This document shows, in pieces, positions 1 through 64,000 of a stretch of 64,000 bases of DNA (positions are counted from its first letter, which is position 1; the number at the start of each line of letters is the position of its first letter). The notes under the pieces were generated by a model. It saw only the letters and a program-made list of their open reading frames with translations. It was not told where the DNA came from and ran no database searches. The stretch is from Nannocystales bacterium (GTDB lineage Bacteria > Myxococcota_A > Polyangia > Nannocystales > Nannocystaceae), in assembly GCA_050633305.1 (NCBI GenBank), contig JBOEGF010000010.1, positions 544,001 through 608,000 on the forward strand. Reading direction: 5' to 3'. The translations under genes and the position numbers were made by a program.

Positions 1-1
1 G

Positions 2-382
2 GAGGATGTCGAGGCGATGTCGAGTCTCCGGACTCCCGCCGCGTCGCTCGACACCCCCGCGCGTGACGACGACACGGCCTCGATGGAGAGGGTGTGTGAC
101 CCCGCGCCGTCGCCTGAAGAGGAACTCGCCGATGCCGAGTTGGCACAGCGGCTTCACGGTGCGCTCGATGACTACGCGGCCGAGCTCGACGGCGCAGCGC
201 TGGCGATGCTCCGCACCCGCGTCGCGAGTACGTCCCCGACCCCGCTGCGAGACCTTGGCGCGCAATGGGGACTCTCGAACGCGGCTGTTCGCCGCCTCGA
301 GAAGCGGGTGTCGAATCCTCTACGGCGCCACCTCTACCGCAGCATGGGCGATGCGGTGGTCGAGACGCTGGGCAGCTGCTGA
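2..382 (+). CDS. RNA polymerase sigma-70 family factor (RpoH/SigB-like), C-terminal fragment; 5' end lies outside the window
   Basis: SLDTP...SPEEELADAE (region 3.2-like), then PLRDLGAQWGLSNAAVRRLEKR resembling the sigma region 4 HTH (TLxELGxxxGVSxERVRQIE). The frame is open to the window edge. Confidence 0.7.
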   Translation, partial: EDVEAMSSLRTPAASLDTPARDDDTASMERVCDPAPSPEEELADAELAQRLHGALDDYAAELDGAALAMLRTRVASTSPTPLRDLGAQWGLSNAAVRRLEKRVSNPLRRHLYRSMGDAVVETLGSC

Positions 383-525
383 CCGACCTTTTTTGCGTCC
401 GTTGGCATCGAATCCGCGGCGCGTGGCTACACCTGCGCCCGTTGTCGCAGCAGCCCCCGTCGCTGCGCCGGCGCCTGCTGCTGTGCTGACGCCGGCCGTC
501 TTGACCGAACGCCGCCGGGGCGGGA

Positions 526-1950
526 CTACTTGCCCGCCTTCTTGGTGTGTTTGCGAGCCAGGAGCAACGCGACCTGCTCCGGGTCCTCATCGCGGTACTG
601 GTTCATCCGGTACTGGATGGTCCGCGGGGATACGCCGAGGATCTTGGCGGCCTTGGACGTGCTTCCGCCGACCGACTCCAGGGTTTTGAGGATGACGTAG
701 CGCTCGACCTCGGCCATCGAGGAGCCGGGAACGATCGGGAGCTCGTCGAGTGCTCGCCCCGAGCCCAAGATCGCCCGCGGAAGATGACGCACGTCGATCT
801 CGAAGTCGTTGCACAAAGCGACAGCGTGCTCGATGCAGTTCTCGAGTTGTCGGACGTTGCCCGGCCAGTCGTAGCTACGCAGCGCGTCCAGACTACGCTC
901 GCTGATGCTGCGGATCTGCTTTCGGGCTCGGCTGGCGTGTTGAGAGAGGAAGTGCATCGCCAACAGGGGAATGTCGTCCGCCCGCTCCCGTAGCGTCGGC
1001 ATGCGAACGTTGATCACGTTGAGCCGGTAGAACAGGTCTTCGCGGAACCGTCCCTCCTTGACGTCGTTGAGCAGGTCGCGGTGCGTCGCCGCGATCACCC
1101 GCACATCGACGGAGATCGGCGTGTCTCCGCCCACGCGCTCGTACGTCCGCTCCTGCAACACCCGGAGCAGCTTGACCTGGACCGAGAGTGGGATCTCGCC
1201 GACCTCGTCGAGGAAGAGGGTGCCGCCGTTGGCCCGACCGAAGCGGCCGTCGCGGGCCGAGTCCGCTCCCGTGAAGGCTCCCTTTTCGTGCCCGAAGAGT
1301 TCGCTCTCCAGGACCCCTTCGGCCAGTGCTGCGCAGTGCACTGGGACAAACGGGCCATCGCCTCGTGGACTGGACCGATGAAGAGCCTGGGCTGCGAGCT
1401 CTTTTCCCGTTCCGCTCTCGCCCGTGAGCAGGACCGATGCCGGGGAATCAGCGACCTGATGGAGGAGATCGAGGACGTCTCGGGAGGCCTTCGACTGGCC
1501 CACCCAGCCCAGGCCAGGCTTCTCGGCTTCGCGTTCTCGGCGGAACTGTTCCAGCTCGCGCGCCGTCTCGCGGTGGGCCAGCAGACGCTCGACGACCACG
1601 AGCAGCTCGTCGAACCGGATCGGCTTGGTGAGGTAGTCGTCCGCGCCCTGCTGCATGGCATCGACTGCTCGCTCGACCGTGCTGTACGCGGTCATCACGA
1701 TCACCCCAACCTCGGGGTGAGCCTCTTGAACCTTCGCCATCAGCTGCGTGCCGTCCATGCCGGGCATGTGGACGTCGGTGATCAGCAGGTCCGGGACCGC
1801 CGCTTCGACCAGGCCAAGGGCCTTGAATGCGTCAGCCGCGCCACGAACCTCATATCCTTCTTCGCGCAGCAACTCCACGAGACCGGAGCGGGCGCTGGAT
1901 TCGTCGTCCACGACGAGGATCTGGGTACGTCTCGCGGAGCTCTTCGGCAT
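526..1950 (-). CDS. Sigma54-dependent response regulator (NtrC/AtoC family: receiver, AAA+, Fis HTH)
   Basis: ILVVDDE and DVHMPGMDG receiver motifs; GESGTGKE Walker A; ESELFGHEKGAFTGA; LFLDEVGE; GRFREDLFYRLNV; WPGNVRQL; C-terminal AAKILGVSPRTI HTH. Confidence 0.96.
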   Translation of the reverse strand: MPKSSARRTQILVVDDESSARSGLVELLREEGYEVRGAADAFKALGLVEAAVPDLLITDVHMPGMDGTQLMAKVQEAHPEVGVIVMTAYSTVERAVDAMQQGADDYLTKPIRFDELLVVVERLLAHRETARELEQFRREREAEKPGLGWVGQSKASRDVLDLLHQVADSPASVLLTGESGTGKELAAQALHRSSPRGDGPFVPVHCAALAEGVLESELFGHEKGAFTGADSARDGRFGRANGGTLFLDEVGEIPLSVQVKLLRVLQERTYERVGGDTPISVDVRVIAATHRDLLNDVKEGRFREDLFYRLNVINVRMPTLRERADDIPLLAMHFLSQHASRARKQIRSISERSLDALRSYDWPGNVRQLENCIEHAVALCNDFEIDVRHLPRAILGSGRALDELPIVPGSSMAEVERYVILKTLESVGGSTSKAAKILGVSPRTIQYRMNQYRDEDPEQVALLLARKHTKKAGK

Positions 1951-2073
1951 AGCAGATCGGTAGGATGCGAAATGTAGGGCCAGTGCAGCCGGCAGATTCT
2001 GCGCCCGCCCAAAGAAAAACCGCGCCGGGCCGCGAAGAGCGGCCGGACGCGGTTTGGGTGAAGAGTCACGCGC

Positions 2074-4557
2074 TCAGTCGGCCTTGTTCGCCTCGCGCTC
2101 CCTCTTCTTGTCCCACTTGGCCTTCTTGCGCTTCAGCCAGGGCTTGTACTTGCCCTCTTCGAGCAGCGGGAGGCCGTCGCGTTCCCGGATGAGGTTGGGG
2201 AGTTGGCCCATGACCGCGCGTCGGCAGTTCTCCGTGTACGAGATCCGCTCGTGCCCGGCCCGTTCCAGGAGTTCGTCGGCTCGATAGAACCCGTTCTTGA
2301 CGACTTGCTCTGGCGTTGGGACGCGGTACCAAACCTTGATCAGGTCGACCCTTCGTGGCGCCTCTCCATCATGCTCTCGCGCCCACTGACGACAGTGGTA
2401 GCGGGCAAACCACTTCCGGTACCACGCGTTGGGCCCGGATTCTCCACCGATCACGCGTCGGTTGATCTTGCGCATGCGGTCGTTCCAGATCCACGGCTGT
2501 GGCTTCTGTTCCTCGGCATAGACGTCGGTACGAAGGTCCCAAGACTCGCCGCTGGCGTCGGTCACCATGACCTTGAGGAAGACGTTGCTACGCGGTGGGT
2601 TGGGCGCAAACATGCCCCATCCCTGGTCGGTCGTCGTCCGTGTGAGGTAGGTCGTGAACACGCCGCGCGCCTGGTTCCGAAAGGTGGAAAGGCTGTCCTT
2701 TCCGGGCATCAGCCAAGTCGCGACAGCGACCAGGTGCCACACGACAAGCCCGCCGATGACCAGTCGCCCCGCCGGGCCGTAGGCCCAGGGTTCGCGTCCA
2801 GCGATCGTGGCATCCGCACGACCCCGGTTTCGGCGCGCTTGGGCGACCGCGATGCCGGCCGTGACCAGCGCGGTGCCGACCCAGATCCACCGGAAGTCCC
2901 ACTCGGGCTGAACTTTCACTTTCACGACCACCCCGGTGAGCACACCGACCAAGGCGAGCATGAGGGCGCCCATGGGCAGACGGGCGCCGTCCCGCGGCAG
3001 GCCCGGGAGGGTGACGTCGGCGGCGGGCAGGACCGGCAGTCGTTCGCGGACCGACTTGGGCATGGGGATGCCCCACACGTGAAGGCGGTGCCCGATGTCT
3101 CGCAGCGCTGCCGCGATCTCGTGCCCTCGGATGAACGCGAACGTCGCGGACATCATGCCCGTCTGAAACTGACCCACGTTCATCATCGTGAAGATGTGCC
3201 CGTGGAATGCCAGGTGCCAGACAAGCAGCACGCGGCGCCCGAGGATCCAGGTGCAGACCCATTTGCGGTCGATGATCGCGGGGGTCTCTCGCTTCCATCG
3301 GCCGAACCCACGGAACTGGAACGGGTTGTTGCCGAGCTTGTGCCACAGCAGGTACAGACCAACCCACAAGCCGATCCACAGACCGGTCCAGGTCTGGGCT
3401 GAGACCCCCTTGGGGGTGACGTGGACCGGGTACGCGACGTAGATGATCGCTGCGGTGAGTCCGATGATCGAGAACCAGGTGCCGCGAATGGCCCACTGGC
3501 GCCAGCGTGCGTAGGGTTCGAAGTTCTGCGCGATCGACCACCGCGTGACGATGCCGAAGATGATCAGCGCGAACGACATCTGCCCGACCTTGGTCGCGTA
3601 CGTCATGCCGCGGAACACCGTGGTGGCGCCCAGCGAAGAGAGGTACTGGGGCGGGACCCGGTAGAAGTGGTCGAGGTTGAGCGCGTAGTACATCGCGTCC
3701 CCGGCCATCCAGACACTTCCGGTCTTGAGGGTTCCGGTGGTGACGTAGATGGTCGCGAGCTGAAGCATGATCAGCTTGCGGGGCCACGACGGGATGCGGC
3801 GGTAGATGGGCTCGAGCCCCTGCGGGTGCTCGTCGTCGGGGCTCAGACCCGCGCCTTCGCCCGGTCCGCCTCGCTCGCTCAGTCTCCCTTGTTTGCGGAG
3901 CTTCCGGCAGCGCAGCCAGTTGTCCACGCTGTAGGCGTGACCGCTACGCGCGAGGACCAGATAGACCAACATCGTCCGGTAGACGATCTCGGTGCCTTCC
4001 CAGCCCAGCGAGTTGCGGGTCAGGATGCTGTTCATCAAGAACCAGGTCAGCACCCCCATCAGCCGGGTGCGGAACCCGATGATGAAGCAGATCGCGACGG
4101 CCTGGAACGCGAACAGATGGATCCAAAACGCGGTCGGAGAGTCCCAGAAGTAGAGCAGGGACCACTTGGGCCCCTTGAGGAATTCCCACCAGGCGGCGGC
4201 GTCGAAGAACCCGTAGGGCTCGCCTTCCACCATGCCATCGCCGAAACCGGCGAACTGTTTGCCCGCGAAGACCTGTCGCGCAACGTCGGCGGGGAAGATG
4301 CCCTCGTCGGTGTAGAGGAACGTGAAGACGTCCCACATGCCGTTGATGTTTGCGAGGACGAAGAACCCGAAGACGATTCGGAAGAACGCAATCCCCCGGG
4401 GGTCTTCGGCGCTGAGCCACCACCGCTTCCAACGGTCCGCGTGAAGAATGAAGAAGAGGATGACCGCGACGGCGCATCCAAGGAGGAGCCACCCCATCGT
4501 GGGCGAGAGGGCGACGGCCTCCTCGTTGACGGCTTTCTTTGCGAGTGCGAGCAACAT
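2074..4557 (-). CDS. HTTM-domain integral membrane protein with C-terminal QGWGMFAPNP (SdpA/DUF5819-like) domain
   Basis: IAFFRIVFG, CFIIGFRTRL, YSVDNWL, QLATIYVTTGTLK..WMAGDAM and FHGHIF are typical of HTTM proteins; many TM helices; WGMFAPNP motif near the C-terminus. Confidence 0.8.
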   Translation of the reverse strand: MLLALAKKAVNEEAVALSPTMGWLLLGCAVAVILFFILHADRWKRWWLSAEDPRGIAFFRIVFGFFVLANINGMWDVFTFLYTDEGIFPADVARQVFAGKQFAGFGDGMVEGEPYGFFDAAAWWEFLKGPKWSLLYFWDSPTAFWIHLFAFQAVAICFIIGFRTRLMGVLTWFLMNSILTRNSLGWEGTEIVYRTMLVYLVLARSGHAYSVDNWLRCRKLRKQGRLSERGGPGEGAGLSPDDEHPQGLEPIYRRIPSWPRKLIMLQLATIYVTTGTLKTGSVWMAGDAMYYALNLDHFYRVPPQYLSSLGATTVFRGMTYATKVGQMSFALIIFGIVTRWSIAQNFEPYARWRQWAIRGTWFSIIGLTAAIIYVAYPVHVTPKGVSAQTWTGLWIGLWVGLYLLWHKLGNNPFQFRGFGRWKRETPAIIDRKWVCTWILGRRVLLVWHLAFHGHIFTMMNVGQFQTGMMSATFAFIRGHEIAAALRDIGHRLHVWGIPMPKSVRERLPVLPAADVTLPGLPRDGARLPMGALMLALVGVLTGVVVKVKVQPEWDFRWIWVGTALVTAGIAVAQARRNRGRADATIAGREPWAYGPAGRLVIGGLVVWHLVAVATWLMPGKDSLSTFRNQARGVFTTYLTRTTTDQGWGMFAPNPPRSNVFLKVMVTDASGESWDLRTDVYAEEQKPQPWIWNDRMRKINRRVIGGESGPNAWYRKWFARYHCRQWAREHDGEAPRRVDLIKVWYRVPTPEQVVKNGFYRADELLERAGHERISYTENCRRAVMGQLPNLIRERDGLPLLEEGKYKPWLKRKKAKWDKKREREANKAD

Positions 4558-4569
4558 GCCGGCCTCCGA

Positions 4570-4830
4570 TCAGGTCGATGCTGGCGAAGGCAGGCCCGCG
4601 CCGAGGTCGGCAGCAGGCTCTTTGGCGAGCGGTTTGGAGGGACGACCAGCCAACGGTGCGGCAGGGGGGAAGGGGGGTTCACCGCCCTGCATGACTGGGT
4701 TTGCGCGCTCCGCCTCCGTTCGCATGGCCCATCGCCAAACGAAGTAGATAAAGGCCGCGCCGAAGACCCACAGGCTACCCATGGTGCCGAAGATCGCGAC
4801 GTCGAGGAGTTGGAGCGCAAGCAAGCTCAT
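4570..4830 (-). CDS. Small membrane-anchored hypothetical protein (86 aa)
   Basis: ATG at 4830 gives a hydrophobic N-terminus (MSLLALQLLDVAIFGTMGSLWVFGAAFIYFVWRW) and a Pro-rich tail; ends 12 bp upstream of the HTTM gene on the same strand. Confidence 0.5.
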   Translation of the reverse strand: MSLLALQLLDVAIFGTMGSLWVFGAAFIYFVWRWAMRTEAERANPVMQGGEPPFPPAAPLAGRPSKPLAKEPAADLGAGLPSPAST

Positions 4831-4999
4831 GCCTTCAATGGTGCCGGCCGGAGAAATCCGGCGACCGGAAAGGGCTGCGTCGAGCCCTTGACCCCGACCG
4901 GCAGGAATTGCGTGGCAAACCTCAGGTCTCCCGGCTGCCTCGACGGGCTTCGCGCGGAAACGACCTACAAAGCGCAGACCTGGCGGCTTGAAACGCTTG

Positions 5000-6055
5000 T
5001 CAGCCGCCCAGCAGGGAAATGTCGAACGTTGCGTCGAGAGGCATCGCGCCGTCTTGGATCCTCCAGCGTTGAATACCGCCGGGCGCCCGCGTGTAGACGG
5101 TGAGCCCTTGGCGTTCATGGCGAAGCGCGAACGGCACTGGGGCAGCGAAGGGCAGCTGACACGCGAAGTCGTGGTTCATCCCACGGCGGACCTCGCGACG
5201 TTCGTCGACAAGAACGCTGAATCGTCCCTTGTGCTCTCGGGCGACCCACATCCACTCCGTGCGGTCGCGGTCGAGGGAGAGCATCGTGCGGTCGCTCGGC
5301 ATGGTGATCGTGCTGATGAACGCGAAGTGGAGCGTGTCGTCTCCGACGTCCACGCTCAGGGTCCGGCGAGGGAGTTTCCGCCGCTTGCCGAGCGCGCTTG
5401 CCTTGGCCAATGGATCCGGAGTCGTGCTGTTGACCTCGGTCATCAGCACCCGATGTTCTTCATCGGATCCGTCTTCACACAGGGCTTTGCGGTAGTCGAC
5501 ACGGAACCGCTCGAACACGATCTCCGGCGCGGGCGCGTTGACGGATGCGAGGAACACGGGCCGAAGCGCGATATCTTCGACATCGAGTGGTCCCGGCGTC
5601 GTGGGCGTGAGGGTCCAAGGGGGAGCGCCGACCGTGTCGCCGAAGGTTTTCGCGTCGTCGCTGGCGTCGAAGTCGATGAACGCACAGCTGTCTAGGGGAG
5701 CGTTCGCCTCGCATCCGTCGTGCATGACGGTGTTGAGCCTGTGTCGCCACCGACTTCCATCCGGAGAGACGACGAACACCGTTTGTCCGACCTTCGCCCA
5801 TGACGCCAGACCGGGTCCGGCGACGACTTGGCCTACGAAGACCGGTTGGTCATCGAAGCGTCGAACCCCGCCGACGGGTTGAACCGGCGTCGGCTCGGAG
5901 GGCGCAGCCTCGACCCAGTGTTCAGTCGGGGGCGCTGCCTCGAGCTCGGGTTTGGCAGAGGGGACTGCCGCCATCGCCGGCGGTGTGGGACCGGGGGGCT
6001 CCGGCCGACACGCGACGAGGCAGCCCACAATGAGAACTGCTCGGCTCGCCTTCAT
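5000..6055 (-). CDS. Hypothetical lipoprotein
   Basis: MKASRAVLIVGCLVAC lipobox; Pro-rich linker; ATGA overlap with the stop of the upstream kinase gene. Confidence 0.7.
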   Translation of the reverse strand: MKASRAVLIVGCLVACRPEPPGPTPPAMAAVPSAKPELEAAPPTEHWVEAAPSEPTPVQPVGGVRRFDDQPVFVGQVVAGPGLASWAKVGQTVFVVSPDGSRWRHRLNTVMHDGCEANAPLDSCAFIDFDASDDAKTFGDTVGAPPWTLTPTTPGPLDVEDIALRPVFLASVNAPAPEIVFERFRVDYRKALCEDGSDEEHRVLMTEVNSTTPDPLAKASALGKRRKLPRRTLSVDVGDDTLHFAFISTITMPSDRTMLSLDRDRTEWMWVAREHKGRFSVLVDERREVRRGMNHDFACQLPFAAPVPFALRHERQGLTVYTRAPGGIQRWRIQDGAMPLDATFDISLLGG

Positions 6056-7530
6056 TCTCCCAGCTCCACGAGGATCGCATCGAGCGCTTCGATGTACTCC
6101 TGTGCGTCGCCATAGCGGTCGCTTGGCGTCTTGGCGAGGCCTCGGTCCACCAGTTCGTCGATCGCGTCCGCCACGGTCTGCGTCGGGGCAACCGGGCGTG
6201 GGACGAGTTCGCTGACAAGGGGCGGGGTGGTGCTCACGTGCATCGTCAGCAGCGTGACCATGTCGGAAGCGCGGAAGGGCAGCTTACCCGTGAGCATCTC
6301 GAACAGCAGGACGCTGAGCGAGTAGAGGTCGGCACGGCCGTCCACGGTGTGCGCGATGGCTTGCTCCGGGGCGATGTAGGCCGGCGTTCCCAGAGTCATG
6401 CCCGCGGCGGTGAGCCGTGCGGTCTCCGGGTCGAAGGTGTCGTCGGGCAGCTTCGCGATCCCCAGGTCGATGAGCTTGACCACCGGAGCATCGTCTTCGA
6501 CGACGAACAAGACGTTGTCGGACTTGACGTCCCGGTGGACGACCCTTCGCTCGTGAAGGTGTCCGAGCGCCAGGAGAATCTGTCGGGCGATCTCGAGGGC
6601 CTGCCGCGGGTCGAACGCGCCCTCGAGCATCCGGTCGGCGAGGTTGCGTCCCTCGATCACGTCGAGCGCAATCCAGCGCGCTCCGGGAAGCTCACCATGG
6701 GCGTGGCTTCGGACGAAGTGCTTGTGATGAATCATGTTCATCGCCAGGCACTCGCGGTCGAATCGGGCTCGGATCCCCTCTGTGCCGGGCCCCAGAAACA
6801 CCACCTTGAGTGCGACGTCTTCTCCGGTTTGCTCATCCAACGCGCGGTGGACGACGCCCATCCCTCCGGCGCCCAGTCGGGGTCCAAGGCGGTAGCGGCC
6901 GCCGATGACCGGTGGGAGGTCGGCCGGGCTTGTGACGGGCGGTGGGGTGTCCTTGGCGGGGGCAGGTGCGGCCCCCGGGGCGGTCAGCAGGTCGACGAAG
7001 CGGGAGCGCGCCTCTTCGAGTTGGACCTCGAACTCAGGCAGGGGGATGCCCATGGCCTTGGCGACCTCCGAAGGCTCGTTCCCCTCGAGCTCGACCAGCG
7101 TCAGCATGGTGCGCTGCTGCGAGCTCATCTGGCTCAGCGCGACCCGGACTGCATCTGCGACGACCTGCTTGCCCGCGTGCAGCGACAGGTTGGCTGCACT
7201 GAGCAGCTGGGGTCGCGACAGCGGGGCCGCGATCGCGGCATCGACTTCGTAGTCGCCCGCAACATCCTTGGCCATGCCGATGAGCCACGGGTGGAAGCCT
7301 CGCGGATCGGGAAGCTCGTGAAGTCGGTTGGCAGCCCGAACGAACAGCTTCTCGCACGCGGGCTCGGCTTGATCGGGGTCGGAGAGGATCGCGGAGAGGA
7401 TCCGGTACAACGGGATCTGGTACCGACGCACCAGCTCCGAGTAGGCAAGCGCATCCTGCCCCTCTCGATAGGCTTCGATGAGCGCTTGGTCGGTCGACTG
7501 GATGTCGACCGTGTGCTGCTCTTCACTCAT
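6052..7530 (-). CDS. ECF-type sigma factor fused to a Hanks-type Ser/Thr protein kinase
   Basis: N-half has DQALIEAYREG..AYSELVRRYQ..FHPWL (sigma2) and ALSQMSSQQRTMLTLVELEG..EVAKAMGI (sigma4). C-half has GAGGMG, VALK, HRDVKSDN, DLG, GTPAYIAPE and DLYSL. Start taken at ATG 7530. Confidence 0.85.
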   Translation of the reverse strand: MSEEQHTVDIQSTDQALIEAYREGQDALAYSELVRRYQIPLYRILSAILSDPDQAEPACEKLFVRAANRLHELPDPRGFHPWLIGMAKDVAGDYEVDAAIAAPLSRPQLLSAANLSLHAGKQVVADAVRVALSQMSSQQRTMLTLVELEGNEPSEVAKAMGIPLPEFEVQLEEARSRFVDLLTAPGAAPAPAKDTPPPVTSPADLPPVIGGRYRLGPRLGAGGMGVVHRALDEQTGEDVALKVVFLGPGTEGIRARFDRECLAMNMIHHKHFVRSHAHGELPGARWIALDVIEGRNLADRMLEGAFDPRQALEIARQILLALGHLHERRVVHRDVKSDNVLFVVEDDAPVVKLIDLGIAKLPDDTFDPETARLTAAGMTLGTPAYIAPEQAIAHTVDGRADLYSLSVLLFEMLTGKLPFRASDMVTLLTMHVSTTPPLVSELVPRPVAPTQTVADAIDELVDRGLAKTPSDRYGDAQEYIEALDAILVELGE

Positions 7531-7564
7531 CGGTGTCGATCGGCGGCCATCCGGTTTACGCCGG

Positions 7565-8416
7565 TTACGGTTGTGCCTGGCGCTGGAGGCCTGACAGAAC
7601 GTGTCTGGCTGGCACGAAGTGCTCATTGCCCTGTGCGTCCTTCAGCATCACGCCCAGGGGAACGAACTTTTGGACGACGCCCCGGGTCTCCTCCAGCTTC
7701 ACGTCATCCCCCACGCGGACAAGCTGGCGGAGGTAGTAGTTGGCGATGATCTCCTCTGCAGGGCGGCGCATCGACCACGCCATGAGGAACGCGACGAGGC
7801 CCAGCATCACGATCACGAACACGCTGAGGTTCGACGTGATGAACGAGACGTCCAGACCCAGGGACTCCAGCGTGATCAGGCCGACGATGACCATGATGCC
7901 CAGCTCGATCGGTGCCTCGAACATCTTGGTTCGGCCACCCTTGAACTCCGAGAAGAAGGCACCCGCGAGGCGAGCCGCGGCACTTGCGGCCACGCTTCCG
8001 ATCGCGATGATGAGCAGCGCCGAGATGATCTTCGGCAGGTAGCTGAGGGCGGCGAGGACGGCGGTCGATGCTGCCTCGATGCCCAAGGCATCCGCCGCAG
8101 AGGTCACGGCCATCAGAAGGATTGCCAGATAGGCCAGGTTGGCCACCGCCCACGACGGCGTTGCGTCCTGGCGGAAGGCCTGCAGCATGCGCCCGAGTCG
8201 GGTCTCCGAGACCACCTTGTCTAGCGGAGTCACCTGCAGCACGCGCTTGACGACGCCTCGCACCACACGAGCGGCCAGCCAGAGCGCGAGGAACACGAAT
8301 ACGGCCGAGCCGACCGACGGCGCGTACTCGGCGACGCTCGTCGACACCGACTCGGCGAGGCGGCCCAGGGTGCTCGCCGGGTCGACGAACGCGAGAGGAA
8401 GTTCAGGATGGGTCAC
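7565..8416 (-). CDS. Small-conductance mechanosensitive channel family protein (MscS / TM-helix repeat, CmpX-like)
   Basis: Multiple TM segments; YLPKIISALLII repeat motif; C-terminal LVRVGDDV...GVVQK...HFVP beta domain. The GTG start is inferred. Confidence 0.75.
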   Translation of the reverse strand: MTHPELPLAFVDPASTLGRLAESVSTSVAEYAPSVGSAVFVFLALWLAARVVRGVVKRVLQVTPLDKVVSETRLGRMLQAFRQDATPSWAVANLAYLAILLMAVTSAADALGIEAASTAVLAALSYLPKIISALLIIAIGSVAASAAARLAGAFFSEFKGGRTKMFEAPIELGIMVIVGLITLESLGLDVSFITSNLSVFVIVMLGLVAFLMAWSMRRPAEEIIANYYLRQLVRVGDDVKLEETRGVVQKFVPLGVMLKDAQGNEHFVPARHVLSGLQRQAQP

Positions 8417-8642
8417 GGTCGGACTCCGGCGTCGCGTCAGTGCGCAACCAGCTGAGAGGGGCAGCGAACATGAGCATCGCAACTTCGGCGACCGTGGTCA
8501 TGAGTGTGACCTTGGACCCGACCTTGTCGGCAAACTCGGAAGGGGGCGGAGGCCCCAGCGCCACACCGAGCAATGCGCCGATGTCCACGGCTTGTGGCCG
8601 CACGCGGTCTGGATCAGGTGGCGCCTCGCTCACGGCTTGCAT
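8403..8642 (-). CDS. Small hypothetical protein (79 aa)
   Basis: ATG-initiated ORF with one hydrophobic stretch; overlaps the start of the MscS-like gene, consistent with an operon. Confidence 0.45.
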   Translation of the reverse strand: MQAVSEAPPDPDRVRPQAVDIGALLGVALGPPPPSEFADKVGSKVTLMTTVAEVAMLMFAAPLSWLRTDATPESDRDPS

Positions 8643-8705
8643 GATAACGCCCGGAGCTACAGGGGTTCGAAGCGCTTCCCGCCCCGTTCCGTGGTGAGAT
8701 TTGAG

Positions 8706-8730
8706 ATGATAATGAAAGTCGATTGCAAAT
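8706..8730. promoter_or_regulatory. Fur-box-like operator 1
   Basis: ATGATAATGAAAGTCGATTGCAAAT; AT-rich island in a divergent intergenic gap; 13/19 match to GATAATGATAATCATTATC. Confidence 0.55.
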
Positions 8731-8757
8731 TGTGCGGGGTCCCCTGTAGCGTTCGCC

Positions 8758-9237
<480 letters not shown>

Positions 9238-9394
9238 GAAAATCGCAGTCCGAAATCGTTGTGCCGTCGTCGAGCTGTGGAATCGGGACTGGCCTTCGCG
9301 CCCCGCCTGAGCGTGTGGAGGATTTTGCGGGCTTCGTTGGGACGCGCAGGCGAGCGTCTGCCGCCCCCCGTCGTCTGCTGAACCCCAACCAACT

Positions 9395-11032
9395 TCAGTA
9401 GGCGTCGGCCTTGTAGTCACCGCACTCGACCAAACGCTCGAACCACGTCTGGGGATCGGAGATCTGACCGTGCCGGCACGCAATCGTCCGCAGCGCTTCG
9501 GCGACACCGGGCTCCATCCCAAGACCATCACCGCAGACATAAATCTGCGCGCCCCGTTGTAGCCAGCTCCAGACCGCGGACCCACGCTCGAGGAGCCGAT
9601 GTTGCACGTAGATCTTCTTCGACTGCATGCGTGACCATGCGAGGTCGAGCCGGCTGAGGACGCCGCTCTCGTGCCACCGCATGATGTCTTCTTGGTAGAG
9701 GAAGTCGGTCGAAAACCGTTGGTGTCCGAAGAACAGCCACGTCAGGCGGGCCTGCTGCGATGTTCGGAGCTGTTCGATGTCTTCCAGGTACGCCCGAAAA
9801 GGAGCGATGCCGGTACCGGGACCGACCATGATCAGCGGTCGATCCGAGTCATCGAACCGGAACGCCGGGTTGGGGACCAGATGCATGTCGACCCTCCCTC
9901 CCCTCTCGACGCGGTGGGCCAAGAAGTTGCTGGCCACGCCTTGGATGACACGACCGCGACGCTGATACCGCAGTGTTTCGACGACGAGTGACACCGTCTT
10001 TGGCGACTTCGCGGGAGACGATGCGACCGAGTATAGACGCGGCGCGAGTCGTCGCAGGTAGGGCACGACGGCGTCACCTGAGATCCCCTGCGGGGCATTG
10101 TCTCGAAGAACATCGAGGACATCCCGTTCTTCCCGGTAGCGACGGACGGCGTCGGGTCCGTCTTGGAGTGCGACGCCTGCCGGTCGTTCTGCGCCGCGGT
10201 GAAGCTTCGTCACGGACCGGAGCAGGTCGGTCTCGACGTGCGCGAGACAACTCCTGCTCAAGACATCGCTCAGCGCCCGGGTCTCGCCGCGCCAGGTGAC
10301 AGACGTGGCCGCGTCTTGTTGCATGACGGAGAGCATCGTCTCGACGAGCTTCGGGCAGTTCGTAGGATGCACCGCGAAGCAGTCGCCGACCTGGTAGGGG
10401 GTCGGGGCGTGCGAAACATCGAACTCGTAGTGCATGGTCCACTTGTTGGAACCGAGGCCAGAGAGCTTTCGTTTGTGGAGAAGAGTGGCCTCGAACAAGC
10501 GGGGCGGGCTCGAGAGGTGTTCTGAGTGTCCGCGGGGGGCCGTGGTATCACTGGGCGGGCTCCGGGAGGCATTGCTGCGCGCCATGTATCGCTCAACAGC
10601 CGAGACCGTGGCGCGCTCGAACCCTTCGAACGCATCGTCGAAGTCGACGTCGCAGTCCACCCGCTGCGTGAGCGGGGACGCCCCGGCACGGATGAGTGCC
10701 GACTCGAAATCCTGCCCGCACTTGGCGAAGTGGTGAAACGTCTCGTCGCCGAGGCCGCAGACGGCGAACCGGAGCTTGGGAAGCCGGAGTTCGTCGCGCT
10801 GTAGAAATGCGAGCATTCGACGCGCGTTGCTCGGCGGGTCGCCGTTGCCGTAGGTGCTCGTCACAAAGGCGACGAAGGACAGGCGTTCGACCCAGACCGG
10901 GTCGAACTCATCCATGTCGATGGATCGCGCGTCGAGTCCCCGGCTCTTGAGGGAACGGGCGAGACGCTCGGCGCAGTATTCCGCGTTGCCGGACTCGGTG
11001 CCATACAGAACTGGAATGGATGGGATGTTCAC
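9395..11032 (-). CDS. Diflavin oxidoreductase (flavodoxin + FAD/NADPH-binding; sulfite reductase flavoprotein CysJ-like)
   Basis: VLYGTESGNAE, TSTYGNGDPP, GLGDETF, RVDCD, RLYSVASS, GVASNFL, MVGPGTGIAPFR, LFFG, IYVCG and terminal ADAY. GTG start inferred at 11032. Confidence 0.9.
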   Translation of the reverse strand: MNIPSIPVLYGTESGNAEYCAERLARSLKSRGLDARSIDMDEFDPVWVERLSFVAFVTSTYGNGDPPSNARRMLAFLQRDELRLPKLRFAVCGLGDETFHHFAKCGQDFESALIRAGASPLTQRVDCDVDFDDAFEGFERATVSAVERYMARSNASRSPPSDTTAPRGHSEHLSSPPRLFEATLLHKRKLSGLGSNKWTMHYEFDVSHAPTPYQVGDCFAVHPTNCPKLVETMLSVMQQDAATSVTWRGETRALSDVLSRSCLAHVETDLLRSVTKLHRGAERPAGVALQDGPDAVRRYREERDVLDVLRDNAPQGISGDAVVPYLRRLAPRLYSVASSPAKSPKTVSLVVETLRYQRRGRVIQGVASNFLAHRVERGGRVDMHLVPNPAFRFDDSDRPLIMVGPGTGIAPFRAYLEDIEQLRTSQQARLTWLFFGHQRFSTDFLYQEDIMRWHESGVLSRLDLAWSRMQSKKIYVQHRLLERGSAVWSWLQRGAQIYVCGDGLGMEPGVAEALRTIACRHGQISDPQTWFERLVECGDYKADAY

Positions 11033-11082
11033 AGCAGACCGTTTCGCGAGCTGATCCTTGGGCGAATGAGCTGGCCGGCGCC

Positions 11083-11460
11083 TCACTCCGCGACGAGCTG
11101 CGTCGGCCCATGTCCAAGGGCATCTCGGTAGCCTTCGACGAAGCCGTCTCGATAGACGTCGAGCATCAGCGCGCCGATCGACATCCCGTGCTCTACGGCC
11201 TGCCAGATCGAGTGCGTGCTGCTCCCCCATCGAAGACAGTCGCCAATGGCAATATCCACATCGTCGAGCCCGACAGGCGCCGCTTGGTCGTTGTGAGCAA
11301 GCCGCCTCCCGACCAGTTGTCGAACATCGTCTTCCGTCGCACCGTCGACGCTCGAGAGCGCGACTCGGACCTCCAGCTGCCGGCAGGCGATCCGTGAGTC
11401 GCCTGCCGCGGTTGCTTCCGTGGCCCGCGGTTTCGTTCGTGTGCCCATCGACATATTCAT
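11083..11460 (-). CDS. Hypothetical protein
   Basis: Fills the gap between Fur-like box 2 and the CysJ-like gene on the same strand; protein-like composition; no motif recognised. Confidence 0.5.
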   Translation of the reverse strand: MNMSMGTRTKPRATEATAAGDSRIACRQLEVRVALSSVDGATEDDVRQLVGRRLAHNDQAAPVGLDDVDIAIGDCLRWGSSTHSIWQAVEHGMSIGALMLDVYRDGFVEGYRDALGHGPTQLVAE

Positions 11461-11485
11461 ACGATAGTGATAATCGTTTTCAAAT
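11461..11485. promoter_or_regulatory. Fur-box-like operator 2
   Basis: GATAGTGATAATCGTTTTC (11463-11481) matches the Fur consensus at 16/19 positions; lies between divergent genes. Confidence 0.75.
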
Positions 11486-11637
11486 TAAAGATGACGAAGC
11501 GAGGAGATGCAAATCACGGCTCACCGGCCGTCACCCGTGGATCGCTGGGCACCCGCGGGGTTGGTCGCGGCGACGACCAGCCCGTTGACCTCGAGGTCGG
11601 AGTTCCCTTTCCGTCAGAGGTGAGGCTCCACAGCCCG

Positions 11638-11835
11638 GTGCGCGCTCTTCTCTTGCTCACGCTCGCTGCCGGGTGTGCAACGGTGCCGCCCCACGCTCGG
11701 GGTCGGCTCGCGCAACCCGACATGACTCTGGACGCGGACCCCGACCTTCTCGCAGGCCAAGAACACGCCGACGAGTACCGGGAGGGCGCGGCCGGTGGGT
11801 TCGGTGCCGCTGGGGGAGGGTGCGGATGCAACTGA
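11638..11835 (+). CDS. DUF4266 family small lipoprotein
   Basis: LAAGC lipobox; V.P..RGRLA.PDM; C-terminal YREGAAGGFGAAGGGCGCN signature of DUF4266. Confidence 0.88.
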   Translation: MRALLLLTLAAGCATVPPHARGRLAQPDMTLDADPDLLAGQEHADEYREGAAGGFGAAGGGCGCN

Positions 11836-12968
11836 TGCGGTCGCTGAGTGCGCTGGCGGCTGCGATAGGCTTGTCCGCCGTTGCATGCTGTGGAGGTGGT
11901 GAGGGGCTCGAGATCGCGGCTCCTTCGCCACCGAATGCAGGTGGCACATCACAGGGAGGTGCCGTTGGTTCCGACGACACAGGCTCGGGCGCGCAGGGGC
12001 CGGGCCTGGGAGACGGCTCGTCGTCGAGCGGGGGGGCAGGAGCAACCGGAGCGGATGCAGGGACGGCGAGCGGACGGACCCTTGTGCCGTTGAGCGCGAC
12101 GTGGCGGGTCAGTGCTGTCGCGGAGGCGGGATGGGAAACCCCAGGCTTCGATGACAGTGGTTGGGAGCGCGTGGTTGCACCGCTGGGCCGCGGGTACGAT
12201 GGCGTGACGCCGTGGGATGGGGCAGGGCCACTGTTCGCGCGTGCGTCATTTCATGCCGCGTTCGCAGCCGATGAGGCGCTCGAGCTTCGGGTGCAGCGAG
12301 ACGACGGAGCCCGTGCATACCTCGATGGTCACCTCGTCGGTACGTGGAACGTCGTGAACGGGGTGGCCGAAGACGAAGTCACAGGACAGGATGGATACAC
12401 GTTCTTTGTCGCGCAACCGCGCGTGCCCGCCTCCGAGGCGTCGACCCACGTGCTCGCGGTTGAGGTGACCCAGCGGACCGATCCCGATCTCGCATTTGCC
12501 GCTCGGTTGAGGCGGCTCGAGGCCGGCGGGCGTGTCGACGTTCTTGTCCAGCTGCGCACCCGGTCGCGTGGTGGTCGATACGCCCCGGACAACGCTGGGG
12601 CCGTCTGGGTGGAGTCGCCGGACGGGACATTCATCCGCAGTTTGGCAGTCTGGGCGGGGACACGACGAGAGCACCTCCTGCAATGGAACGCTGCGGCCGG
12701 CGGCGATGACGTCGACGCGGTCACCTCCGCGACGTCGGGTTCGCACCAGAGCCGATTGCTCAGTTGGGACCTCACCGATCATGCCGGGACCGCGATGCCT
12801 CCAGGCCGCTACGTTCTGCGCGCCGAGTTCACCGAGGACAACTCGAACGAGGGGGAGCCCGCGGGTCCGAGCCTCGCTCTACCGTTTGCGACAGACGAGG
12901 TCTGTGGCGTGGCGAGCGCGACCGAGACGTATTTCGCCGATGTCAGCGTGGCTATTCCGTGCGGCTGA
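11835..12968 (+). CDS. Lipoprotein with beta-sandwich domain and C-terminal DUF2271 domain (putative FMNylation site)
   Basis: TGATG coupling to DUF4266; YAPDNAGAVWVES.DG.FIRSL..W, DAVTSAT and WDLTD..G...PPGRY are typical of DUF2271. Confidence 0.8.
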   Translation: MRSLSALAAAIGLSAVACCGGGEGLEIAAPSPPNAGGTSQGGAVGSDDTGSGAQGPGLGDGSSSSGGAGATGADAGTASGRTLVPLSATWRVSAVAEAGWETPGFDDSGWERVVAPLGRGYDGVTPWDGAGPLFARASFHAAFAADEALELRVQRDDGARAYLDGHLVGTWNVVNGVAEDEVTGQDGYTFFVAQPRVPASEASTHVLAVEVTQRTDPDLAFAARLRRLEAGGRVDVLVQLRTRSRGGRYAPDNAGAVWVESPDGTFIRSLAVWAGTRREHLLQWNAAAGGDDVDAVTSATSGSHQSRLLSWDLTDHAGTAMPPGRYVLRAEFTEDNSNEGEPAGPSLALPFATDEVCGVASATETYFADVSVAIPCG

Positions 12969-13640
12969 GCGTCGTGTCCACGCGAACAGAAGCAGAAGCA
13001 GGAGACTCAGCCATGACGGGGAGCCGCCGGTACGGCATCCTCCGCCTTCCTTCGAGTCGCCGTCGACAGAAAGCTCGTGTTGGCCCACGAGGTCTCCGGC
13101 GGGGTCGTCGGAGTCGTCGCTCGCGACGGCGCCGAGGTGGAAGGACACCGCGCCAGCCGCTTCGAGCGGCGCGGTCCACTGCAGTCGGAGCTGCGACGCC
13201 CCACACGCTGGCATGCCAACGATCTGGCGTCCGTCTTCGGTCTCGAACATCGCGGCCGCGACCGATCCGCTGGCACAGCGGTCCCCGGGCTCGACTGCAT
13301 CGGCGGGCGGAAGGACGACCGTACCGACCGGGTCTCCGTCTTTGTCGACCCACTCGCCGACGACGGACACGGCGCGCGACGTTTGTGGCCAGCGCGCAAC
13401 GATGGTGTACGTCAACCCGGCTTCATACCGCTCCGGCAGGCCTTCGAACCGCAGCTGCAGATCGCCGACAGGCTCGTGGCAACTGTCGCAGCCGATCGCG
13501 TCGTGATGAGAGCCCGTAAAGAATCGGCCTCCACCCCCGCCCTCGGTCACCGGTTGTGGATAGGCCGCCGGGGTTGAGAAACCGGCACCCACGAACAGCC
13601 CGAAGCCGAGTACGGCTAGCAGTCGTCGGGTCCGTAGCAC
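12879..13640 (-). CDS. Secreted CxxCH-containing Reeler-like (choice-of-anchor V-like) protein with MYXO-CTERM
   Basis: Signal peptide; GCDSCH; GLPERYEAGLTYTI and LQWTAP Reeler-type strands; GGGCRTGGSPSWLSLLLLLLFAWTRR sorting signal. GTG start inferred. Confidence 0.7.
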   Translation of the reverse strand: MLRTRRLLAVLGFGLFVGAGFSTPAAYPQPVTEGGGGGRFFTGSHHDAIGCDSCHEPVGDLQLRFEGLPERYEAGLTYTIVARWPQTSRAVSVVGEWVDKDGDPVGTVVLPPADAVEPGDRCASGSVAAAMFETEDGRQIVGMPACGASQLRLQWTAPLEAAGAVSFHLGAVASDDSDDPAGDLVGQHELSVDGDSKEGGGCRTGGSPSWLSLLLLLLFAWTRRSAARNSHADIGEIRLGRARHATDLVCRKR

Positions 13641-14092
13641 AAGTCTCCGTTGGCCCAGTCGAGCAGGACTCGATAGCTCGGGTCGTCGCGGGTTTGGTAG
13701 ATCGCGCCGCCGTATGCATCGAGGCCCTGATGCCCGGCGCCGGGTAGCGGCTTGGTCAGGAGGAGCGAGTTCCGCACGTCTCCCGAAGTCGTGAGCATGG
13801 AACGGGTGCGTTGATAGCTGAACCACAGCTCGTCGTCGGTCACCGGGTCGAAGCGCTCCGTTTGCGGGTCACCCTGCATCGGAGCGCGGAGTCGGCCCGG
13901 GCCATAGACTCGAAAGGGGCGCTCCGGGACGCCGTGGCAGGTGAGCATGCCGCAGTCACGAAGCAGGACGGGGTAGGCATCGCGGACGAATGCGTCGTAG
14001 TCGGGCGCCGGCGTTTCGACGGGCTCTGCCTCGTCGCACCCGATCCACATCACGGCTGCGACGGCGAATCGTGCAAGGGCCCGACGAGTCAT
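13616..14092 (-). CDS. Lipoprotein with atypical CX4CH motif (cytochrome c-like)
   Basis: VMWIGC lipobox; FVRDAYPVLLRDCGMLTCHG; SLLLTKP...GHQG...YRVLLDW resembling planctomycete/myxobacterial cytochrome c domains. Confidence 0.7.
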   Translation of the reverse strand: MTRRALARFAVAAVMWIGCDEAEPVETPAPDYDAFVRDAYPVLLRDCGMLTCHGVPERPFRVYGPGRLRAPMQGDPQTERFDPVTDDELWFSYQRTRSMLTTSGDVRNSLLLTKPLPGAGHQGLDAYGGAIYQTRDDPSYRVLLDWANGDLCYGPDDC

Positions 14093-14105
14093 CGTGGTTA
14101 TCTTA

Positions 14106-14130
14106 TATCGAACTTGATTTTCCATTTCAA
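14106..14130. promoter_or_regulatory. Fur-box-like operator 3
   Basis: Minus strand reads TTGAAATGGAAAATCAAGTTCGATA; occupies the ~55 bp gap between divergent genes; aligns with operators 1, 2 and 4. Confidence 0.55.
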
Positions 14131-14148
14131 TATGGTCTACGCAGGGGC

Positions 14149-15234
14149 GTGCGCTTGGTGCTGGCATGGTTTGCGCTGTCGTTCGCGGCGGCAGAGCCCG
14201 AGACCGACGCGGTCGAGACCGCGGCCTTAGTCTACGTTCGCACCGACAGCGATCACACGACCGTCGTGTCGCCGCGGACCCGCGTGCGGGTGCCGGTGGG
14301 CGGAGAACGCAACCACGTTGACCTCGTCTACGCGGTGGACGTGTGGACGAGCGCCTCAGTCGACATCCGGACCGCGGCCACCGGCCGGGTCCGAGAGCAG
14401 CGCGATGAACTCGTCGCTGGGGGCGACCGTACGTTTGCGTGGGGGACAGCGGGGCTGAGCTATCGCTTCTCCCACGAGCCGGACTACGTCTCCAATGCCG
14501 GGTCCGCCTTTGTGAAAGTCGAGGCACGGCAGAAGACCATCACCGTGGACGGTCGAATCAGCGGCGGTCACGATGTCGTAGGTCGCTCGGGAGATGAGCA
14601 GTTTGGGGAACGCATCGTGCACGGAAGCGCCTACGGTGGGTACACGCACATCCTAGGCCGCAACACGCTCGCCCAGGTGAGCGTCGAGGGTCGAGTACAG
14701 CACGGCTTTCTCTCGAGCCCGTATCGCTGGGTCTCCCTGGGACGGTCGGCCCTGTGCGCGGACAGCTTTGGGTTGTGCATTCCGGAGGTTCACCCTGGCC
14801 AGCGGCTTCGGCTCGCATCTGTAGCGCGGCTGCGGAGGGCATTTGGGCCGCGGTGGTCCTCAGGAGCCGCGTACCGGTTCTACGCAGACTCTTGGGGCGT
14901 GCTGGGGCATACGGGGAGGCTCGACGTTCGAGTCGTAGCGCATTCCAATCTCATGCTGGGGCTCGAGGCCCGGATACATGGGCAGAGCGGCGCTCGCTTC
15001 TACCGTCCCATCTACGGAGAGTCGGGGGCATTTTTCACCCGCGACCGCGAGCTGTCCACGATGTGGAATGCTCGGGGCGGCGCATCAGCCGAGGCGACGA
15101 TCCCGATTCTCGGCGCGACGGACCTTCGAGTCGGAGCGCTGTTGGGCGGCGGGATGTATCGGTATCCTGACTTTGTTGGTCTCGACACGGTGGGGGTGCT
15201 CGAGGCGACGGTCTCGTTGGGAGTCAGCCTGTGA
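14149..15234 (+). CDS. DUF3570 family outer-membrane beta-barrel protein
   Basis: YVRTDSDHTTVVSP, VDVWTSASVD, SHEPDYVS, GFLSSPYR, YRFYADSWGV and TRDRELS are characteristic of DUF3570; co-located with DUF4266 and TlpA. Confidence 0.85.
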   Translation: MRLVLAWFALSFAAAEPETDAVETAALVYVRTDSDHTTVVSPRTRVRVPVGGERNHVDLVYAVDVWTSASVDIRTAATGRVREQRDELVAGGDRTFAWGTAGLSYRFSHEPDYVSNAGSAFVKVEARQKTITVDGRISGGHDVVGRSGDEQFGERIVHGSAYGGYTHILGRNTLAQVSVEGRVQHGFLSSPYRWVSLGRSALCADSFGLCIPEVHPGQRLRLASVARLRRAFGPRWSSGAAYRFYADSWGVLGHTGRLDVRVVAHSNLMLGLEARIHGQSGARFYRPIYGESGAFFTRDRELSTMWNARGGASAEATIPILGATDLRVGALLGGGMYRYPDFVGLDTVGVLEATVSLGVSL

Positions 15235-16400
15235 GCGTGTCGCTGCTCTGGGTCGCCCTCGCGGCCGCGCCACCGCCCGAGCCTCCGGTTTCAGTCCGGG
15301 TGGATGCGGGCGCCGGAGTCGAATTCCATCGGTTGCGACCGGGACCGTGGCGGGTTCCTCCTGCGGGCGTGGGTGCGTTCGCCCTGGAGCCCCGAGTTGC
15401 GGTCGGGCGCTGGCACCTCGGCGCGCCCCTGTTGTACCGATCGACCGTTCGCGCGACGCTGCTCGAGGATGCGCCCGGCGGAGATCGCCCGGTCCGCATC
15501 GACACCTTCGAGGGGGCCCTGAGAGCGGAGCGGCTCTGGAGGCGGGGACCCTGGACGCTCGAGTTTGGCGCCTCCGCCTGGGGAGGGCGGTGGCGCCTCG
15601 CTGCGGTCCGTCCTGGAAGACTGCCTGATTCGACGACAGGAATGCTCCGCGTCGGCGTGCCGGTCCGGGTTCGTCGCGGACGGGTACAAGCGACGCTTGA
15701 CGGTGGTCTGGGTGCGCAACTCGAATCGCGGAGCGCCGGTCCGCTGTGGGGCGTGAGGGCAGATGTTCGGGTCCGTTTGTCGGGTCCGGTGGTGGCCGCG
15801 ATCCGTCTCTTTCACGATGGCTGGCTCGCGGACAGTTCGACGCGAACCAGCATCGCCGTGACCGCGGGTCTTGGTCTCGAGGTTCCCGGGCTTCAACCCC
15901 CCCGCGCCCCACGAGCCTCGAAGCCCTCGCCGGAACCCGCCACAGCGCCGGACCGCCCCGCGGCGCAACGGCGGCCCGCTGCCCCGGCTCTGAAAGGGCA
16001 GACGCTGGGTGGGGCTGCCGTCGACTTGACCGCACTCGAGGGCTCGGTCGTCGTCGTTGATTTCTGGGCGTCCTGGTGCGGCCCCTGTCGGGCTGCGATG
16101 CCCGAACTCGAGGTGCTCCATCAACGATGGTCCGAACGCAATGTTGTGGTCTTGGGCGTTTCGATGGACGAGGAGTCATCGGAGGCTCAGGCGTTCCTGC
16201 TCGAAGCAGGGGTCACCTTTGAGAGCCTTCACGACGGGTCGGGTTCTCTCGCGGAGGCATGGTCGCCGCCCAAGATGCCCACCACATTCGTGATCGATCG
16301 CTTTGGACGCGTGGCCTACATCCATGCGGGCGTGAAGGAGGGCGATGCTGCGCGGCTCGAGGCCGAAGTCGAGTCGTTGATGGCAGAGCAGGCGCCCTGA
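15231..16400 (+). CDS. TlpA-family disulfide reductase fused to an N-terminal beta-strand-rich domain
   Basis: VDFWASWCGPC, VLGVSMD and PTTFVIDR.G at the C-terminus; GTGA overlap with DUF3570. Confidence 0.85.
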   Translation: MSVSLLWVALAAAPPPEPPVSVRVDAGAGVEFHRLRPGPWRVPPAGVGAFALEPRVAVGRWHLGAPLLYRSTVRATLLEDAPGGDRPVRIDTFEGALRAERLWRRGPWTLEFGASAWGGRWRLAAVRPGRLPDSTTGMLRVGVPVRVRRGRVQATLDGGLGAQLESRSAGPLWGVRADVRVRLSGPVVAAIRLFHDGWLADSSTRTSIAVTAGLGLEVPGLQPPRAPRASKPSPEPATAPDRPAAQRRPAAPALKGQTLGGAAVDLTALEGSVVVVDFWASWCGPCRAAMPELEVLHQRWSERNVVVLGVSMDEESSEAQAFLLEAGVTFESLHDGSGSLAEAWSPPKMPTTFVIDRFGRVAYIHAGVKEGDAARLEAEVESLMAEQAP

Positions 16401-16436
16401 CGCGAAGGCGACCGATGCTTCTTGCATTGAGCCGCG

Positions 16437-17957
16437 TCAGAGCGAGTCGATGAACGCGTGAAGGTCGAGGCGGGCGGATTCGGGGAGCAAGAGATACGCA
16501 GCCCGCGAAGCCTCTGCCTCCCCGCCGTGCCAGACCACGGCCTCTGCCAGGGAGCGTGCGCGGCCGTCGTGAAGAAGACGTCGTCCCCCATGGACGGTGT
16601 GCAGTAGCCCGACGCTCCAAAGCGGTGCGGTCCGCCACTCTGCCGGGCTCGCGTCGCCCTCAGCGCCGCCTTGGCTGAGGTCGGGCCCCAGGTCGTGCAG
16701 CAGGAGGTCCGTGTACGGCCAGATCGTCTGCCCTTCGAGCTCGGGTTCGAGCGCCGGACCCGTCACAAAGGATGGCCGGTGGCACTGAGCGCATCCGACC
16801 TCGTGGAAGACCGTCTTTCCACGAAGGACGTCCTCCCGATCTCCACCTCGCCGCGCAGGGACGCCCAAGAGCCGAACGTACGCGGCCGTCACATCGAGCC
16901 GGACGGCGGGAAGCTCCGGTGAACCTCCCGTGGGTGCGGAGGCGCAACTCGACTGCGATCTCGGGCAGTTCTCGGTCGGATGAAGCTCCGTGGTGATGCC
17001 AAGGTCTCCTGCGAAGGCAGCCGCGACTTGGGCTCGAACGGTTGGCTGCGATGCTTTCCACCCAAAACGTCCGACGACGCCTCCGATGCGAGAGACTCGG
17101 CCCGTGACACCGTCCGCGTCCGCATCGTCGGGGTCAGCCCAGGCTTCGAGGGCCGCCTCGGGAACGGCTTCCAGCAACCCCATGCCCACCAGTTGCATGG
17201 AGACCCGCGGCGACACGAGCGTCGCGGAGTCCAGCGCCCCCAGGACCCCAGGCGTGATGTTGGGGCTGAGCGACTGTGGCTCGATGAAGCCCCCATCGAT
17301 CGCGACCGACCGTTCCCGGTGGACCGACCAGCTGACCTGTCCCTCGGACGGGACGCCCGCGATGCTTCGCGGCTGAAGTTGGCCCCCGAGTCTTGGATCC
17401 GGTGTTCCGTCGAGGCTGCTCAGCCTCAGGAGCACGGCAACGGACGACTCGTCGTCTAGGGGAGTCAGCCCGCGTCCGTTGCGAGTGTGGCACTCCAGAC
17501 ACGAGGCCGCGTTGAACGTGGGGCCCAGGCCGTCGAGTTCTGGTGTGGCGGGCGCGACCTCCCAATCAAGTCGAAAGAACTGCAGGCCGGCTTGGAACGC
17601 CGCGCGACGCTCGAGTCCTAGATTCGCGGCTTCCTGGACGAACGCGCCGATGCCTGCTTCGTCGACCGTCGTGTCCCCGCCGGGGCGAAGCTCGCCGGGC
17701 TCGAGCTCAGCGCGTGGCGGAATGTCGAGCCCTCCAGAGGACTCGCCGAGCTGGCCTGTGTCGTGCCCGGGCCCTTGGGTCGTCGTGGACCCGGAGGTTG
17801 CCAGGGAGGTTGCCGTGCTCGCATGGCTTCCCGTGCTCGTGCTGCCTCGACCAGGTTGCGGAGCAGCCGAGGGCGGACCGCCACACCCGGGCACCGTCGC
17901 CCAAGCCGCGACCCCTAATCGCCAGCAAAGACCAAGATCGGAGCGCTGTAGGCCCAC
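16437..17957 (-). CDS. Di-heme oxidoreductase family protein (DHOR/DUF1111)
   Basis: DGLGPTFNAASCLECH, GMGLLEAVP, DPDDADADGVTGR, GRFGWKA, GCAQCH, YTDLLLHDLG, EWRTAPLW and LLHDGRAR. Confidence 0.92.
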   Translation of the reverse strand: MGLQRSDLGLCWRLGVAAWATVPGCGGPPSAAPQPGRGSTSTGSHASTATSLATSGSTTTQGPGHDTGQLGESSGGLDIPPRAELEPGELRPGGDTTVDEAGIGAFVQEAANLGLERRAAFQAGLQFFRLDWEVAPATPELDGLGPTFNAASCLECHTRNGRGLTPLDDESSVAVLLRLSSLDGTPDPRLGGQLQPRSIAGVPSEGQVSWSVHRERSVAIDGGFIEPQSLSPNITPGVLGALDSATLVSPRVSMQLVGMGLLEAVPEAALEAWADPDDADADGVTGRVSRIGGVVGRFGWKASQPTVRAQVAAAFAGDLGITTELHPTENCPRSQSSCASAPTGGSPELPAVRLDVTAAYVRLLGVPARRGGDREDVLRGKTVFHEVGCAQCHRPSFVTGPALEPELEGQTIWPYTDLLLHDLGPDLSQGGAEGDASPAEWRTAPLWSVGLLHTVHGGRRLLHDGRARSLAEAVVWHGGEAEASRAAYLLLPESARLDLHAFIDSL

Positions 17958-19633
17958 GCGTTGATGGCTCCTTCCAGGCCCAGTGATCCTCGAAAACTCC
18001 AGCCCCAGCCAAACAGGTCTCCGTCCTCACTGAGTGCCAGCGACGGCCCCCCGGCACCGCCCTCGAGTTCGAGGATGTCGAACATCCGTGCGTCCTCACG
18101 ATCGACTTCGACCTCAGACGCGACCAGGCGGTCCGCGAGGTCTCGCTCGCCGTCCTTGCCGAAGCCCTGGCCGAGCTGGCCCAACGCGCCGAGGCCCCAG
18201 GCGTAGACATGCCCGTCCGCTGTGAGGGCCAACCCCACGAAACCATCACCACTGACGGAGACCACGTCTGCGAGAGACTCTCCGTCCACCGTGACGACGG
18301 GGCTTGGGGATAGAACGTCGACCCCGCTTTCGTCGTCGACGCCTGCTTGCCCCGCGTGGTTGCGGCCCCAGGCCAGGAGCGTCCCATTGGCAAGCAACGC
18401 AAACGCCGTCGTGTTCGCCGCGGCAACGTGAACGACGTCGGTCATGTTGGAGATGAGCGTGGGAACAGGGTGGGCATCGCCATCTGCGTTGCCCAGACCG
18501 AGCTGTCCGCGGTCGTTCTCGCCCCACGCGTAGACTCGCCCCTCGGCCGTCAGTGCGTACGAGACGTCCGAGCCCGCAGCCACCTGGATGATGTCGGACA
18601 GCCCATCGATGGCGGCGGGTTGCATCCGAGGGACGCCCCCTGTGTCCGAGCCGAGTTGGCCGTAAAGGTTGTCGCCGAACGTCCAGACCGAACCATCGGC
18701 GTGAAGGACGAGTGAGTGGTCGAACCCAGCGTTGATGGCGATGGCGTTATCGAGGCCCGGGATGGGGGCGGGTGTTCGTCCGCAGGCACTCGTTCCACTG
18801 TTGCCGCAGTCCGACTCGCTCTCGCGACCCAGTTGCCCGCTTCCATTGCTGCCCCACGACAGAACTTGTCCGTCCTCGCGCAGGCCGAGCATGAATGTCT
18901 GGCGGGTCACCACGCTGACCAGCCCATCGACATCCGCCGCGTAGCGAACCGGAAGGCCGGCTGTCTCAGGGTCGTCGCCCCAGCCGGAGCCTTCGAGCGT
19001 GCCATTGCCCAGCTGACCGAGCTCGTTGCGACCCCACGTGTAGAGCACACCATCCCGGATGAATGCGGCTTGCGAGTTGCCCACCGAGACGCGGTGCCCG
19101 AAGTGCACGCTGGCCTCGGCGACCCCTTCGTTGCCCGCGTTGTCGGTGCCGATGAGGCTGTAGGTTTGGGTGCCAGGCGTCAGCGAGGCCCGAAACGCAA
19201 ACGTACCGTCTTCGTCCACCTCCACCTCGACCGGTCCCTCGCCGCCGTCGAAGCTGAGTGTGTCGATGCCGGAAGGGTCGTCGGAAACGGTGCCCTCGAA
19301 CGTCCAAACCGCAGTCGCAACCGAAGCGCCGTCTCGCGGAGCGGTGAGCACGATCACGGGGGCGGTCTCGTCTTGGATGCCTGTTTCGGTCGCAGTGCTG
19401 GTCCTCTCGCCGGCTTCAGAGTCATCGTCCTCCGTGGTTCCTCCCGTCGTCGGCGACGTGGTGGTGCCGCCCGGGCTGCCGGTCCCTGGCGTCGTTGGGG
19501 CACTCCCGCCGGATGTCGTCGACGAGCCGCCACTCGACGTTTCGGTGTCGGCCGCGCTGAGGGGGTCCGCGGAACAGCTGAACGCCATCGGGCACCACAG
19601 GAGCAGTGCGCCGAGGATTGAGTTCGTCTTCAC
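17915..19633 (-). CDS. RCC1-repeat (beta-propeller) lipoprotein with Ig-like domain
   Basis: Repeated G.VY.WG.N..GQLG units; DETAPVIVLTAP..G Ig-like domain; S/T/G linker after a lipobox-like Cys. GTG start inferred. Confidence 0.88.
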   Translation of the reverse strand: MKTNSILGALLLWCPMAFSCSADPLSAADTETSSGGSSTTSGGSAPTTPGTGSPGGTTTSPTTGGTTEDDDSEAGERTSTATETGIQDETAPVIVLTAPRDGASVATAVWTFEGTVSDDPSGIDTLSFDGGEGPVEVEVDEDGTFAFRASLTPGTQTYSLIGTDNAGNEGVAEASVHFGHRVSVGNSQAAFIRDGVLYTWGRNELGQLGNGTLEGSGWGDDPETAGLPVRYAADVDGLVSVVTRQTFMLGLREDGQVLSWGSNGSGQLGRESESDCGNSGTSACGRTPAPIPGLDNAIAINAGFDHSLVLHADGSVWTFGDNLYGQLGSDTGGVPRMQPAAIDGLSDIIQVAAGSDVSYALTAEGRVYAWGENDRGQLGLGNADGDAHPVPTLISNMTDVVHVAAANTTAFALLANGTLLAWGRNHAGQAGVDDESGVDVLSPSPVVTVDGESLADVVSVSGDGFVGLALTADGHVYAWGLGALGQLGQGFGKDGERDLADRLVASEVEVDREDARMFDILELEGGAGGPSLALSEDGDLFGWGWSFRGSLGLEGAINAWAYSAPILVFAGD

Positions 19634-19651
19634 CAGCGTGGAATGCAATTG

Positions 19652-19676
19652 TTGAAAGGGAAAGTCAAAATCAATT
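19652..19676. promoter_or_regulatory. Fur-box-like operator 4
   Basis: TTGAAAGGGAAAGTCAAAATCAATT, ~20 bp upstream of the RCC1/DHOR operon; very similar to operator 3. Confidence 0.55.
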
Positions 19677-19734
19677 AAGCGGTGCCGAGTCAATCCAGGT
19701 CGGGTTGCTGTCTCGTCGATGCGGGCAGGGTCGC

Positions 19735-19900
19735 GGTTCGTCGGTCTCCTGGCTCATCCGGCCAACGATCCGTTGCGACGCGTTCACAGGCTGAGAGCGT
19801 CGCATCCCACGGCAATGGCCGCGATATTCCACCGCGGGGAACGGCCGACACCGGGTTCCGCGGAAAGCGCAAGTTGGTCACAGTGTGGACCGGCCGAACG
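19735..19900 (-). ncRNA. Possible degenerate cobalamin riboswitch
   Basis: Minus strand has ACTGTGA, GCCATTG..GGGATG and GAGCCAGGAGACC in B12-element order, in an intergenic leader. The 5' GGGAA/GGTGAAATCC elements are not evident. Confidence 0.33.
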
Positions 19901-19964
19901 CGAGCGCGTTCAGCCGGACGTGTTCAGCTCATCCGGCCCGACGACGAGCGGCAACCTCTCGCGC

Positions 19965-21260
19965 CTACCTCGGGAGCCAGCTGCACATCGCGTCGATGGC
20001 TGCGGTGACCCGAGGACAGTGCTTGCGCAGGAACCCCTCGGTAATCGCCGCCTCACGAGGGAGTTCGGCGACTGCATCCAGGGCGGCCTGCCCGTCGAAG
20101 TCAACGTAGGCGAGGCGGGCGGTGAGCTCCGAAGCGGGTCGTCCGAACTCGGAGCCTGGGAGAATCGCGACCCCGGCCTCGTCGAGCAGAGCACTGCAGA
20201 TGCTGGTGGAGTCGAAGATCCCGCGGCCCGCGAGTGGTTGCTGGAACGCGGAGAAGTCAGGGAACAGGTAGAAGCCGCCGGTGGGCGAGGCGCACCGAAT
20301 CCCCGCGGCGGTGAGGGTGCGATGGCACCAGCGACCGAGCGCACCGAGGATTCTCCGTGAGCGGACGAGGTACTCTTCGATCTCGTCGCTTTGCTGGAAC
20401 GCGGTGACCCCGGCGTATTGGATCGGGGCGCTTGTCGAGGTGTACGTCTCGCTCGCGGCCGCGGCCATCGCATCCTGCAGCCAGCGCATATCGGGCGGAA
20501 AGAGGAACGTTCCCAGCCGCCAGCCCCCTGCGCCACACCATTTCGACAGCCCCGCGGAGACGATGGTGCCCTCGGGATAGAATCGTGCGATCGACACGTG
20601 CTGGCCCTTGTGGTGCAGCTCGCCGTAGATCTCATCGGAGAGCATGACGATCCGGTACTTCTTCGCGACCTTGGCCAGAGCCCGAAGGTCGTCGAGGCGG
20701 TACGTGCCGCCCGTCGGGTTGGACGGGTAGTTGAGGATGATCAGGCGTGGGCGGTCCGGATCCTGGGCGCAGAACGCCTCGAGTCGAGCGGGACTGAGCT
20801 GCCAGCCGTCGGCCTGCGATGTCTCGAGCAGTTCAACACGTCGGCCGATGATGCGAGCCTGCGGCGCGTATGACACCCACGCCGGGGTTGGGATGACCAG
20901 GTCGCCGTAGTAGGTGAGCTGCAGCAAGAACATCAGCTCCTTGCTGCCCGGGCCAATGAGGACATCGTCCCCCGTGCGCTCGATGCCGTCGGTGCGGTGG
21001 TGGTACGCGGCCACCGCATCGCGCAGCGCTCGTAGCCCGCACACAGGCAAGTAGTCCTTCTCGTGCGCGTGGTCCCGCAGCGCTTGCACCACGGGGGCGG
21101 CGACGGGGAAGGGCGATTGTCCGAGGCCGAGCTTGAAGACCTGGCGCCCTTCGGCGATCAGTGCGTTGGACCGCTCGTTGATCGCGACCGTCGCGGATTG
21201 CTTCATGCCTCGCACATTGAGGTTGAGGTGTGCGTACGGCGTGGCCTTCTGCATTGCCAA
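19965..21260 (-). CDS. PLP-dependent class I/II aminotransferase (aspartate aminotransferase-like)
   Basis: LGLGQSPF, GPGSKE, NYPSNPTG, LSDEIY, GLSKWCGAGGWRLG (PLP lysine) and GGFYLFPD. Confidence 0.93.
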   Translation of the reverse strand: MAMQKATPYAHLNLNVRGMKQSATVAINERSNALIAEGRQVFKLGLGQSPFPVAAPVVQALRDHAHEKDYLPVCGLRALRDAVAAYHHRTDGIERTGDDVLIGPGSKELMFLLQLTYYGDLVIPTPAWVSYAPQARIIGRRVELLETSQADGWQLSPARLEAFCAQDPDRPRLIILNYPSNPTGGTYRLDDLRALAKVAKKYRIVMLSDEIYGELHHKGQHVSIARFYPEGTIVSAGLSKWCGAGGWRLGTFLFPPDMRWLQDAMAAAASETYTSTSAPIQYAGVTAFQQSDEIEEYLVRSRRILGALGRWCHRTLTAAGIRCASPTGGFYLFPDFSAFQQPLAGRGIFDSTSICSALLDEAGVAILPGSEFGRPASELTARLAYVDFDGQAALDAVAELPREAAITEGFLRKHCPRVTAAIDAMCSWLPR

Positions 21261-21369
21261 CCAACGGTAGCTGCTTCTTACGGTGCGTCCAAGTGATCAG
21301 CCGACGAGGATGTCGGCGTGACTGCGTATCACCCCGCCGTGGTCCCGCGGGCAAACCCCGACTTGGGTC

Positions 21370-23718
21370 CTAGGCTACGCGCGGACGCTTTCGTCGACGG
21401 AGGGGCGCGAGCAAGAGGAGCAGCAGAGGGCCCCACCCGGAGCTCCCGCCTGTGCGGCAGCCCAGCGTCTCGGGATCCGGGCCAGTCTCGCCTTGGTCGG
21501 ACTCCGCTTTTTCGCTTGCGGACGCAGTTGCAGGTGTGCCGGGCTTGACCGGGCCCACAGGACCCGTGGCTTTCTTGCGTGCCCCGGCATCGGCTTGTTC
21601 GCGGAGCCCCAGCTCATCGATGATGTTCGAGGCGCCGTAGACATCATCGATGAGCCACAGGATGTAGCGGATGTCGACGATGACGTTGCGGCTGCGATCG
21701 ATGGCGTACCCGAAGTCGCCCGCGATGTTCTCCCAGACCCGGTCGAAGTTCAGCCCGACCCAACGGCCCTGTCCATCGACCACCGGGCTGCCGGAGTTCC
21801 CCCCAGTCGTGTCCCCGGAGGCGAGGAAGCACACCGGAACATCGCCAAGCTCCGGCTGCGCCCAGAACGTATCGGCGGCAGCGGGGGCGGCATCTCGGAC
21901 GGCCTTGGGCAGGTCGAAGGGATCCTCGCCCGTGTGCTTGGCGACCTGCCCCGACACGGTTGTGTGCGGGGTGGCGAGCAGGCCTTCTTGTGGACTGTAG
22001 CCGCGGACGGTGGCGTAGCTGAACCGCATCGTCCCGTTGGCGTCCGGGTATACCGGACCTTGTCGGACGGCTTTGGTCATGTCGAAGTACAGCGGGCCCA
22101 GGACAAGCTCGCGGCCTTCACGGTCTTTCTTGCGCAACTCGAGGGCCTCGATCTCCTCGGTGACGTCGCGAGCCCAGACGATGAGCGGGTCCGTGCTGGC
22201 TTGAATCGCGTCCCAGTCGGCCGCATCGAACGCCGCCTTGACGAAATCGGCATCGATGATCTTGGTGGAGGCGAACATCGCGGAGACGCCTGCCTCATCG
22301 AGCGCCGTGAAGCGCTGGGCCTCGGGCATGGTCTGTACCCAACGGATCAGGATCCGCAACATGCCTTCGTCCACAGCCGCATCGTGGTCGCGCAGACGTC
22401 GCTCCATGGCAGACCACAGCTTGGCTTGGCCTCGGTCACGGTAGGCACCCACGCGCTCGAGGTCGGGCTTCGTTCGTTCCTTCGCACGGCGCACGAGGTC
22501 GATCGCGATCGCGACCGCGTTGCCCGCTCGCTTGACGCTTCCGACCGCATAGTCCCGGCCGAACTGGGCGCGACGTTCCTCGGAGAGCGCACCCAGGTCG
22601 GGCAGCACGTTGCCGTACTTTGCATCGCCGGAACTCGCCCACTTCGCAAGCGCGGCGTCCTCGGTCTTCCGACGGTCGAGCAGCCCCAGGCGGCGAATCC
22701 CGTCGAGCATGCCGCGGCTGTTCTTGTGTACGTTGGCCAGCCTCCGCAGGGTGGCGGCAACCTTGATCTTGACCGCAGGGTCTTGGGCACCCTTCTCGGT
22801 CAGAAGGTCGATCCATTGACCGTACAGGTCCACCTTGGCGGGCAGCGCTTGCTCGACTTGGCGCTCGACCTCAGGCAACGGAAGGTATCGGTCGGTGTGT
22901 CCGGGGAAGCCCATCACGGACACGAAGTCCCCCTCGTCCACGCCGGTGGGGTTGATGTCGAGCCAGCGCTCGGGCTCGAGCGGTTCGTTGTCCTGTGCGT
23001 AGTCGGCCGGCTTTCCGTCGGGGCCCGCGTACACGCGCAGCAGCGTGAAGTCACCTGAGTGGCGCGGCCACATCCAGTTGTCGACCTCGCCGCCGTAGTT
23101 TCCGACCATCGAGGGCGGGGCAAACACCACGCGCACGTCCTTGTACTCCAGGTAGTCGAACAGCTGGAAAACGCTGCCGCTGTAGAAACTGCGGACCGTG
23201 CAGCTGTGCCCCTCTCCGGCTGCTTCACATGCGTCGATGAGCTGTTTGGTCGTAGCTTCGACCGCCTTGGCTCGCGCCACAGCATCCTTCGCGCCGTCAA
23301 GCGACGCCCGAACCTCGCCCGAGACGTCCTTGATCTGCTGCAACACCTTGACGGTGCGTCCCTTCGCGCGCAGCTCGTCGGTCAGGGTCTTCGCAACAAA
23401 CCCGTCTGTGAGGTAGTCGTGGTCGACCGAGCTGTTGGCCTGAATCGCACCGTAGGCGCAGTGGTGGTTGGTCGCGACCAGGCCGCGCTCGGACACGAAG
23501 CCCGCCGAGCATCCTGAGAGGTTGACGATGGCTTTCATCAGCCCTCCGTCGGTCTCATTCCAGATGTCCTTGGGCTCGAGCTCCAGGCCCATCTTCGTCA
23601 GTTCAGCGGCGTCGAGCTCCCCGATCTGCTTGGGCATCCACTGGCCCTCTTCGGCGGCAGACGTGGAGGGAACGAGGCTCGCGAGGAGCAGACCGAGGAA
23701 GGCCGCGGGGCGTCGCAT
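21370..23718 (-). CDS. S46 family dipeptidyl peptidase (DPP11-like) with MYXO-CTERM
   Basis: EEGQWMP, GCSAGFVS..GLVATNHHC, DNWMWPRHSGDF, YPDANGTMR, DTTGGNSGSPV, GLNFDR and a C-terminal GCRTGGSSGWGPLLLLLLAPLRRRKR. Confidence 0.94.
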   Translation of the reverse strand: MRRPAAFLGLLLASLVPSTSAAEEGQWMPKQIGELDAAELTKMGLELEPKDIWNETDGGLMKAIVNLSGCSAGFVSERGLVATNHHCAYGAIQANSSVDHDYLTDGFVAKTLTDELRAKGRTVKVLQQIKDVSGEVRASLDGAKDAVARAKAVEATTKQLIDACEAAGEGHSCTVRSFYSGSVFQLFDYLEYKDVRVVFAPPSMVGNYGGEVDNWMWPRHSGDFTLLRVYAGPDGKPADYAQDNEPLEPERWLDINPTGVDEGDFVSVMGFPGHTDRYLPLPEVERQVEQALPAKVDLYGQWIDLLTEKGAQDPAVKIKVAATLRRLANVHKNSRGMLDGIRRLGLLDRRKTEDAALAKWASSGDAKYGNVLPDLGALSEERRAQFGRDYAVGSVKRAGNAVAIAIDLVRRAKERTKPDLERVGAYRDRGQAKLWSAMERRLRDHDAAVDEGMLRILIRWVQTMPEAQRFTALDEAGVSAMFASTKIIDADFVKAAFDAADWDAIQASTDPLIVWARDVTEEIEALELRKKDREGRELVLGPLYFDMTKAVRQGPVYPDANGTMRFSYATVRGYSPQEGLLATPHTTVSGQVAKHTGEDPFDLPKAVRDAAPAAADTFWAQPELGDVPVCFLASGDTTGGNSGSPVVDGQGRWVGLNFDRVWENIAGDFGYAIDRSRNVIVDIRYILWLIDDVYGASNIIDELGLREQADAGARKKATGPVGPVKPGTPATASASEKAESDQGETGPDPETLGCRTGGSSGWGPLLLLLLAPLRRRKRPRVA

Positions 23719-24108
23719 GCGGCGGCCTTCGTACCACGTCCGCGAGGAAGGGGCACTGGAGACCGCGGACGCTACTTGCGGACAAGCTCTAGTTCTGGGC
23801 TGTCTGGGCTCCGACAGTTCCACCCTGCGCCGAAGAGGTCCTCCCCCTCGTCGACACCGTTGCTTGGGTCGGTGACGCAGCCCGTGGTCACCGCGGCTGC
23901 GACGGTCCAGGAGAGCGAGGCGGTGGCAGGTCGTAGAGACGACCGATGGAATGAAGGGTCATGTCGCGGTGGACGAGCGAAGCTTCAGTTCGACTACGCT
24001 TCTCTTGAACTCGCCAAGCCCGATCTCGATGAGGGCCGAGCTCCGCCGGAGCGCTGCACGGCCGGGCAAGGTGTTCAGCGTGCCGGCGGTCCGATGTCCG
24101 CGGAAGGG

Positions 24109-24945
24109 TCAGCACCCGTTTCCCGGCCACGGGTCCCCGGGGCATTTCGGCTCGCAGACGTCGTCCACGATCGCGGCGCTCAGACTCTCGTTGTCCGACA
24201 CGGAGCACTCTCCGCCAATGAACAGGATGGCGGCGAGTCCCTCCGACGCAATGTCGCTCAGCCTCGGGTTGAGGCGAATCTCCAGGTCGTCGAAGGTGCC
24301 GACGAAAGCCTGCAGACCGCTGATGCTCTCGAGGGATTCGTTCGCCACAATCCGCAGGGAGGCCGGCGTCTGCTCGAGCAGGTCCAGGGTGTTGAAGTCG
24401 GCCAGGGCGGCGTTGTTCGAGACGGTCAGCGTGCCGCCGGGCCCCAGCGGTCCGTCGGGCAACGCACCGATCGCCGCGATGTTGTCCAAGCCCGTGACGT
24501 CGATCAGTTGTGCGTTTCGTTCGAGCGCGAGGTCGTGCCCGACGCTCTCCAGACAAGCCAGAAAACTCAGGCACTCGAAGTCGCTGTCCGAGACGGAGAG
24601 CCGGCCCGAGATGCTCGTGTAGCCCATGATCTCCGCGATATCCTCCGGCGCGGAGAGGGCGAGGGAACCGTCGAAAACCCCTCGGTCGCACGAAACGGGA
24701 ACGTCACACGAGTGCAACGCGGGTTCACCCGAGCTGTCGCCGGTCACTGTGTCGCCTCCAGGCGAACTGCCGCCGGTCTCTTCGAGACCTCCGCTGGAGC
24801 TCGGAGAGGTCGCGTCGGCGGCCGTCGTTTCCGCCCCGCCGCTCGAGTTCGACGCTGCGTCCTCGGTGTTGCCACTTGAGACGACCGGACCACATGCGAC
24901 GCCTGAGAGGAGGGCCGCGGTGATCGCAGTCGCACGACGGTTCAC
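24109..24945 (-). CDS. Lipoprotein with receptor L-domain / leucine-rich repeats
   Basis: LLSGVAC lipobox; repeated L..L..VG.DL.L..N..L..V.GL.N pattern. Confidence 0.78.
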   Translation of the reverse strand: MNRRATAITAALLSGVACGPVVSSGNTEDAASNSSGGAETTAADATSPSSSGGLEETGGSSPGGDTVTGDSSGEPALHSCDVPVSCDRGVFDGSLALSAPEDIAEIMGYTSISGRLSVSDSDFECLSFLACLESVGHDLALERNAQLIDVTGLDNIAAIGALPDGPLGPGGTLTVSNNAALADFNTLDLLEQTPASLRIVANESLESISGLQAFVGTFDDLEIRLNPRLSDIASEGLAAILFIGGECSVSDNESLSAAIVDDVCEPKCPGDPWPGNGC

Positions 24946-25519
24946 CGGGTGAGGCTACCATTCACTCCCCATGCGTCCCGGCCCGCAGGGCGTGTCTCTA
25001 CCGCTCGCCGGCCATTGCCCAACGGCTGGGAAGAACGCTGGCCGACTGCGGCTGTTCTCGACAGGGCGCTTGCGGCGTCGCACCGCTGCTGCGTTTGGCC
25101 TGGCCAGAGTCAGACAACCGTGCGGGCGTGAAACGTCACGGGCGGCCGCCTGTACCCACTGGGGGCGTTTTCGGTGTCATGCGATTGGCCCGGCTCGAGC
25201 CGAACCTCTTGCGTGGCGACACCGCACGGGCGCGAAGGCGGTGTGCCGGAGTCGGCGCGGACACGACCGGGCAACCTGAAGGCGTCTACACCGGGCTGGC
25301 TTCACCGCGACCTGCCTTCGCGTCCCAGCAACGTCGAGGGTCCCGGCCTCGGAGCCGTGTTCGATGGTTGTGTGTGATACGAGCGGGGCCAGACGGCGGT
25401 CCTGGGCCTTGCGCTCCACCTTGACGGGTCACAGGGGGGGTCCCGTTCTCCATCTCTTCGTGGAACACTGCGCGGGGCCGGGCGTGTCAGTGTCTGGTCC
25501 GAGCAGGACCGTTTCACGC

Positions 25520-27700
25520 ATGAGGACCAAAAACCCGACTTCGTCTCGACTCCTCGCAATGGCTGCACTTGCGCTGGCCCTTCCTTTGGTCGCGCTCAGC
25601 ACCGATGCTGCGGCGGAGGACCTCGCCTCGATTCCCGACACATCGAGCATCATCGGTGGTGGACCCGTTGCGTCCTGTGAGTGGCCGTCCACCGTGTTCC
25701 TCGAGAACTGCACGGGCACGCTGATCCACCCGGAGATCGTCGTGTACGCGGCGCATTGCGGGGAAGCGGAGCGCGTGTGGTTCGCGGAGTCGGTGGCCGA
25801 CGGAACACCGACGCCGCCCGAGGGCTTCTCGGTCGACACGGAGTACTGTTGGACCAACCCCGCCTGGTTGACGACGCAGGACATCGGCCCCAGCCGGGCA
25901 GCGGACTACGCGTTCTGTAAGCTCGCCCAGCCGGTCGAAGATGTTCCGATCGTCCCCGCGCTGGCCGGCTGCGAGACCACGGTCCTCACCTCTGAAACGC
26001 CGGTCACCCTGGTCGGCTTTGGCGGCACAGACCAAGAGACCTTTGGCGTGAAGTTCACCGTGGACACCGTGCTTCACTACATCGACCAGTGGGGCGTTGC
26101 GGTGATCGGTGGTGGAGGACAGAGCCCGTGCGCGGGGGATTCGGGCGGACCGGCGTTCGTTCAGATGCCCGATGGTACGTGGCGGGCGTTCGGAATCGTC
26201 AGCGGTCCGAACCAAGGAAACTGTGGTGATGCGATGTGGTTCCCCACCATCCACAGCGCCATCCCCGACATCGAACGCATCAGCGGAATCGACGTGACGC
26301 CATGTCATCACGGCGGCGATGGACAGTGGAATCCCAGCCCGGCGTGCCGCGACTTCCCCCTCGAACCGAACGTCGGCGTAGGCAAGTCGTGGTCGGAGGG
26401 ATGTGGTGGGGGTCCGAGCATCGAATGGAACACCACGTGCGGCGATGCGTACGACGCCAGCGAAGACCTGGTCGCGCCCAGCGGCGCGATCACACAGCCC
26501 GAGGACCGTGAACGGATCGACATTCCGGATGGGGCGAGGACGGCGTCTGCGTTGATCGTCGCTGAAGCGACCGATGCGGTCAGCGGCGTCTCGTGGGTGG
26601 AGTTGATCGTCAACGGTGAGGACATCGCGGGGTCTCGCCTTGTCGGTTCCCCCTGGGAATGGGAGGTCGAGCTCCCACCGGGCGTGTTGGAGATCCAAGC
26701 GCGTGTCGGGGACTGGGCGGGAAACGAGAGCGAAACGGCCGCCGTCGTGATCGGCGTCGATGTGGATCCTCCGCCTGCGCCTGAAGGCGGGTCTTCATCC
26801 GGGGGGGACGACACAGGGGCCGACGGTTCGGGCACGGGAAGCTCGACCGGGGTTGGGGCGACGTCGACAGGTTCCGACGCCGGGACCTCGTCTGCAGGAG
26901 GCGGCACGTCGGACGGGGACGACACGGACACGGGCGGATCTTCGGCCGGGTCCTCGGCGGGAGACGACGGCTGCGGCTGTCGCTCGAGCTCGGGCGGGGA
27001 TGCCACTTGGCTGTTCGTGTTCGGGCTGGTCGGACTGATGCGGAGACGTCGTCGCTCGAAGCGGTCGGCTCGCGTGGCGGCGGCTTTGCTGGGCTTGGGC
27101 CTGTCCGGGGGCTGCGACGGTGGCTCGGCGTCGGACCCCGAAGACCCCGACGATTCCTCCACGACAAGTGTGCCCACCGCGACGGGCACGGGCGCGCCGG
27201 GGTCCAGCTCGGGCAGCGACTCGACCAGCTCCACGTCGTCCTCGTCAAGCGGCGACGAGTCTCCGAGTTCGACGACGACCGGACCGTCCTGCGACGCAGG
27301 CACGCTCGACTGCGTGTGCACGCCCGAGTTCACCTGCAACGAGGGCTTGGCGTGCTCGCTCAACACGTGTGTCGAATGCGAAGCGGGGGCGATCTCGTGC
27401 CCTTGCAGCGCTGAGGACGGCGAGGCTGGAGTCTGTGATGAGGGGCTGCTGTGTTTCGGCGGGTTGTGTTCATCGCCGCAGCCGTGCCCTTTCGTCGAGA
27501 ACAACTCCTGCGACGAACCCGAAGGCTCCGACATCTGTTTTGAGGGGACGGATGTGTTCGACTGTTGCGCCACCGAGCCCGGCGTGTGCGAGGAGATGAG
27601 CCAGGGTGGTCGGTGTCCCGATGGCTCGGATCCCGACGATTGCGACTCCGGGACAGGGTCGACCGGTGGAACGGGCGACTCGACGGGGGACCCGGAGTAG
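25520..27700 (+). CDS. Trypsin-like (S1) serine protease + Ig-like domain + internal MYXO-CTERM + second lipoprotein-like Cys-rich domain
   Basis: IIGG, CTGTLI, YAAHC, DYA and GDSGGP. Then GCGCRSSSGGDATWLFVFGLVGLMRRRRR, then AAALLGLGLSGGC and a ~190-aa S/T-linker plus Cys-rich tail. Confidence 0.88.
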   Translation: MRTKNPTSSRLLAMAALALALPLVALSTDAAAEDLASIPDTSSIIGGGPVASCEWPSTVFLENCTGTLIHPEIVVYAAHCGEAERVWFAESVADGTPTPPEGFSVDTEYCWTNPAWLTTQDIGPSRAADYAFCKLAQPVEDVPIVPALAGCETTVLTSETPVTLVGFGGTDQETFGVKFTVDTVLHYIDQWGVAVIGGGGQSPCAGDSGGPAFVQMPDGTWRAFGIVSGPNQGNCGDAMWFPTIHSAIPDIERISGIDVTPCHHGGDGQWNPSPACRDFPLEPNVGVGKSWSEGCGGGPSIEWNTTCGDAYDASEDLVAPSGAITQPEDRERIDIPDGARTASALIVAEATDAVSGVSWVELIVNGEDIAGSRLVGSPWEWEVELPPGVLEIQARVGDWAGNESETAAVVIGVDVDPPPAPEGGSSSGGDDTGADGSGTGSSTGVGATSTGSDAGTSSAGGGTSDGDDTDTGGSSAGSSAGDDGCGCRSSSGGDATWLFVFGLVGLMRRRRRSKRSARVAAALLGLGLSGGCDGGSASDPEDPDDSSTTSVPTATGTGAPGSSSGSDSTSSTSSSSSGDESPSSTTTGPSCDAGTLDCVCTPEFTCNEGLACSLNTCVECEAGAISCPCSAEDGEAGVCDEGLLCFGGLCSSPQPCPFVENNSCDEPEGSDICFEGTDVFDCCATEPGVCEEMSQGGRCPDGSDPDDCDSGTGSTGGTGDSTGDPE

Positions 27701-28166
27701 GCAAGCTGTTCGGCCTCACAATGACCCCCCGCATCTGCAACCTCGCGGGGATTGTCGCCTGGCGGGTCTCCACCTGAGCCTGGTCCGTGCTGGCAGTCGG
27801 AGCGGGTGGGCTGGGTTGTGATCAAGCCGCGGCGCGGTTCAAGGGCGACCTTTCGCCGAGCACGTATCCGTACTCGCTCTCGTTCATTCAGCCGGACCAA
27901 CATGCCGCCAAGAAGTCTCCACGTCCTCCGATGGCGGCGCCCTTGATGGGGGCCGAGGTCATGATCGACGGCAAGCGACTCGCGTGACTCAACCCCAACG
28001 ACGACCAATGGCACGTCGGATTGCCCCGCACTCGGATGGACTTCGATGCGCTACGCCGAAGCTGGGGCCGATGAACCGTTGGGAGGTCTAAACCGGTGAC
28101 GCTGTTCGGCTACGGCCAGGAGCGCCGCGGGTTCGCCGAGGACGACGCTGGTCATACTTCAGTCTC

Positions 28167-29252
28167 TCAGTCTCCTTCAGGGTTGCAGCGTAGCCGGGCC
28201 CGCTCGCCCAGGACGAGGCTGGTATAGCGGCTCTTCGGGAACTCGCGCAGGTATGCACGCCAGTGGGCACACGCAGCCTCGGTCCCGCGGCTGCGCTCGA
28301 TGAGTTCGCCAAGCTCGAACGACAGCACTGCGCGATCGCGTCGGCGTAGTGATGGCAGGGCACGGGTGATGACACGAGTAGCCTCGGAGAACTCGCCCGC
28401 GCCTCGCAGGGCCTCGACGCGCCTCACGACACTATCGACGTCTGGCTTATGGCCGCGACGCTTGGCGGGCTGCGGCGAGGACGCCGCCTCCGGCGACGAA
28501 CTCGTACCGGTATCAGAGGCGGTCTCGAGTCGAAAACCGCTGGCCTCCCGCACCCAATGAAGCGTCTCGCCAGCGACAACTTGGCGCTGGTGGTCGCTTG
28601 CCGTGACAACCAGCTGGACATGCCCTTCGTGCATTTCGAGGGTCCCGCGATCGATATCCTGTGCGAGCGAAAAACGTGTGCCGGTCACCTGGATGGCAAC
28701 CGCTGGCGTCTGCACGACGAACGGTCGCTCACCTGCGACACGGGGGGCGACGTTGAAATCCGCCGCGCCCGCGGCCAACTCGACGCGGGCCCCGTTCCCG
28801 CGCAGCGTCGCGGCATCGACCACCTGGACCTGCACGCCGCCCCCTGACAGGACGCAAGGCCCGGCCACGGTCACGAGTTCCGTAGTGTTGATCGTCGTAG
28901 CGTCGCAGCCCGTTCCGCGAGCGGCGAGGGCAGAGGTCTCGACTGGCGGGCGAGCCGCCGTAGTAGGCTCTTTCTTCCGAGGGGGTGCGATGGCTACGGG
29001 CTCAGCCTCCATCGGGCCCGTAGCCGCCCGCGTCGCCACCGGGGCCTGCGGAGATTGCAGCGCAACCACGCCTACGACCGCGACCAGGGCTCCTGCCACG
29101 AACGCGACCTTGGGCCCGATATGGCGCCGGGTGGGTGTCGCAGAAGCTTCTGCGCGCTCCCGCAACCGACGACGCATCCGCAAGAAGCGAGCGTGGGGGA
29201 CCGCGTCCTTCATCGCGCGGGCCTCTTCACTCGGGAACGGGTTTTCAACCAT
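28167..29252 (-). CDS. FecR-domain anti-sigma factor with C-terminal TPR-like helix
   Basis: Single TM helix; VELAAGAADFNV, PFVVQTP...VTGTRF and EGHV FecR motifs; W..YL..FP tail; overlaps the ECF gene. Confidence 0.82.
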   Translation of the reverse strand: MVENPFPSEEARAMKDAVPHARFLRMRRRLRERAEASATPTRRHIGPKVAFVAGALVAVVGVVALQSPQAPVATRAATGPMEAEPVAIAPPRKKEPTTAARPPVETSALAARGTGCDATTINTTELVTVAGPCVLSGGGVQVQVVDAATLRGNGARVELAAGAADFNVAPRVAGERPFVVQTPAVAIQVTGTRFSLAQDIDRGTLEMHEGHVQLVVTASDHQRQVVAGETLHWVREASGFRLETASDTGTSSSPEAASSPQPAKRRGHKPDVDSVVRRVEALRGAGEFSEATRVITRALPSLRRRDRAVLSFELGELIERSRGTEAACAHWRAYLREFPKSRYTSLVLGERARLRCNPEGD

Positions 29253-29826
29253 TGTCGTCCTCCAGTTGGGCAAGCGCACGGACTCGCTCCTGTGCACGCC
29301 GCAGGAGCTTGGACACGTAGCCCTCAGAGTAACCTAGGGTTTTGGCGATCGCCGTCTGCGACTGGTCTTCGAAGTAGCGCAGGGCGAACACGGCCCGCTG
29401 TTTGGAGGGGAGCTGTTTCGCTGCCGCCCAAACCCTTCGTAGCTTGTCGCTCACGTCGAGCTCGAGCTCCGGCTGTGGCTCCGCGGGTTGCTCGCGCAAG
29501 AGCCACCGTACCCATGGCGAATGCCGGACCCGGTGGCGGCGCTGTTGAGAGATACAGCGATTGATCGTCACACGGCGCAGCCATGGCCAAGGATCACATC
29601 CTTCGGATAGCTCGCCGATGCGAGCCAGCAGCGTGAAGAAAGCGTCTTGAGTGACATCCTCCGCCCAGGCGTGGTCGCCCCCGCCGAAGTTCAGTGCGAG
29701 CGCATACACACGCCGGTGGTGCTCAACGTACAACGCGTCGACCCGCTCTGTGAGCGTGGCCTCGCGCGCCTGCGCGTCGTGTTGGAGCTGGTGGGTACCC
29801 ACGATCATTGGCGCCTCCCGATCCAC
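29245..29826 (-). CDS. ECF RNA polymerase sigma factor
   Basis: LYVEHHRRVY, WAEDVTQDAF, WLRRVTINRC and LPSKQRAVFALRYFEDQSQTAIAKTLGYSEGYV. Confidence 0.92.
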   Translation of the reverse strand: MDREAPMIVGTHQLQHDAQAREATLTERVDALYVEHHRRVYALALNFGGGDHAWAEDVTQDAFFTLLARIGELSEGCDPWPWLRRVTINRCISQQRRHRVRHSPWVRWLLREQPAEPQPELELDVSDKLRRVWAAAKQLPSKQRAVFALRYFEDQSQTAIAKTLGYSEGYVSKLLRRAQERVRALAQLEDDNG

Positions 29827-31082
29827 CGAACACCCGCATAAACGACGGTTGTGGACGTCCCACGTTCACCGGCGGAGACGCCATCGACTTCGTGCAGCCA
29901 GCCGCGGCCCACGAAGTGCTGACGCACGCCGAGTTCGAGGCCCAGACCGGCGCCGATGCGAACGGAGCTTGCGAGCGCAGCCGCGGCGAGCCATGTCGTA
30001 TCGCCGAGACGGGTACGCCCACGTTCAAACTTGTAGGTGTGCATTCGAGCTCCGCCAGCGCCTGCGAACCGCAGCGACCAGCGTCCGCTGAGCGGAAGTT
30101 TGTAGCCGAGACTCACAGCAGCATCTGTGTCGACAGCAACGACGCCACGTCGTAGACGGGCTGGTATCACCGCCACGTCGGCTGCTGCGAAGATTCCGGG
30201 AGCGAACTCGACGCCGACGCTGACGAGCGCGACCGGATCGACACGGCCGCGACGAAACGACGGCCCTCCAGCAGCGAGCGCGTGCAGCATCGCCGGGGGC
30301 GGACGCTCGGGTCTCGGGGGCTCGGATTCCGGAACCTCGGGCTGCGGCGCGACGATGGCGGGTCTGTCGTCGGGGGGCGTGGGTTGGGGCGGCGAGGGTT
30401 CCACGGGGACGGCGGGCTCGTTCGGTTCGCGGGTCAACGCGAGCGCGGCCCCGACTGCTTGGTCCGTCGACTCGTCCGTGATTGGTTGCCCACCCGCGAC
30501 TGGGATCCGCACCTCGTCGCCACAATCTGGGCCATACCCGACGATCAGTGTCTCGGCATCGCGCCGTAGACAGACCTGCATCGGCCCGTGGTCATGAGCG
30601 GCGGTCAATGAACGTCCGCTCCGCGCTAGCCCCGCGACCCATCGCCGAGCCCACTTCGTGTCGCGGTGGCCCTGGGTTCGCACGCCGATCGCGGCCTCCC
30701 TGCATGCGGGTCCGTGCACGACCGAGGGCGCGGCGGTGCGTATGCCGGACTCGACACGGTGCACGGCCTCGAGGGCCGCGATTGCTCCGCTTCCACGGAC
30801 GGTGTGCCCGTTCACGGTGCTCCCATCGGTGATCTCCAGGTTTATCTCGTGCGGGCCCACGGTGATGTCGACCACAACGTCCGCGGCGCCAGTGGTCAGA
30901 CAACCGCCCAACTCGAGAACACGCACGGCTGTCGCACCGCGCAACAGCTCGATACGCTCGCGGGGCCGGTCACCGTGGATGTCCAGACGGACTGCGGGAC
31001 CCGCGACTTCCGGGCGCGGTGGAGCCGCCGCACCTGAGGATGGTGCGGCGGGTCCAAGGGATGCGACAATGCTCGCGATCAT
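29805..31082 (-). CDS. Hypothetical exported protein with C-terminal outer-membrane beta-barrel-like region
   Basis: Pro-rich linker followed by alternating hydrophobic strands; first gene of the operon with the ECF/FecR pair; start uncertain. Confidence 0.6.
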   Translation of the reverse strand: MIASIVASLGPAAPSSGAAAPPRPEVAGPAVRLDIHGDRPRERIELLRGATAVRVLELGGCLTTGAADVVVDITVGPHEINLEITDGSTVNGHTVRGSGAIAALEAVHRVESGIRTAAPSVVHGPACREAAIGVRTQGHRDTKWARRWVAGLARSGRSLTAAHDHGPMQVCLRRDAETLIVGYGPDCGDEVRIPVAGGQPITDESTDQAVGAALALTREPNEPAVPVEPSPPQPTPPDDRPAIVAPQPEVPESEPPRPERPPPAMLHALAAGGPSFRRGRVDPVALVSVGVEFAPGIFAAADVAVIPARLRRGVVAVDTDAAVSLGYKLPLSGRWSLRFAGAGGARMHTYKFERGRTRLGDTTWLAAAALASSVRIGAGLGLELGVRQHFVGRGWLHEVDGVSAGERGTSTTVVYAGVRWIGRRQ

Positions 31083-31193
31083 GGGTGCCAACGTGGCCAA
31101 GTGGACGGACTGCTCCTCACTACGCGCGACGACTGTGGATCTTGCCTCTTCGTCGCGAGGAAAGTTCGCGCGCGCTGTCGCGTAGTGTCCCCC

Positions 31194-31757
31194 ATGATGG
31201 TTCGCTGGGACGGATTGGCGGCCTGTGTGCTGTGCGCGTGTAGCGGGTCCCCTTCCGTCTATCGCAGCAGCGACGACGCCGGCGGCAGTGAAATGTCGTC
31301 GACCGGACGGGGCAGCCATAGTACCGGAGGCGATGGAACGTCGTCGACTGACGGGGGCAGCGGCGACGTCGGGGACAGTGAAACGTCGTCGACCGCCGTG
31401 CTGCGACCCCGCGAGCTCGTTCGTCGGATCGACGGCCGCATGCCCGAGCTCGTGACCGGCGGGTGTGTTGGGATCGGCGAGGGCGACGGCGGAGGAGTCT
31501 ACGTGGGCTCGGAGTTCGTCGTCGCCGAGGACCGTGTTGTCTTCCGCTACTTTATCGCTTCGCCCGATGCGTCAGCCGATCTGGTCACGCCCGACAACGG
31601 CGAACTGGTGGCCGAGATCGACATGAGCACCGAGTCCTTGTGGGCGGGCGACGTCGGCTACGCCAGTTTCATGGACCACGACGACGCGCACTTTGAAGCG
31701 TTCGTTTGGGCCGATGACTGCGCCGAGGTGTTCGTGGAGCCCCCCGACGCACCCTGA
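31194..31757 (+). CDS. Hypothetical lipoprotein
   Basis: AACVLCAC lipobox; S/T/G linker; acidic globular C-terminus. Confidence 0.65.
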   Translation: MMVRWDGLAACVLCACSGSPSVYRSSDDAGGSEMSSTGRGSHSTGGDGTSSTDGGSGDVGDSETSSTAVLRPRELVRRIDGRMPELVTGGCVGIGEGDGGGVYVGSEFVVAEDRVVFRYFIASPDASADLVTPDNGELVAEIDMSTESLWAGDVGYASFMDHDDAHFEAFVWADDCAEVFVEPPDAP

Positions 31758-31806
31758 AGAGGGCCCGCGAGGAAAGAACCGCTCGCCTCCCGCGTAGAGG
31801 GCTGCG

Positions 31807-34728
31807 ATGTTGACTTGGTCAGTTCAGCGGTTTCTCTGCTTCTCCTGTTCGGCCCGCCGAGCGCACGAAACCAAAGCGGGCGAAGGAAACGGACGCAACG
31901 CATTCGTCGCGGCTTCGTTGTTCGCCGCGGCACTGCTGTCGCTCAGTGGCTGCTACGCAGATCCGGACCCGACGGACGACGGGCTTCTCGGAGAACGGTC
32001 CCGGGGGCACCTGGGCTTGGTTGCCTTCGGCGGAGGCCCGATGCATTCCGTCCTAGCAGACGAGCCGTGGGAGCTGGGGGCGAGTCCGACAGTGGGTTTC
32101 CCGGTGATACTCGGCGACATCGACGGTGATGGCTTCGCAGACCTTGCTGCCATCGATTCGCACGAGGACGGCATGGGCGCGGCGAGCAGCAGGGCAACGC
32201 TGAGCGTGCACCTCGGCGCACCCGGTGGTCCCACGACCGAATCCGTACAGCAGATCGAGTACGAGCCGAACTCCAGCTCACCCAGGTTGTTCGCTGCCGG
32301 TGATGTGGATGGCGACGGACTGGCTGACGCCCTCGTGTACGCCGGAGCTCCCGTCTCGCTGCGACTGCACCGCGGGTCCGCTGTGGGGCTCGAGACCACC
32401 GAGGTCTGGAGCAGGCCGCGGGATGGCGCATCTCGCTTGCCGGCGACAGGAGACCTCGATGGAGACGGCGACGTCGACATCGCCGTAGTCGGGTCGTCGG
32501 GTGGGCCTTCGTCCTTGGAGGTCTTCATACAAGACGGCGGGACGCTTCCCGACACCGCCGATATCGTCGTTGAAGCGAGCAATGAGCAGTGGGGTGTTCC
32601 TTTCACGGCGCCCGACATCGAGGGTGACGGCAGTGCAGAGCTTTTCGTCCTCGCGAGGGGGGCAGGTGGAGCGAGCTGGGTGAATCTCGTGCGGTGGAGC
32701 GGGATGCCGAGCGCTGGGCCGGCGGCGCCGGACCAGGTGATCTCCTTGGACGAACTTGCGGGGGAGCCACTGCCACGCCTCGCCGAGATCGTCGGGCTCT
32801 TGGACCACCAGGTGGCCATCGCTGCCGACTTCGACGGGGATGGACGCGGCGATGTCGCTGTTCCTCTATGGAGGGAGGAGGCTCCAGCAGAGATGCTGGT
32901 CTTATACGGTGGTGCAGACGGACTGTCCGGCGGTCGGAGCTGGCGCTTCGTCAGTCCCACCGGTCCAACGGGAAACGCCTACTCCTATTTCGGACGGAGT
33001 TCTGCCGCGGGCGACCTCAACGGCGACGGGATCGCAGACCTCGCGGTGAGCACTGCCCCGCTTCTCTCGCCCGTGGGGTTGGAGCGGACATTCATCTTCG
33101 TCTTTCCCGGGTCGCCCGATGGCCTGGCGTCGTCGCCGAGCGACGTCATTCCGGGGGGGTGGGTGAACTCGGAGCTCGTGCACATGGGCCTGGGCGGGCT
33201 CAACGACACCAACGGCGACGGGTTCGCGGATGTGCCCGGCCGGCGCCGTGAGAGGATCGGCACCGACTGGGTCACGGTCGGGTTCGACGTCTATCCCGGC
33301 CAGGCTGAGGTCGACGCCTGTACCGCCGACTCGGACCACGACGCGGTCTGCGATGACGAAGACGACTGCCCCGAGACGTTCAACCCAACCCAGGCCGACT
33401 TCGACGGAGACGGTGTTGGCGACGCGTGCGATCCCAACCCCGGCGGCCCCAATCCCGAGACCGGGGGGGAGACCTCTACCGGAGCCTTGGACGGGACAAC
33501 GGGCGAGGACGGGGTAGGAACGACGACGGGCGTAGAGAACACTGAGGGGTCCACCACGTCCGCCGCCGACGTCGAGACCGATCTGGGGGGCACCGATACG
33601 GGTGGGTTCGCCGGTGGGGCAGCGGACTCGGGGTGCGGTTGTTCCGCTGGGAACGACGGCGGTGCGTCGTTCTTCGCACTCATGCTGCTGGTACTCGTGC
33701 GGGCACGGAGACGCTCGCGAACTCTGCTCGGGGTGCTCGGGGCGGTGCTCACGCTCACTTCTGGTTGTGGAGACAGTCGCCGGCCTCCACAGATGGCACC
33801 GGTGGCGGCACCGCTCGACGACGAGGGCGACGAAGACACGAGCGACGACGAATTCAACGACACGGGGGGCTTGAGACTGGACCTTGCCGGAGGCACGATC
33901 GATCCCACGGACCCCACGGCAGCCGGCGACGGTGTGCGGGGCTGCAGCCGGGTCGACTTCCTGTTCGTGATCGACAACTCTGGATCGATGCGGGACTTTC
34001 AGGAGAACCTGATCGCAAGCTTTCCTGACTTCATCCAGGCTATTGAGGAACAGGTCGAGATCACCAACTATCACATCATGGTCACCGACCTGGACGGGTG
34101 GGGCTACGACTATTGTGAAAGTGGTTGTGAGTCGCTCGGATACTGTGAAGGCGCTCCCGAGTACGGCTGTGGGGTCACGATCCCGGCCTCACCATGCGAG
34201 GCCGTCGTCGGTGCCGGCGTGATAGAGCCGGTCGGCCGCGACACGACCGGCCTGCCGTGCCCGATCTTCACCAGCGACCGCCGGTACCTGGATCACACCC
34301 AACCCGACCTCGAAGATGCGTTCGCCTGTGTTGCCCAGGTGGGAACCGCAGGCCCTGGGACCGAAGAATCCCTGGACCGCATGATCGATGCGCTCGGCGA
34401 CGAGGGGACCTCCGCCGGAGAGTGTAACGCCGGGTTTCTCCGTGATGATGCCATCCTCGTCGTCACGCTCATTACCGACGAAGACAACGCGGAGGGAGTC
34501 AACGGCGCAACCGCCATCGAGGCTGTCGTCGATGCCAAGGGTGGGGACCAAGAGGCGATCGTCGCCCTCGGTGTGATCTCCCAAAGTGTCTCACTCGAGC
34601 AGTTCGTGAACCACTTTGGTGACAACGCGTTGCTCGGAGACATCCGCGCGGAGTCGTACGCCCCGTTCTTCGAAGAGGCCGTGAGCATCATCGACCGGGT
34701 GTGCGACGACTTCATCCCCGAGGGGTAG
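31807..34728 (+). CDS. FG-GAP repeat lipoprotein + thrombospondin type-3 repeat + internal MYXO-CTERM + second lipobox + vWA-like domain
   Basis: LSLSGC; several GD.DGDG..D repeats; DDCP...NPTQADFDGDGVGDACD; GCGCSAG..FFALMLLVLVRARRR; VLTLTSGC; VDFLFVIDNSGSM and FLRDDAILVVTLITDED. Confidence 0.88.
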   Translation: MLTWSVQRFLCFSCSARRAHETKAGEGNGRNAFVAASLFAAALLSLSGCYADPDPTDDGLLGERSRGHLGLVAFGGGPMHSVLADEPWELGASPTVGFPVILGDIDGDGFADLAAIDSHEDGMGAASSRATLSVHLGAPGGPTTESVQQIEYEPNSSSPRLFAAGDVDGDGLADALVYAGAPVSLRLHRGSAVGLETTEVWSRPRDGASRLPATGDLDGDGDVDIAVVGSSGGPSSLEVFIQDGGTLPDTADIVVEASNEQWGVPFTAPDIEGDGSAELFVLARGAGGASWVNLVRWSGMPSAGPAAPDQVISLDELAGEPLPRLAEIVGLLDHQVAIAADFDGDGRGDVAVPLWREEAPAEMLVLYGGADGLSGGRSWRFVSPTGPTGNAYSYFGRSSAAGDLNGDGIADLAVSTAPLLSPVGLERTFIFVFPGSPDGLASSPSDVIPGGWVNSELVHMGLGGLNDTNGDGFADVPGRRRERIGTDWVTVGFDVYPGQAEVDACTADSDHDAVCDDEDDCPETFNPTQADFDGDGVGDACDPNPGGPNPETGGETSTGALDGTTGEDGVGTTTGVENTEGSTTSAADVETDLGGTDTGGFAGGAADSGCGCSAGNDGGASFFALMLLVLVRARRRSRTLLGVLGAVLTLTSGCGDSRRPPQMAPVAAPLDDEGDEDTSDDEFNDTGGLRLDLAGGTIDPTDPTAAGDGVRGCSRVDFLFVIDNSGSMRDFQENLIASFPDFIQAIEEQVEITNYHIMVTDLDGWGYDYCESGCESLGYCEGAPEYGCGVTIPASPCEAVVGAGVIEPVGRDTTGLPCPIFTSDRRYLDHTQPDLEDAFACVAQVGTAGPGTEESLDRMIDALGDEGTSAGECNAGFLRDDAILVVTLITDEDNAEGVNGATAIEAVVDAKGGDQEAIVALGVISQSVSLEQFVNHFGDNALLGDIRAESYAPFFEEAVSIIDRVCDDFIPEG

Positions 34729-35059
34729 GCCGGAGAGCCGCGGCCATTCCCGGCCGTGTCTCGGGTCCTCTGGAAGTTGCGTGACTCGTTCTCACGCCCT
34801 GGTCTCGGCGTGGTGTACCCGCGGGGAAGCAGTCTCTGGTGGGGCCAACTCTCGACGCTGCTATCCTTCCGGTCCTGGCCCGCAGGAAGCAGCGCCCCTT
34901 CTGTGGGTCCTTGGAGGTCGAGCGTGGCGGCGACGAGGTGCTTGGACGCCGAATGCCGCGGCTGCCGCGTGCGACTGACATCGAAGGCCTTGCGTACGAG
35001 GCGATTGAGTCGGGCATCGAAAAGGGGAGAGGTTCTCTGCGAGGGCGCAAGCGCTCGCG

Positions 35060-35359
35060 ATGGCCTCTGGGGGCGCAGTGGGCCTGCTTGCGTTGTGGGG
35101 CCTGCGGCTCGGAGCGCCGGAGCGGCTTGATGCTCTCGTCGCGGAACTCGGCTGGCTGCATCTGGGCATCCTCGCGGTCTCGGCGATGACGGCGTATGGC
35201 ATCTTGCAGTTGTTGTTCGACCGGGCCCCGCCTCCATCCTCCGGGCCTGGCCAGTTTGGGAGTTTCGTGGAGAACCACAGTGAAGAAGGCCGCTGGAAGC
35301 GGCGCCTGATCGCTGTCGCGGTCGGGATCGTGCACACGTGGGTCTTCCTCGCGGGCTGA
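35060..35359 (+). CDS. Small hypothetical membrane protein
   Basis: ATG start; three hydrophobic segments in 99 aa; sits in an otherwise empty gap. Confidence 0.45.
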   Translation: MASGGAVGLLALWGLRLGAPERLDALVAELGWLHLGILAVSAMTAYGILQLLFDRAPPPSSGPGQFGSFVENHSEEGRWKRRLIAVAVGIVHTWVFLAG

Positions 35360-35587
35360 GGGGGTTCGGCTGCGGTGCTCACGGGCGGTGGACCAAGAAC
35401 GACAAGCCGTCGTACGGGGAGAGCGAGAGTTCCTTGTCGCGTCCGGCGTACGTCCGCGTGACCATGGGCTGGAGGAGGCGCCCAGGTGTGCGGACGCGTG
35501 CGTTGCCGGGTGCGCGGCTGCGCCCGCGGTGAGTCGCCACCTGATTCGACTGATGGGTTCCCGGGGGGGGGAGTTATCGGAATGCTC

Positions 35588-37252
35588 TCAGCGGGTCATC
35601 CGGATCTGCGCCCGTGCGACATCGAGGGAGACCGTCGCCAAGTTGAGCTCGACGCGTTCGAGCTCCTCGGCGACGAGCAGCGGGGCTCGCACCATGACCG
35701 CCGACCCTCCGTGAAGTGGGACGACATCGACCGCGGTTTCGGTCGCGTCACCGCGCTCGTCCACGTACCGCAACGATGTGAAATCATCGAGTGCGGAGGG
35801 GTCGACCCACCCGCGATCCGTCCACCAGTGTGAGACGCCGGTCTCGGTGTCGACGAGGCCGACGAGAACATTGGAACCATCGAGCGCGTCGGTCATGTCG
35901 GCGGCATCCCAACTCGACAGGATCGAGATGCGCTCGAACGTCGCGTTCCACTGCCAGTCGGAAACCCACTCCGCGTCGCAGTACGTCATATAGTCGTAGT
36001 GCTCGGCGGCTGCGCGAACCTGGTGGTCCCGCACGCCCCAGCCCCACCCTCCGATGAGGCCGTCGGCGTAAGGGTAGGACGGGTCGACGTCCTGGTTGAA
36101 GCTCGGACATCCGACATGGGATCGCCCCTGGTTGTGTCCGATCTCGTGGACAACCGAGTCCGCCTGTTTGAACGAGGTCGACACCACGGCGACCCGCGTC
36201 GCGCCATCGCCCATCGTCGGGCCTGCCCACGCACCAATTCCACCGAGACAGGTCGCGCCGTCACAGGCCCCGCAGTTGTCGAAGAGCGTGGTGTAGTAGA
36301 CGTTCGGGTCCGCTTGGTCCGTTGCTCGCAACACGCCGGTACGGCCGAGTAGCTCGACGAATCCGTCGTACGTGGACAGGTCGATGTCGTCGACGACGAT
36401 CGGAGCATGTGCGGTGACCTCGATGGTCTCGAGGCCGTGAAGTTGAAACAGTGCATCTTCGTACACTGCGAGTCCGTCCCCCGACACGTCGACGCTGGTC
36501 GTGCACTCCGATGACGTGTAGTCGACGGGAACCAAGACCACCCGCATGTTCTGCGGTTGTGCTTCCACGCCCAGGGGGAGTTCTCCCTCGGCCGCGCCGG
36601 GGGGCGTGTCGACGGGGGGCAGCGTCTCGAAGTCACCGCCTGCCTCGAACAACTCCACGGTGCAGCTCGCCCCCGCGTTCATCAGGTCGGCAGAGAGGAC
36701 CACCAGAAAGCCTGAGTCGGGCTCATCGACGAGCGAGTCGCTGGAGACCACCGCCTCTTGCACGACGAGGTCCTGGGTCCCGTCCTCCTGCGTGACCGTG
36801 ACGCGGGCCTCGAGGGCGCGCTCCACCCAAACGTCTTCATCGACGTCCAGGAACACACGTAGGGCGGTTTCACGGTTGCGGGGCAGTCGAGCACTGCGTT
36901 CGGTGGGCGGGATTGCAACCGAGTCCACGGCAATCGGAATCGCGACTCCCGGGTTTAGATGCACCGCAGAGATCGACACGCCGCGTGCAGGCTCGAGTTC
37001 CGTCGTGTCTCCGGTCTCTTCGCCGGACCCGCTGCTGCCCGCTGTACTCGAGCTCGATGTCGTCGGTTCATCGACGCCGCCAGTGGACATGGGGACGCTT
37101 TGTCCCGTGTCCGCCGTCACGTCTGTTGTCCCCGTCGTCGGTCCCGTGTCGTCGGCGACCGAGGGACCGTCTCCATCGGCACATGCGCCGCCGGTGAGCA
37201 TGGCGATCGCAGCGACCGCGAGAGGGCTACGGAGTCGTCTAACTTGGGGCAT
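35588..37252 (-). CDS. Zinc metallopeptidase lipoprotein (metzincin-like, M64/M66-type)
   Basis: MLTGGAC lipobox; HEIGHNQGRSH zinc motif; DPSYPY..G.IG.WG and DYMTYC Met-turn. Confidence 0.85.
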   Translation of the reverse strand: MPQVRRLRSPLAVAAIAMLTGGACADGDGPSVADDTGPTTGTTDVTADTGQSVPMSTGGVDEPTTSSSSTAGSSGSGEETGDTTELEPARGVSISAVHLNPGVAIPIAVDSVAIPPTERSARLPRNRETALRVFLDVDEDVWVERALEARVTVTQEDGTQDLVVQEAVVSSDSLVDEPDSGFLVVLSADLMNAGASCTVELFEAGGDFETLPPVDTPPGAAEGELPLGVEAQPQNMRVVLVPVDYTSSECTTSVDVSGDGLAVYEDALFQLHGLETIEVTAHAPIVVDDIDLSTYDGFVELLGRTGVLRATDQADPNVYYTTLFDNCGACDGATCLGGIGAWAGPTMGDGATRVAVVSTSFKQADSVVHEIGHNQGRSHVGCPSFNQDVDPSYPYADGLIGGWGWGVRDHQVRAAAEHYDYMTYCDAEWVSDWQWNATFERISILSSWDAADMTDALDGSNVLVGLVDTETGVSHWWTDRGWVDPSALDDFTSLRYVDERGDATETAVDVVPLHGGSAVMVRAPLLVAEELERVELNLATVSLDVARAQIRMTR

Positions 37253-37543
37253 ATGGACCACTGTGGTGGTGCGACGCCGCCAATCGATTCCCATGCACGC
37301 GAGAAAGTTTCTTGTCGCGCCAGTCGAGAAACGGATCACTGCTGATGGGTGGGTGGGCTGCGCCCCGCACTCCTGTCCAGCTCCTGTGGCCGGCTCACCG
37401 TCAGTCTCGGGTCTGTAGACCTCGCGCCAGTCGTTTCGCGCCCCCAGCTTGGCTGCGGTCGCGCGAATCAAGACCTGCCAACGTCCGGAAAACCACCAGA
37501 ATTACAATATGACACTGGGTGCCATTATTGGTACGGTCGAGCC

Positions 37544-39385
37544 ATGCCACGCGTCATCGATGGTCGAGCGCCAGTCCTGTCCGTCCCCCATGGCCCCCTC
37601 TACGCCGAGCAGAGCACGTCCCCGATTCTCGGTTCCACTCGACCCGTACCCCTACTCGTAAGCTTGCTCCTGCTTGCTGGCTGTCCGTCCGCCTCCTCCT
37701 CCTCTGGGGGTACGAATGCGTCAGGAAGCACAGGTGTGTCTGGAAACACGGATGCGTCAGGGGACACAGACGCGTCTGGAAGTACGGGCCCCTCAGGAAG
37801 CACGGGCCTTTCGGGAGGTACGGAACCCTCGGAAAGCACGGATACGTCAGGAGGCGCAGAATGCGAATCCGGCTACTATCAGTTTGAGGACGTTTGTCTG
37901 CTCGAAGTTCCGGGAGAAACGTACTTCGTATCCTTGGATGGAGACAACAGCAACGTCGGCAGCTTTGAGGCGCCTTTCTACTCGTGGCAAAGGGGGGTCG
38001 AGGCCGCTCGTCCCGGAGATATCGTCTACATTCGCGGTGGTGTTTGGGAGCCGGCCGAGCGTGTCGGACGCGTCTTCGGCATGGGGCTCCTCGCCGAGAA
38101 TACCGGAACCGAGGACGCGCCTATTCGCTACTTCAACTACCCAGGTGAGGTCCCCATCCTTGACGGCAGTCTCATGGAACCGGACGAGTACCAATGGAAT
38201 GCTGGCGTGAGCATGGACAATGTCGAGTACATCCACCTTCGGGGGTTGACGGTCAGGGAAATCCACCAGAGTCCACCGGACTTCGAGCACGAGAAGCCGT
38301 ACTCGGAGGCCTACGGCATCGGATGTACGAACTGCGCCAATATGCGGTATGAGAACATGACCGTGCATGATATCGATGGGCGGGCCTTTCAGCACTGGAG
38401 TGGCGCATGGACTGAACTCGATGCGCAGGCCTCCTATGACCGATGCGTGGAGGATCAGGGCGGTGATGAAAGCAATTGCACGTATCCAACCCCGATCTAC
38501 GAAAGCGACGAATCCTCCTGGGTCAACTGCGATGCGTACAACTTGTTTGATCGGCACTCCACAGCGCCGGGGAACGCTGCGGATGGCTGGAAAGTAGCCA
38601 CGTATCACGGCAGCACCTTCACCTGGGAAGGTTGTCGCGCTTGGAACTACAGCGACGATGGGTTTGACCCTCACGGCTCCGGAATGCGGATCTTCGATTC
38701 GTGCTGGGCCATGTCCACGGACAAATACGCGGATGAGTCCGGCGACTGGGACGTCGAAGGGAATGGCTTCAAAATTACCGCGGTCAATCGCTCTGGAATC
38801 GAGGGCTATGAACTAGGCGCGGAGGTCGGCGTCGTCGTTCGAAACTCCATTGCCGCTGGCAATCTGGGCGTTGGGGTCTACAATAATATCCTGGCTGATT
38901 TCGACGACCTTTGGCCCAATGGTGGGCTGCTTCATAACAATTTTGCCTTTCAGAACTACCACGGTCACTCGGATAGTACGACGTCCGTTTACCGGAATAA
39001 TGTTGCTTATAGCAGCGTCGCTGTTGGGCCTATTGGGGAGGTCTACAATATCGCCATTTCGAACTCTGAGTACACTGAGAGCCACAATAGCTGGGTGAAG
39101 CAAGATGACGGAGGTTGGCCATGGGCGATCGATAACCCGGACTTCGGCATCGAGGAGGAAGACTATTTGAGTCTCGACATGTCCGAGCTCACGCTTCCGC
39201 GACAAGCCGATCACAGTCTTCCTGACATCTCTTTCGCTCACCTTGCGGAAGGATCGGACCTCATCGACGGTGGCGTCGTGATCCCTGGCTACCACTGCGA
39301 AACGTCGGGCGAGAAGTCGGATGGCGCCTGTGTCGAGTGGTACGGCGCTGCCCCGGACTTGGGGCCATTCGAAAGCAACTACTAG
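37544..39385 (+). CDS. Right-handed beta-helix polysaccharide lyase family 9-like lipoprotein
   Basis: LLLAGC lipobox; YFVSLDGDNSNVGSFEAP, PGDIVYIRGG, GNAADGWK, CRAWNYSDDGFD, GNGFK and APDLGPFE. Confidence 0.82.
   Translation: MPRVIDGRAPVLSVPHGPLYAEQSTSPILGSTRPVPLLVSLLLLAGCPSASSSSGGTNASGSTGVSGNTDASGDTDASGSTGPSGSTGLSGGTEPSESTDTSGGAECESGYYQFEDVCLLEVPGETYFVSLDGDNSNVGSFEAPFYSWQRGVEAARPGDIVYIRGGVWEPAERVGRVFGMGLLAENTGTEDAPIRYFNYPGEVPILDGSLMEPDEYQWNAGVSMDNVEYIHLRGLTVREIHQSPPDFEHEKPYSEAYGIGCTNCANMRYENMTVHDIDGRAFQHWSGAWTELDAQASYDRCVEDQGGDESNCTYPTPIYESDESSWVNCDAYNLFDRHSTAPGNAADGWKVATYHGSTFTWEGCRAWNYSDDGFDPHGSGMRIFDSCWAMSTDKYADESGDWDVEGNGFKITAVNRSGIEGYELGAEVGVVVRNSIAAGNLGVGVYNNILADFDDLWPNGGLLHNNFAFQNYHGHSDSTTSVYRNNVAYSSVAVGPIGEVYNIAISNSEYTESHNSWVKQDDGGWPWAIDNPDFGIEEEDYLSLDMSELTLPRQADHSLPDISFAHLAEGSDLIDGGVVIPGYHCETSGEKSDGACVEWYGAAPDLGPFESNY
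37703..37855 (+). repeat. Degenerate 18-bp coding tandem repeat (xSGxTx hexapeptides)
   Basis: Translates ASGSTG VSGNTD ASGDTD ASGSTG PSGSTG LSGGTE PSESTD TSGG in the linker of the PL9-like protein. Confidence 0.7.
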
Positions 39386-39458
39386 ACGTCCTGTGGTCCC
39401 GCGAACGCGTCGTCAGCCACGAACGGGTTTCGCGGAGGCTGGTCCCCGCCGTACGGCG

Positions 39459-40478
39459 TCACGTCCGGGCGAAGTTCGCCACCATCCAATGCGGATACAG
39501 GTTCGGCGGTGCGGTGAGCTCGGCGAGGGCGTCGAGTTCATCTTGTGACCACTCAAGCTCCACCGCGCCGAGGTTGTCCTCGAGTTGCTCGACCCGTTTG
39601 GCGCCCACGAGCACCGAGGTGATGCCCCGCTGCTGCAATACCCATGAAAGGGCCAATCGCGGGATGGTGGAGTCCTTGGCCTTGGCGAGCTCGTCCAGCT
39701 TCTCGATCAAGTCGTAGCCTCTCTCCTTGTCCACGGGCGGGAAGTCGAACGTGGTCCGACGGGATCCTTCAGGGTCCTCTTGGCCACGACGATACTTGCC
39801 CGTGATGAAGCCACCGGCCAGCGGTGACCAGACCATGATGCCGAGGCCCTGGTCTTCGCACATCGGCACGAGGTCGAGTTCGAGCTCACGGCCCAGCAGC
39901 GAGTAGTAGGCCTGCAGGGACACGAAGCGGGTGCCGGCCGCGGCAAGGCTGTTTGCCTTGACCACTTGCCAGCTGGCGAGGTTGGAACACCCGATGTAGC
40001 GAACCTTGCCTTGTTGGACGAGGTCTTCGAGTGCCCGCATGGTCTCCTCCATCGGCGTGCGATCATCGGGACCGTGGATCTGGTAGAGGTCGATGTGGTC
40101 GGTACCGAGGCGGCGAAGACTCGCTTCGCAGCCGGCGATGATGTGCTTGCGAGACAGACCCACGTTGTTCATGTCGCCCGCTCCACCGCCGGCCGCGTCG
40201 CTCATCGGTCCGCGAACTTTCGTGGCGAGGACGACTGCGTCGCGGTCGATGCCGAGCTCCTTCAGCGCTCCGCCGAGGAGGGTCTCGGATTGGCCGTAGC
40301 TGTAGATGTCGGCGGTGTCGAAGAAGTTGATGCCCCCGTCGAGGGCTCGCTTCACCAGCGCTGTGGCGCCGTCCTGCTCGACTTGACCAATGCCATAGAA
40401 CCCCTGACCGAAGGTCATGCACCCAAGGCAGAGCTCTGAGACGCGTAGACCGGTGTTTCCCAAGAATCGATACTTCAT
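39459..40478 (-). CDS. Aldo/keto reductase
   Basis: LGNTGLRVSELCLGCMTFG, FFDTADIY, LATKV, SLRRLGTDHIDLYQIH, GKVRYIGCSN and WSPLAGG. Confidence 0.96.
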   Translation of the reverse strand: MKYRFLGNTGLRVSELCLGCMTFGQGFYGIGQVEQDGATALVKRALDGGINFFDTADIYSYGQSETLLGGALKELGIDRDAVVLATKVRGPMSDAAGGGAGDMNNVGLSRKHIIAGCEASLRRLGTDHIDLYQIHGPDDRTPMEETMRALEDLVQQGKVRYIGCSNLASWQVVKANSLAAAGTRFVSLQAYYSLLGRELELDLVPMCEDQGLGIMVWSPLAGGFITGKYRRGQEDPEGSRRTTFDFPPVDKERGYDLIEKLDELAKAKDSTIPRLALSWVLQQRGITSVLVGAKRVEQLEDNLGAVELEWSQDELDALAELTAPPNLYPHWMVANFART

Positions 40479-40628
40479 GCTGTTTGTCCCTCGCGACTGC
40501 GGCGTGCTCCTACCCTAGGCGCCGCGGTGCGTGGCGGCCACGCTCGATCCTGGCGACGGTTTGCCTATTCCTGTCACCGGACACACACCAGGTGGCCAAT
40601 CGCCTCGAAAACTGGTCAAATCCTGGCG

Positions 40629-41540
40629 ATGGCGACGCCTGGCATCGTCGAGTTGTTGTTGGCCAACACGCCGAAAGAGGGGACCAACACGACGTATTGG
40701 CCCGGTCTGAAGCTGTTCCGCAGCGCCAAGCCCATGGCCCGGACTTCGATGGTCTACGACGCCAGCGTCTGCTTCGTGGCGCAGGGATCCAAGTGCGTTC
40801 ACGTGGGGACCGAGACGTATCGATACGACCCCATGAACTACTTGGTGGTCTCGCTCCCGCTCCCTGTCGAGGCCGAAATCTTGCAGGCGACACCCGACGA
40901 ACCACTCCTCGCGCTGGTCCTGCAAGTCGACGTCGCCGAGGTCGGGCAACTGTTGCTCGAGATGGATGAGGCCCACCCCGGGGGTGCCAGACCGGCCCAG
41001 CCCGGTCTCTACGTCTCGCCGGTCGACGATGAACTGGCAGACGCCATCGCCCGAATGACCGCGAACTCCACGGACCGCACACGCGCACGCGTCCTTGGGC
41101 CCGGAGCGATGCGGGAGGTCCTGTTTCACTTGCTGCGAGGGGAGCAGGGCGACCAACTCCGTCAGCTCGCCCTGAACGCCGGCGCGGGTCGTGGGGTGGC
41201 TCGGGTCGTCCGTCACCTCCAGCAACACTTCGACCGGCCGACGGATGTCGACGGCCTCGCGCGTATGGTCGGCATGAGCACCTCGACCTTGCACCGCAGC
41301 TTCAAGGAGGTCACGGCATTGACACCGATTCAGTACCTCAAGACCGTTCGACTGCACCGTGCGCGTGTCCTGATGTTGAGCGACGGTCTCAGCGCAGGCG
41401 AGGCCGCGTTCCAGGTCGGATACCAGAGTCAGTCGCAGTTCAGCCGCGAGTTCAAACGGCTGTTCGGGACAACGCCAAAGCAGGCGTTGATGGAGGTCGA
41501 GGTCCTCTCGTCAACACGGGCGGGTCCGGGCACCGCTTGA
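40629..41540 (+). CDS. AraC family transcriptional regulator (AraC_N type), divergent from the AKR gene
   Basis: VCFVAQGSK, YLVVSLPLPV N-domain; LARMVGMSTSTLHRSFK..TPIQYLK and VGYQSQSQFSREFKRLFG. Confidence 0.93.
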   Translation: MATPGIVELLLANTPKEGTNTTYWPGLKLFRSAKPMARTSMVYDASVCFVAQGSKCVHVGTETYRYDPMNYLVVSLPLPVEAEILQATPDEPLLALVLQVDVAEVGQLLLEMDEAHPGGARPAQPGLYVSPVDDELADAIARMTANSTDRTRARVLGPGAMREVLFHLLRGEQGDQLRQLALNAGAGRGVARVVRHLQQHFDRPTDVDGLARMVGMSTSTLHRSFKEVTALTPIQYLKTVRLHRARVLMLSDGLSAGEAAFQVGYQSQSQFSREFKRLFGTTPKQALMEVEVLSSTRAGPGTA

Positions 41541-41657
41541 TGGTGGTGCATCGTGGCGCGAACGCGTGGCTGCCTCGTAGGACGGGAGGCAGAAGGACGC
41601 CGCGGGCGAGTTGTTCAAACGGGCGTCGGCGCTCGCATCGTGCAAGCGGCGGACGGT

Positions 41658-43661
41658 TCAGCGAGCTGCCGCCGGCTCGGGCGGAGTAGGCTTGGGCGCG
41701 GCGTTCTCAGCTTCGGCTTGCTCGTGGGTCAGAAGGCGAAGGCGGCCCATGCGGTACGTACCGCTGCCGTCGACGGGCAGGATGCGGAGCTCGTCATAGC
41801 CGGCAGCAGCGATCTCAGAGGGGATGTGTACGCGATGCCGCACCATGCGTGTGCTGGCTTGCTCGGTCTTCTGACCAACTTCGCGGTGGTGCACCTGTAC
41901 GTCCTGTCGGTAAAGCTCGATTGCATACACGTCGTCGCGTTCGAGCCGAACGCTGAGCACCTCTTCGTGGTGCGTCTCGCCCAGCACGATGGTGACACCA
42001 TGGTTCCGCAGCGATGTGGAAAGCGCGCCCGGGACCGAGACCTGTTCGTAGGTTCGCTCCGCGCTGAGGTAGGCGTCGAGGAGGTGCTGGTTTGCCCCGG
42101 TGTGCATACGCCAGATGGCCTCCCAGCGCTCGGACGACCAGATGGGGCCGCTCACGATCAGCGAGAGATCGTCCCAATACTTGGCCAGATCGGGGTCTTC
42201 GATCTCTCCGCGCATCACCGCGGCCTCCGCATAGCCGGAAGGCGGATGGCGCCGGAAGTGCCCCGGTAGGACGAAGCCGATCCGCCCGGGGAGGCGAGCC
42301 AGCAGAGGATCGGTGATCGCGTACGGGTTGATGTAGTGCACCTGCGGCCCTGCGGCGTAGCCCATGTACCCGCCGTTGCCATTGACGATTGCGAGGGTCT
42401 CGCCCTTCGCCTCGGCATCCTCGCGGTGCTGGGCCCCTTCCTTGTACCAAGGAGCTTCGAGGAGGAAGGGGCTCTCGCGGTCACTGATGAGGCCGGCGAA
42501 CTCGTGACGATAACCGCGCTCGTCGTCGATGAGCGTATCGGTGTGGAGTCGCTTCTCGCTGTAGTCACTGCCGCTTAGGACGGTCGGGTTGGGCGCCACG
42601 AAGGCCAGCACGGTCGTGACCACGCTTCCGACGATGAGGGGCGGCCTGGGCAGACTCGCTCGGTTGGCGAGCAAGCCTGCGGCCACGACCAAGGGGGCGC
42701 TAAAGAAACGCCCGCTCATGTAGTCGCCTCCGATCTTGAACACGTAGCCTACGTAGAGCAGCGCTCCGAAGGCAGCGACCGCGTGCTTGGGTTGTTCACG
42801 GAAACGCCGGAGAGCCACCAGCACGATGAGGAAGGTGCAGACCAGGGTGACGGGGTCCCACTCCAGCGAGTTCCTGAAATAGCGCGTCCCTTGGGTGACG
42901 ATGAAATCGCTTGTGGCCCCCGAACCCAGCTTTGCGTAGGCGGTGTTCGGGACCAAGAAGCCGTAGTAGATGAGTGAGACGAATTCCCAGATGAGCAACG
43001 GGAAGAAGCCCCAGAAGATCGCGAAGACCCGCCGGATTGTGAATCGAGGAGGCCACAGCCAGTAGAGGAGGGCAGGGGCCAGCACCAGGCCGAGGTCCAA
43101 GCGGTTGCAGACCAGGCCGCCGCCGACGAGGCTGGTGAGGAAGATCCTGCGATCCGCGACGTTGGGGGCAGGGTCCTCGTCGGCCCAAAACCCGGCGAAG
43201 AACATCAGGAGGAGGAAGTGAGAGAGGGGGTTCTCGAGTCCGCTGGTCGAGTAGTCCACAAAGGCTTTGGAGGCGATCAAAATGCCCAACGCCATCGCCG
43301 TGCCCTGCCACGAGCGATTCAGCTTACAAACCAGCAGATAGACGGTGAGGCCCGTGAAGATGAAGCAGAGGCCGAACGCCGACGCCGCCATGTGGCGGGT
43401 GATGAAGAACGAGAGGCTCATCAGTCCGAACCACAGCGGGTGGGTGTAGACCTGGACGCGCTCGTTGACGTTCCAGCGTGCGCCATAGCCGTAGACCCAG
43501 TTCTCGACGCTGCGGAAGGTGAAGTAGGCGTCCTCGCTCAACCACGCCGTGCGCAACAGGACGACGACGAAGAGGACGATGAGACCCCCGAGGATCCATG
43601 CGGCACGCCTCGGGCGCGGGGAGTCGGGCTTGGGGGACTCCGGGGCTTCGGTCGGCATCAC
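41658..43661 (-). CDS. GT-C fold membrane glycosyltransferase (AftB-like arabinofuranosyltransferase-related)
   Basis: AWLSEDAYFTFR, WNVNERVQVYTHPLW, TSGLENPL, YYG.LVPNTAYAK, GGDYMSGRF, TDPLLARLP and GHFRR. Confidence 0.82.
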   Translation of the reverse strand: MMPTEAPESPKPDSPRPRRAAWILGGLIVLFVVVLLRTAWLSEDAYFTFRSVENWVYGYGARWNVNERVQVYTHPLWFGLMSLSFFITRHMAASAFGLCFIFTGLTVYLLVCKLNRSWQGTAMALGILIASKAFVDYSTSGLENPLSHFLLLMFFAGFWADEDPAPNVADRRIFLTSLVGGGLVCNRLDLGLVLAPALLYWLWPPRFTIRRVFAIFWGFFPLLIWEFVSLIYYGFLVPNTAYAKLGSGATSDFIVTQGTRYFRNSLEWDPVTLVCTFLIVLVALRRFREQPKHAVAAFGALLYVGYVFKIGGDYMSGRFFSAPLVVAAGLLANRASLPRPPLIVGSVVTTVLAFVAPNPTVLSGSDYSEKRLHTDTLIDDERGYRHEFAGLISDRESPFLLEAPWYKEGAQHREDAEAKGETLAIVNGNGGYMGYAAGPQVHYINPYAITDPLLARLPGRIGFVLPGHFRRHPPSGYAEAAVMRGEIEDPDLAKYWDDLSLIVSGPIWSSERWEAIWRMHTGANQHLLDAYLSAERTYEQVSVPGALSTSLRNHGVTIVLGETHHEEVLSVRLERDDVYAIELYRQDVQVHHREVGQKTEQASTRMVRHRVHIPSEIAAAGYDELRILPVDGSGTYRMGRLRLLTHEQAEAENAAPKPTPPEPAAAR

Positions 43662-44252
43662 GGGCGTGCTCCACGAGGATAGCGGTGTGGCGCTCTCAGG
43701 TCAGTCGGGGAAGAGTCTAGCCTGGGCTATGTCGGCCCAGACGAAGGCGCAGGACACCACAGTCCTGTGATTGGGGTTGTAGGCCGCCGCGCATACGTGG
43801 GGGAGGTTGGGTCGCTGCACGCTCTTGCCCCCTGTCTCGGGGCTGAGCCGACGGGGCAGTGCGGAGGCGCCGCTTCTTGCGGCTCCCGGGTCGAGTTGAT
43901 CCACCGTGCACCGGAGCACCCCGATGGAGACATCGATCGCGCTGTCACAATGAAACCCAGCCGCGAGTCACGTCTCGGCATGGGACGGGGCGGAGTGCCT
44001 GCCGTTGCCCACCCTCTGCGGTGAGTTCGGCCGTCTGCTCGGGACCCCGGCTTTCTCCAGATTCGTCGTGCCGTTCGCGCCCACTCGACGAGCTCGAGCG
44101 GGGATGTTGGACCTGGCTTAGGCGGCCAGCCGGACCGCGTCGAGTATGCATTCAATCGTGTGGTCGAGACGGAACATTACCTATAGCGATTGCAGTAGAC
44201 TCCGCGCCGGGAACAGCGAATATTCGCGCTCCCTGCACCAGAAGAACACATC

Positions 44253-44471
44253 ATGAGCAAGAAAAAGCTGAAAGAACTGTTCATTGAGGATCTCGGCGAA
44301 GTCACCGGTGGCAAGGGCGGCATCCACACAACGCTCGCTGTGGGCGAAGAAGGCCCCTACCCCACGACGCTCGCTGTCGGCGAAGAAGACATCCTGACCA
44401 CGATGGCACTTGGCGAAGAACACGCGACCACCCTCGCGCTTGGCGAAGAAGGCGACTTCCCCAGCCTGTAG
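44253..44471 (+). CDS. psnA: Plesiocin-type graspetide (omega-ester peptide) precursor with four TTxxxxEE cores
   Basis: Leader LFIEDLGEVTGG; cores TTLAVGEE, TTLAVGEE, TTMALGEE and TTLALGEE; ATP-grasp ligase and PCAT genes nearby. Confidence 0.93.
   Translation: MSKKKLKELFIEDLGEVTGGKGGIHTTLAVGEEGPYPTTLAVGEEDILTTMALGEEHATTLALGEEGDFPSL
44328..44450 (+). repeat. Four 24-bp core repeats within the graspetide precursor
   Basis: Units at 44328-44351, 44364-44387, 44397-44420 and 44427-44450, each ending GGCGAAGAA. Confidence 0.9.
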
Positions 44472-44514
44472 CGGTTGGCGTTGGTGGCCGTGATGACGTC
44501 CTCCAACGCTCGCA

Positions 44515-44553
44515 AGAGGGCGGGCGAAGGCGTTGGCTTTCGCCCGCCTTCTC
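44515..44553. terminator. Stem-loop, probable bidirectional terminator between convergent genes
   Basis: GGCGGGCGAAGGC-GTTG-GCTTTCGCCCGCC: 13-bp stem with one G:U pair, between the precursor stop (44471) and the MFP stop (44557). Confidence 0.7.
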
Positions 44554-44556
44554 GTA

Positions 44557-45453
44557 TCAGCTTCGCGGCATTGCGAAGCGAACCTCGGCGACCGTCCCGA
44601 CGCGTAGCAGGTCTCGTTGAGTGTCGTCGAGCTTCAGACGGGCCTCTGCAAAGATCAGTCGGGTCCCCGCGTCGATCTCCGGTGCGACGGTCGTGACCGC
44701 AGTTGTCATATCGACATCCTCCGCCACGAAGCGAACCGTGACGACGGCACCCAGGACGAGCCCTGCGCTGTGCGCTTCGGGTACGGCGAAACGTATCAAG
44801 CGAGTATCAGAGATGATCTGGACGACGGGTTCCCCCGTGCCCAGAGTCGCTCCAGGGTCAGCATATCGGCGCGCCACCGTTCCGCTGAACGGCGCGCGGA
44901 GCTCGGCTTCGGCGATCCTTGCAGAGGCCTCGTCCATCTTGCTGCGCTGCTGACGAAGCGAGGCTCCGGCGCTGCGTTTCCTTGCGCTGGCGAGCTTCTC
45001 AGCGAACTGTCTCTCCCGAACCTCAGCCTTGGAAATGAACTTCTGGATCTGCTCGACGTCGGAGCGCGACGCCTCGGCTTGCTCGAGTTCCAGCGCAAGA
45101 CGGTCGAGGCTGGCCTTCGAGGCCCTCCACGCCGCAGTGGCAGCGACCAGCTCGCTCTTGTCGCCTCGCACGTCCATCTGCGCGATGAGGTCACCTTCGG
45201 CGACATGATCGCCGACTTGCAGATCGAGCCGCTGAAGCTTTGCGAAGCCAGAGGCAACCAAGACGACCTCCAACTCGGGGACCAGGACGCCCACCATCGG
45301 GCCGGACTCGGTCGCTTGCTCAACGGACTTCGTCGCCTCCTCCTGTGCGCTGGTGTCCTCGACGACGGGCGAGGTCGCCGCGGGGCTGCAGGCCGCCAGG
45401 GACATGGCGACAACGAGGCCGCATCGCAAGCTGGAGCCCATCCCCGCAGTCAT
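44557..45453 (-). CDS. Efflux periplasmic adaptor (MFP) lipoprotein, copy 1
   Basis: SLAAC lipobox; VGDHVAEGDLIA lipoyl half-motif; coiled coil; LRAPFSGTV; APEIDAGTR. ATGA overlap with PCAT 1. Confidence 0.88.
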   Translation of the reverse strand: MTAGMGSSLRCGLVVAMSLAACSPAATSPVVEDTSAQEEATKSVEQATESGPMVGVLVPELEVVLVASGFAKLQRLDLQVGDHVAEGDLIAQMDVRGDKSELVAATAAWRASKASLDRLALELEQAEASRSDVEQIQKFISKAEVRERQFAEKLASARKRSAGASLRQQRSKMDEASARIAEAELRAPFSGTVARRYADPGATLGTGEPVVQIISDTRLIRFAVPEAHSAGLVLGAVVTVRFVAEDVDMTTAVTTVAPEIDAGTRLIFAEARLKLDDTQRDLLRVGTVAEVRFAMPRS

Positions 45454-47654
45454 TGCGACTGCCTTTCGTACAGCTGGCGGTACACACTCGCTCCATCGAG
45501 CAGCTCGTGATGGGTCCCAGACTCGACGACCCGCCCCTTGTCCATCACGATGATCAGGTCGGCATCCACGACCGTGCTCAGCCTGTGGGCGATCACGATC
45601 CGCGTGCACTGCAGGCTTGCCAGTGAGCCTTGAATCGCGGCTTCCGTCACGCTGTCGAGGTTGCTCGTCGCTTCGTCGAGCAGAAGGATTGCGGGGTTGC
45701 CCGCGAGCGCACGTGCCAGGGCCAAGCGTTGTCGCTGTCCCCCGGAAAGGGATGCCGCTCCATCGGCGAGGATCGTCTCGTACCCCATCGGTAGAGCGTT
45801 GATCTCCTGATGGATGGCCGCCCGCATCGCCGCTTGGGCGACCTCGTCCATCGTCATCTCCGGGTTGCTCATCGCGATGTTGTCACGGACCGACATTCCG
45901 AAGAGTTCGCCCTGCTGTGTGACCACGCCCAGCTGCTCTCGCACGCTGCGAAGATCCAATGTGGACAGGTCGAGGCCGTCGTACATCACCCGGCCTTGCT
46001 GTGGTTGGTACAGACCGACCAGAAGCTTGGCCACCGTGCTCTTTCCCGCGCCCGAGGGCCCGACGATCGCGACGAACTGCCCGGGCTCGATCGTGACGGT
46101 GAGGTCTTGTACGGCGGGTGGTGTGGCCTCCGAGTAGCGGAACGTGGCTGCTACGGCTTGAATCTGCCCTGAGAGTCGCGGTGCGCGCTGGACCGCGCTC
46201 GCGTCCTGTTCAGGCTCCGTCTGCATCACGTCTTCAATGCGTTCGAGGTAGCTTCCGAGCACCTGGAACTGGAGGCTGACACCGACCATTGCGGATAGCG
46301 GGCCCAAGAAGCCTGCTCCCAGGGCTGAGAGTCCGAGCATAGCGCCCAGGGAAAGGGTGCCGTTGAGGACCAGGTTCGTGCCCACCGCGAGGATGACCAA
46401 CGGGGCCGCCATGCTGAAGGCGCCAAGCAACGAGGACACGAGCGCGTCGAGTTTTCCGCGACGCAACGAAACGTTGAGCGCATCGACGAAGAGGTTTGAC
46501 CACCGATCGACGGCCCGATACTCGGCGCCCATGGACTTGAGGCTCTCAATCCCTGTGAGCATCTCGACCTCGTAGCTGGACGTCTTGGCCTGCACGGCGA
46601 GGCTCTGTGTCATCAGATCTCGCTGCACGCGGCGCGTGGCCCAGTATAGCGACAGCTGGGCAGCGCCGAGAAGCAGGACGACCGCTCCCATCAACGGGCT
46701 CGCCCAGAAAATGAGCACCAGGTACAGGCTGACGAGCGACCCATCGAGCAACGCAGACATCGCACCTGAGGTGAGGATCTCCCGAACGGTCGCGTTGCTC
46801 CCCAGCCGCATGATCAGGTCGCCCGCAGAGCGGCGCTGGAAGAACGCGTAGGGAAGATCGATGAGGTGGTCGAGGAACCCAACCGTCATCTTCGCATCGA
46901 GCAACGTGCGCAGCTGCAGCAGCAGGTTGGCGCGGACGAGCGCGCTGATGAAGTTGAAGACCACCATCATGCTCAGGCCGGCCCCAAGCACGAGCAACAG
47001 GTCGACGTCGCGCCGTGGAATGATGCGATCGACCAGCAGAGTGGTCATCAGCGGCAGGCCCAGCGCGAGCAGCTGGACCAACACGGACATGACCAGCGAG
47101 CGGCTCCACAACTCGGGGTATGTGAGGACCTGTGCCATGTAGCGGCGGATCAGCGGGCGGCGACGAGATTCGGGCTCGAACGCCTCGCTGGGCTCCAGGA
47201 GGATGGCGACCCCCGTGAATGCTTCGTTGAACTCGGCCGCAGACACCCGTCGGCGTCCATGCGCGGGGTCCACGATGACGATCCCCCGCTTGTCGACCCG
47301 GTCGAAGACGACGAAGTGGTTGAACTCCCAATGGAGGATCGCGCCCGACGGGACAACATCGAGGTCTTCGACGTCTTCGACCTGAACGCCACGCCCGCGC
47401 AGGCCGTAGCTGCGGGAGGCGCGAATGATGCCCAGCGCGCTGACCCCGTTTTGGTCTGCACCCAGAGCGTCTCGTAGCTCGTCCAGGCCGGTCTCGTGGC
47501 CGTAGTAGCGCAGGACGATACTCAGACACGCAGCGCCGCAGTCCGCGGCCGTCATCTGCTGCACATGTTCCAGCTTGCGGCGGCGACCCAACATGCCCAG
47601 CCGCTGCAACGCCGGGAAACGACGCTTCAATGCGTGGTCGTGGTCGGTGCTCAT
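45450..47654 (-). CDS. Peptidase C39-containing ABC transporter (PCAT), copy 1
   Basis: QQMTAADCGAACL, HWEFNHFVV, DPAHG; TM domain; GPSGAGKST, LSGGQRQR, LLLDEATS and IAHRLST. Confidence 0.96.
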   Translation of the reverse strand: MSTDHDHALKRRFPALQRLGMLGRRRKLEHVQQMTAADCGAACLSIVLRYYGHETGLDELRDALGADQNGVSALGIIRASRSYGLRGRGVQVEDVEDLDVVPSGAILHWEFNHFVVFDRVDKRGIVIVDPAHGRRRVSAAEFNEAFTGVAILLEPSEAFEPESRRRPLIRRYMAQVLTYPELWSRSLVMSVLVQLLALGLPLMTTLLVDRIIPRRDVDLLLVLGAGLSMMVVFNFISALVRANLLLQLRTLLDAKMTVGFLDHLIDLPYAFFQRRSAGDLIMRLGSNATVREILTSGAMSALLDGSLVSLYLVLIFWASPLMGAVVLLLGAAQLSLYWATRRVQRDLMTQSLAVQAKTSSYEVEMLTGIESLKSMGAEYRAVDRWSNLFVDALNVSLRRGKLDALVSSLLGAFSMAAPLVILAVGTNLVLNGTLSLGAMLGLSALGAGFLGPLSAMVGVSLQFQVLGSYLERIEDVMQTEPEQDASAVQRAPRLSGQIQAVAATFRYSEATPPAVQDLTVTIEPGQFVAIVGPSGAGKSTVAKLLVGLYQPQQGRVMYDGLDLSTLDLRSVREQLGVVTQQGELFGMSVRDNIAMSNPEMTMDEVAQAAMRAAIHQEINALPMGYETILADGAASLSGGQRQRLALARALAGNPAILLLDEATSNLDSVTEAAIQGSLASLQCTRIVIAHRLSTVVDADLIIVMDKGRVVESGTHHELLDGASVYRQLYERQSQ

Positions 47655-48619
47655 AGCTCCTTGATGACGGGGACCAAGGTCTCCAAGAGGGTTTCGGATC
47701 GTAGCTTGGCCTCGAGTGTCCCCTGCATCCCATCGTAGACGCGATATTCGGTGCCGTCGGCCTCGAAGACGTCGGAGGGGAGCTCCGTTTCAACCACGAC
47801 CACCGGGCCATGCAGCTCCAACGCGCCTTCGCGGTCGCGACCGAGAAACCGCATCGCCTCGGCCGGGCCCACAACCTCGTCGGCTACAGAACGCACGAGG
47901 ACTTGTTGCCGGCTGTCGGAGAACCCCTCGAGTTCGAGATAGAACTGGGTGTCGGCGGCGCTGAGTAGAGGCCGGTAGTGCCCCGGGAACAAGGCCACGA
48001 TGACGGTGCTCGAGCTGTCTCGTTCGACCGAAACCACCGCATCGCCTGGGCCCACGGCTTGTCCGGGGTGGACTCTCACGTCCGAGACGACTCCGGGTTG
48101 CGGGGCGAGGATGGAACGCTCTTTGAGCCGAGCCTGTGCACGCTGAAGTTCGGCATCCAGCGCCGCCAAGCGCTCGCGGCGAACGTCCGCTTCGGGGAAA
48201 CGCAGGACCTCGACCAGACGCTGGTGGTGTTCGCGCCGAACTCGCTCAAGCTCCGCCCGTTGGGCCGCGTCATCGAGGCGAACGAGGACTTGTCCGGCCA
48301 CGACGCGCTGACCGTGTTCAACCTCGATGGTCTGTACAGTCCCGACGACCGCGGAGGTCGCGGCTTCGCGGCCGTCGCGTCGCAAGATGGCGACGCCCTG
48401 AGCGTACTCACCAACCCGGGCCGTCGCCGCGAACAGCATCGCCGCGAACGCGACCACCACCGTGACCACGACCGCCCACCGAGTCCATGTGGACACGATG
48501 TGCAGCGGTCGGCCCGGGCGAGCACCCATGCGGTGCGCCTTGAGGGCCTCCTCGCGGAACTGGATCCTGCGGGCCTGGGTCGGCCCGCTGGGTTGCTGCT
48601 GCTTGCTCGGCTCGCTCAC
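47651..48619 (-). CDS. HlyD-family secretion adaptor, copy 1
   Basis: FREEAL N-terminal motif typical of bacteriocin-associated HlyD; single TM; GQRVVAGQVL, ILAPQPGVV and GMQGTLE. Confidence 0.88.
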   Translation of the reverse strand: MSEPSKQQQPSGPTQARRIQFREEALKAHRMGARPGRPLHIVSTWTRWAVVVTVVVAFAAMLFAATARVGEYAQGVAILRRDGREAATSAVVGTVQTIEVEHGQRVVAGQVLVRLDDAAQRAELERVRREHHQRLVEVLRFPEADVRRERLAALDAELQRAQARLKERSILAPQPGVVSDVRVHPGQAVGPGDAVVSVERDSSSTVIVALFPGHYRPLLSAADTQFYLELEGFSDSRQQVLVRSVADEVVGPAEAMRFLGRDREGALELHGPVVVVETELPSDVFEADGTEYRVYDGMQGTLEAKLRSETLLETLVPVIKEL

Positions 48620-48646
48620 ACGGTCCCCTGCGTGGAATCTCCGCAG

Positions 48647-49588
48647 CTAGACTTTGCCCACGGCGTGGGAGGAGAGCGCATCGCACAAGGGACCGGTGAT
48701 GTCGACCCCGGCGCGGGCTTCGAATCCCAGGAACATGGGAGAGGGGTTCAACTCGAGGATCCGATAGCGGCCCTCGCGGTCGGCCTTGATGTCCATGCCC
48801 GTGAAGCGAAGGCCCAGGGTCGCCGTGGCGCGTCGGCACTGCGCCGCCACTTCGTCGCTGAGCTGGATCGCCTCGATCTTCTGCTCGTTTTGGCGGAAGT
48901 CGATCTCGTCGGTCACGATTCGCAGCGCGCAGATGACTTGGCCGTCGATGATGTACACGCGCACATCCTCGCCGGGGAGCAACTCCTGGAAGCACACCGG
49001 GGCGGACTCGAGCCGAGCGAGGCGTTCGTCGGTGAGGTGCTCGGGCTCGACCTTGCGCGTGGCCGCACCTCCGGTCACAGGCTTGTAGATCGCCTCGTGC
49101 TCGGCGCAGAAGCGCCGGACCGCAGCGGGGTCGTTGCTCCAAAGGGTAGCCGGAACGGGTAGCTCCGCCGCGTGCAGCAACGCCAGCTGGTACGGCTTCG
49201 TGATGTTGATGCTCGTCGAAGACGGGTTGTACAGAGCTGAACCTGCCAGCTCCCATCGGAGCAACATCGCGGCAAGCGGAGTGGAGCGCTCCCGGAAGGC
49301 AAGCATCGTGCGCCGCCAGTTCTCCTGCATCGCCTCGTCGGCTTCGACGCCGAAGCCGGCAGGGCTCTGATACAGACTGCGTACGTAGACAGCCGCGGGG
49401 CGGCCCAACGCTTGGCCGTCGAGCTCGACCGCCTCGTTGGCCTCGCCGAGCGATAGGGTCATTTCCTCGGGAAAACGCTGTGCATCGAGCACGAGCGGGT
49501 CAAGCCCGCGCTTTTGCAGTTCGTCGTGGACGGCACGCGCGTGCGCATCTTCGAGGGACCCGGCAATGACGATTGGGGGGGACGCCAC
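48647..49588 (-). CDS. psnB: ATP-grasp peptide macrocyclase (RimK-like graspetide synthetase, PsnB-type)
   Basis: KPYQL, VPATLWSND, IYKPVTGGA, FQELLPGEDVRV, DFRQ, GLRFTGMD and ILELNPSPMF; heads the export operon next to the TTxxxxEE precursor. GTG start inferred. Confidence 0.9.
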   Translation of the reverse strand: MASPPIVIAGSLEDAHARAVHDELQKRGLDPLVLDAQRFPEEMTLSLGEANEAVELDGQALGRPAAVYVRSLYQSPAGFGVEADEAMQENWRRTMLAFRERSTPLAAMLLRWELAGSALYNPSSTSINITKPYQLALLHAAELPVPATLWSNDPAAVRRFCAEHEAIYKPVTGGAATRKVEPEHLTDERLARLESAPVCFQELLPGEDVRVYIIDGQVICALRIVTDEIDFRQNEQKIEAIQLSDEVAAQCRRATATLGLRFTGMDIKADREGRYRILELNPSPMFLGFEARAGVDITGPLCDALSSHAVGKV

Positions 49589-49771
49589 GGCGGCACCGTA
49601 CCACCGGGAGCGAACGGCCCACGGGACTGCGACGAATCGGGATACCTGGCACACCCATCGCGAACCCGGGCCGAGTCACCCGGCGACAGAATGGGATGAC
49701 CCGAGGAAACGCAAAACGCGCCATCTCCCCACCACCCCATCCCGTCCCGCACGGCAGCCCCCGGATGCGCG

Positions 49772-51061
49772 CTACCCCTCGGGCGTGGTGCCGACCGAGA
49801 CGCTGCCGCCATCGGCGATCCACCGGAAGTTGTCCAGCAGCACGGTGGAGTCAAAGGCGGCATCGCCGGTGTCCCAGATCGCGAACCGGATGGTCAGTTC
49901 CTGCCCACCAGTCACCGGGGCGGTGGTGACCAGCCAGCTCGTTGCGCCTGCGTCATTCCACACGTCGAACCCAGTGCCCGCTAGCTCTGCTGTCCCCAGA
50001 GGGCATCCCGCGCAGACCTCGAAGAACGCGATGTTGACGCTCACCGGGTTGGTCATGCTGTCGAACGAAATGTTCCCATTGATGGCCCCCTCGGGAGCAG
50101 GTGTGACGTGGGCGATGTACTGGTCGTTGTACGAGTCGCAGACCCACTCGGGATATTCGAACGAGTAGAAGTTGAAGTTGTACGAGAACCCCGTCGCGTT
50201 TGTCGGGGTACGTAGGGTGACCTCGAGAGCGACATCGTCGTTGATGTCGGATTCTCCAGGGCACTGGGGCACGTCCTGCGGGAATCCCGGTGGTGGTGTG
50301 CCCGGGCCGAAGCCAAAGCAGGTCTGCGAACCGCAGGCATCGGGCTGGCCGGGAGTCCGAGCGTTCCCGGTCGAGAGAACCAACATCTGGCTTCCTTCTT
50401 GGGGGGCGACGTTGGGTCCGAAGTCGAACGACAAACCCGTTTGTGCGGACGCCCCTGCCACCGGGGTCCCATTGGCGCGAACGTACTGCGCATTGATGAT
50501 GCCCCAGTCCGTATCGTCCGCGGCGACCTTGCACAGTCCCATCGCACCCGCTCCCGAGAGGGGGTCTGCGTCGTTGAGCACGTATGCGCCGTCGCAGGCC
50601 GGAGGTATGTTGTCGACTCCGCCATCGCAGTCCTCATCGGCCGGGCTCGGGACCATGCCCATCTCATCGGGCTCGAGGTCGATGACTTCGATCGCACCCG
50701 GGTTGACGTTGGCATCGCAGTCGTTACAGTCGCCGTCGAGCACCGTGAAACCGTCGCCGTCGAGGTCTTCCATGGGCCCGGACTTGCAGCTGTCCTCGGT
50801 TCCGCCGCTGTCGTTCCCGGGCTCGAAGCCCACGTCCCACTTGATGTCGTCGGTCGGTTGCCCGCCGCCACTGGAGTCCGTCTGGCCGCCGTCCGTCGCG
50901 GTCGCCTCGTCGTCACTGGTCTCACTGGGGTCCTCCGCGTCGATGCCCCCAGTGGCGGTCAGACTGCTCGCGGAGTCAAATGGATCGTCGTCCTGTCGGG
51001 TGGAGTCGCAGCCCGGCAGTGCCAGCACGGTACAGAAAGCCGTCAGTATTCGGTGGTCCAT
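49772..51061 (-). CDS. Lipoprotein with MopE-like metal-binding motif and choice-of-anchor L-like domain
   Basis: LALPGC lipobox; DLDGDGF...DCND.DANVNPGA.E...DEDCDG; VLSTG, FYSFEYPEWV...YND and IRFAIWDTGD..FDSTVLLDNF. Confidence 0.8.
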   Translation of the reverse strand: MDHRILTAFCTVLALPGCDSTRQDDDPFDSASSLTATGGIDAEDPSETSDDEATATDGGQTDSSGGGQPTDDIKWDVGFEPGNDSGGTEDSCKSGPMEDLDGDGFTVLDGDCNDCDANVNPGAIEVIDLEPDEMGMVPSPADEDCDGGVDNIPPACDGAYVLNDADPLSGAGAMGLCKVAADDTDWGIINAQYVRANGTPVAGASAQTGLSFDFGPNVAPQEGSQMLVLSTGNARTPGQPDACGSQTCFGFGPGTPPPGFPQDVPQCPGESDINDDVALEVTLRTPTNATGFSYNFNFYSFEYPEWVCDSYNDQYIAHVTPAPEGAINGNISFDSMTNPVSVNIAFFEVCAGCPLGTAELAGTGFDVWNDAGATSWLVTTAPVTGGQELTIRFAIWDTGDAAFDSTVLLDNFRWIADGGSVSVGTTPEG

Positions 51062-51192
51062 CGCTCCAGTGTCCTCTCGGCCGCGGGTCGTCCGGCCAGC
51101 GGCCCCAGATTGTTGCACGCTTTGGGCCGAGCTCGCCCCGAGGCCGTCGATGAACTGCTGTAAACGCCGAAGGCCTGCCCTCGCGTGACGGA

Positions 51193-51696
51193 CTACCCAC
51201 ACTGGCCGAGCGCCGGCGCCTGGAAGGTGTCGGACGTCTGACCGCTCGGGAAACATGGTACCCAGCCCGTAGGAGGGATGCAGCGTCTTCCGGTCGCGTA
51301 GGCGGAACGAAGATCTTGGCTGCATAGGAACGACTCTTCCTTACAGACCGAGAACTGTCCGCATCCGAGGAAGGTCGGTTCGGCCGAGCAGTCGACGTCG
51401 GAGTCAGTGGTGCAGCGCGTGACGAGATGGCCGTAGACGGCCGAGCACCCCTCGGCTTCACACTGGTCCTCGGTTCGACCGCTGCAGGAGATCGGCTCGG
51501 GGACCCCGCCGACGGTGACCTCCTCGAACTCGCACGTGCTCGCGGGGAGGTCTGCGTGTGGGGCCACGTCTGCGCGCGCGGATACGTCCGTGGTTTCTGC
51601 AACGTCGTCTTGGAGTGCAGTCTCGTCCGATGCGCAGCCCGCAGCAGTGAGCAAGCGGACCAAGCTCAGCGTTGTGACAACCCGCGTCCACGCCAT
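51193..51696 (-). CDS. Small Cys-rich lipoprotein
   Basis: LTAAGC lipobox; more than ten Cys in the mature part. Confidence 0.65.
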   Translation of the reverse strand: MAWTRVVTTLSLVRLLTAAGCASDETALQDDVAETTDVSARADVAPHADLPASTCEFEEVTVGGVPEPISCSGRTEDQCEAEGCSAVYGHLVTRCTTDSDVDCSAEPTFLGCGQFSVCKEESFLCSQDLRSAYATGRRCIPPTGWVPCFPSGQTSDTFQAPALGQCG

Positions 51697-51760
51697 CCGC
51701 GGAGGGTAGCAGTCCCGAGCTTGCCAGCGGCAGGGGGCCGTGCCGGTGCGCGTGCGGGAG

Positions 51761-52654
51761 TCATGGAGGCGCCTCCAGACGAACTTGCCCGACGGCGCCG
51801 ATGCGGAGGCTCTCGCGCTGCTGTGCGCTTGGGGTGAGGGTGGCCTCTGCGATCACGAGACGGGTCCCAGGGTCGATCTCCGGTGCGATGGAGCGAACAG
51901 AACCGCGCAGCTCTACCGTAGTTGAACTCGCTGGCCGCTCGAAGAGAACGGTGACGGGCGCCGCGAGGCGCAGGGTGCCGACGCGTGCTTCGGGCACGGC
52001 AAAACGAACGCACCAATCGCTCGAGATCAGTTGAACGACGGGCTCCCCTGCGTCCAGAGTCGACCCTGCGTCGACGTAACGCTTGGCAATCCGGCCCGCA
52101 AACGGGGCGCGTAGCTCCGCCTCCTCGAGTCGGGCCGAGGCTTCGTTCATGTTGTTTCGGCGCTCGGACACGGAGGCTCCTGCGCTACGGATGCGCGCGC
52201 GTGCGAGCTTCTCCTCGAGTCGTTGGACACGAAGCTCGGCCCCGGGTACGAGACCTTCGAGCTGCTCGCTATCCTCGCGGATGGCTCGGGCCTGCTCGAG
52301 TTCGAGCGCGAAACGCTCGAACTCGGCGCTCGACGACCGCCACGCCGCTTTCGCCGAGACCATTTCGCTTTCGTCCTGGCGGACATCCATCTGGGCCACG
52401 ACATCGCCACGGGCAACGGCATCCCCGACCTGGACATCGATTTGTTGCAGACGGGCGAAGCGGCGGGCGACGAGGACGACGTCCGAAGCTGGGACGAGCA
52501 CGCCGAGCATGGCTGCATCGTGCGCGTCGGGGGCCTCCCGAAGCGTGGCCGTCGCGGGGGTGGTCGGTGCGGTGGTGTCCCGCTCTTTCGCGGGCGCGTC
52601 AGGGGTGCATGCGCAACTGACAAGCAGCACGATGGTCCAGCATCGTAGTCTCAT
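51761..52654 (-). CDS. Efflux periplasmic adaptor (MFP) lipoprotein, copy 2
   Basis: LVSCAC lipobox; MLGVLVP, VGDAVARGDVVAQMDVR, LRAPFAG and APEIDPGTR; paralog of 44557-45453; ATGA overlap with PCAT 2. Confidence 0.88.
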   Translation of the reverse strand: MRLRCWTIVLLVSCACTPDAPAKERDTTAPTTPATATLREAPDAHDAAMLGVLVPASDVVLVARRFARLQQIDVQVGDAVARGDVVAQMDVRQDESEMVSAKAAWRSSSAEFERFALELEQARAIREDSEQLEGLVPGAELRVQRLEEKLARARIRSAGASVSERRNNMNEASARLEEAELRAPFAGRIAKRYVDAGSTLDAGEPVVQLISSDWCVRFAVPEARVGTLRLAAPVTVLFERPASSTTVELRGSVRSIAPEIDPGTRLVIAEATLTPSAQQRESLRIGAVGQVRLEAPP

Positions 52655-54855
52655 TCGACGTTCCTCTCGTACAGCCGGCGATAGACGGACCCTGTGCGCA
52701 GGAGTTCGCGGTGTGTCCCCATTTCGACGACCTCTCCGCGTTCCATCACCAGGATTAGATCCGCGTTGAGGACAGTGCTCAGTCGGTGGGCGATGACGAC
52801 CCGGGTGCACTCGAGGGCGGCAAGCGAGCGCTCGATGGCGGCCTCGGTCACCGTGTCGAGGTTGCTTGTCGCCTCGTCGAGCAGCAGGGTCGCGGGTTTG
52901 CTGGCCAACGCTCGTGCGAGGGCGATTCGCTGACGTTGCCCACCGGACATCGAGGCGCCTCCGTCGGCCAGAATCGTTTCGTAGCCCATCGGGAGAGCGA
53001 CGATGTCGTCGTGGATCGCTGCGCGTTTGCAGGCGTCCGTGACCGCCTCCAGCGTCAATCCGGGCTGCCCCAGCGCGACGTTTTCCCTCACAGACATCGC
53101 GAAGAGATCCGTACGTTGCGTGACGACGCCGAGTTGTTCTCTGACGCTTCGAAGCTCGAGCCCCGCGAGGTCGATACCGTCGTACAGCACCCGACCTGCA
53201 GTCGGTGGGTATAGTCCGACCAGCAGCTTGGCCAGCGTGCTCTTTCCGGCGCCCGAGGCGCCGACGACCGCGACACACTGCCCGGGCTTGATCTCGACCG
53301 ACACCTCTCTCACCGCCATCGGCGTCGCCTCGCTGTACCGGTACGAGACATACTCGGCCTTGATGGCCCCGGTCAGTCTCGGCGCCCGAGTGACCTTCGC
53401 CGGGTCTTGCTCGGTCTCGGTCTGCATCACGTCCTCGATCCGCTCGAGGTACGAACCCAGCAACTGGAACTTGAAACTCACCCGGACCAGCGCACCCAGG
53501 GGGGTGAGGAACGCCGCGCCCAACGCAGAGACGCCCAGCATCACGCCGAGGGTCAAGCCCCCGTCGAATACCATTTTGGCGCCTGTGCCAAGGATGATCA
53601 GCGGGGCTGCCATGCCGAACGTGCTCAACAATGAGTTGACCACAGCATCCAGTCGTCCACGCCGCAGTGAGACGTTGAGACTATCGATGAAGAGGTTGGA
53701 CCACCGTGCAACCGCTCGAGATTCGGCGCCGATGCACTTGAGCGTCTCGATGCCCGTGAGCATCTCGACCTCGTAGCCCGACGTCTTTGCCTGGCAGGCC
53801 AGGCTCTCGCTCATCAGCTCGCGTTGGAGGCGGCGGGTTGCCCAGTACAGCGAGACCTGGACGGCCGCCAGGGCGACAACGACTGTCGCCATCGGTGGGC
53901 ATGCCCAGAACAGCAGGCCCAGATAGAGGGTGACGAGGGCCCCGTCGAGCACGGCCGACATTGCGCCTGATGTGAGGATCTCGCGGACGGTGGCATTGCT
54001 GCCCAATCGCAGCAGCAAGTCGCCGGCCGAGCGCCGTTGAAAGAATGAGAACGGGAGGTCGATCAGGTGGTCGAGAAAGCCCACCGTCATTCTTGCGTCG
54101 AGTAGGGCGCGGAGCTGCAGGAGCAGGTTGGCCCGAACGAGTGCGCTGACGAAGTTGAAAGCGACCATCAGGGTCAAGCCCACGGCCAGCACGGAAAGAA
54201 GGTCGGTGTCGCGCCGTGGAAGGATGCGGTCGACGAGCAAGGTCGTCATGAGCGGCAAAGCCAGCGCAAGGACCTGGAGGAGCAACGACATCATGACGGA
54301 GCGGCCCCACAGGTCGGGATAGGCCTTGAGGTGCGCGAAGTACCGTTGCAGGAGAGGGCGCCGGCGCACACCGGGCTCGAAGGTCTCTCCGGGCTCGAGC
54401 AACAGCGCCACCCCCGTGAACGCTCCGTCGAACTCCGCTCGGGAGACTCGGCGTTGGCCGTGGGCGGGATCGAGGATGGTCACGTCACCCCGCCGGCCGA
54501 CCCGTTCGAAGACGACGAAGTGGTTGAAGTCCCAGTGCAGGATTGTCCCGGCGGGGATCAGATCGAGCTCTTCGAGGCGTTCGAGCTGCACGCCTCGCCC
54601 GCGCAGGCCGTAGCGGCGAGCAGCTGCGAGGATCCCTTGCGCACTCACGCCGTTTTGGTCGGCTCCGGTTGAGTCGCGGACTTCGTCGAGCGGAGTCTCG
54701 CGTCCGTAGTAGCGTAGGACCATCGCGAGGCAGGCGGCGCCGCAGTCCGTGGCCGTCAGCTGCTGCACGCGCTCCAGCCGACGCTTGGATGAACGCCCGA
54801 GTCGGTTCAGGGCGGGAAAGCGGGACGCGAGCGCATGTTCGGGGGCGGAGTTCAT
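52651..54855 (-). CDS. Peptidase C39-containing ABC transporter (PCAT), copy 2
   Basis: QQLTATDCGAACL, HWDFNHFVV, DPAHG, GASGAGKST, MSGGQRQR and LLLDEATS. The ATG at 54855 gives the same length (734 aa) as copy 1. Confidence 0.96.
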   Translation of the reverse strand: MNSAPEHALASRFPALNRLGRSSKRRLERVQQLTATDCGAACLAMVLRYYGRETPLDEVRDSTGADQNGVSAQGILAAARRYGLRGRGVQLERLEELDLIPAGTILHWDFNHFVVFERVGRRGDVTILDPAHGQRRVSRAEFDGAFTGVALLLEPGETFEPGVRRRPLLQRYFAHLKAYPDLWGRSVMMSLLLQVLALALPLMTTLLVDRILPRRDTDLLSVLAVGLTLMVAFNFVSALVRANLLLQLRALLDARMTVGFLDHLIDLPFSFFQRRSAGDLLLRLGSNATVREILTSGAMSAVLDGALVTLYLGLLFWACPPMATVVVALAAVQVSLYWATRRLQRELMSESLACQAKTSGYEVEMLTGIETLKCIGAESRAVARWSNLFIDSLNVSLRRGRLDAVVNSLLSTFGMAAPLIILGTGAKMVFDGGLTLGVMLGVSALGAAFLTPLGALVRVSFKFQLLGSYLERIEDVMQTETEQDPAKVTRAPRLTGAIKAEYVSYRYSEATPMAVREVSVEIKPGQCVAVVGASGAGKSTLAKLLVGLYPPTAGRVLYDGIDLAGLELRSVREQLGVVTQRTDLFAMSVRENVALGQPGLTLEAVTDACKRAAIHDDIVALPMGYETILADGGASMSGGQRQRIALARALASKPATLLLDEATSNLDTVTEAAIERSLAALECTRVVIAHRLSTVLNADLILVMERGEVVEMGTHRELLRTGSVYRRLYERNVE

Positions 54856-55787
54856 CGATCCTCGAATCTGGGCAGGAGGGTCTCCAGGAGCGTCTCGGAG
54901 CGCAGCTTGGCTTCGAGTGTCCCTTGCATGCCGTCGTAGAGTTCGTAGTAGGTGTTGTCGGCGGCGAAGGTGCGGGTGAGCATCTCGGTCTCGACCACGA
55001 CGACCGGACCTCGCAGATCCATCGCCCCTTCGCGGTCGGGGCCGAGGTAGCGCATTGCCTCTGTGGGGCCCACGACCTCGTCCGCAATCGAGCGCACTCT
55101 GACCGCATGACGCTCCTCGGGGAAGCCCTCGAGTTCCAAGAATAGGGTGCTTTCGTCGGCGCTCAACAGGGGGCGGGTTCGCCCAGGGAAGAGCCCGATG
55201 ATCACCGTACGAGAATCGTCGTCGTCGAGAGACACGATGGCGTTGCCGGGGGCCACCGCTTGGCCCGGACGCACGCGGACGTCGGAGACACGCCCTGCCC
55301 GAGGCGCACGCACCGAGCGCTCGTTCAGCTTGGCGCGTGCAAGCTGGAGTCGAGTGTCGACCGCCGCGAGTCGCTCGTTTCGGGCACCGTCCGAGGGGTC
55401 GCGTAGCAACTCGACCAGGCGCTGCTGGTGCTCTCGGTCGACACGGCCCAGCTCGGCGACCTGCGTAGCGTTGTCCAACGTTGCCAAAACCTCGCCTTCG
55501 TGGACCCACTGCCCAGGTCGAACATCGATGCTCTGTATCGTCCCCGCGACGGCCGAGCTGACCACGCTACGTCCCTCGCGACGGACCACCGCGATGCCCT
55601 GAGCGTACTCACCCACCTGAGCGGTCGCGGCGAAACCAAGCCCCGCCAGGACCGCGAGCACCGACACCCGTGTCGCCCACCGGGCCCACGACGAGGCGAT
55701 GTTGAGTGGTCGCCCCGAACGCGCTCCCCGGCGGTGCGCCTCCAGGGCCGCGTTGCGGAATCGAGGGCCTCGGCCGTGGCTGCTCAC
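54852..55787 (-). CDS. HlyD-family secretion adaptor, copy 2
   Basis: FRNAAL, VGEYAQG, GLFPG, ELEGF, DEVVGP and DGMQGTLEAKLRSETLLETL are shared with copy 1. Confidence 0.88.
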   Translation of the reverse strand: MSSHGRGPRFRNAALEAHRRGARSGRPLNIASSWARWATRVSVLAVLAGLGFAATAQVGEYAQGIAVVRREGRSVVSSAVAGTIQSIDVRPGQWVHEGEVLATLDNATQVAELGRVDREHQQRLVELLRDPSDGARNERLAAVDTRLQLARAKLNERSVRAPRAGRVSDVRVRPGQAVAPGNAIVSLDDDDSRTVIIGLFPGRTRPLLSADESTLFLELEGFPEERHAVRVRSIADEVVGPTEAMRYLGPDREGAMDLRGPVVVVETEMLTRTFAADNTYYELYDGMQGTLEAKLRSETLLETLLPRFEDR

Positions 55788-55880
55788 GCGGACCTCTTGG
55801 TGTGGGACGAGCGGGGCATGCTTTCCTACTCCCTCCGCGGCGGACGACGGAGTTCTGACGAACCTGATCTGAGAAAGTTG

Positions 55881-56981
55881 CTACCAGACCAAGTCGGGCA
55901 TGAAATCCTCATGGACGAGTGTCAACACGCGGTGGGCCCCGCTACCGGGCCGTAGGTGCTTGGCAAGGTCGCAGGCGAGCTGGGGCAGGGCCGCTCGGAG
56001 GCTTTGGGCCCGTGTGCGGCAGTTGTCCTGCTCTTGGGTCGTGAGGGCGTCGGTACGGAGCAGTGCCTGGTGTAGCTGGATCACGCAGCGGTAGATCACC
56101 AGCGCCTGGAGCATCGTCACCAGGGGTCGCATCTGGCCGGAAATGGGGGAGCGCAGGCTCGGTCCCCACCGCGGTAGGCCACACGGCGGGCAGAGTTCCC
56201 ACCAGAGCCACATGCGCTGGTGCAGATACTCGTGCAACAGCCCCTCGCACAAGGCAGGCACTCCAACGGAGAAGGGATTGACGAAGACCGCTCCGGGCAG
56301 GCGTAGGCGCAGGTTGAAACTCCAGTGCGCTTGGGGCAGAGGCTGCCCTTGTTCGTGGGGAACGGGGGGCAGCAGTGCGGTTGTGGTGATGGTGCGCTCA
56401 AAGTCGGCGAACACCACCTGGTCGACTCGGGACAGCAGAGCCCGTGCTCGCTCGTATTGCCGCAGGGCGTGCGCCGAGCAACCCGGCTTGGCCGACATTG
56501 CGTACACCGGAGGAAACGGAAGGTCTGCGAACAGCCCGGGGATGGGGAAATACACAACGTGTCCCCCGGCGGACCTGCGATGGGCATCGAGGGCGATGAC
56601 CTCCCCGCCGCGGCGCTCGACCACACCGTGGCCCAGGTGGGGCAGGCGGTAGATTCCGCTCTCAATGCCCGGGCCACTGGGGGATACGCCTCCGCTCAGC
56701 ACGTCGAGTCGATGCAGCAGTTGAGTTGCCGTATCCAGGTCGGGGCACCGATCGCCCAGACAGACGAGGGGCGCATGGATTTCGGGGGAGTTCCCCAACG
56801 CCCGACTCAGGTCCCCAAGGCGTGCCTCGAGCGCGTCGAGCTGCGTGTCCAGGGCCCGCAGGGAGGCGTTCTTACGGCGACTGTTGCGAAGCAACCGCCG
56901 CGGCAGGCTCGAGCGGGCCTGTAGCTGCTGCTCGGCGTTGATCGGGGCCAGGACATCGATCAAGGATTGGACGCGGAACAC
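55881..56981 (-). CDS. HEXXH-motif RiPP-associated protein (putative alphaKG/Fe-dependent peptide beta-hydroxylase)
   Basis: PGAVFV...LCEGLLHEYLHQRM...SPISGQMRPLVTMLQAL resembles RiPP HEXXH domains; GGAGG 8 nt upstream of GTG 56981; overlaps the LanB stop. Confidence 0.72.
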   Translation of the reverse strand: MFRVQSLIDVLAPINAEQQLQARSSLPRRLLRNSRRKNASLRALDTQLDALEARLGDLSRALGNSPEIHAPLVCLGDRCPDLDTATQLLHRLDVLSGGVSPSGPGIESGIYRLPHLGHGVVERRGGEVIALDAHRRSAGGHVVYFPIPGLFADLPFPPVYAMSAKPGCSAHALRQYERARALLSRVDQVVFADFERTITTTALLPPVPHEQGQPLPQAHWSFNLRLRLPGAVFVNPFSVGVPALCEGLLHEYLHQRMWLWWELCPPCGLPRWGPSLRSPISGQMRPLVTMLQALVIYRCVIQLHQALLRTDALTTQEQDNCRTRAQSLRAALPQLACDLAKHLRPGSGAHRVLTLVHEDFMPDLVW

Positions 56982-59632
56982 GTCGCCGACCTCCAGGCGG
57001 TGGTTCGGCCGGCCTCCTGGGGGACGTGGCGCCATCTCTCCAGAAGGTTGCGGGCGAACAGGAGCGCCCAGGCTTCCTCGGCGCGGTTGTGACGGAAGTG
57101 CAACCGTGTGCCGGTCATGTGGACGACCGATCTCAGGTGCTTGCACAAGCGAAGGCGATTGTCCTGCCCAAGCCACGCGCTCAGGTGGTGGGCGCGTTGT
57201 ACGAGCGCAGCGTGCATGGTCTCGTCACCGTCTCCAACTGCCGTGCTCACCAAGGCCCGACGGCGAGCTCTCCACATGTTTCCGACCGCGCGGCGGTCAT
57301 CGGTCGAGTAGCCGAACTCCGCGCAAAATGAGTCGAAAGCACGGCGGCAGAAGGCGTGCTGCGCATCGGGGGAGAGTCCCGCGTAGTCCAAGGTCTGAAG
57401 GATCGCAAGCGCGTACAAGTTGGTGCGCCGGTCGTCCATCAGCGGAAGGCCACTGCAAGCGTCGTAGAGGCTGGCCGAGTCCGCGACGAACAGCGCCTCG
57501 ACCGCCTCGATGTCCGCGGCACCGCCGTAGCGGTCCCACTCACGCACGTAGGGTTCGACCGCAAAGTGCCGAACGATTCGTTGGTCGAGCATGACGTCGA
57601 GCCGCTCCATGAGAGCGTGCATGACCGCGGGCTGCCCCGCAGGGATGCGTAGGCGTAGCTCGCTCTCGACCTCATCGGAGAGGAACACGTAGAAGAACTG
57701 GACCTCGCCGAGGCTCTCGCGAAGCTCGCGAAGGACTGTGGGCATGCGCTCCGACAGCGCGCTTACTCGAAGGGTTCGGTACGGGCCGAGCAGGGCACCG
57801 GGGGCAGGACGAGGAACTTTGGGGACCCGCAGCCGCTTGGCCACGGACCCGAACGTGACGGGGAGCAGGGCGTGGGCAGCGTGGCCCCGACCGTCAATGA
57901 CAAGGTCTACGGAGGGCAGCCGCTCGGAGACCGCGAGGCGCTGCTGCCGACGAAGCCGCTTGAAGAGGTCTCGTCGTGCCGCGCAGTCGACAGCGGGGTC
58001 AAGGGGCAGCGCGCCACTGCTCGAGTCTACGGTGACCTCGCAGTCGGCCAACCCGACCCGTTCCAGCCATGTCGGCAGCGTGTCTTCGGTGAGCTCCGCT
58101 GGTACGGGGGCCCGACGTCGACACAACACGTGCCCACCGTAGGTGATACGTGGCCGAACCGGGAGTCCCTTGAACGCTACGTCGAGAAGACTGCGACCCG
58201 GGCGTTCTGCGGTTGCAGCTCGAGACAGAAGACGAACCAGTGGGTGCAGTGCCCGGTTGGAGTCGTCGTACGGCACTGGCCGCACGATCCTCAGCTGGCG
58301 TTGCTCCTCACGGGTGCGCACCAGCAGCCTATCCCCGGTCGCGCTGACTTCGAGGTCCTCGAGACGAAGGGTCCGTTGTGAGTCGCTGGCTCGGCCGCAG
58401 TATTCCAGCGCGAGAACCCCTGGGACACGGACGTCTGCGATCTTGTCGAGTACGCCCGGACCTCGGTACGCGAGCATGACCGTCTCGGTCCCTTCCTCGT
58501 CCAACCCTGGCAGGCGCTCCGCGAGCCCCGGCAAGTCGTAGCGGCCGATCAGCTCCCGCGGGTGGGCGGAGAACAAGGCCGGGCCCACCAGGCGACCGTC
58601 GGCACTCCATCGAGTGCCGAGCAACATGACGCCCGACCACGACGATGCGGGCAAGGGGGCGTCGGTGAGGTCGATGGACGACTCGAACGCACGAGCTCGC
58701 AGCCAACGCACGAATGGCTCGTCTGCAGCGGCGACCTCGAACTCGGGGTTGTCCGCTCGCTCCAGCAGACCTTCAGCCATCCGCTCGAGTTCAGGCATGG
58801 GGAGCCACCGCCCGTCGAGGCGCTTGTCGAGCAGGCGCTGGAGGACTGGGGGCTCGGACCGTGTGCACCGCAGCAGCACCTCCGCTACCTCCTGCACATC
58901 AGCGAGGGCTGCGGGCATGCGTACCGGCCGGGCGAAGGTGGCGAACGCGTTGGTCGGCGTCTCGGTTGCATCTTGACGGGCGGTGACCTCTGCGACGGCC
59001 TCGCCGAGCGACTCTACGTTCGGCCTGGCCTCGTCGTTCCACAGTGAGCATGCACCTGGGGGCTCGAGGACCCCCATGTCGAGAAGTCGGTCGAGTAGAG
59101 CGCGAACACGATCAGCTGGAATCCCTTCTGTTTGCAGGCAAGTTTCCCACTCGATGCGAGTCCCGCCGCGCTGGCGCAGCAATGCCTCGCGAAGGCCCTT
59201 CGGTAGGCCCAGCCGTTTGGCATGGAACACGTCCGCGGCGACGTCGCGTTGGTAGACGGTGACGGCATCCGCGTGGAACACCGCGCTGGTGGAGACCGCC
59301 AGGGTTTCGGGATGCTTGCCGGGCAGCCGGGCCCCGAGCGGGTGACTGCGCTGCACTCGAACGTCGCTCAGCGACGGTTCGCCTCCGGCGGGTGTCGCGA
59401 TCGCGGCCGCGGCGAACAGGCTGCGAGGGATCGAGCGTGAGCGGGCACGGGCTTCGTACAGCGCCCGAACTGCCGGAAGCTCGCCGCGCTGGATCTGGGC
59501 GGGAAGGTCAGGGTTGGACGACGCGACCGCAATCGCCGCGAGGAACCGTTGTCGTTCGTCCTCGGGCGCGCCATCCCACGAGAAGTCGCTCGGGAACAGG
59601 GACGTTCGCAATACACACCAGTCGACGCTCAT
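56960..59632 (-). CDS. lanB: Class I lanthipeptide dehydratase (LanB-like: glutamylation + elimination domains), divergent
   Basis: VLRT, FLAAIAVAS, YEARARSRSIPRSLFA (cf. YxxRxxxRxTPFGLF), PRITYGGHVL, ELRLR, YVREWDRYGG..IEAVEALFVADS and SVVHMTGTRL. Confidence 0.8.
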   Translation of the reverse strand: MSVDWCVLRTSLFPSDFSWDGAPEDERQRFLAAIAVASSNPDLPAQIQRGELPAVRALYEARARSRSIPRSLFAAAAIATPAGGEPSLSDVRVQRSHPLGARLPGKHPETLAVSTSAVFHADAVTVYQRDVAADVFHAKRLGLPKGLREALLRQRGGTRIEWETCLQTEGIPADRVRALLDRLLDMGVLEPPGACSLWNDEARPNVESLGEAVAEVTARQDATETPTNAFATFARPVRMPAALADVQEVAEVLLRCTRSEPPVLQRLLDKRLDGRWLPMPELERMAEGLLERADNPEFEVAAADEPFVRWLRARAFESSIDLTDAPLPASSWSGVMLLGTRWSADGRLVGPALFSAHPRELIGRYDLPGLAERLPGLDEEGTETVMLAYRGPGVLDKIADVRVPGVLALEYCGRASDSQRTLRLEDLEVSATGDRLLVRTREEQRQLRIVRPVPYDDSNRALHPLVRLLSRAATAERPGRSLLDVAFKGLPVRPRITYGGHVLCRRRAPVPAELTEDTLPTWLERVGLADCEVTVDSSSGALPLDPAVDCAARRDLFKRLRRQQRLAVSERLPSVDLVIDGRGHAAHALLPVTFGSVAKRLRVPKVPRPAPGALLGPYRTLRVSALSERMPTVLRELRESLGEVQFFYVFLSDEVESELRLRIPAGQPAVMHALMERLDVMLDQRIVRHFAVEPYVREWDRYGGAADIEAVEALFVADSASLYDACSGLPLMDDRRTNLYALAILQTLDYAGLSPDAQHAFCRRAFDSFCAEFGYSTDDRRAVGNMWRARRRALVSTAVGDGDETMHAALVQRAHHLSAWLGQDNRLRLCKHLRSVVHMTGTRLHFRHNRAEEAWALLFARNLLERWRHVPQEAGRTTAWRSATCSASNP

Positions 59633-60690
59633 GATGACCTCTTCGGGTAGGGGGGGGAAGGGGGTTCTCGTGGCCGCAGCGGCGGGGGGAGGAACAGATC
59701 GAGGGCGCGGGAGGAGGGCTCCTCCGCGTGCAGCGCAGGCAAGCAGCTGGGTAGGCCAGACAAGGGCCGCAACATGTCGTGGGCGAGTCGTGACGGCACT
59801 CTCGCCCACAGACGGAGGAGGGTGTCCTCGGCCTCGGTCGCCCGGGGTCGGATCCCCGACCGCAAGAACCGGGAGACCACCATCGCCCGCCCTGCGTGGC
59901 CGCAGCAGAACCCAAGGTTCATCTCGCTCTCGTCGGCACTGGCGGCCAGTGCCTTCTGGGCGATGTCCAAGTACGCATCGCAGTCCAACCGAATGGCTGC
60001 TTCGAGATAGACCAGCGCGTGGCCAACGCTTCCGCTGCAGAGGCTGGAGGCCACCCAGGAGTGGTGGACCGGTTGCCCTTCTCGCACGGGCCAGCGCGCG
60101 CACCCGTCATCCTCGGTTCGCAGCCCTGCCAACCAGTCCAGGCCTCGGCGTACCCGATCTCCTTCGACCGGCGAGGGCTCGTTGAGCAACAGCGCGCGAA
60201 AGAGCAGACCTGCGACACCGTGGGCAAACCCCAGCGGCAAGGCCCGGCCGCTCTTTCGGCCGCGCTCGAAGTGGAGGAACTCTTGGTGAATGAAGTCAGC
60301 CCACCCAGGCGGGTCCGGGGAATCGCTGGCCAAGTACACGGGGCCGTCGTTGGCAAAGGTATCGAAGCCCAGCGCACGTGCCGGCGGTGCGAAGTCCTTG
60401 CCGTCCACGCCGCTGAGGCGTCGTTCGGCCCACCTTCGCCCACGAGTTCCGTACAGGAACGAGCCTCGAACCTCGACTGGGACGTCAGGCTCAGGTGCAT
60501 CCAGACTTCGCCAGCGGACGGCGGCTTGCCTCAGATCGAGAACGCTCGCGCCCGCGGTCTGTTCGAGGCATTGTTGCACGAACAAGAGGCCAGGCCAGCC
60601 GCTGCAGATTGTAGGGCCGCCGATCTCGGCGGTCGTCGCATTGCGACAGCGGTCGAGGACCGCCATGAAGGCGTCGGTACGGAGGTTCAT
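59629..60690 (-). CDS. lanC: Lanthionine synthetase C-like cyclase with CCG zinc motif
   Basis: SGWPGLL, FLYGTRG, LGFAHGVAG, RWP, SLCSGSVG and LGFCCGHAG LanC repeats; ATGA overlap with LanB. Confidence 0.85.
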   Translation of the reverse strand: MNLRTDAFMAVLDRCRNATTAEIGGPTICSGWPGLLFVQQCLEQTAGASVLDLRQAAVRWRSLDAPEPDVPVEVRGSFLYGTRGRRWAERRLSGVDGKDFAPPARALGFDTFANDGPVYLASDSPDPPGWADFIHQEFLHFERGRKSGRALPLGFAHGVAGLLFRALLLNEPSPVEGDRVRRGLDWLAGLRTEDDGCARWPVREGQPVHHSWVASSLCSGSVGHALVYLEAAIRLDCDAYLDIAQKALAASADESEMNLGFCCGHAGRAMVVSRFLRSGIRPRATEAEDTLLRLWARVPSRLAHDMLRPLSGLPSCLPALHAEEPSSRALDLFLPPPLRPREPPSPPYPKRSS

Positions 60691-60754
60691 CGCTTGCTCG
60701 TGAACCGGGCCGGTGGCGCAAGGGGGGACCCGCGCCACCGTCCCGAAGGACGTC

Positions 60755-60961
60755 CTACCAGTCGCCCCAGGGGTGGGTGGAGTCGGTGCAGGAGGGGTCG
60801 CCGGGCTTGCACTTCTTCGCGACGGGGGCCGGTGCCGGTGTTGCGCCGGTGTCAGCGGTGCCTCCGTTTGTTCCACCGAGCACGAGGCCAAGGTCCTCCT
60901 CGGTGATGCCGTCGATCAGGTCGTTCAGAGAGCGTTTGTCGTTGTGGGTCTTGCCAAACAT
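60755..60961 (-). CDS. lanA: Putative lanthipeptide precursor with double-glycine leader
   Basis: Leader ends ITEEDLGLVLGG; core TNGGTADTGATPAPAPVAKKCKPGDPSCTDSTHPWGDW (6 Thr, 2 Ser, 2 Cys); directly upstream of lanC on the same strand. Confidence 0.82.
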   Translation of the reverse strand: MFGKTHNDKRSLNDLIDGITEEDLGLVLGGTNGGTADTGATPAPAPVAKKCKPGDPSCTDSTHPWGDW

Positions 60962-61229
60962 CGTTGGATCTTCGCTTTCGTCGTTGTTGCTTTCGTTCGG
61001 AACGAACCCCGGGATTTCCCGGATTCATTGAGCCCTCTGCACCGAGAGCCCGGGTTCTGACGCGGACAACGGTGTTTTTTTGGATGGCGACCAGTCCCAG
61101 CCCAGTCGCGTGATCGAGGCTCTGCGCGATTGGGCCCTGGCATCGAGGCTCGGTGTGCCCCGAACCTGCAGAGACGATTCGTCGTCCGCTGGGGCAACTC
61201 CTCGGTCCCTCGATGCTACCGTTCGAGGT

Positions 61230-62411
61230 GTGAGCGACATCAGGACCTCGGCTTTCCTCGCGCATGCCTTGGTCGGGCTGATGCTGTGCGGCTGCGGCAA
61301 CGACACGGGTGCAGACGATTCCGGGCCCGGGTCCAGCTCGACGAGTGATCTGTCGGCGGGTCCGACGAGCGAGCCGGAGTCCAGTTCGACGACGCAAGAC
61401 ACGGGTCCGAGTCCCCAATCGACGACGGGTACAACCGGTGGGGGGACCGCCACGTCCGATCCCGACACGGGGAGTTCATCCGAGTCCGGGGACACCGGTG
61501 GACTCGTCGACGACGGCCCCGTGGGCTGGGCTAGCGTCGCCGGCCGGGGCGTTCGGACCACCACCGGCGGCGCCGCGGGGCGCACGGTCACGGTCACGAC
61601 GCTCGACGAACTCGAGATGTACGCGGGGGCCGAAGAGCCCTACGTCATCCAGCTCTCCGGGACGATCACCGGATCGGTTCGTGTTCGCTCGAACAAGACC
61701 CTCGAAGGCCTGCCGGGGGCCGAGCTTGTGGGTGGGCTCGCGATCATCGGGGAAGACGACGGCTTCGTCTCCAACATCATCGTCCGGGACCTGACCGTCC
61801 GCATGGACAACTGCCCCGGCGACGGGTGCAGCTCGGATGATGCCGTCACGGTCTATCGAGCGCATCACATCTGGGTCGACCATTGCGACATCAGCGATGG
61901 CGACGATGGAAACCTCGACATCACCGCGGAGTCCGACTTCGTCACGGTCTCGTGGTGTCGCTTCTCATACAGCAACGACTCCGGAGGCCACCGTTTCTCC
62001 AACCTGATCGGTGCCTCGGACGGCGCGACCGAAGACCAAGACGACCTCGCGGTCACGCTGCACCACAACTGGTGGACGGCCAATGTCTCCGAGCGCATGC
62101 CTCGGGTGCGCTTTGGCCCGGTACACGTGTTTAACAACTACTACACGCCAACCGACGCCCTGTACTGCATGCGGGCGGGCTTCGAAGCAGACCTTCGCAT
62201 CGAGAACAACTACTTCGAAGGGGTGAGCAACCCGTTCGACGCTGGCAACACGGCTCCCTCGGCGCAAGTCTTGGCGACCGGCAATGAGTTCAGCCCGATG
62301 CCGATTCCCGAGCCCGACCAGGGCGACGTCTTCGACCCGCCCTACGCGTATTCGCTGGACGCCGCCTCGGACGTTCCTGCTGTGGTCATGGCCGGCGTTG
62401 GGCCGCGATAG
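61230..62411 (+). CDS. Pectate lyase family 1 lipoprotein
   Basis: LMLCGC lipobox; TTGGAAG..VTVTT, VRSNKTLEG, NIIVR, IWVDHC, DGNLD, TLHHNWW, RMPRVR.G.VHVFNNYY and ENNYF. Confidence 0.92.
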   Translation: MSDIRTSAFLAHALVGLMLCGCGNDTGADDSGPGSSSTSDLSAGPTSEPESSSTTQDTGPSPQSTTGTTGGGTATSDPDTGSSSESGDTGGLVDDGPVGWASVAGRGVRTTTGGAAGRTVTVTTLDELEMYAGAEEPYVIQLSGTITGSVRVRSNKTLEGLPGAELVGGLAIIGEDDGFVSNIIVRDLTVRMDNCPGDGCSSDDAVTVYRAHHIWVDHCDISDGDDGNLDITAESDFVTVSWCRFSYSNDSGGHRFSNLIGASDGATEDQDDLAVTLHHNWWTANVSERMPRVRFGPVHVFNNYYTPTDALYCMRAGFEADLRIENNYFEGVSNPFDAGNTAPSAQVLATGNEFSPMPIPEPDQGDVFDPPYAYSLDAASDVPAVVMAGVGPR

Positions 62412-62498
62412 GCCACGGGACCAGAGCCCGACACAGGTGGCGTCGACGGCCTCGGGTGGATCGCCGCCCGTCGGAGAAGAGTGCCTGCCCGCGAGATG

Positions 62499-64000
62499 TC
62501 ATGGGACGCGTCGTGCGTCGAGCCACGACGCAATCGCGTCCACGTCGTCGTCGCGACTCTTCTTGGCGTAGCCGCGGCTGGAGGCCTCGGCGAGTTCGAT
62601 CGCCCGCTGACGATCTCCGTCGCTCGCCCAAAGCGCACGGGCAAGCGGCCACTGAATGTCTTCGACCTCGAGCGGGGGCTCGATCTCGAGGGCCATCCCG
62701 AGCGCGTGTTCGAGCTCTGTTGCCGCCTGGCCGGCCTCTCCCTGTTTGAGCAGAGTCTGTCCGAGCCCCAAGTGTGCCTGCACGGTGGAGTCGATGCGCA
62801 TCTTGTGTTTCTTGTAGATCGATGCGGCTCGCCGGAACCGCTTGCGGGCATCGGTGAGTTCGTCCTGAGCAAGCAACACGTTGCCGAGGAGGGTGAGGGA
62901 GTAGGCTGTCTTGGCGTTGTCCTGGCCCAGGCTTGCTTCGCGGATGCGCACCGAGTCTTCGGCATAGCCGCGCGCTTTGTCCAGGGACCCTTTCCTCAAG
63001 TGGAGCTGGACCAAGTTGTTGAGCGGGAAGCTCAGCTGGGGGTGGTCGGCCCCGAGCAGCGTCCGGTGCATCGTGTGGGCGCGTTCGACATACGCGACGG
63101 CGTCGTCGTACTGACCCTGCAACCTCGCGACTTCGCCGAGGTTGGAAAGGCATGTGGCCAGCAGGGGGTGTTGTGGCCCCAAAACCTCGGCCCAGACGTC
63201 GGCGGCCTCTTCGAAGTACGCTTGCGATTGGTCGAGGTTGCCCTGTCGTGCGACGACGGGCGCCAGGTTGTTGAGCGAGTGGCCGACGTAGAGGTTGCGC
63301 GGTCCAAGTTCGCGTCTGCGAATCTCGAGCGCCTCTTCGTGAAAGGCCTGCGCGCGCTCCAGGTCGCCGGCAATGTCGGCGAGGATGCCCACACTATTGA
63401 GATGCGAAGCGTAGGACAGTGGGCTGGTACGTCGCGAGAGCGCCTCGGAGCTGGTGGACCATGCCCAGGCGACTTCGTACTTGCCGAAGGGTTCGGCGAG
63501 GAGGCCAACGATCATCCGTGCGGCGATCGCAGCCTCGCGGTCCATCAGTCGTCCAAGGGCCAGGCTGTAGCTCCGCTCGAAGCTCGCCAACGACTGTTCG
63601 TAGTCGCCGGTACGACTCGCGGCGATGGCGAGCGAGAGGGAGGCGTGGACATGCAGTGGTTCGTAGTCGAGGGGCTCGGCTTCGGCGGCGGCCGCAGTCG
63701 CGAGCGCGAGACTCTCGTCGTAGCGCCCAAGGTCACCAAGTGCAGCCGCGCGAGCAAGCTTCTCTTCGACCAGCGCCACATGGGAAGCCAGCTCTGGGTT
63801 CTCGGGCGGCGCTTGTTCGGCCAAGAGGGCGTCCGTGTCCGCGCACCGCCCGAGCGAGGGGAGGTCCTCGGTCGCGGTGACCGCGTTGCGCAAGGTGGTG
63901 TCGTCGGTCTCGGCGAGACCATCGAGCATGGCCTGGAGCCGGACCAAACGTCCGTCGAGGCAGCCCATGCGGCGGTCGAGTAGGTCCCCCGACTGCTCGC
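62499..64000 (-). CDS. Tetratricopeptide-repeat protein, C-terminal part (probably a myxobacterial Ser/Thr kinase-TPR protein); 5' end outside the window
   Basis: Repeated AL.I....LG..HP..A..LNNL TPR units; (R)MGCLDGR...CAD region seen in Nannocystaceae kinase-TPR proteins; frame open to the window end. Confidence 0.85.
   Translation of the reverse strand, partial: EQSGDLLDRRMGCLDGRLVRLQAMLDGLAETDDTTLRNAVTATEDLPSLGRCADTDALLAEQAPPENPELASHVALVEEKLARAAALGDLGRYDESLALATAAAAEAEPLDYEPLHVHASLSLAIAASRTGDYEQSLASFERSYSLALGRLMDREAAIAARMIVGLLAEPFGKYEVAWAWSTSSEALSRRTSPLSYASHLNSVGILADIAGDLERAQAFHEEALEIRRRELGPRNLYVGHSLNNLAPVVARQGNLDQSQAYFEEAADVWAEVLGPQHPLLATCLSNLGEVARLQGQYDDAVAYVERAHTMHRTLLGADHPQLSFPLNNLVQLHLRKGSLDKARGYAEDSVRIREASLGQDNAKTAYSLTLLGNVLLAQDELTDARKRFRRAASIYKKHKMRIDSTVQAHLGLGQTLLKQGEAGQAATELEHALGMALEIEPPLEVEDIQWPLARALWASDGDRQRAIELAEASSRGYAKKSRDDDVDAIASWLDARRVP

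Follow-up and report, generated by a model that had tools for sequence, protein, structure and literature searches.

The window that we analysed (64,000 nucleotides of a Nannocystales bacterium) contains two RiPP gene clusters side by side. Following the minus strand down from position 60961, one meets the precursor of a lanthipeptide (precursor L), then genes for a LanC cyclase, a LanB dehydratase and an HExxH protein, a set of three export genes (triad L) and a Cys-rich gene. The strand continues with a choice-of-anchor L gene, an ATP-grasp ligase gene and a second set of export genes (triad G). The graspetide precursor (precursor G) follows beyond a hairpin, convergent and on the plus strand. 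The initial annotation had named both precursor reading frames, together with two paralogous export triads within 17 kb, and all of these are present. The features are as follows.

44253 to 44471, plus: plesiocin-type (group 2) graspetide precursor, 72 aa, leader end LFIEDLGEVTGG, then KGG and four TTxxxxEE repeats
44515 to 44552, no strand assigned: 17-bp hairpin between the convergent graspetide precursor and exporter genes (z = −6.8 for 44470 to 44560), likely a terminator common to both
44557 to 45453, minus: triad G RND-type periplasmic adaptor (TIGR01730, 96.1 bits, cut-off 94.9)
45450 to 47654, minus: triad G PCAT (C39 peptidase plus ABC transporter), catalytic Cys, His and Asp intact
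47651 to 48619, minus: triad G HlyD-like adaptor (PF13437)
48647 to 49654, minus: ATP-grasp ligase, PsnB orthologue, given as the longest ORF; the true start is probably near 49588
49772 to 51325, minus: choice-of-anchor L surface protein, an unrelated spacer gene (NF038133 above cut-off)
51193 to 51696, minus: Cys-rich putative exported protein of 167 aa, a spacer gene with no family match
51761 to 52654, minus: triad L RND-type periplasmic adaptor (TIGR01730 above cut-off)
52651 to 54855, minus: triad L PCAT of the plesiocin clade, on a long branch, catalytic Cys, His and Asp intact
54852 to 55787, minus: triad L HlyD-like adaptor (PF13437)
55881 to 56981, minus: HExxH protein with the fold of ChlH, an aKG-HExxH oxygenase; HEYLH kept, Gln in place of a further ChlH His
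56960 to 59632, minus: LanB dehydratase, full-length, divergent and shortened (890 aa)
59629 to 60690, minus: LanC cyclase with GFAHG, the first zinc-site Cys, and CCG replacing CHG (PF05147, 41.7 bits, cut-off 23.2)
60707 to 60745, minus: weak hairpin separating the lanthipeptide precursor from lanC (z = −2.1), possibly a transcript-ratio element
60755 to 60961, minus: lanthipeptide precursor, 68 aa, leader end ITEEDLGLVLGG, then TNGG

GC and GC3 profiles mark no genomic island in the window, and promoter and terminator scans of it stayed at chance level. One DNA sequencing run and no RNA run was listed as containing this sequence; contigs from the DNA run cover 29 of 30 window bins, in short pieces, none of which crosses a junction, and they speak neither for nor against the assembly. 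A DNA search of six genomes from the same genus gave no usable synteny; the choice-of-anchor L gene, which has eight paralogous matches in this genome, alone aligned, over about 1 kb in three of the six.

The plesiocin-type cluster

Judged by its genes, the left cluster is a graspetide cluster of the ordinary plesiocin type. Its ligase matches the PsnB structure 7DRM with an E value of 1.6e-128. PsnB binds its precursor mainly through Phe15 of the LFIEDL element, and the pocket for this Phe has been named residue by residue (10.1101/2021.03.09.434688). Placed by eye with an offset of 20 residues for the tag, Y171, R181, R192, L196, V201, F203 and R213 of that pocket are kept in our ligase, and I193 has become Leu. 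The precursor combines an LFIEDL leader, of a type that recurs in many relatives, with its four repeats, and contains no Cys. The locus thus resembles the plesiocin cluster (PsnA2/PsnB) in ligase, leader and repeats. It differs from it in that the precursor lies downstream and is convergent, a layout that G045 has as well among the loci that we fetched. C39 transporters such as the one found here are common in graspetide loci (PMC8939145).

At E ≤ 1e-30 the ligase is found in 23 of 72 genomes of the family, this genome included and one of them at just 32% identity; the six other genomes of the host genus have none. By orthology to PsnB, the ligase would bind LFIEDL through the Phe pocket and close Thr–Glu ester rings across the four repeats, after which the triad G PCAT (PCAT_G) would cut behind the GG and export a plesiocin-like protease inhibitor.

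The lanthipeptide cassette

We found ten precursors of the lanthipeptide family, just one of them within this genome; for three of the ten the genomic linkage is known. All ten keep the double-glycine leader, which is followed by a variable Ala/Pro linker with between zero and four Ser/Thr residues and by a conserved core of consensus C-K-x4-[ST]-C-T-D-x-T-x-P-x-G-[DE]-W. Ala-Pro, Cys-Lys, [ST]-Cys-Thr-Asp-x-Thr, Pro, Gly and Trp are invariant, and two Cys, three Ser/Thr and the Asp are conserved in every core. This pattern suggests two thioether rings among C21, C28 and S27, T29 and T32, with Asp30 as the likeliest site of oxidation.

The LanB is divergent. A profile search returned four representatives among 1.84 billion at E ≤ 1e-30, with the next match at 3e-22, and a search of genome contigs with the LanB alignment left just two loci from 202 pattern matches. 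The predicted structure (pLDDT 91, pTM 0.87, from a 100-row alignment) aligns over the full length with MadB, MibB and NisB (Foldseek E 3e-32 to MadB), and its residues 3 to 593 superpose on TbtB with Z 18.9 and an rmsd of 4.7 over 548 aligned positions. According to this model the LanB carries both the glutamylation and the elimination parts. R9, Y59, R62, R66, R364, R660/R662, R701, H838 and R843 are kept in all seven family members; their NisB counterparts are R14, Y80, R83, R87, R464, R784/R786, R826, H961 and R966, where the match to H961 rests on a His column that is 99% conserved and not on the displayed NisB alignment.

The other two enzymes are unusual as well. LanC keeps H157 (in GFAHG), C218 and C262, and the third position of the zinc site is Cys263 in all three copies. 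The same CCG motif occurs in LanM enzymes of the ProcM type (PMC10027976). ProcM and SyncM are class II enzymes that serve many precursors, whereas the cyclase here stands alone, with one precursor found in the genome. The modelled HExxH protein matches ChlH with an E value of 3e-8, and the top Foldseek matches are 8S5F and SjiH. HEY[LIV]H is found in nine of nine members, and the protein scores 29.3 bits against TIGR04267, below the cut-off of 40 (the orthologues score 33.4 and 33.5). A final profile search added no relatives, and a search of metagenome contigs with the alignment left just two short fragments from 312 pattern matches. The stretch SPWREDLRP..LLHA of ChlH corresponds to SP[IV]SGxxRP..MLQA in this family, where the LLHA His is replaced by Gln in seven of nine members, the window copy among them, and kept in two. 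We take this His to be the third iron ligand of ChlH. A confirmation of that role was not found in the consulted parts of the literature, PMC12707348 included. Known aKG-HExxH enzymes act by hydroxylation, on Asp, His, Gln, Phe or Pro, or by cutting the backbone in front of Ala (PMC12636437, PMC13060819). The window protein shares fold and motif with ChlH, PflC/PosC and PesO; it differs from them in standing alone and in being paired with LanB and LanC. The initial annotation had included neither the HExxH gene nor what is unusual about LanB and LanC.

The cassette as a whole resembles the class I systems NisB/NisC, MibB and MadB in its full-length LanB fold, the catalytic His motif of LanC and a core of Cys, Ser and Thr. 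In contrast to them, its LanB has 890 residues and is only 12–18% identical to the solved LanBs, its LanC has CCG in place of Cys-His, an HExxH gene has been added, and the leader is of the double-glycine type, with a PCAT and no S8 protease. If the enzymes act as their folds suggest, LanB would glutamylate and eliminate the three conserved Ser/Thr beside the two Cys, and the three-Cys LanC would use C21 and C28 to close the two rings. An oxidative change would most likely be added by the HExxH protein, for example β-hydroxylation of the invariant Asp30. The triad L PCAT (PCAT_L) would then remove the leader, and the variable linker would be a spacer, maybe trimmed later.

Distribution of the cassette

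The cassette appears to be rare: its LanC occurs in 3 of 72 genomes of the family and in 3 of 400 sampled genomes of the class, this genome counted each time (a search at order level took in the same 72 genomes). G047 and G049, the two others, keep the order precursor, LanC, LanB, HExxH. The G047 cassette lies in the interior of a 758-kb contig, with a P450 gene after the HExxH gene and no triad within about 10 kb on either side. In G049 it is split over two contig ends of an 870-contig assembly and is followed by unrelated genes on the opposite strand. The plesiocin ligases of both genomes are on contigs other than that of the cassette. A conserved super-cluster is therefore not supported: the two clusters are unlinked in both of the other genomes with a cassette. 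No cassette genes were present in 17 plesiocin-clade triad loci of 5–20 kb.

Three C39 genes are present in each of these two genomes, one of the plesiocin kind and two more, and all three are outside the cassette. One of the two additional G047 copies, 17 kb from the cassette, is a divergent two-ABC system beside which we found no precursor. Since the GG leader is kept in all ten precursors, G047 and G049 are most simply read as relying on a PCAT in trans. We propose, on the gene order in these two genomes, that the cassette normally travels without an adjacent exporter.

Two export triads from one clade

Both triads consist of adaptor, PCAT and adaptor, are homologous and lie between the two precursors. 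The PCATs share 519 of 733 residues (71%) and their C39 domains 92 of 129; the adaptors share 190 of 311 (61%) and 150 of 291 (52%), and the triad DNA is 68.8% identical over 3977 columns. Both PCATs have the C39, ABC membrane and ATPase domains and keep the catalytic Cys, His and Asp of LahT. In a quick tree both nest within the plesiocin clade, and each is nearer to plesiocin PCATs of other genomes (82% and 78%) than to the other.

Adjacency, homologous triads and similar leaders would be expected if leader and exporter had been duplicated, as the initial annotation proposed. The trees argue against a local duplication of the triads. A concatenated tree of the three proteins (14 rows, picked for complete triads) rejects sisterhood of the window triads (AU p = 0.005), whereas a tree of the PCAT alone (20 rows) does not (p = 0.093). 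In the concatenated tree triad L groups with the plesiocin triad of G045 (support 97/96) and triad G with that of G047 (95/93). The branch of triad L measures 0.50 against 0.05 for its G045 sister, and its placement is flagged as unsure. On these trees, triad L appears to be a fast-evolving exporter of the plesiocin clade, from another lineage than triad G.

The clade is not confined to these two kinds of cluster. In genus g14 and in genome G023 another of its members adjoins small precursors with the leader LGADELCQVTGG, which has Cys at position −6; TIGR04192 and TIGR04193, both above cut-off, identify the one locus of this type that we scanned as a grasp-with-SPASM cluster. Hence, the gene neighbourhoods suggest that the plesiocin-clade triad is a reusable module, and that the leader did not move along with it. 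What stands of the idea of a common chassis is one exporter clade combined with different modifying enzymes. The duplicated leader does not: the lanthipeptide leader motif E-x-L-G-x-V-x-G-G is present in genomes without an adjacent plesiocin cluster, and position −8 is Ala or Ser in nine of ten precursors.

How similar are the two leaders?

The two leaders of the window are identical at 7 of 12 positions. Across 20 PCAT-associated leader families from the same bacterial family, 19 of 189 other pairs reach at least 7/12 (mean 4.7), and 23 of 189 equal or exceed the BLOSUM score of the window pair, against a background whose filter favoured the motif and so raised similarity at −12, −7, −4 and the GG. 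These background leaders came from 40 further PCAT loci and from loci found earlier, with one hand-chosen leader per precursor family; orthologues, one duplicate family and matches implausible as precursors were dropped. The match between the leaders is real, but it places the pair only at about the top tenth and does not clearly exceed what double-glycine leaders show among themselves. Within this genome, the plesiocin leader also reaches 7/12 with a precursor that is unlinked to it (LTIEDLASVRCG, with EDL as the anchor of the alignment), and so does, by eye and outside the background count, a further leader from G049. A second GG after one or two residues had been counted as a common leader element as well; it sits in the core, and its spacing is lost in the other nine lanthipeptide precursors.

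Five of the seven identical residues are common in the background. The other two are D(−8), found in 4 of 18 other families, and G(−6), found in 2 of 18. The Asp is peculiar to the window copy: among the ten lanthipeptide precursors seven have Ala at −8, two Ser and one Asp, and the Asp codon is one base away from an Ala codon. G(−6), on the other hand, is invariant in the plesiocin and lanthipeptide families alike, and at the family level the two kinds of leader share 5–8 of 12 positions, mostly 6–7, which is above the background mean of 4.7; precursor P0159 reaches 8/12 with the commonest plesiocin leader. Recognition by C39 domains depends on the GG and on hydrophobic residues at −12, −7 and −4 (PMC6363468). 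At −8 LahT150 accepts Ala, Lys or Asp, and its substrates include leaders of different RiPP classes (PMC6363468, PMC10885120), and the residues given as important for it in the consulted part of PMC6363468 leave out position −6. The shared leader therefore appears to be mostly a generic double-glycine export signal: the leaders are alike because any C39 substrate has to look so. A mild signal seems to be left at the family level and in the common G(−6).

Cross-processing and hybrid modification

Cross-processing by either PCAT is plausible because the hydrophobic −12, −7 and −4 positions on which C39 domains depend are present in both leaders. It would also be unremarkable: LahT150 and other tolerant PCAT domains cut such leaders across RiPP classes. 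Such tolerance is not universal, as the selective NukT shows (PMC10885120). A predicted complex of the PCAT_G C39 domain with residues 1–45 of precursor L scores 0.33 against 0.01 for the best control, a weak hint that adds little. Reference pairs that reach the mark (116 of 157 solved, 2 of 215 mismatched) include, at 0.60 or under, 18 solved pairs and both mismatches. The runs agree in at least 83% of contacts, and the pLDDT of the partner is 51–53. A complex resembling this one has already been solved.

Hybrid modification is unlikely, for the following reasons. First, precursor L has Thr where the ligase needs Phe15, and this position (−11) is Thr or Ser in ten of ten lanthipeptide leaders. 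Second, the TTxxxxEE motif occurs in none of the ten lanthipeptide cores; the Thr residues of the linker, considered as graspetide donors, were rejected as not conserved. Third, LanC cannot cyclise the graspetide precursor, since this is free of Cys; dehydration by LanB is the most that could happen to it, and nothing points to LanB binding it.

Discussion

Our results are, in our judgement, probably best explained by two independent RiPP pathways that lie side by side, each with an exporter of the plesiocin clade, one of which was recruited by the lanthipeptide cassette. This reading builds on gene content, folds, conserved residues, linkage and the tree; the chemistry, the export and the direction of recruitment we infer. 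In this genome the cassette would have gained a triad from another plesiocin-clade lineage, and the triad would then have diverged fast. Either PCAT would probably cut either leader in vitro, and the modifying enzymes would stay orthogonal. Some observations count against it: the family-level leader identity above background, the invariant G(−6), the PCAT-only tree, the unsure placement of triad L and a genomic context that comes from two other genomes. The enzymes count against it as well: LanB has Ile or Val in the column of NisB Thr89 and no clear counterparts of Asp121 and Asp299, and the HExxH protein scores below its curated cut-off and lacks the further His, so that either of them may be impaired or have another role.

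One could also argue that the lanthipeptide leaders are tuned to plesiocin-clade PCATs, that the precursor is processed in trans by the plesiocin exporter where it has none of its own and that both PCATs here handle both products. This overlaps with two independent pathways and differs in making the leader likeness functional. All three genomes with a cassette also have the plesiocin ligase, compared with 23 of 72 across the family; as two of the three belong to one genus that has the ligase in four of its six genomes, this co-occurrence is weak. In G047 and G049 all C39 genes are outside the cassette, but both genomes have other PCATs, among them the G047 copy 17 kb away. The GG and Gly(−6) are invariant in ten of ten precursors, P0159 comes close to the commonest plesiocin leader, and the triad recruited here belongs to exactly the plesiocin clade, yet −6 is not among the residues important for LahT150, and one of the leaders served by this clade has Cys at that position. 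All 12 genes that run from the lanthipeptide precursor to triad G are on the same strand, and the predicted complex with the PCAT_G C39 domain points weakly in the same direction. On balance we find such tuning rather unlikely, though it is the likeliest of the alternatives.

It is improbable that the cassette, or its HExxH gene, is decaying, with a product that is unmodified or disulfide-linked and a triad L branch that reflects relaxed selection. The window LanB is about 140 aa below the canonical median of 1029, has no match to PF04738, has Ile in the column of NisB Thr89 (Ile, Val, Ser or Thr in the family) and lacks clear counterparts of NisB Asp121 and Asp299; the HExxH protein has Gln for His, and the branch is long. 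Nevertheless, all cassette frames are intact and 50–63% identical across distant members, the LanB catalytic columns are kept in seven of seven and the Gln is common to seven of nine. For NisB, the changes T89A, D121A and D299A caused a mild loss in vivo, although they abolished activity in another study (PMC4341554, PMC7296275).

A duplication of leader and exporter in place, re-fitted into a conserved super-cluster with hybrid graspetide–lanthipeptide modification, is the least credible reading of all: the substrate tolerance tied to CCG cyclases in LanM enzymes (PMC10027976) speaks for it beside the adjacency and the 7/12 leaders, and unlinked clusters elsewhere, rejected triad sisterhood, the lost Phe and a graspetide precursor free of Cys speak against it.

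As far as the sequences go, the super-cluster idea reduces to a generic export signal and a juxtaposition in one genome. Cross-class leader cleavage by C39 domains is already established for LahT150, and as a finding the super-cluster matters little in its original form. What is new is the lanthipeptide cassette, together with the exporter that it seems to have borrowed. By title, in literature that takes in few subscription journals, we found no graspetide–lanthipeptide pair with cross-talk of this kind, and nothing related among work on myxobacterial class I lanthipeptides; in texts of the same scope, work on lanthipeptides and LanB named HExxH only in a reference list.

Our boldest proposal, doubtful as it stands, is that this is an undescribed lanthipeptide family that hitch-hikes on the plesiocin exporter, with a leader tuned to that PCAT clade, export in trans where it has no transporter and, in this genome, a captured triad of its own. 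If it is true, the three-Cys LanC and the His-His-Gln HExxH enzyme would together produce a new scaffold. The HExxH enzyme would either hydroxylate the invariant Asp between the rings or cleave the invariant Ala-Pro oxidatively, like PflC/PosC, and such a cut would separate the bicyclic core from the linker.

The cassette packs a lanthipeptide pathway into four genes, three of which encode unusual enzymes, and ten natural variants of its precursor mark the reactive residues. It may extend aKG-HExxH chemistry to lanthipeptides. The triad clade, in turn, serves three RiPP types and would be a clear example from nature of export genes that change pathways and then diverge.

Further RiPP loci of the same genome

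The genome from which the window is taken (G000) holds a second graspetide cluster (L009:8558-14616, labelled C14), in which a ligase and a short precursor with the core TTSCSCGG are accompanied by their own triad of adaptor, PCAT and adaptor. Precursors resembling this one are present in the loci L124, L125, L127 and L128. In another locus (L010:6971-14044), a PCAT triad and a GG precursor rich in Gly, Lys and Glu are separated by two large genes without a family. This locus is a RiPP cluster, not placed in any class. A further PCAT triad (L011:6527-13782, again C14) comes with a precursor that carries four Cys and a GA site; two genes there have no match in Pfam or NCBIfam. Three similar precursors are found in G047 (L142:5204-6003), one of the two other genomes with the lanthipeptide cassette.

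Exporters and precursors elsewhere

Plesiocin-clade triads are also the exporters of grasp-with-SPASM clusters, namely L068:11824-15196, L069, L070 and L071. Here up to four precursors stand in tandem, with the leader LGADELCQVTGG, and L068 additionally has an erythromycin-esterase-like gene. G049, the other genome with the cassette, encodes two repeat-bearing GG precursors: one adjoins a PCAT and contains about nine copies of a seven-residue Cys/Asn/Tyr unit (L147:2202-2480); the other has repeated SECG/ASEC units and is separated from a PCAT triad by about 7 kb (L076:1447-1635). At L143:4424-10631, where we found no precursor, an HlyD gene and two divergent ABC genes lie beside a gene for an AurF-like diiron oxygenase; one of the two ABC genes includes a C39 domain as well as an acidic insert.

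Genes around the two clusters

The two RiPP clusters of the window are separated by two genes on the same strand (window:49772-51696), one of the choice-of-anchor L type and one rich in Cys. The former has DNA matches of about 70% in three of six same-genus genomes, in which it differs from the RiPP genes. A membrane protein (window:41658-43661) is weakly similar to terminal arabinofuranosyltransferases (NF041481, far under the cut-off).

Gln likewise takes the place of the ChlH His in P0167 and P0168, more distant relatives of the HExxH protein (37% identity). In G047 a cytochrome P450 gene (L006:6275-7696) directly follows the HExxH gene, at the place of the triad in the window. The tail of the G047 lanthipeptide precursor contains both Tyr and Trp, so this P450 may be a further tailoring enzyme.

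Follow-up and report, generated by a model that had tools for sequence, protein, structure and literature searches.

The locus at positions 51761–60961 of the window, the whole 64-kb stretch of DNA that we analysed, raises the question of what peptide is made where lanthionine-forming enzymes, an HExxH protein and a peptide exporter stand side by side. The open reading frame map showed seven genes within these limits, all on the minus strand, as the original prediction had stated when it described co-oriented, mostly overlapping genes starting with a 68-aa precursor. The ATG of lanB lies over the lanC stop codon, that of PCAT over the HlyD stop and that of MFP over the PCAT stop, with 4 nt shared each time, and the 3' end of lanB is overlapped by the HExxH gene whichever of its starts is used (GTG, or ATG at 57035). 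Intergenic gaps are found only between lanA and lanC (64 nt) and between the HExxH gene and HlyD (93 nt). None of the seven frames is interrupted, and their starts are coupled. Chance does not account for this arrangement: two other genomes have the first four genes in the same order. We conclude that the locus is a real, rare cluster of a marine-type myxobacterium of the Nannocystaceae family, and, judged from its sequence, the product should be a small sulfur-bridged peptide. Profile searches found no radical SAM gene within 51–61 kb, as the original prediction had stated; no gene for an S8 protease came to light among those of the cluster, which has a C39 PCAT instead.

The precursor gene lanA (60755..60961, minus strand) encodes 68 amino acids according to the reading frame and its translation, and its product had no family match in profile searches of Pfam and NCBIfam. 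The leader ends with Gly-Gly at residues 29–30, and is followed by an Ala/Pro-rich linker and a C-terminal conserved core of 18 residues with two Cys. It is hydrophobic at −4, −7, −12 and −15 and acidic at −8, which we take to be the canonical double-glycine pattern. Three further precursors were found, in genomes G047 and G049 and as protein P0025. Our alignment showed that all four share the motif C-K-x-x-[DE]-x-[ST]-C-T-D-x-T-x-P-x-G-[DE]-W. Full conservation is seen at C51, K52, C58, T59, D60, T62, P64, G66 and W68 in the core, and L12, N13, I19, T20, E21, E22, L24, G25, V27, G29 and G30 in the leader; the linker between Gly-Gly and core is variable. The two Cys and three Ser/Thr positions are thus kept in every precursor. 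In two of the four, no Ser/Thr precedes the first Cys; any ring common to all four would therefore have to join a Cys to a residue further towards the C-terminus.

LanB enzymes supply the dehydrated residues for such rings in the reading that we propose. The lanB gene (56960..59632, minus strand) encodes a full-length class I dehydratase of 890 aa with glutamylation and elimination domains and a highly divergent sequence. Its matches lie above the cut-offs for Lant_dehydr_C (PF14028, 99.1 bits against 24.4), TIGR03891 (77.5 against 48.45) and Lant_dehydr_N (PF04738, 38 bits against 28, partial coverage), the last appearing only after the over-extended frame was trimmed. Foldseek searches with the AF2 model (pLDDT 80.7) gave MibB as the best match (E = 1.9e-31), together with MadB and NisB (full-length matches, E = 1e-31 to 1e-25); the glutamylation domain of TbtB was matched at E = 3e-20. 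The solved LanBs are only 12–18% identical to the window protein, and the model nevertheless predicts the same tRNA-dependent-type fold with both domains as in MibB, MadB and the NisB/NisC system. Among 11 LanB relatives, which share 43–72% identity with the window protein, 168 columns are invariant, and this indicates purifying selection.

The cyclase gene lanC (59629..60690, minus strand; ATG at 60690, 353 aa) matched LANC_like (PF05147) at 42.2 bits against a cut-off of 23.2, so that the large frames expected to carry Lant_dehydr_N/C and LANC_like domains all do so. A phmmer alignment with NisC placed GFAHG on GLAHG, LCSG on WCYG and CCG on CHG. His157, Cys218 and Cys262 therefore align with their NisC equivalents, whereas the third zinc ligand is Cys263 and not His, which gives a Cys-Cys-Cys triad. 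These motifs, including all four residues, are invariant in three of three homologs. Among LanM enzymes, this type of zinc site is associated with high reactivity and with tolerance of different substrates. A computational survey (PMC11251773), as far as its available text goes, lists the combination of a LanB-type dehydratase with a Cys-Cys-Cys cyclase as "B-CCC", and the window locus resembles this group when compared by configuration only. Table 1 of that survey gives just two predicted peptides under B-CCC, its abstract mentions 977 identified, and the text available describes no product.

Could the cluster be silent or decayed, or could its product lack thioether bridges, being only dehydrated or leaving LanC in another role? 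The organism is known from its assembly only, the sole sequencing run with the locus is a DNA run, and LanB has diverged so far that its untrimmed frame missed the N-terminal Pfam domain. Such a reading is nevertheless very unlikely in view of the seven open frames with coupled starts, the invariance of His157, Cys218, Cys262 and Cys263 in LanC (3/3), the two Cys kept in 4/4 precursors and the 168 invariant LanB columns over 11 sequences.

The HExxH iron oxygenases are a recent discovery, dating from 2024. To our knowledge, every newly studied member has brought new chemistry, be it hydroxylation of His, Asp, Phe, Gln or Pro or cleavage of the backbone, and oxidation by ChlH is gated by cyclophane formation. 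The window gene (55881..56981, minus strand) encodes a stand-alone homolog of the alpha-KG-HExxH-type oxygenases with the motif HEYLH. From its GTG start it has 366 aa, the same start and length as database copy P0005, and the alternative ATG at 57035 gives 384 aa. Pfam returned no match for the protein, and NCBIfam TIGR04267 (IPR026337) matched with 29.3–29.8 bits (E = 5e-7), below the 40-bit cut-off; all 10 HExxH relatives match this family at E ≤ 0.01 (best 4e-12). H250, E251, H254, Q255, R256, S278, P279, R285 and P286 are invariant in all 10 sequences. With the AF2 model (pLDDT 89), Foldseek returned at E ≤ 0.001 only the two HExxH-type proteins of solved structure, the alpha-KG oxygenase ChlH (8s5f, four chains; E = 1.2e-8, TM 0.58/0.62) and SjiH (22ob; E = 4.6e-7), the next match having E = 0.2. 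A profile alignment with ChlH covers the HExxHQ(R/K) and SP...RP motifs. On the basis of this model, the protein has an HExxH-type oxygenase fold, and the predicted identity of the enzyme holds through ChlH and SjiH in spite of the sub-cut-off TIGR04267 match. Its conservation with lanA, lanC and lanB in three of three genomes with readable DNA makes it a credible candidate for tailoring the lanA peptide.

The reaction itself could differ from those of ChlH and SjiH, given the score below the TIGR04267 cut-off and an identity of 14–15% to both enzymes. In the parts of PMC13060819 and PMC12636437 available, the family is described as beta-hydroxylating His, Asp, Phe, Gln and Pro, and the latter source adds that PflC and PosC can also break the peptide backbone by oxidation or hydrolysis. 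It is therefore conceivable, but in our estimation improbable, that the window enzyme acts on the lanA peptide otherwise than by simple side-chain beta-hydroxylation, through backbone cleavage, a cross-link or a thioether sulfoxide. Its divergence would suit such a difference, PflC and PosC oxidatively remove a C-terminal tetrapeptide with peptide hydrolysis also possible (available text of PMC12636437), and the variable linker after Gly-Gly would have to be trimmed away for the 18-residue core to be the product. However, the precursors have no conserved C-terminal cleavage motif like ARMD, because their C-termini differ (W, W, WG and WD), and the other characterised members are described as side-chain hydroxylases in the accessible parts of sources including PMC12636437 and PMC13060819. 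CoiH, the only lanthipeptide sulfoxide-forming family beyond flavoenzymes that the text available describes, is said there to be unrelated to metal enzymes. Cleavage, as a variant, would mean trimming of the Ala/Pro-rich linker or of the C-terminus.

The nearest outgroups of the window HExxH protein (31–44% identity) adjoin radical SAM genes, and the genome to which the window belongs has a second, canonical HExxH copy (96.7 bits) that also adjoins one. The original prediction placed these enzymes mainly with radical SAM cyclophane peptides. This is too narrow, since HExxH oxygenases are described in MNIO, nitrilobacillin and biphenomycin clusters and across many RiPP classes (sources including PMC12636437 and PMC13060819, as far as available). 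The window protein shares the HExxH motif with ChlH, BpmH/BipH, PflC/PosC and PesO, the fold with ChlH (TM 0.58–0.62), and a stand-alone form of similar size with PflC and PesO. Unlike the window protein, none of these is described beside LanB and LanC in the texts available. Thus, the cluster is unusual mainly for an HExxH-type iron oxygenase that accompanies ring-forming enzymes, and what is new here is this LanB/LanC–HExxH pairing and the Cys-Cys-Cys zinc site of LanC.

Export was considered next to maturation. HlyD (54852..55787, minus strand) is a periplasmic adaptor of 311 aa with HlyD_3, Biotin_lipoyl_2 and HlyD_D23 matches; the NCBIfam models RND_mfp, NHLM_micro_HlyD and type_I_hlyD all remained below their cut-offs. 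PCAT (52651..54855, minus strand) is an ABC exporter of 734 aa with an N-terminal C39 leader peptidase. Its Peptidase_C39 (114 bits), ABC_membrane (93 bits) and ABC_tran (113 bits) matches are all above cut-off, so three domains lie in one protein near a substrate with a Gly-Gly leader. Its stretches TATDCGAAC and NHFVVF are presumably the sites of the catalytic Cys and His. The best NCBIfam match, NHLM_micro_ABC1, scored 604 bits against a cut-off of 853, and PCAT is therefore not filed under this equivalog. MFP (51761..52654, minus strand) is a second adaptor of 297 aa (HlyD_3, 59 bits; RND_mfp TIGR01730, 102.4 bits against 94.9), whose lipoprotein-like N-terminus contains LLVSC, a probable lipobox that would make it a lipoprotein adaptor. 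These profile matches, with Foldseek in addition for LanB, uphold the predicted identities of LanC, the two-domain LanB, HlyD, the C39 PCAT and MFP.

An FNLD-type leader box with LanP/LanT processing was not found at the lanA locus. Such a leader with LanP/LanT is typical of class I, and not obligatory, according to the available part of PMC7268733. In the same available text, Walker et al. (2020, PMC7268733) describe Gly-Gly leaders and C39 proteases in class I lanthipeptides of Bacteroidetes. The window locus agrees with these systems in joining class I machinery to a leader of the Gly-Gly type and a C39 peptidase, and differs from them in phylum and in its leader block (L-N-D...I-T-E-E-x-L-G-x-V-x-G-G against LxLxKx5L); the text available mentions no HExxH enzyme for them. 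Our sampling further showed that a full-length PCAT adjoins four of eight other LanB loci in the phylum of the window. The combination is thus not unusual for class I, contrary to what had been claimed.

We then compared the locus with two other genomes of the Nannocystaceae family, G047 and G049. The four-gene unit recurs in both: G047 has lanA-lanC-lanB-HExxH in the same order, and in G049 the precursor sits at one end of a separate contig. No match to the exporter was found beside the lan genes in about 9 kb downstream in G047 and 5 kb in G049; their best PCAT matches (74% and 73% identity) are on other contigs, and that of G047 adjoins an ATP-grasp gene and a repeat precursor. The conserved unit is therefore precursor-LanC-LanB-HExxH, with the exporter trio outside it. 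Our analysis establishes what the genes encode, the predicted folds of LanB and the HExxH protein, and that the core four are conserved together. The functional cluster might then consist of these four genes only, the trio being a duplicated general Gly-Gly exporter that is a chance neighbour or is shared with an ATP-grasp peptide cluster in the window. A paralogous trio lies 4 kb away and serves that cluster (71%, 63% and 51% identity between the two trios), and together with the exporter-free units of G047 and G049, the remote positions of their PCATs and the 93-nt gap before HlyD this gives the idea some weight. We consider it unlikely all the same: the trio lies on the same strand directly downstream of the HExxH gene, its three genes are translationally coupled to each other, the Gly-Gly leader needs a C39 peptidase, PCATs stand at half of the sampled LanB loci, and a duplicate retained at this place suggests a trio dedicated to the lan genes.

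The reading that we prefer, and regard as probable, is a class I lanthipeptide whose rings lead from Cys to downstream dehydro residues; the HExxH enzyme would oxidise it, and PCAT would then cleave and export it. We infer each chemical step, the ring pattern, the oxidation site and the use of this particular exporter. LanB would glutamylate the conserved core Ser/Thr via glutamyl-tRNA and then eliminate glutamate, and LanC with its Cys-Cys-Cys zinc would add the two invariant Cys to dehydro residues C-terminal to them. The stand-alone Fe/alpha-ketoglutarate HExxH enzyme would oxidise the peptide, most likely by beta-hydroxylation of the invariant Asp in C-T-D-x-T, with the invariant Pro as second candidate. 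The C39 domain of PCAT would cut after Gly29-Gly30, and PCAT would export the product with the help of HlyD, the lipoprotein adaptor MFP and an outer-membrane channel whose gene lies elsewhere. Such a system would share a separate zinc-ligand LanC and a precursor core with Ser/Thr and Cys with NisB/NisC-type systems. It differs from them in the Gly-Gly instead of FNLD leader, in PCAT replacing LanT and LanP, in the Cys-Cys-Cys instead of Cys-Cys-His site, in the conserved Cys standing N-terminal to the conserved Ser/Thr, and in the HExxH oxygenase belonging to the conserved unit. Thus, while the gene identities of the original prediction stand, three parts of its reasoning were overstated: those on leader and transporter and on radical SAM partners, discussed above, and that of a new RiPP family, in place of which we see class I lanthipeptide biosynthesis with one additional enzyme.

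Cinnamycin and duramycin are class II lanthipeptides made by LanM, in which Cys stands N-terminal to the dehydro partners; their in-ring beta-hydroxy-Asp is formed by the canonical alpha-KG enzyme CinX and is essential for target binding. The hydroxylase folds are different and have no sequence relation, and the likeness to the window locus would be a functional analogy only. A more specific version of our reading, which we hold tentatively and think somewhat doubtful, is a lanthipeptide subclass restricted to Nannocystaceae, with the window locus as its first known case, in which a Cys3-zinc LanC makes "reverse" rings and an alpha-KG-HExxH enzyme recruited from radical-SAM clusters places beta-hydroxy-Asp in the C-T-D-x-T ring. 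If true, this would be a convergent re-invention of the cinnamycin hydroxy-Asp pharmacophore by entirely different enzymes, and the first HExxH oxygenase acting on a lanthionine scaffold. An HExxH enzyme fixed to a LanB/LanC pair would in any case extend its family to thioether peptides, and the compact four-gene system could show whether ring formation gates oxidation. In practical terms it would offer a scaffold and a tailoring enzyme that are both new, but no new principle.

The family is tiny, with 10 HExxH and 11 LanB relatives among 5.8 billion protein clusters. The metagenome relatives of the two proteins come from contigs of equal sizes (6080, 9578, 7356 and 758083 bases), and this coincidence suggests that they lie on the same contigs. 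Because the family is so small and is confined to uncultured marine-type myxobacteria, routine mining is unlikely to meet it.

A GC-rich hairpin (60707..60744, minus strand) with a main stem of 12 bp lies directly 3' of the lanA stop codon, without a T-run, and was not listed by a simple terminator scan. Its energy is −47.1 kcal/mol (z = −2.42), and 2 of 200 shuffles were equally stable. Hairpins of different sequence occur at the same position in G047 and G049 (z = −3.43 and −3.48), where none of 200 shuffles was as stable. The element is probably an attenuator or an mRNA-stabilising structure.

We analyzed the seven minus-strand open frames at 51761–60961, in DNA of 65–69% G+C, and found that they form a genuine, intact and very rare class I lanthipeptide cluster, all of whose chemistry we infer. 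The original prediction was exact in its coordinates and gene count. It had also proposed a new RiPP family; the lan genes instead form a class I lanthipeptide cluster with an extra enzyme, not a new class. What is distinctive is a co-inherited HExxH protein, predicted to be an alpha-ketoglutarate oxygenase, together with a LanC of predicted Cys3-zinc type and a "Cys-first" core. The cluster merits a heterologous-expression study.

Start codons were picked by position and coupling, the longest-ORF starts being over-extended. The precursor gene lanA (60755–60961, 68 aa) is followed by lanC (59629–60690, 353 aa) and lanB (56960–59632, 890 aa), the latter two sharing an ATGA overlap. The HExxH gene (55881–56981, 366 aa) overlaps the end of lanB and has a GTG start, as in P0005, its database copy. 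Then come HlyD (54852–55787, 311 aa), the C39-peptidase ABC exporter PCAT (52651–54855, 734 aa) and MFP, a second, lipoprotein-like adaptor (51761–52654, 297 aa), joined by two further ATGA overlaps. Intergenic sequence occurs at just two points, with 64 nt separating lanA from lanC and 93 nt separating the HExxH gene from HlyD. A strong GC hairpin lies immediately 3' of the precursor stop codon here and in the two related loci with DNA (G047 and G049, other genomes of the Nannocystaceae), and its sequence differs among the three. Between 51000 and 61600, no sigma-70 promoter was found, and the four terminators detected were no excess over shuffled sequences (mean 4.9). None of the RNA sequencing runs searched contained DNA of the cluster; the sole run that did was a DNA run.

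The identities assigned to LanB and LanC were confirmed by Pfam, with all three expected domains above cut-off. LanC matched LANC_like at 42 bits (cut-off 23) and LanB matched Lant_dehydr_C at 99 bits. Lant_dehydr_N was not matched by the untrimmed 1047-aa lanB frame, and was matched at 38 bits (cut-off 28) once the false N-terminal extension had been removed. Phmmer against PDB sequences gave only marginal matches (LanB, E = 0.04; LanC, E = 0.016), so that a fold comparison was needed. Because its sequence is very divergent, LanB was modelled on the alignment of its 11 relatives (pLDDT 80.7). Foldseek placed MibB (E = 1.9e-31), MadB and NisB at the top over about 1000–1100 alignment columns, followed by the stand-alone glutamylation domains TbtB (E = 3e-20) and GodF, and at lower ranks by pyridine synthases, which matched the C-terminal domain. 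LanB is thus identified as a class I dehydratase of full length. In the alignment of LanC with NisC, GFAHG falls on GLAHG, LCSG on WCYG and CCG on CHG. The CCG, at residues 262–264, is invariant in all three homologs. The stand-alone LanC is thus predicted by this alignment to have a Cys-Cys-Cys zinc triad, the third ligand being Cys instead of His. A computational survey (PMC11251773) names the combination of LanB with a Cys-Cys-Cys cyclase "B-CCC"; its abstract counts 977 peptides in total, and its Table 1 gives 2 predicted peptides of this kind. The configuration is the same as that of the LanB/LanC pair here, and in the accessible text of that survey it is rare.

The HExxH protein has no Pfam match, and it scored 29–30 bits on NCBIfam TIGR04267 (aKG-HExxH-type peptide beta-hydroxylase), for which the cut-off is 40. 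All ten of its relatives matched this model (best E = 4e-12). Its predicted structure (pLDDT 89, pTM 0.89) gave five PDB matches at E <= 0.001, the next being at E = 0.2. Four of these were chains of 8s5f, a structure of the HExxH domain from ChlH, which is an alpha-ketoglutarate oxygenase (TM 0.58/0.62), and the fifth was SjiH (22ob), a second solved HExxH-type protein on which the literature search returned nothing relevant. The family profile also aligns with the ChlH sequence across HExxHQ(R/K) and the SP...RP motif. CoiH, of the lanthipeptide sulfoxide-forming family, was considered as an identity for the gene and rejected, being described in the accessible text as having a different fold and no metal site.

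The precursor was compared in four sequences: the window's lanA, P0025 (a database relative) and those of G049 and G047. Their leaders have in common L-N-D and I-T-E-E-x-L-G-x-V-x-G-G. Within the leader, positions −4, −7, −12 and −15 are hydrophobic and position −8 is acidic, which we take to be the canonical double-glycine pattern. After Gly-Gly, a variable Ala/Pro-rich segment precedes a conserved motif, C-K-x-x-[DE]-x-[ST]-C-T-D-x-T-x-P-x-G-[DE]-W. Since the precursors of G049 and G047 have no Ser/Thr upstream of the first Cys, any conserved ring would have to link a Cys with a dehydro residue located C-terminal to it. An invariant Asp lies between two invariant Thr, immediately after the second Cys. 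HExxH family members are reported, in the accessible parts of PMC13060819 and PMC12636437, to hydroxylate His, Asp, Phe, Gln and Pro. Given its position and these targets, the Asp would be the first candidate for oxidation by the HExxH enzyme, and the invariant Pro the second. His is an unlikely target, because the position after the last Thr is occupied by His in two of the four precursors, by Lys in one and by Tyr in one.

The pairing of a Gly-Gly leader with a C39 protease had been thought unusual in class I. Walker et al. (2020, PMC7268733), in the accessible text, describe class I precursors of Bacteroidetes in which a Gly-Gly ending goes together with a C39 protease, as in the cluster here; this feature is therefore not new. 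In the accessible parts of 10.64898/2026.08.26.747419, PMC12636437, PMC13060819 and PMC12707348, no HExxH enzyme is placed in a lanthipeptide cluster. Our literature search on TIGR04267/IPR026337 and myxobacterial lanthipeptides found no such architecture, although articles behind subscription (the Nat Chem 2024 family survey among them) and supplements lay outside its scope and could contain one.

The genome of the window (G000; 11.0 Mb, 90 contigs) has one LanB and one HExxH gene of this type. Among 72 genomes of the family, six including G000 matched the HExxH protein at E <= 0.001. Three of these matches were marginal (E about 9e-4), and the strong ones were confined to G049 (53% identity) and G047 (50%), which belong to a different genus. 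In the six genomes that share the genus of G000, the protein had no match, nor did the lan genes in a DNA search. In a collection of 5.8 billion protein clusters, we found 10 HExxH relatives, and 11 LanB relatives counting the window's own LanB, among the 8000 candidates sharing most words in each search. Four LanB/HExxH pairs lie on contigs of equal size (6080, 9578, 7356 and 758083), which suggests that they are co-located. An exhaustive phmmer search of 1.84 billion representatives gave 108 HExxH matches at E <= 0.001, of which 74 reached <= 1e-10 and 14 reached <= 1e-30. An identity of at least 47% was seen in only three.

We also explored this issue in 401 genomes of the phylum, the only phylum sampled. 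TIGR04267 was matched in 98 of them and Lant_dehydr_C in only nine (10 loci). Judged by coordinates, the two families share a contig in G000 only; they are on separate contigs in G217, G367 and G157, and the five remaining LanB genomes had no HExxH match. The window's HExxH protein had no tblastn match at eight of the nine other LanB loci, the ninth (G377:C56) being excluded as its match lies at a contig end. Thus, the LanB-HExxH pairing is unusual within this phylum.

The nearest outgroups of the HExxH gene with readable DNA adjoin radical SAM genes, not LanB. On L012, the contig encoding P0012 (44% identity, tblastn), a CxxxCxxC protein begins downstream of the HExxH gene; on stretch L014 (31% identity), the gene lies amid B12-radical SAM, SPASM-radical SAM, glycosyltransferase and methyltransferase genes. 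G000 also has another HExxH gene, of canonical type (TIGR04267, 96.7 bits), on a different contig (C14, L035:5618–8481), where it immediately follows a gene for a radical SAM protein of 589 aa. Family members usually occur in such a setting, and this copy offers a useful contrast within the same genome.

G047 has lanA-lanC-lanB-HExxH in the same order as the window, followed by a cytochrome P450 gene. In G049, lanC-lanB-HExxH begin at a contig end, and the terminal part of a second contig carries the precursor, followed by the start of lanC. The P450 gene of G047 (L008:7275–8696, Pfam p450, 333 bits) is on the same strand, 3' of the HExxH gene, and may add a cross-link or oxidation. The G047 precursor has Tyr where that of the window has His.

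The exporter trio is not conserved together with the core genes. All three domains of PCAT (C39, transmembrane and ATPase) clear their cut-offs by a wide margin, and both adaptors have HlyD domains. No exporter is present at the G047 lan locus; G047 and G049 presumably use one encoded elsewhere. A full-length PCAT match adjoins four of the eight other LanB loci examined in the phylum, at 36–49% identity; these alignments begin within the first 32 residues of the window PCAT (positions 1 to 32). A second trio lies on the same strand, 4 kb downstream: HlyD (47651–48619), a C39-bearing PCAT (45450–47654) and MFP (44557–45609), preceded by an ATP-grasp gene (48647–49654, minus strand). The two trios (51761–55787 and 44557–48619) are tandem paralogs, with identities of 63% for HlyD, 71% for PCAT and 51% for MFP. 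The best PCAT match of G047 lies on another contig, as part of an ATP-grasp cluster. Together with the paralogy, this makes the lan-adjacent trio look like a duplicate placed beside the lan genes in G000, and duplication of the neighbouring cluster's trio appears to be how one of the two RiPP clusters gained its exporter.

The pectate lyase gene upstream of lanA (divergent, plus strand; PF00544, 91 bits) and a minus-strand TPR_12-rich protein (FxSxx_TPR, 127 bits, below the 300-bit cut-off), both within 61080–63968, show nothing that points to cluster membership. Between the two RiPP clusters, at 49772–51696, are two lipoprotein-like genes, one for a Cys-rich protein of 167 aa (51193–51696) with no family match and one for a choice-of-anchor L domain protein, whose true start is probably near 51061. 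These four were considered as cluster parts and are not counted as such, because none was found beside the related lan clusters of G047 and G049. In the six same-genus genomes, the DNA search matched only generic ABC segments and, of the two lipoprotein-like genes, the choice-of-anchor L gene (70–71% identity). With tblastx, the window was too noisy against stretches L033 and L034 in this GC-rich DNA, except in long high-identity blocks. The second RiPP cluster (44253–49654), just downstream of the lan cluster, includes a plus-strand Gly-Gly-leader precursor of 72 aa (44253–44471) with four T-T-[LM]-A-[VL]-G-E-E repeats. The repeats and the ATP-grasp gene look like what we take to be a plesiocin-type graspetide design, and the cluster has an ortholog in G047 (C18), with a precursor of 74 aa (L033:13493–13717).
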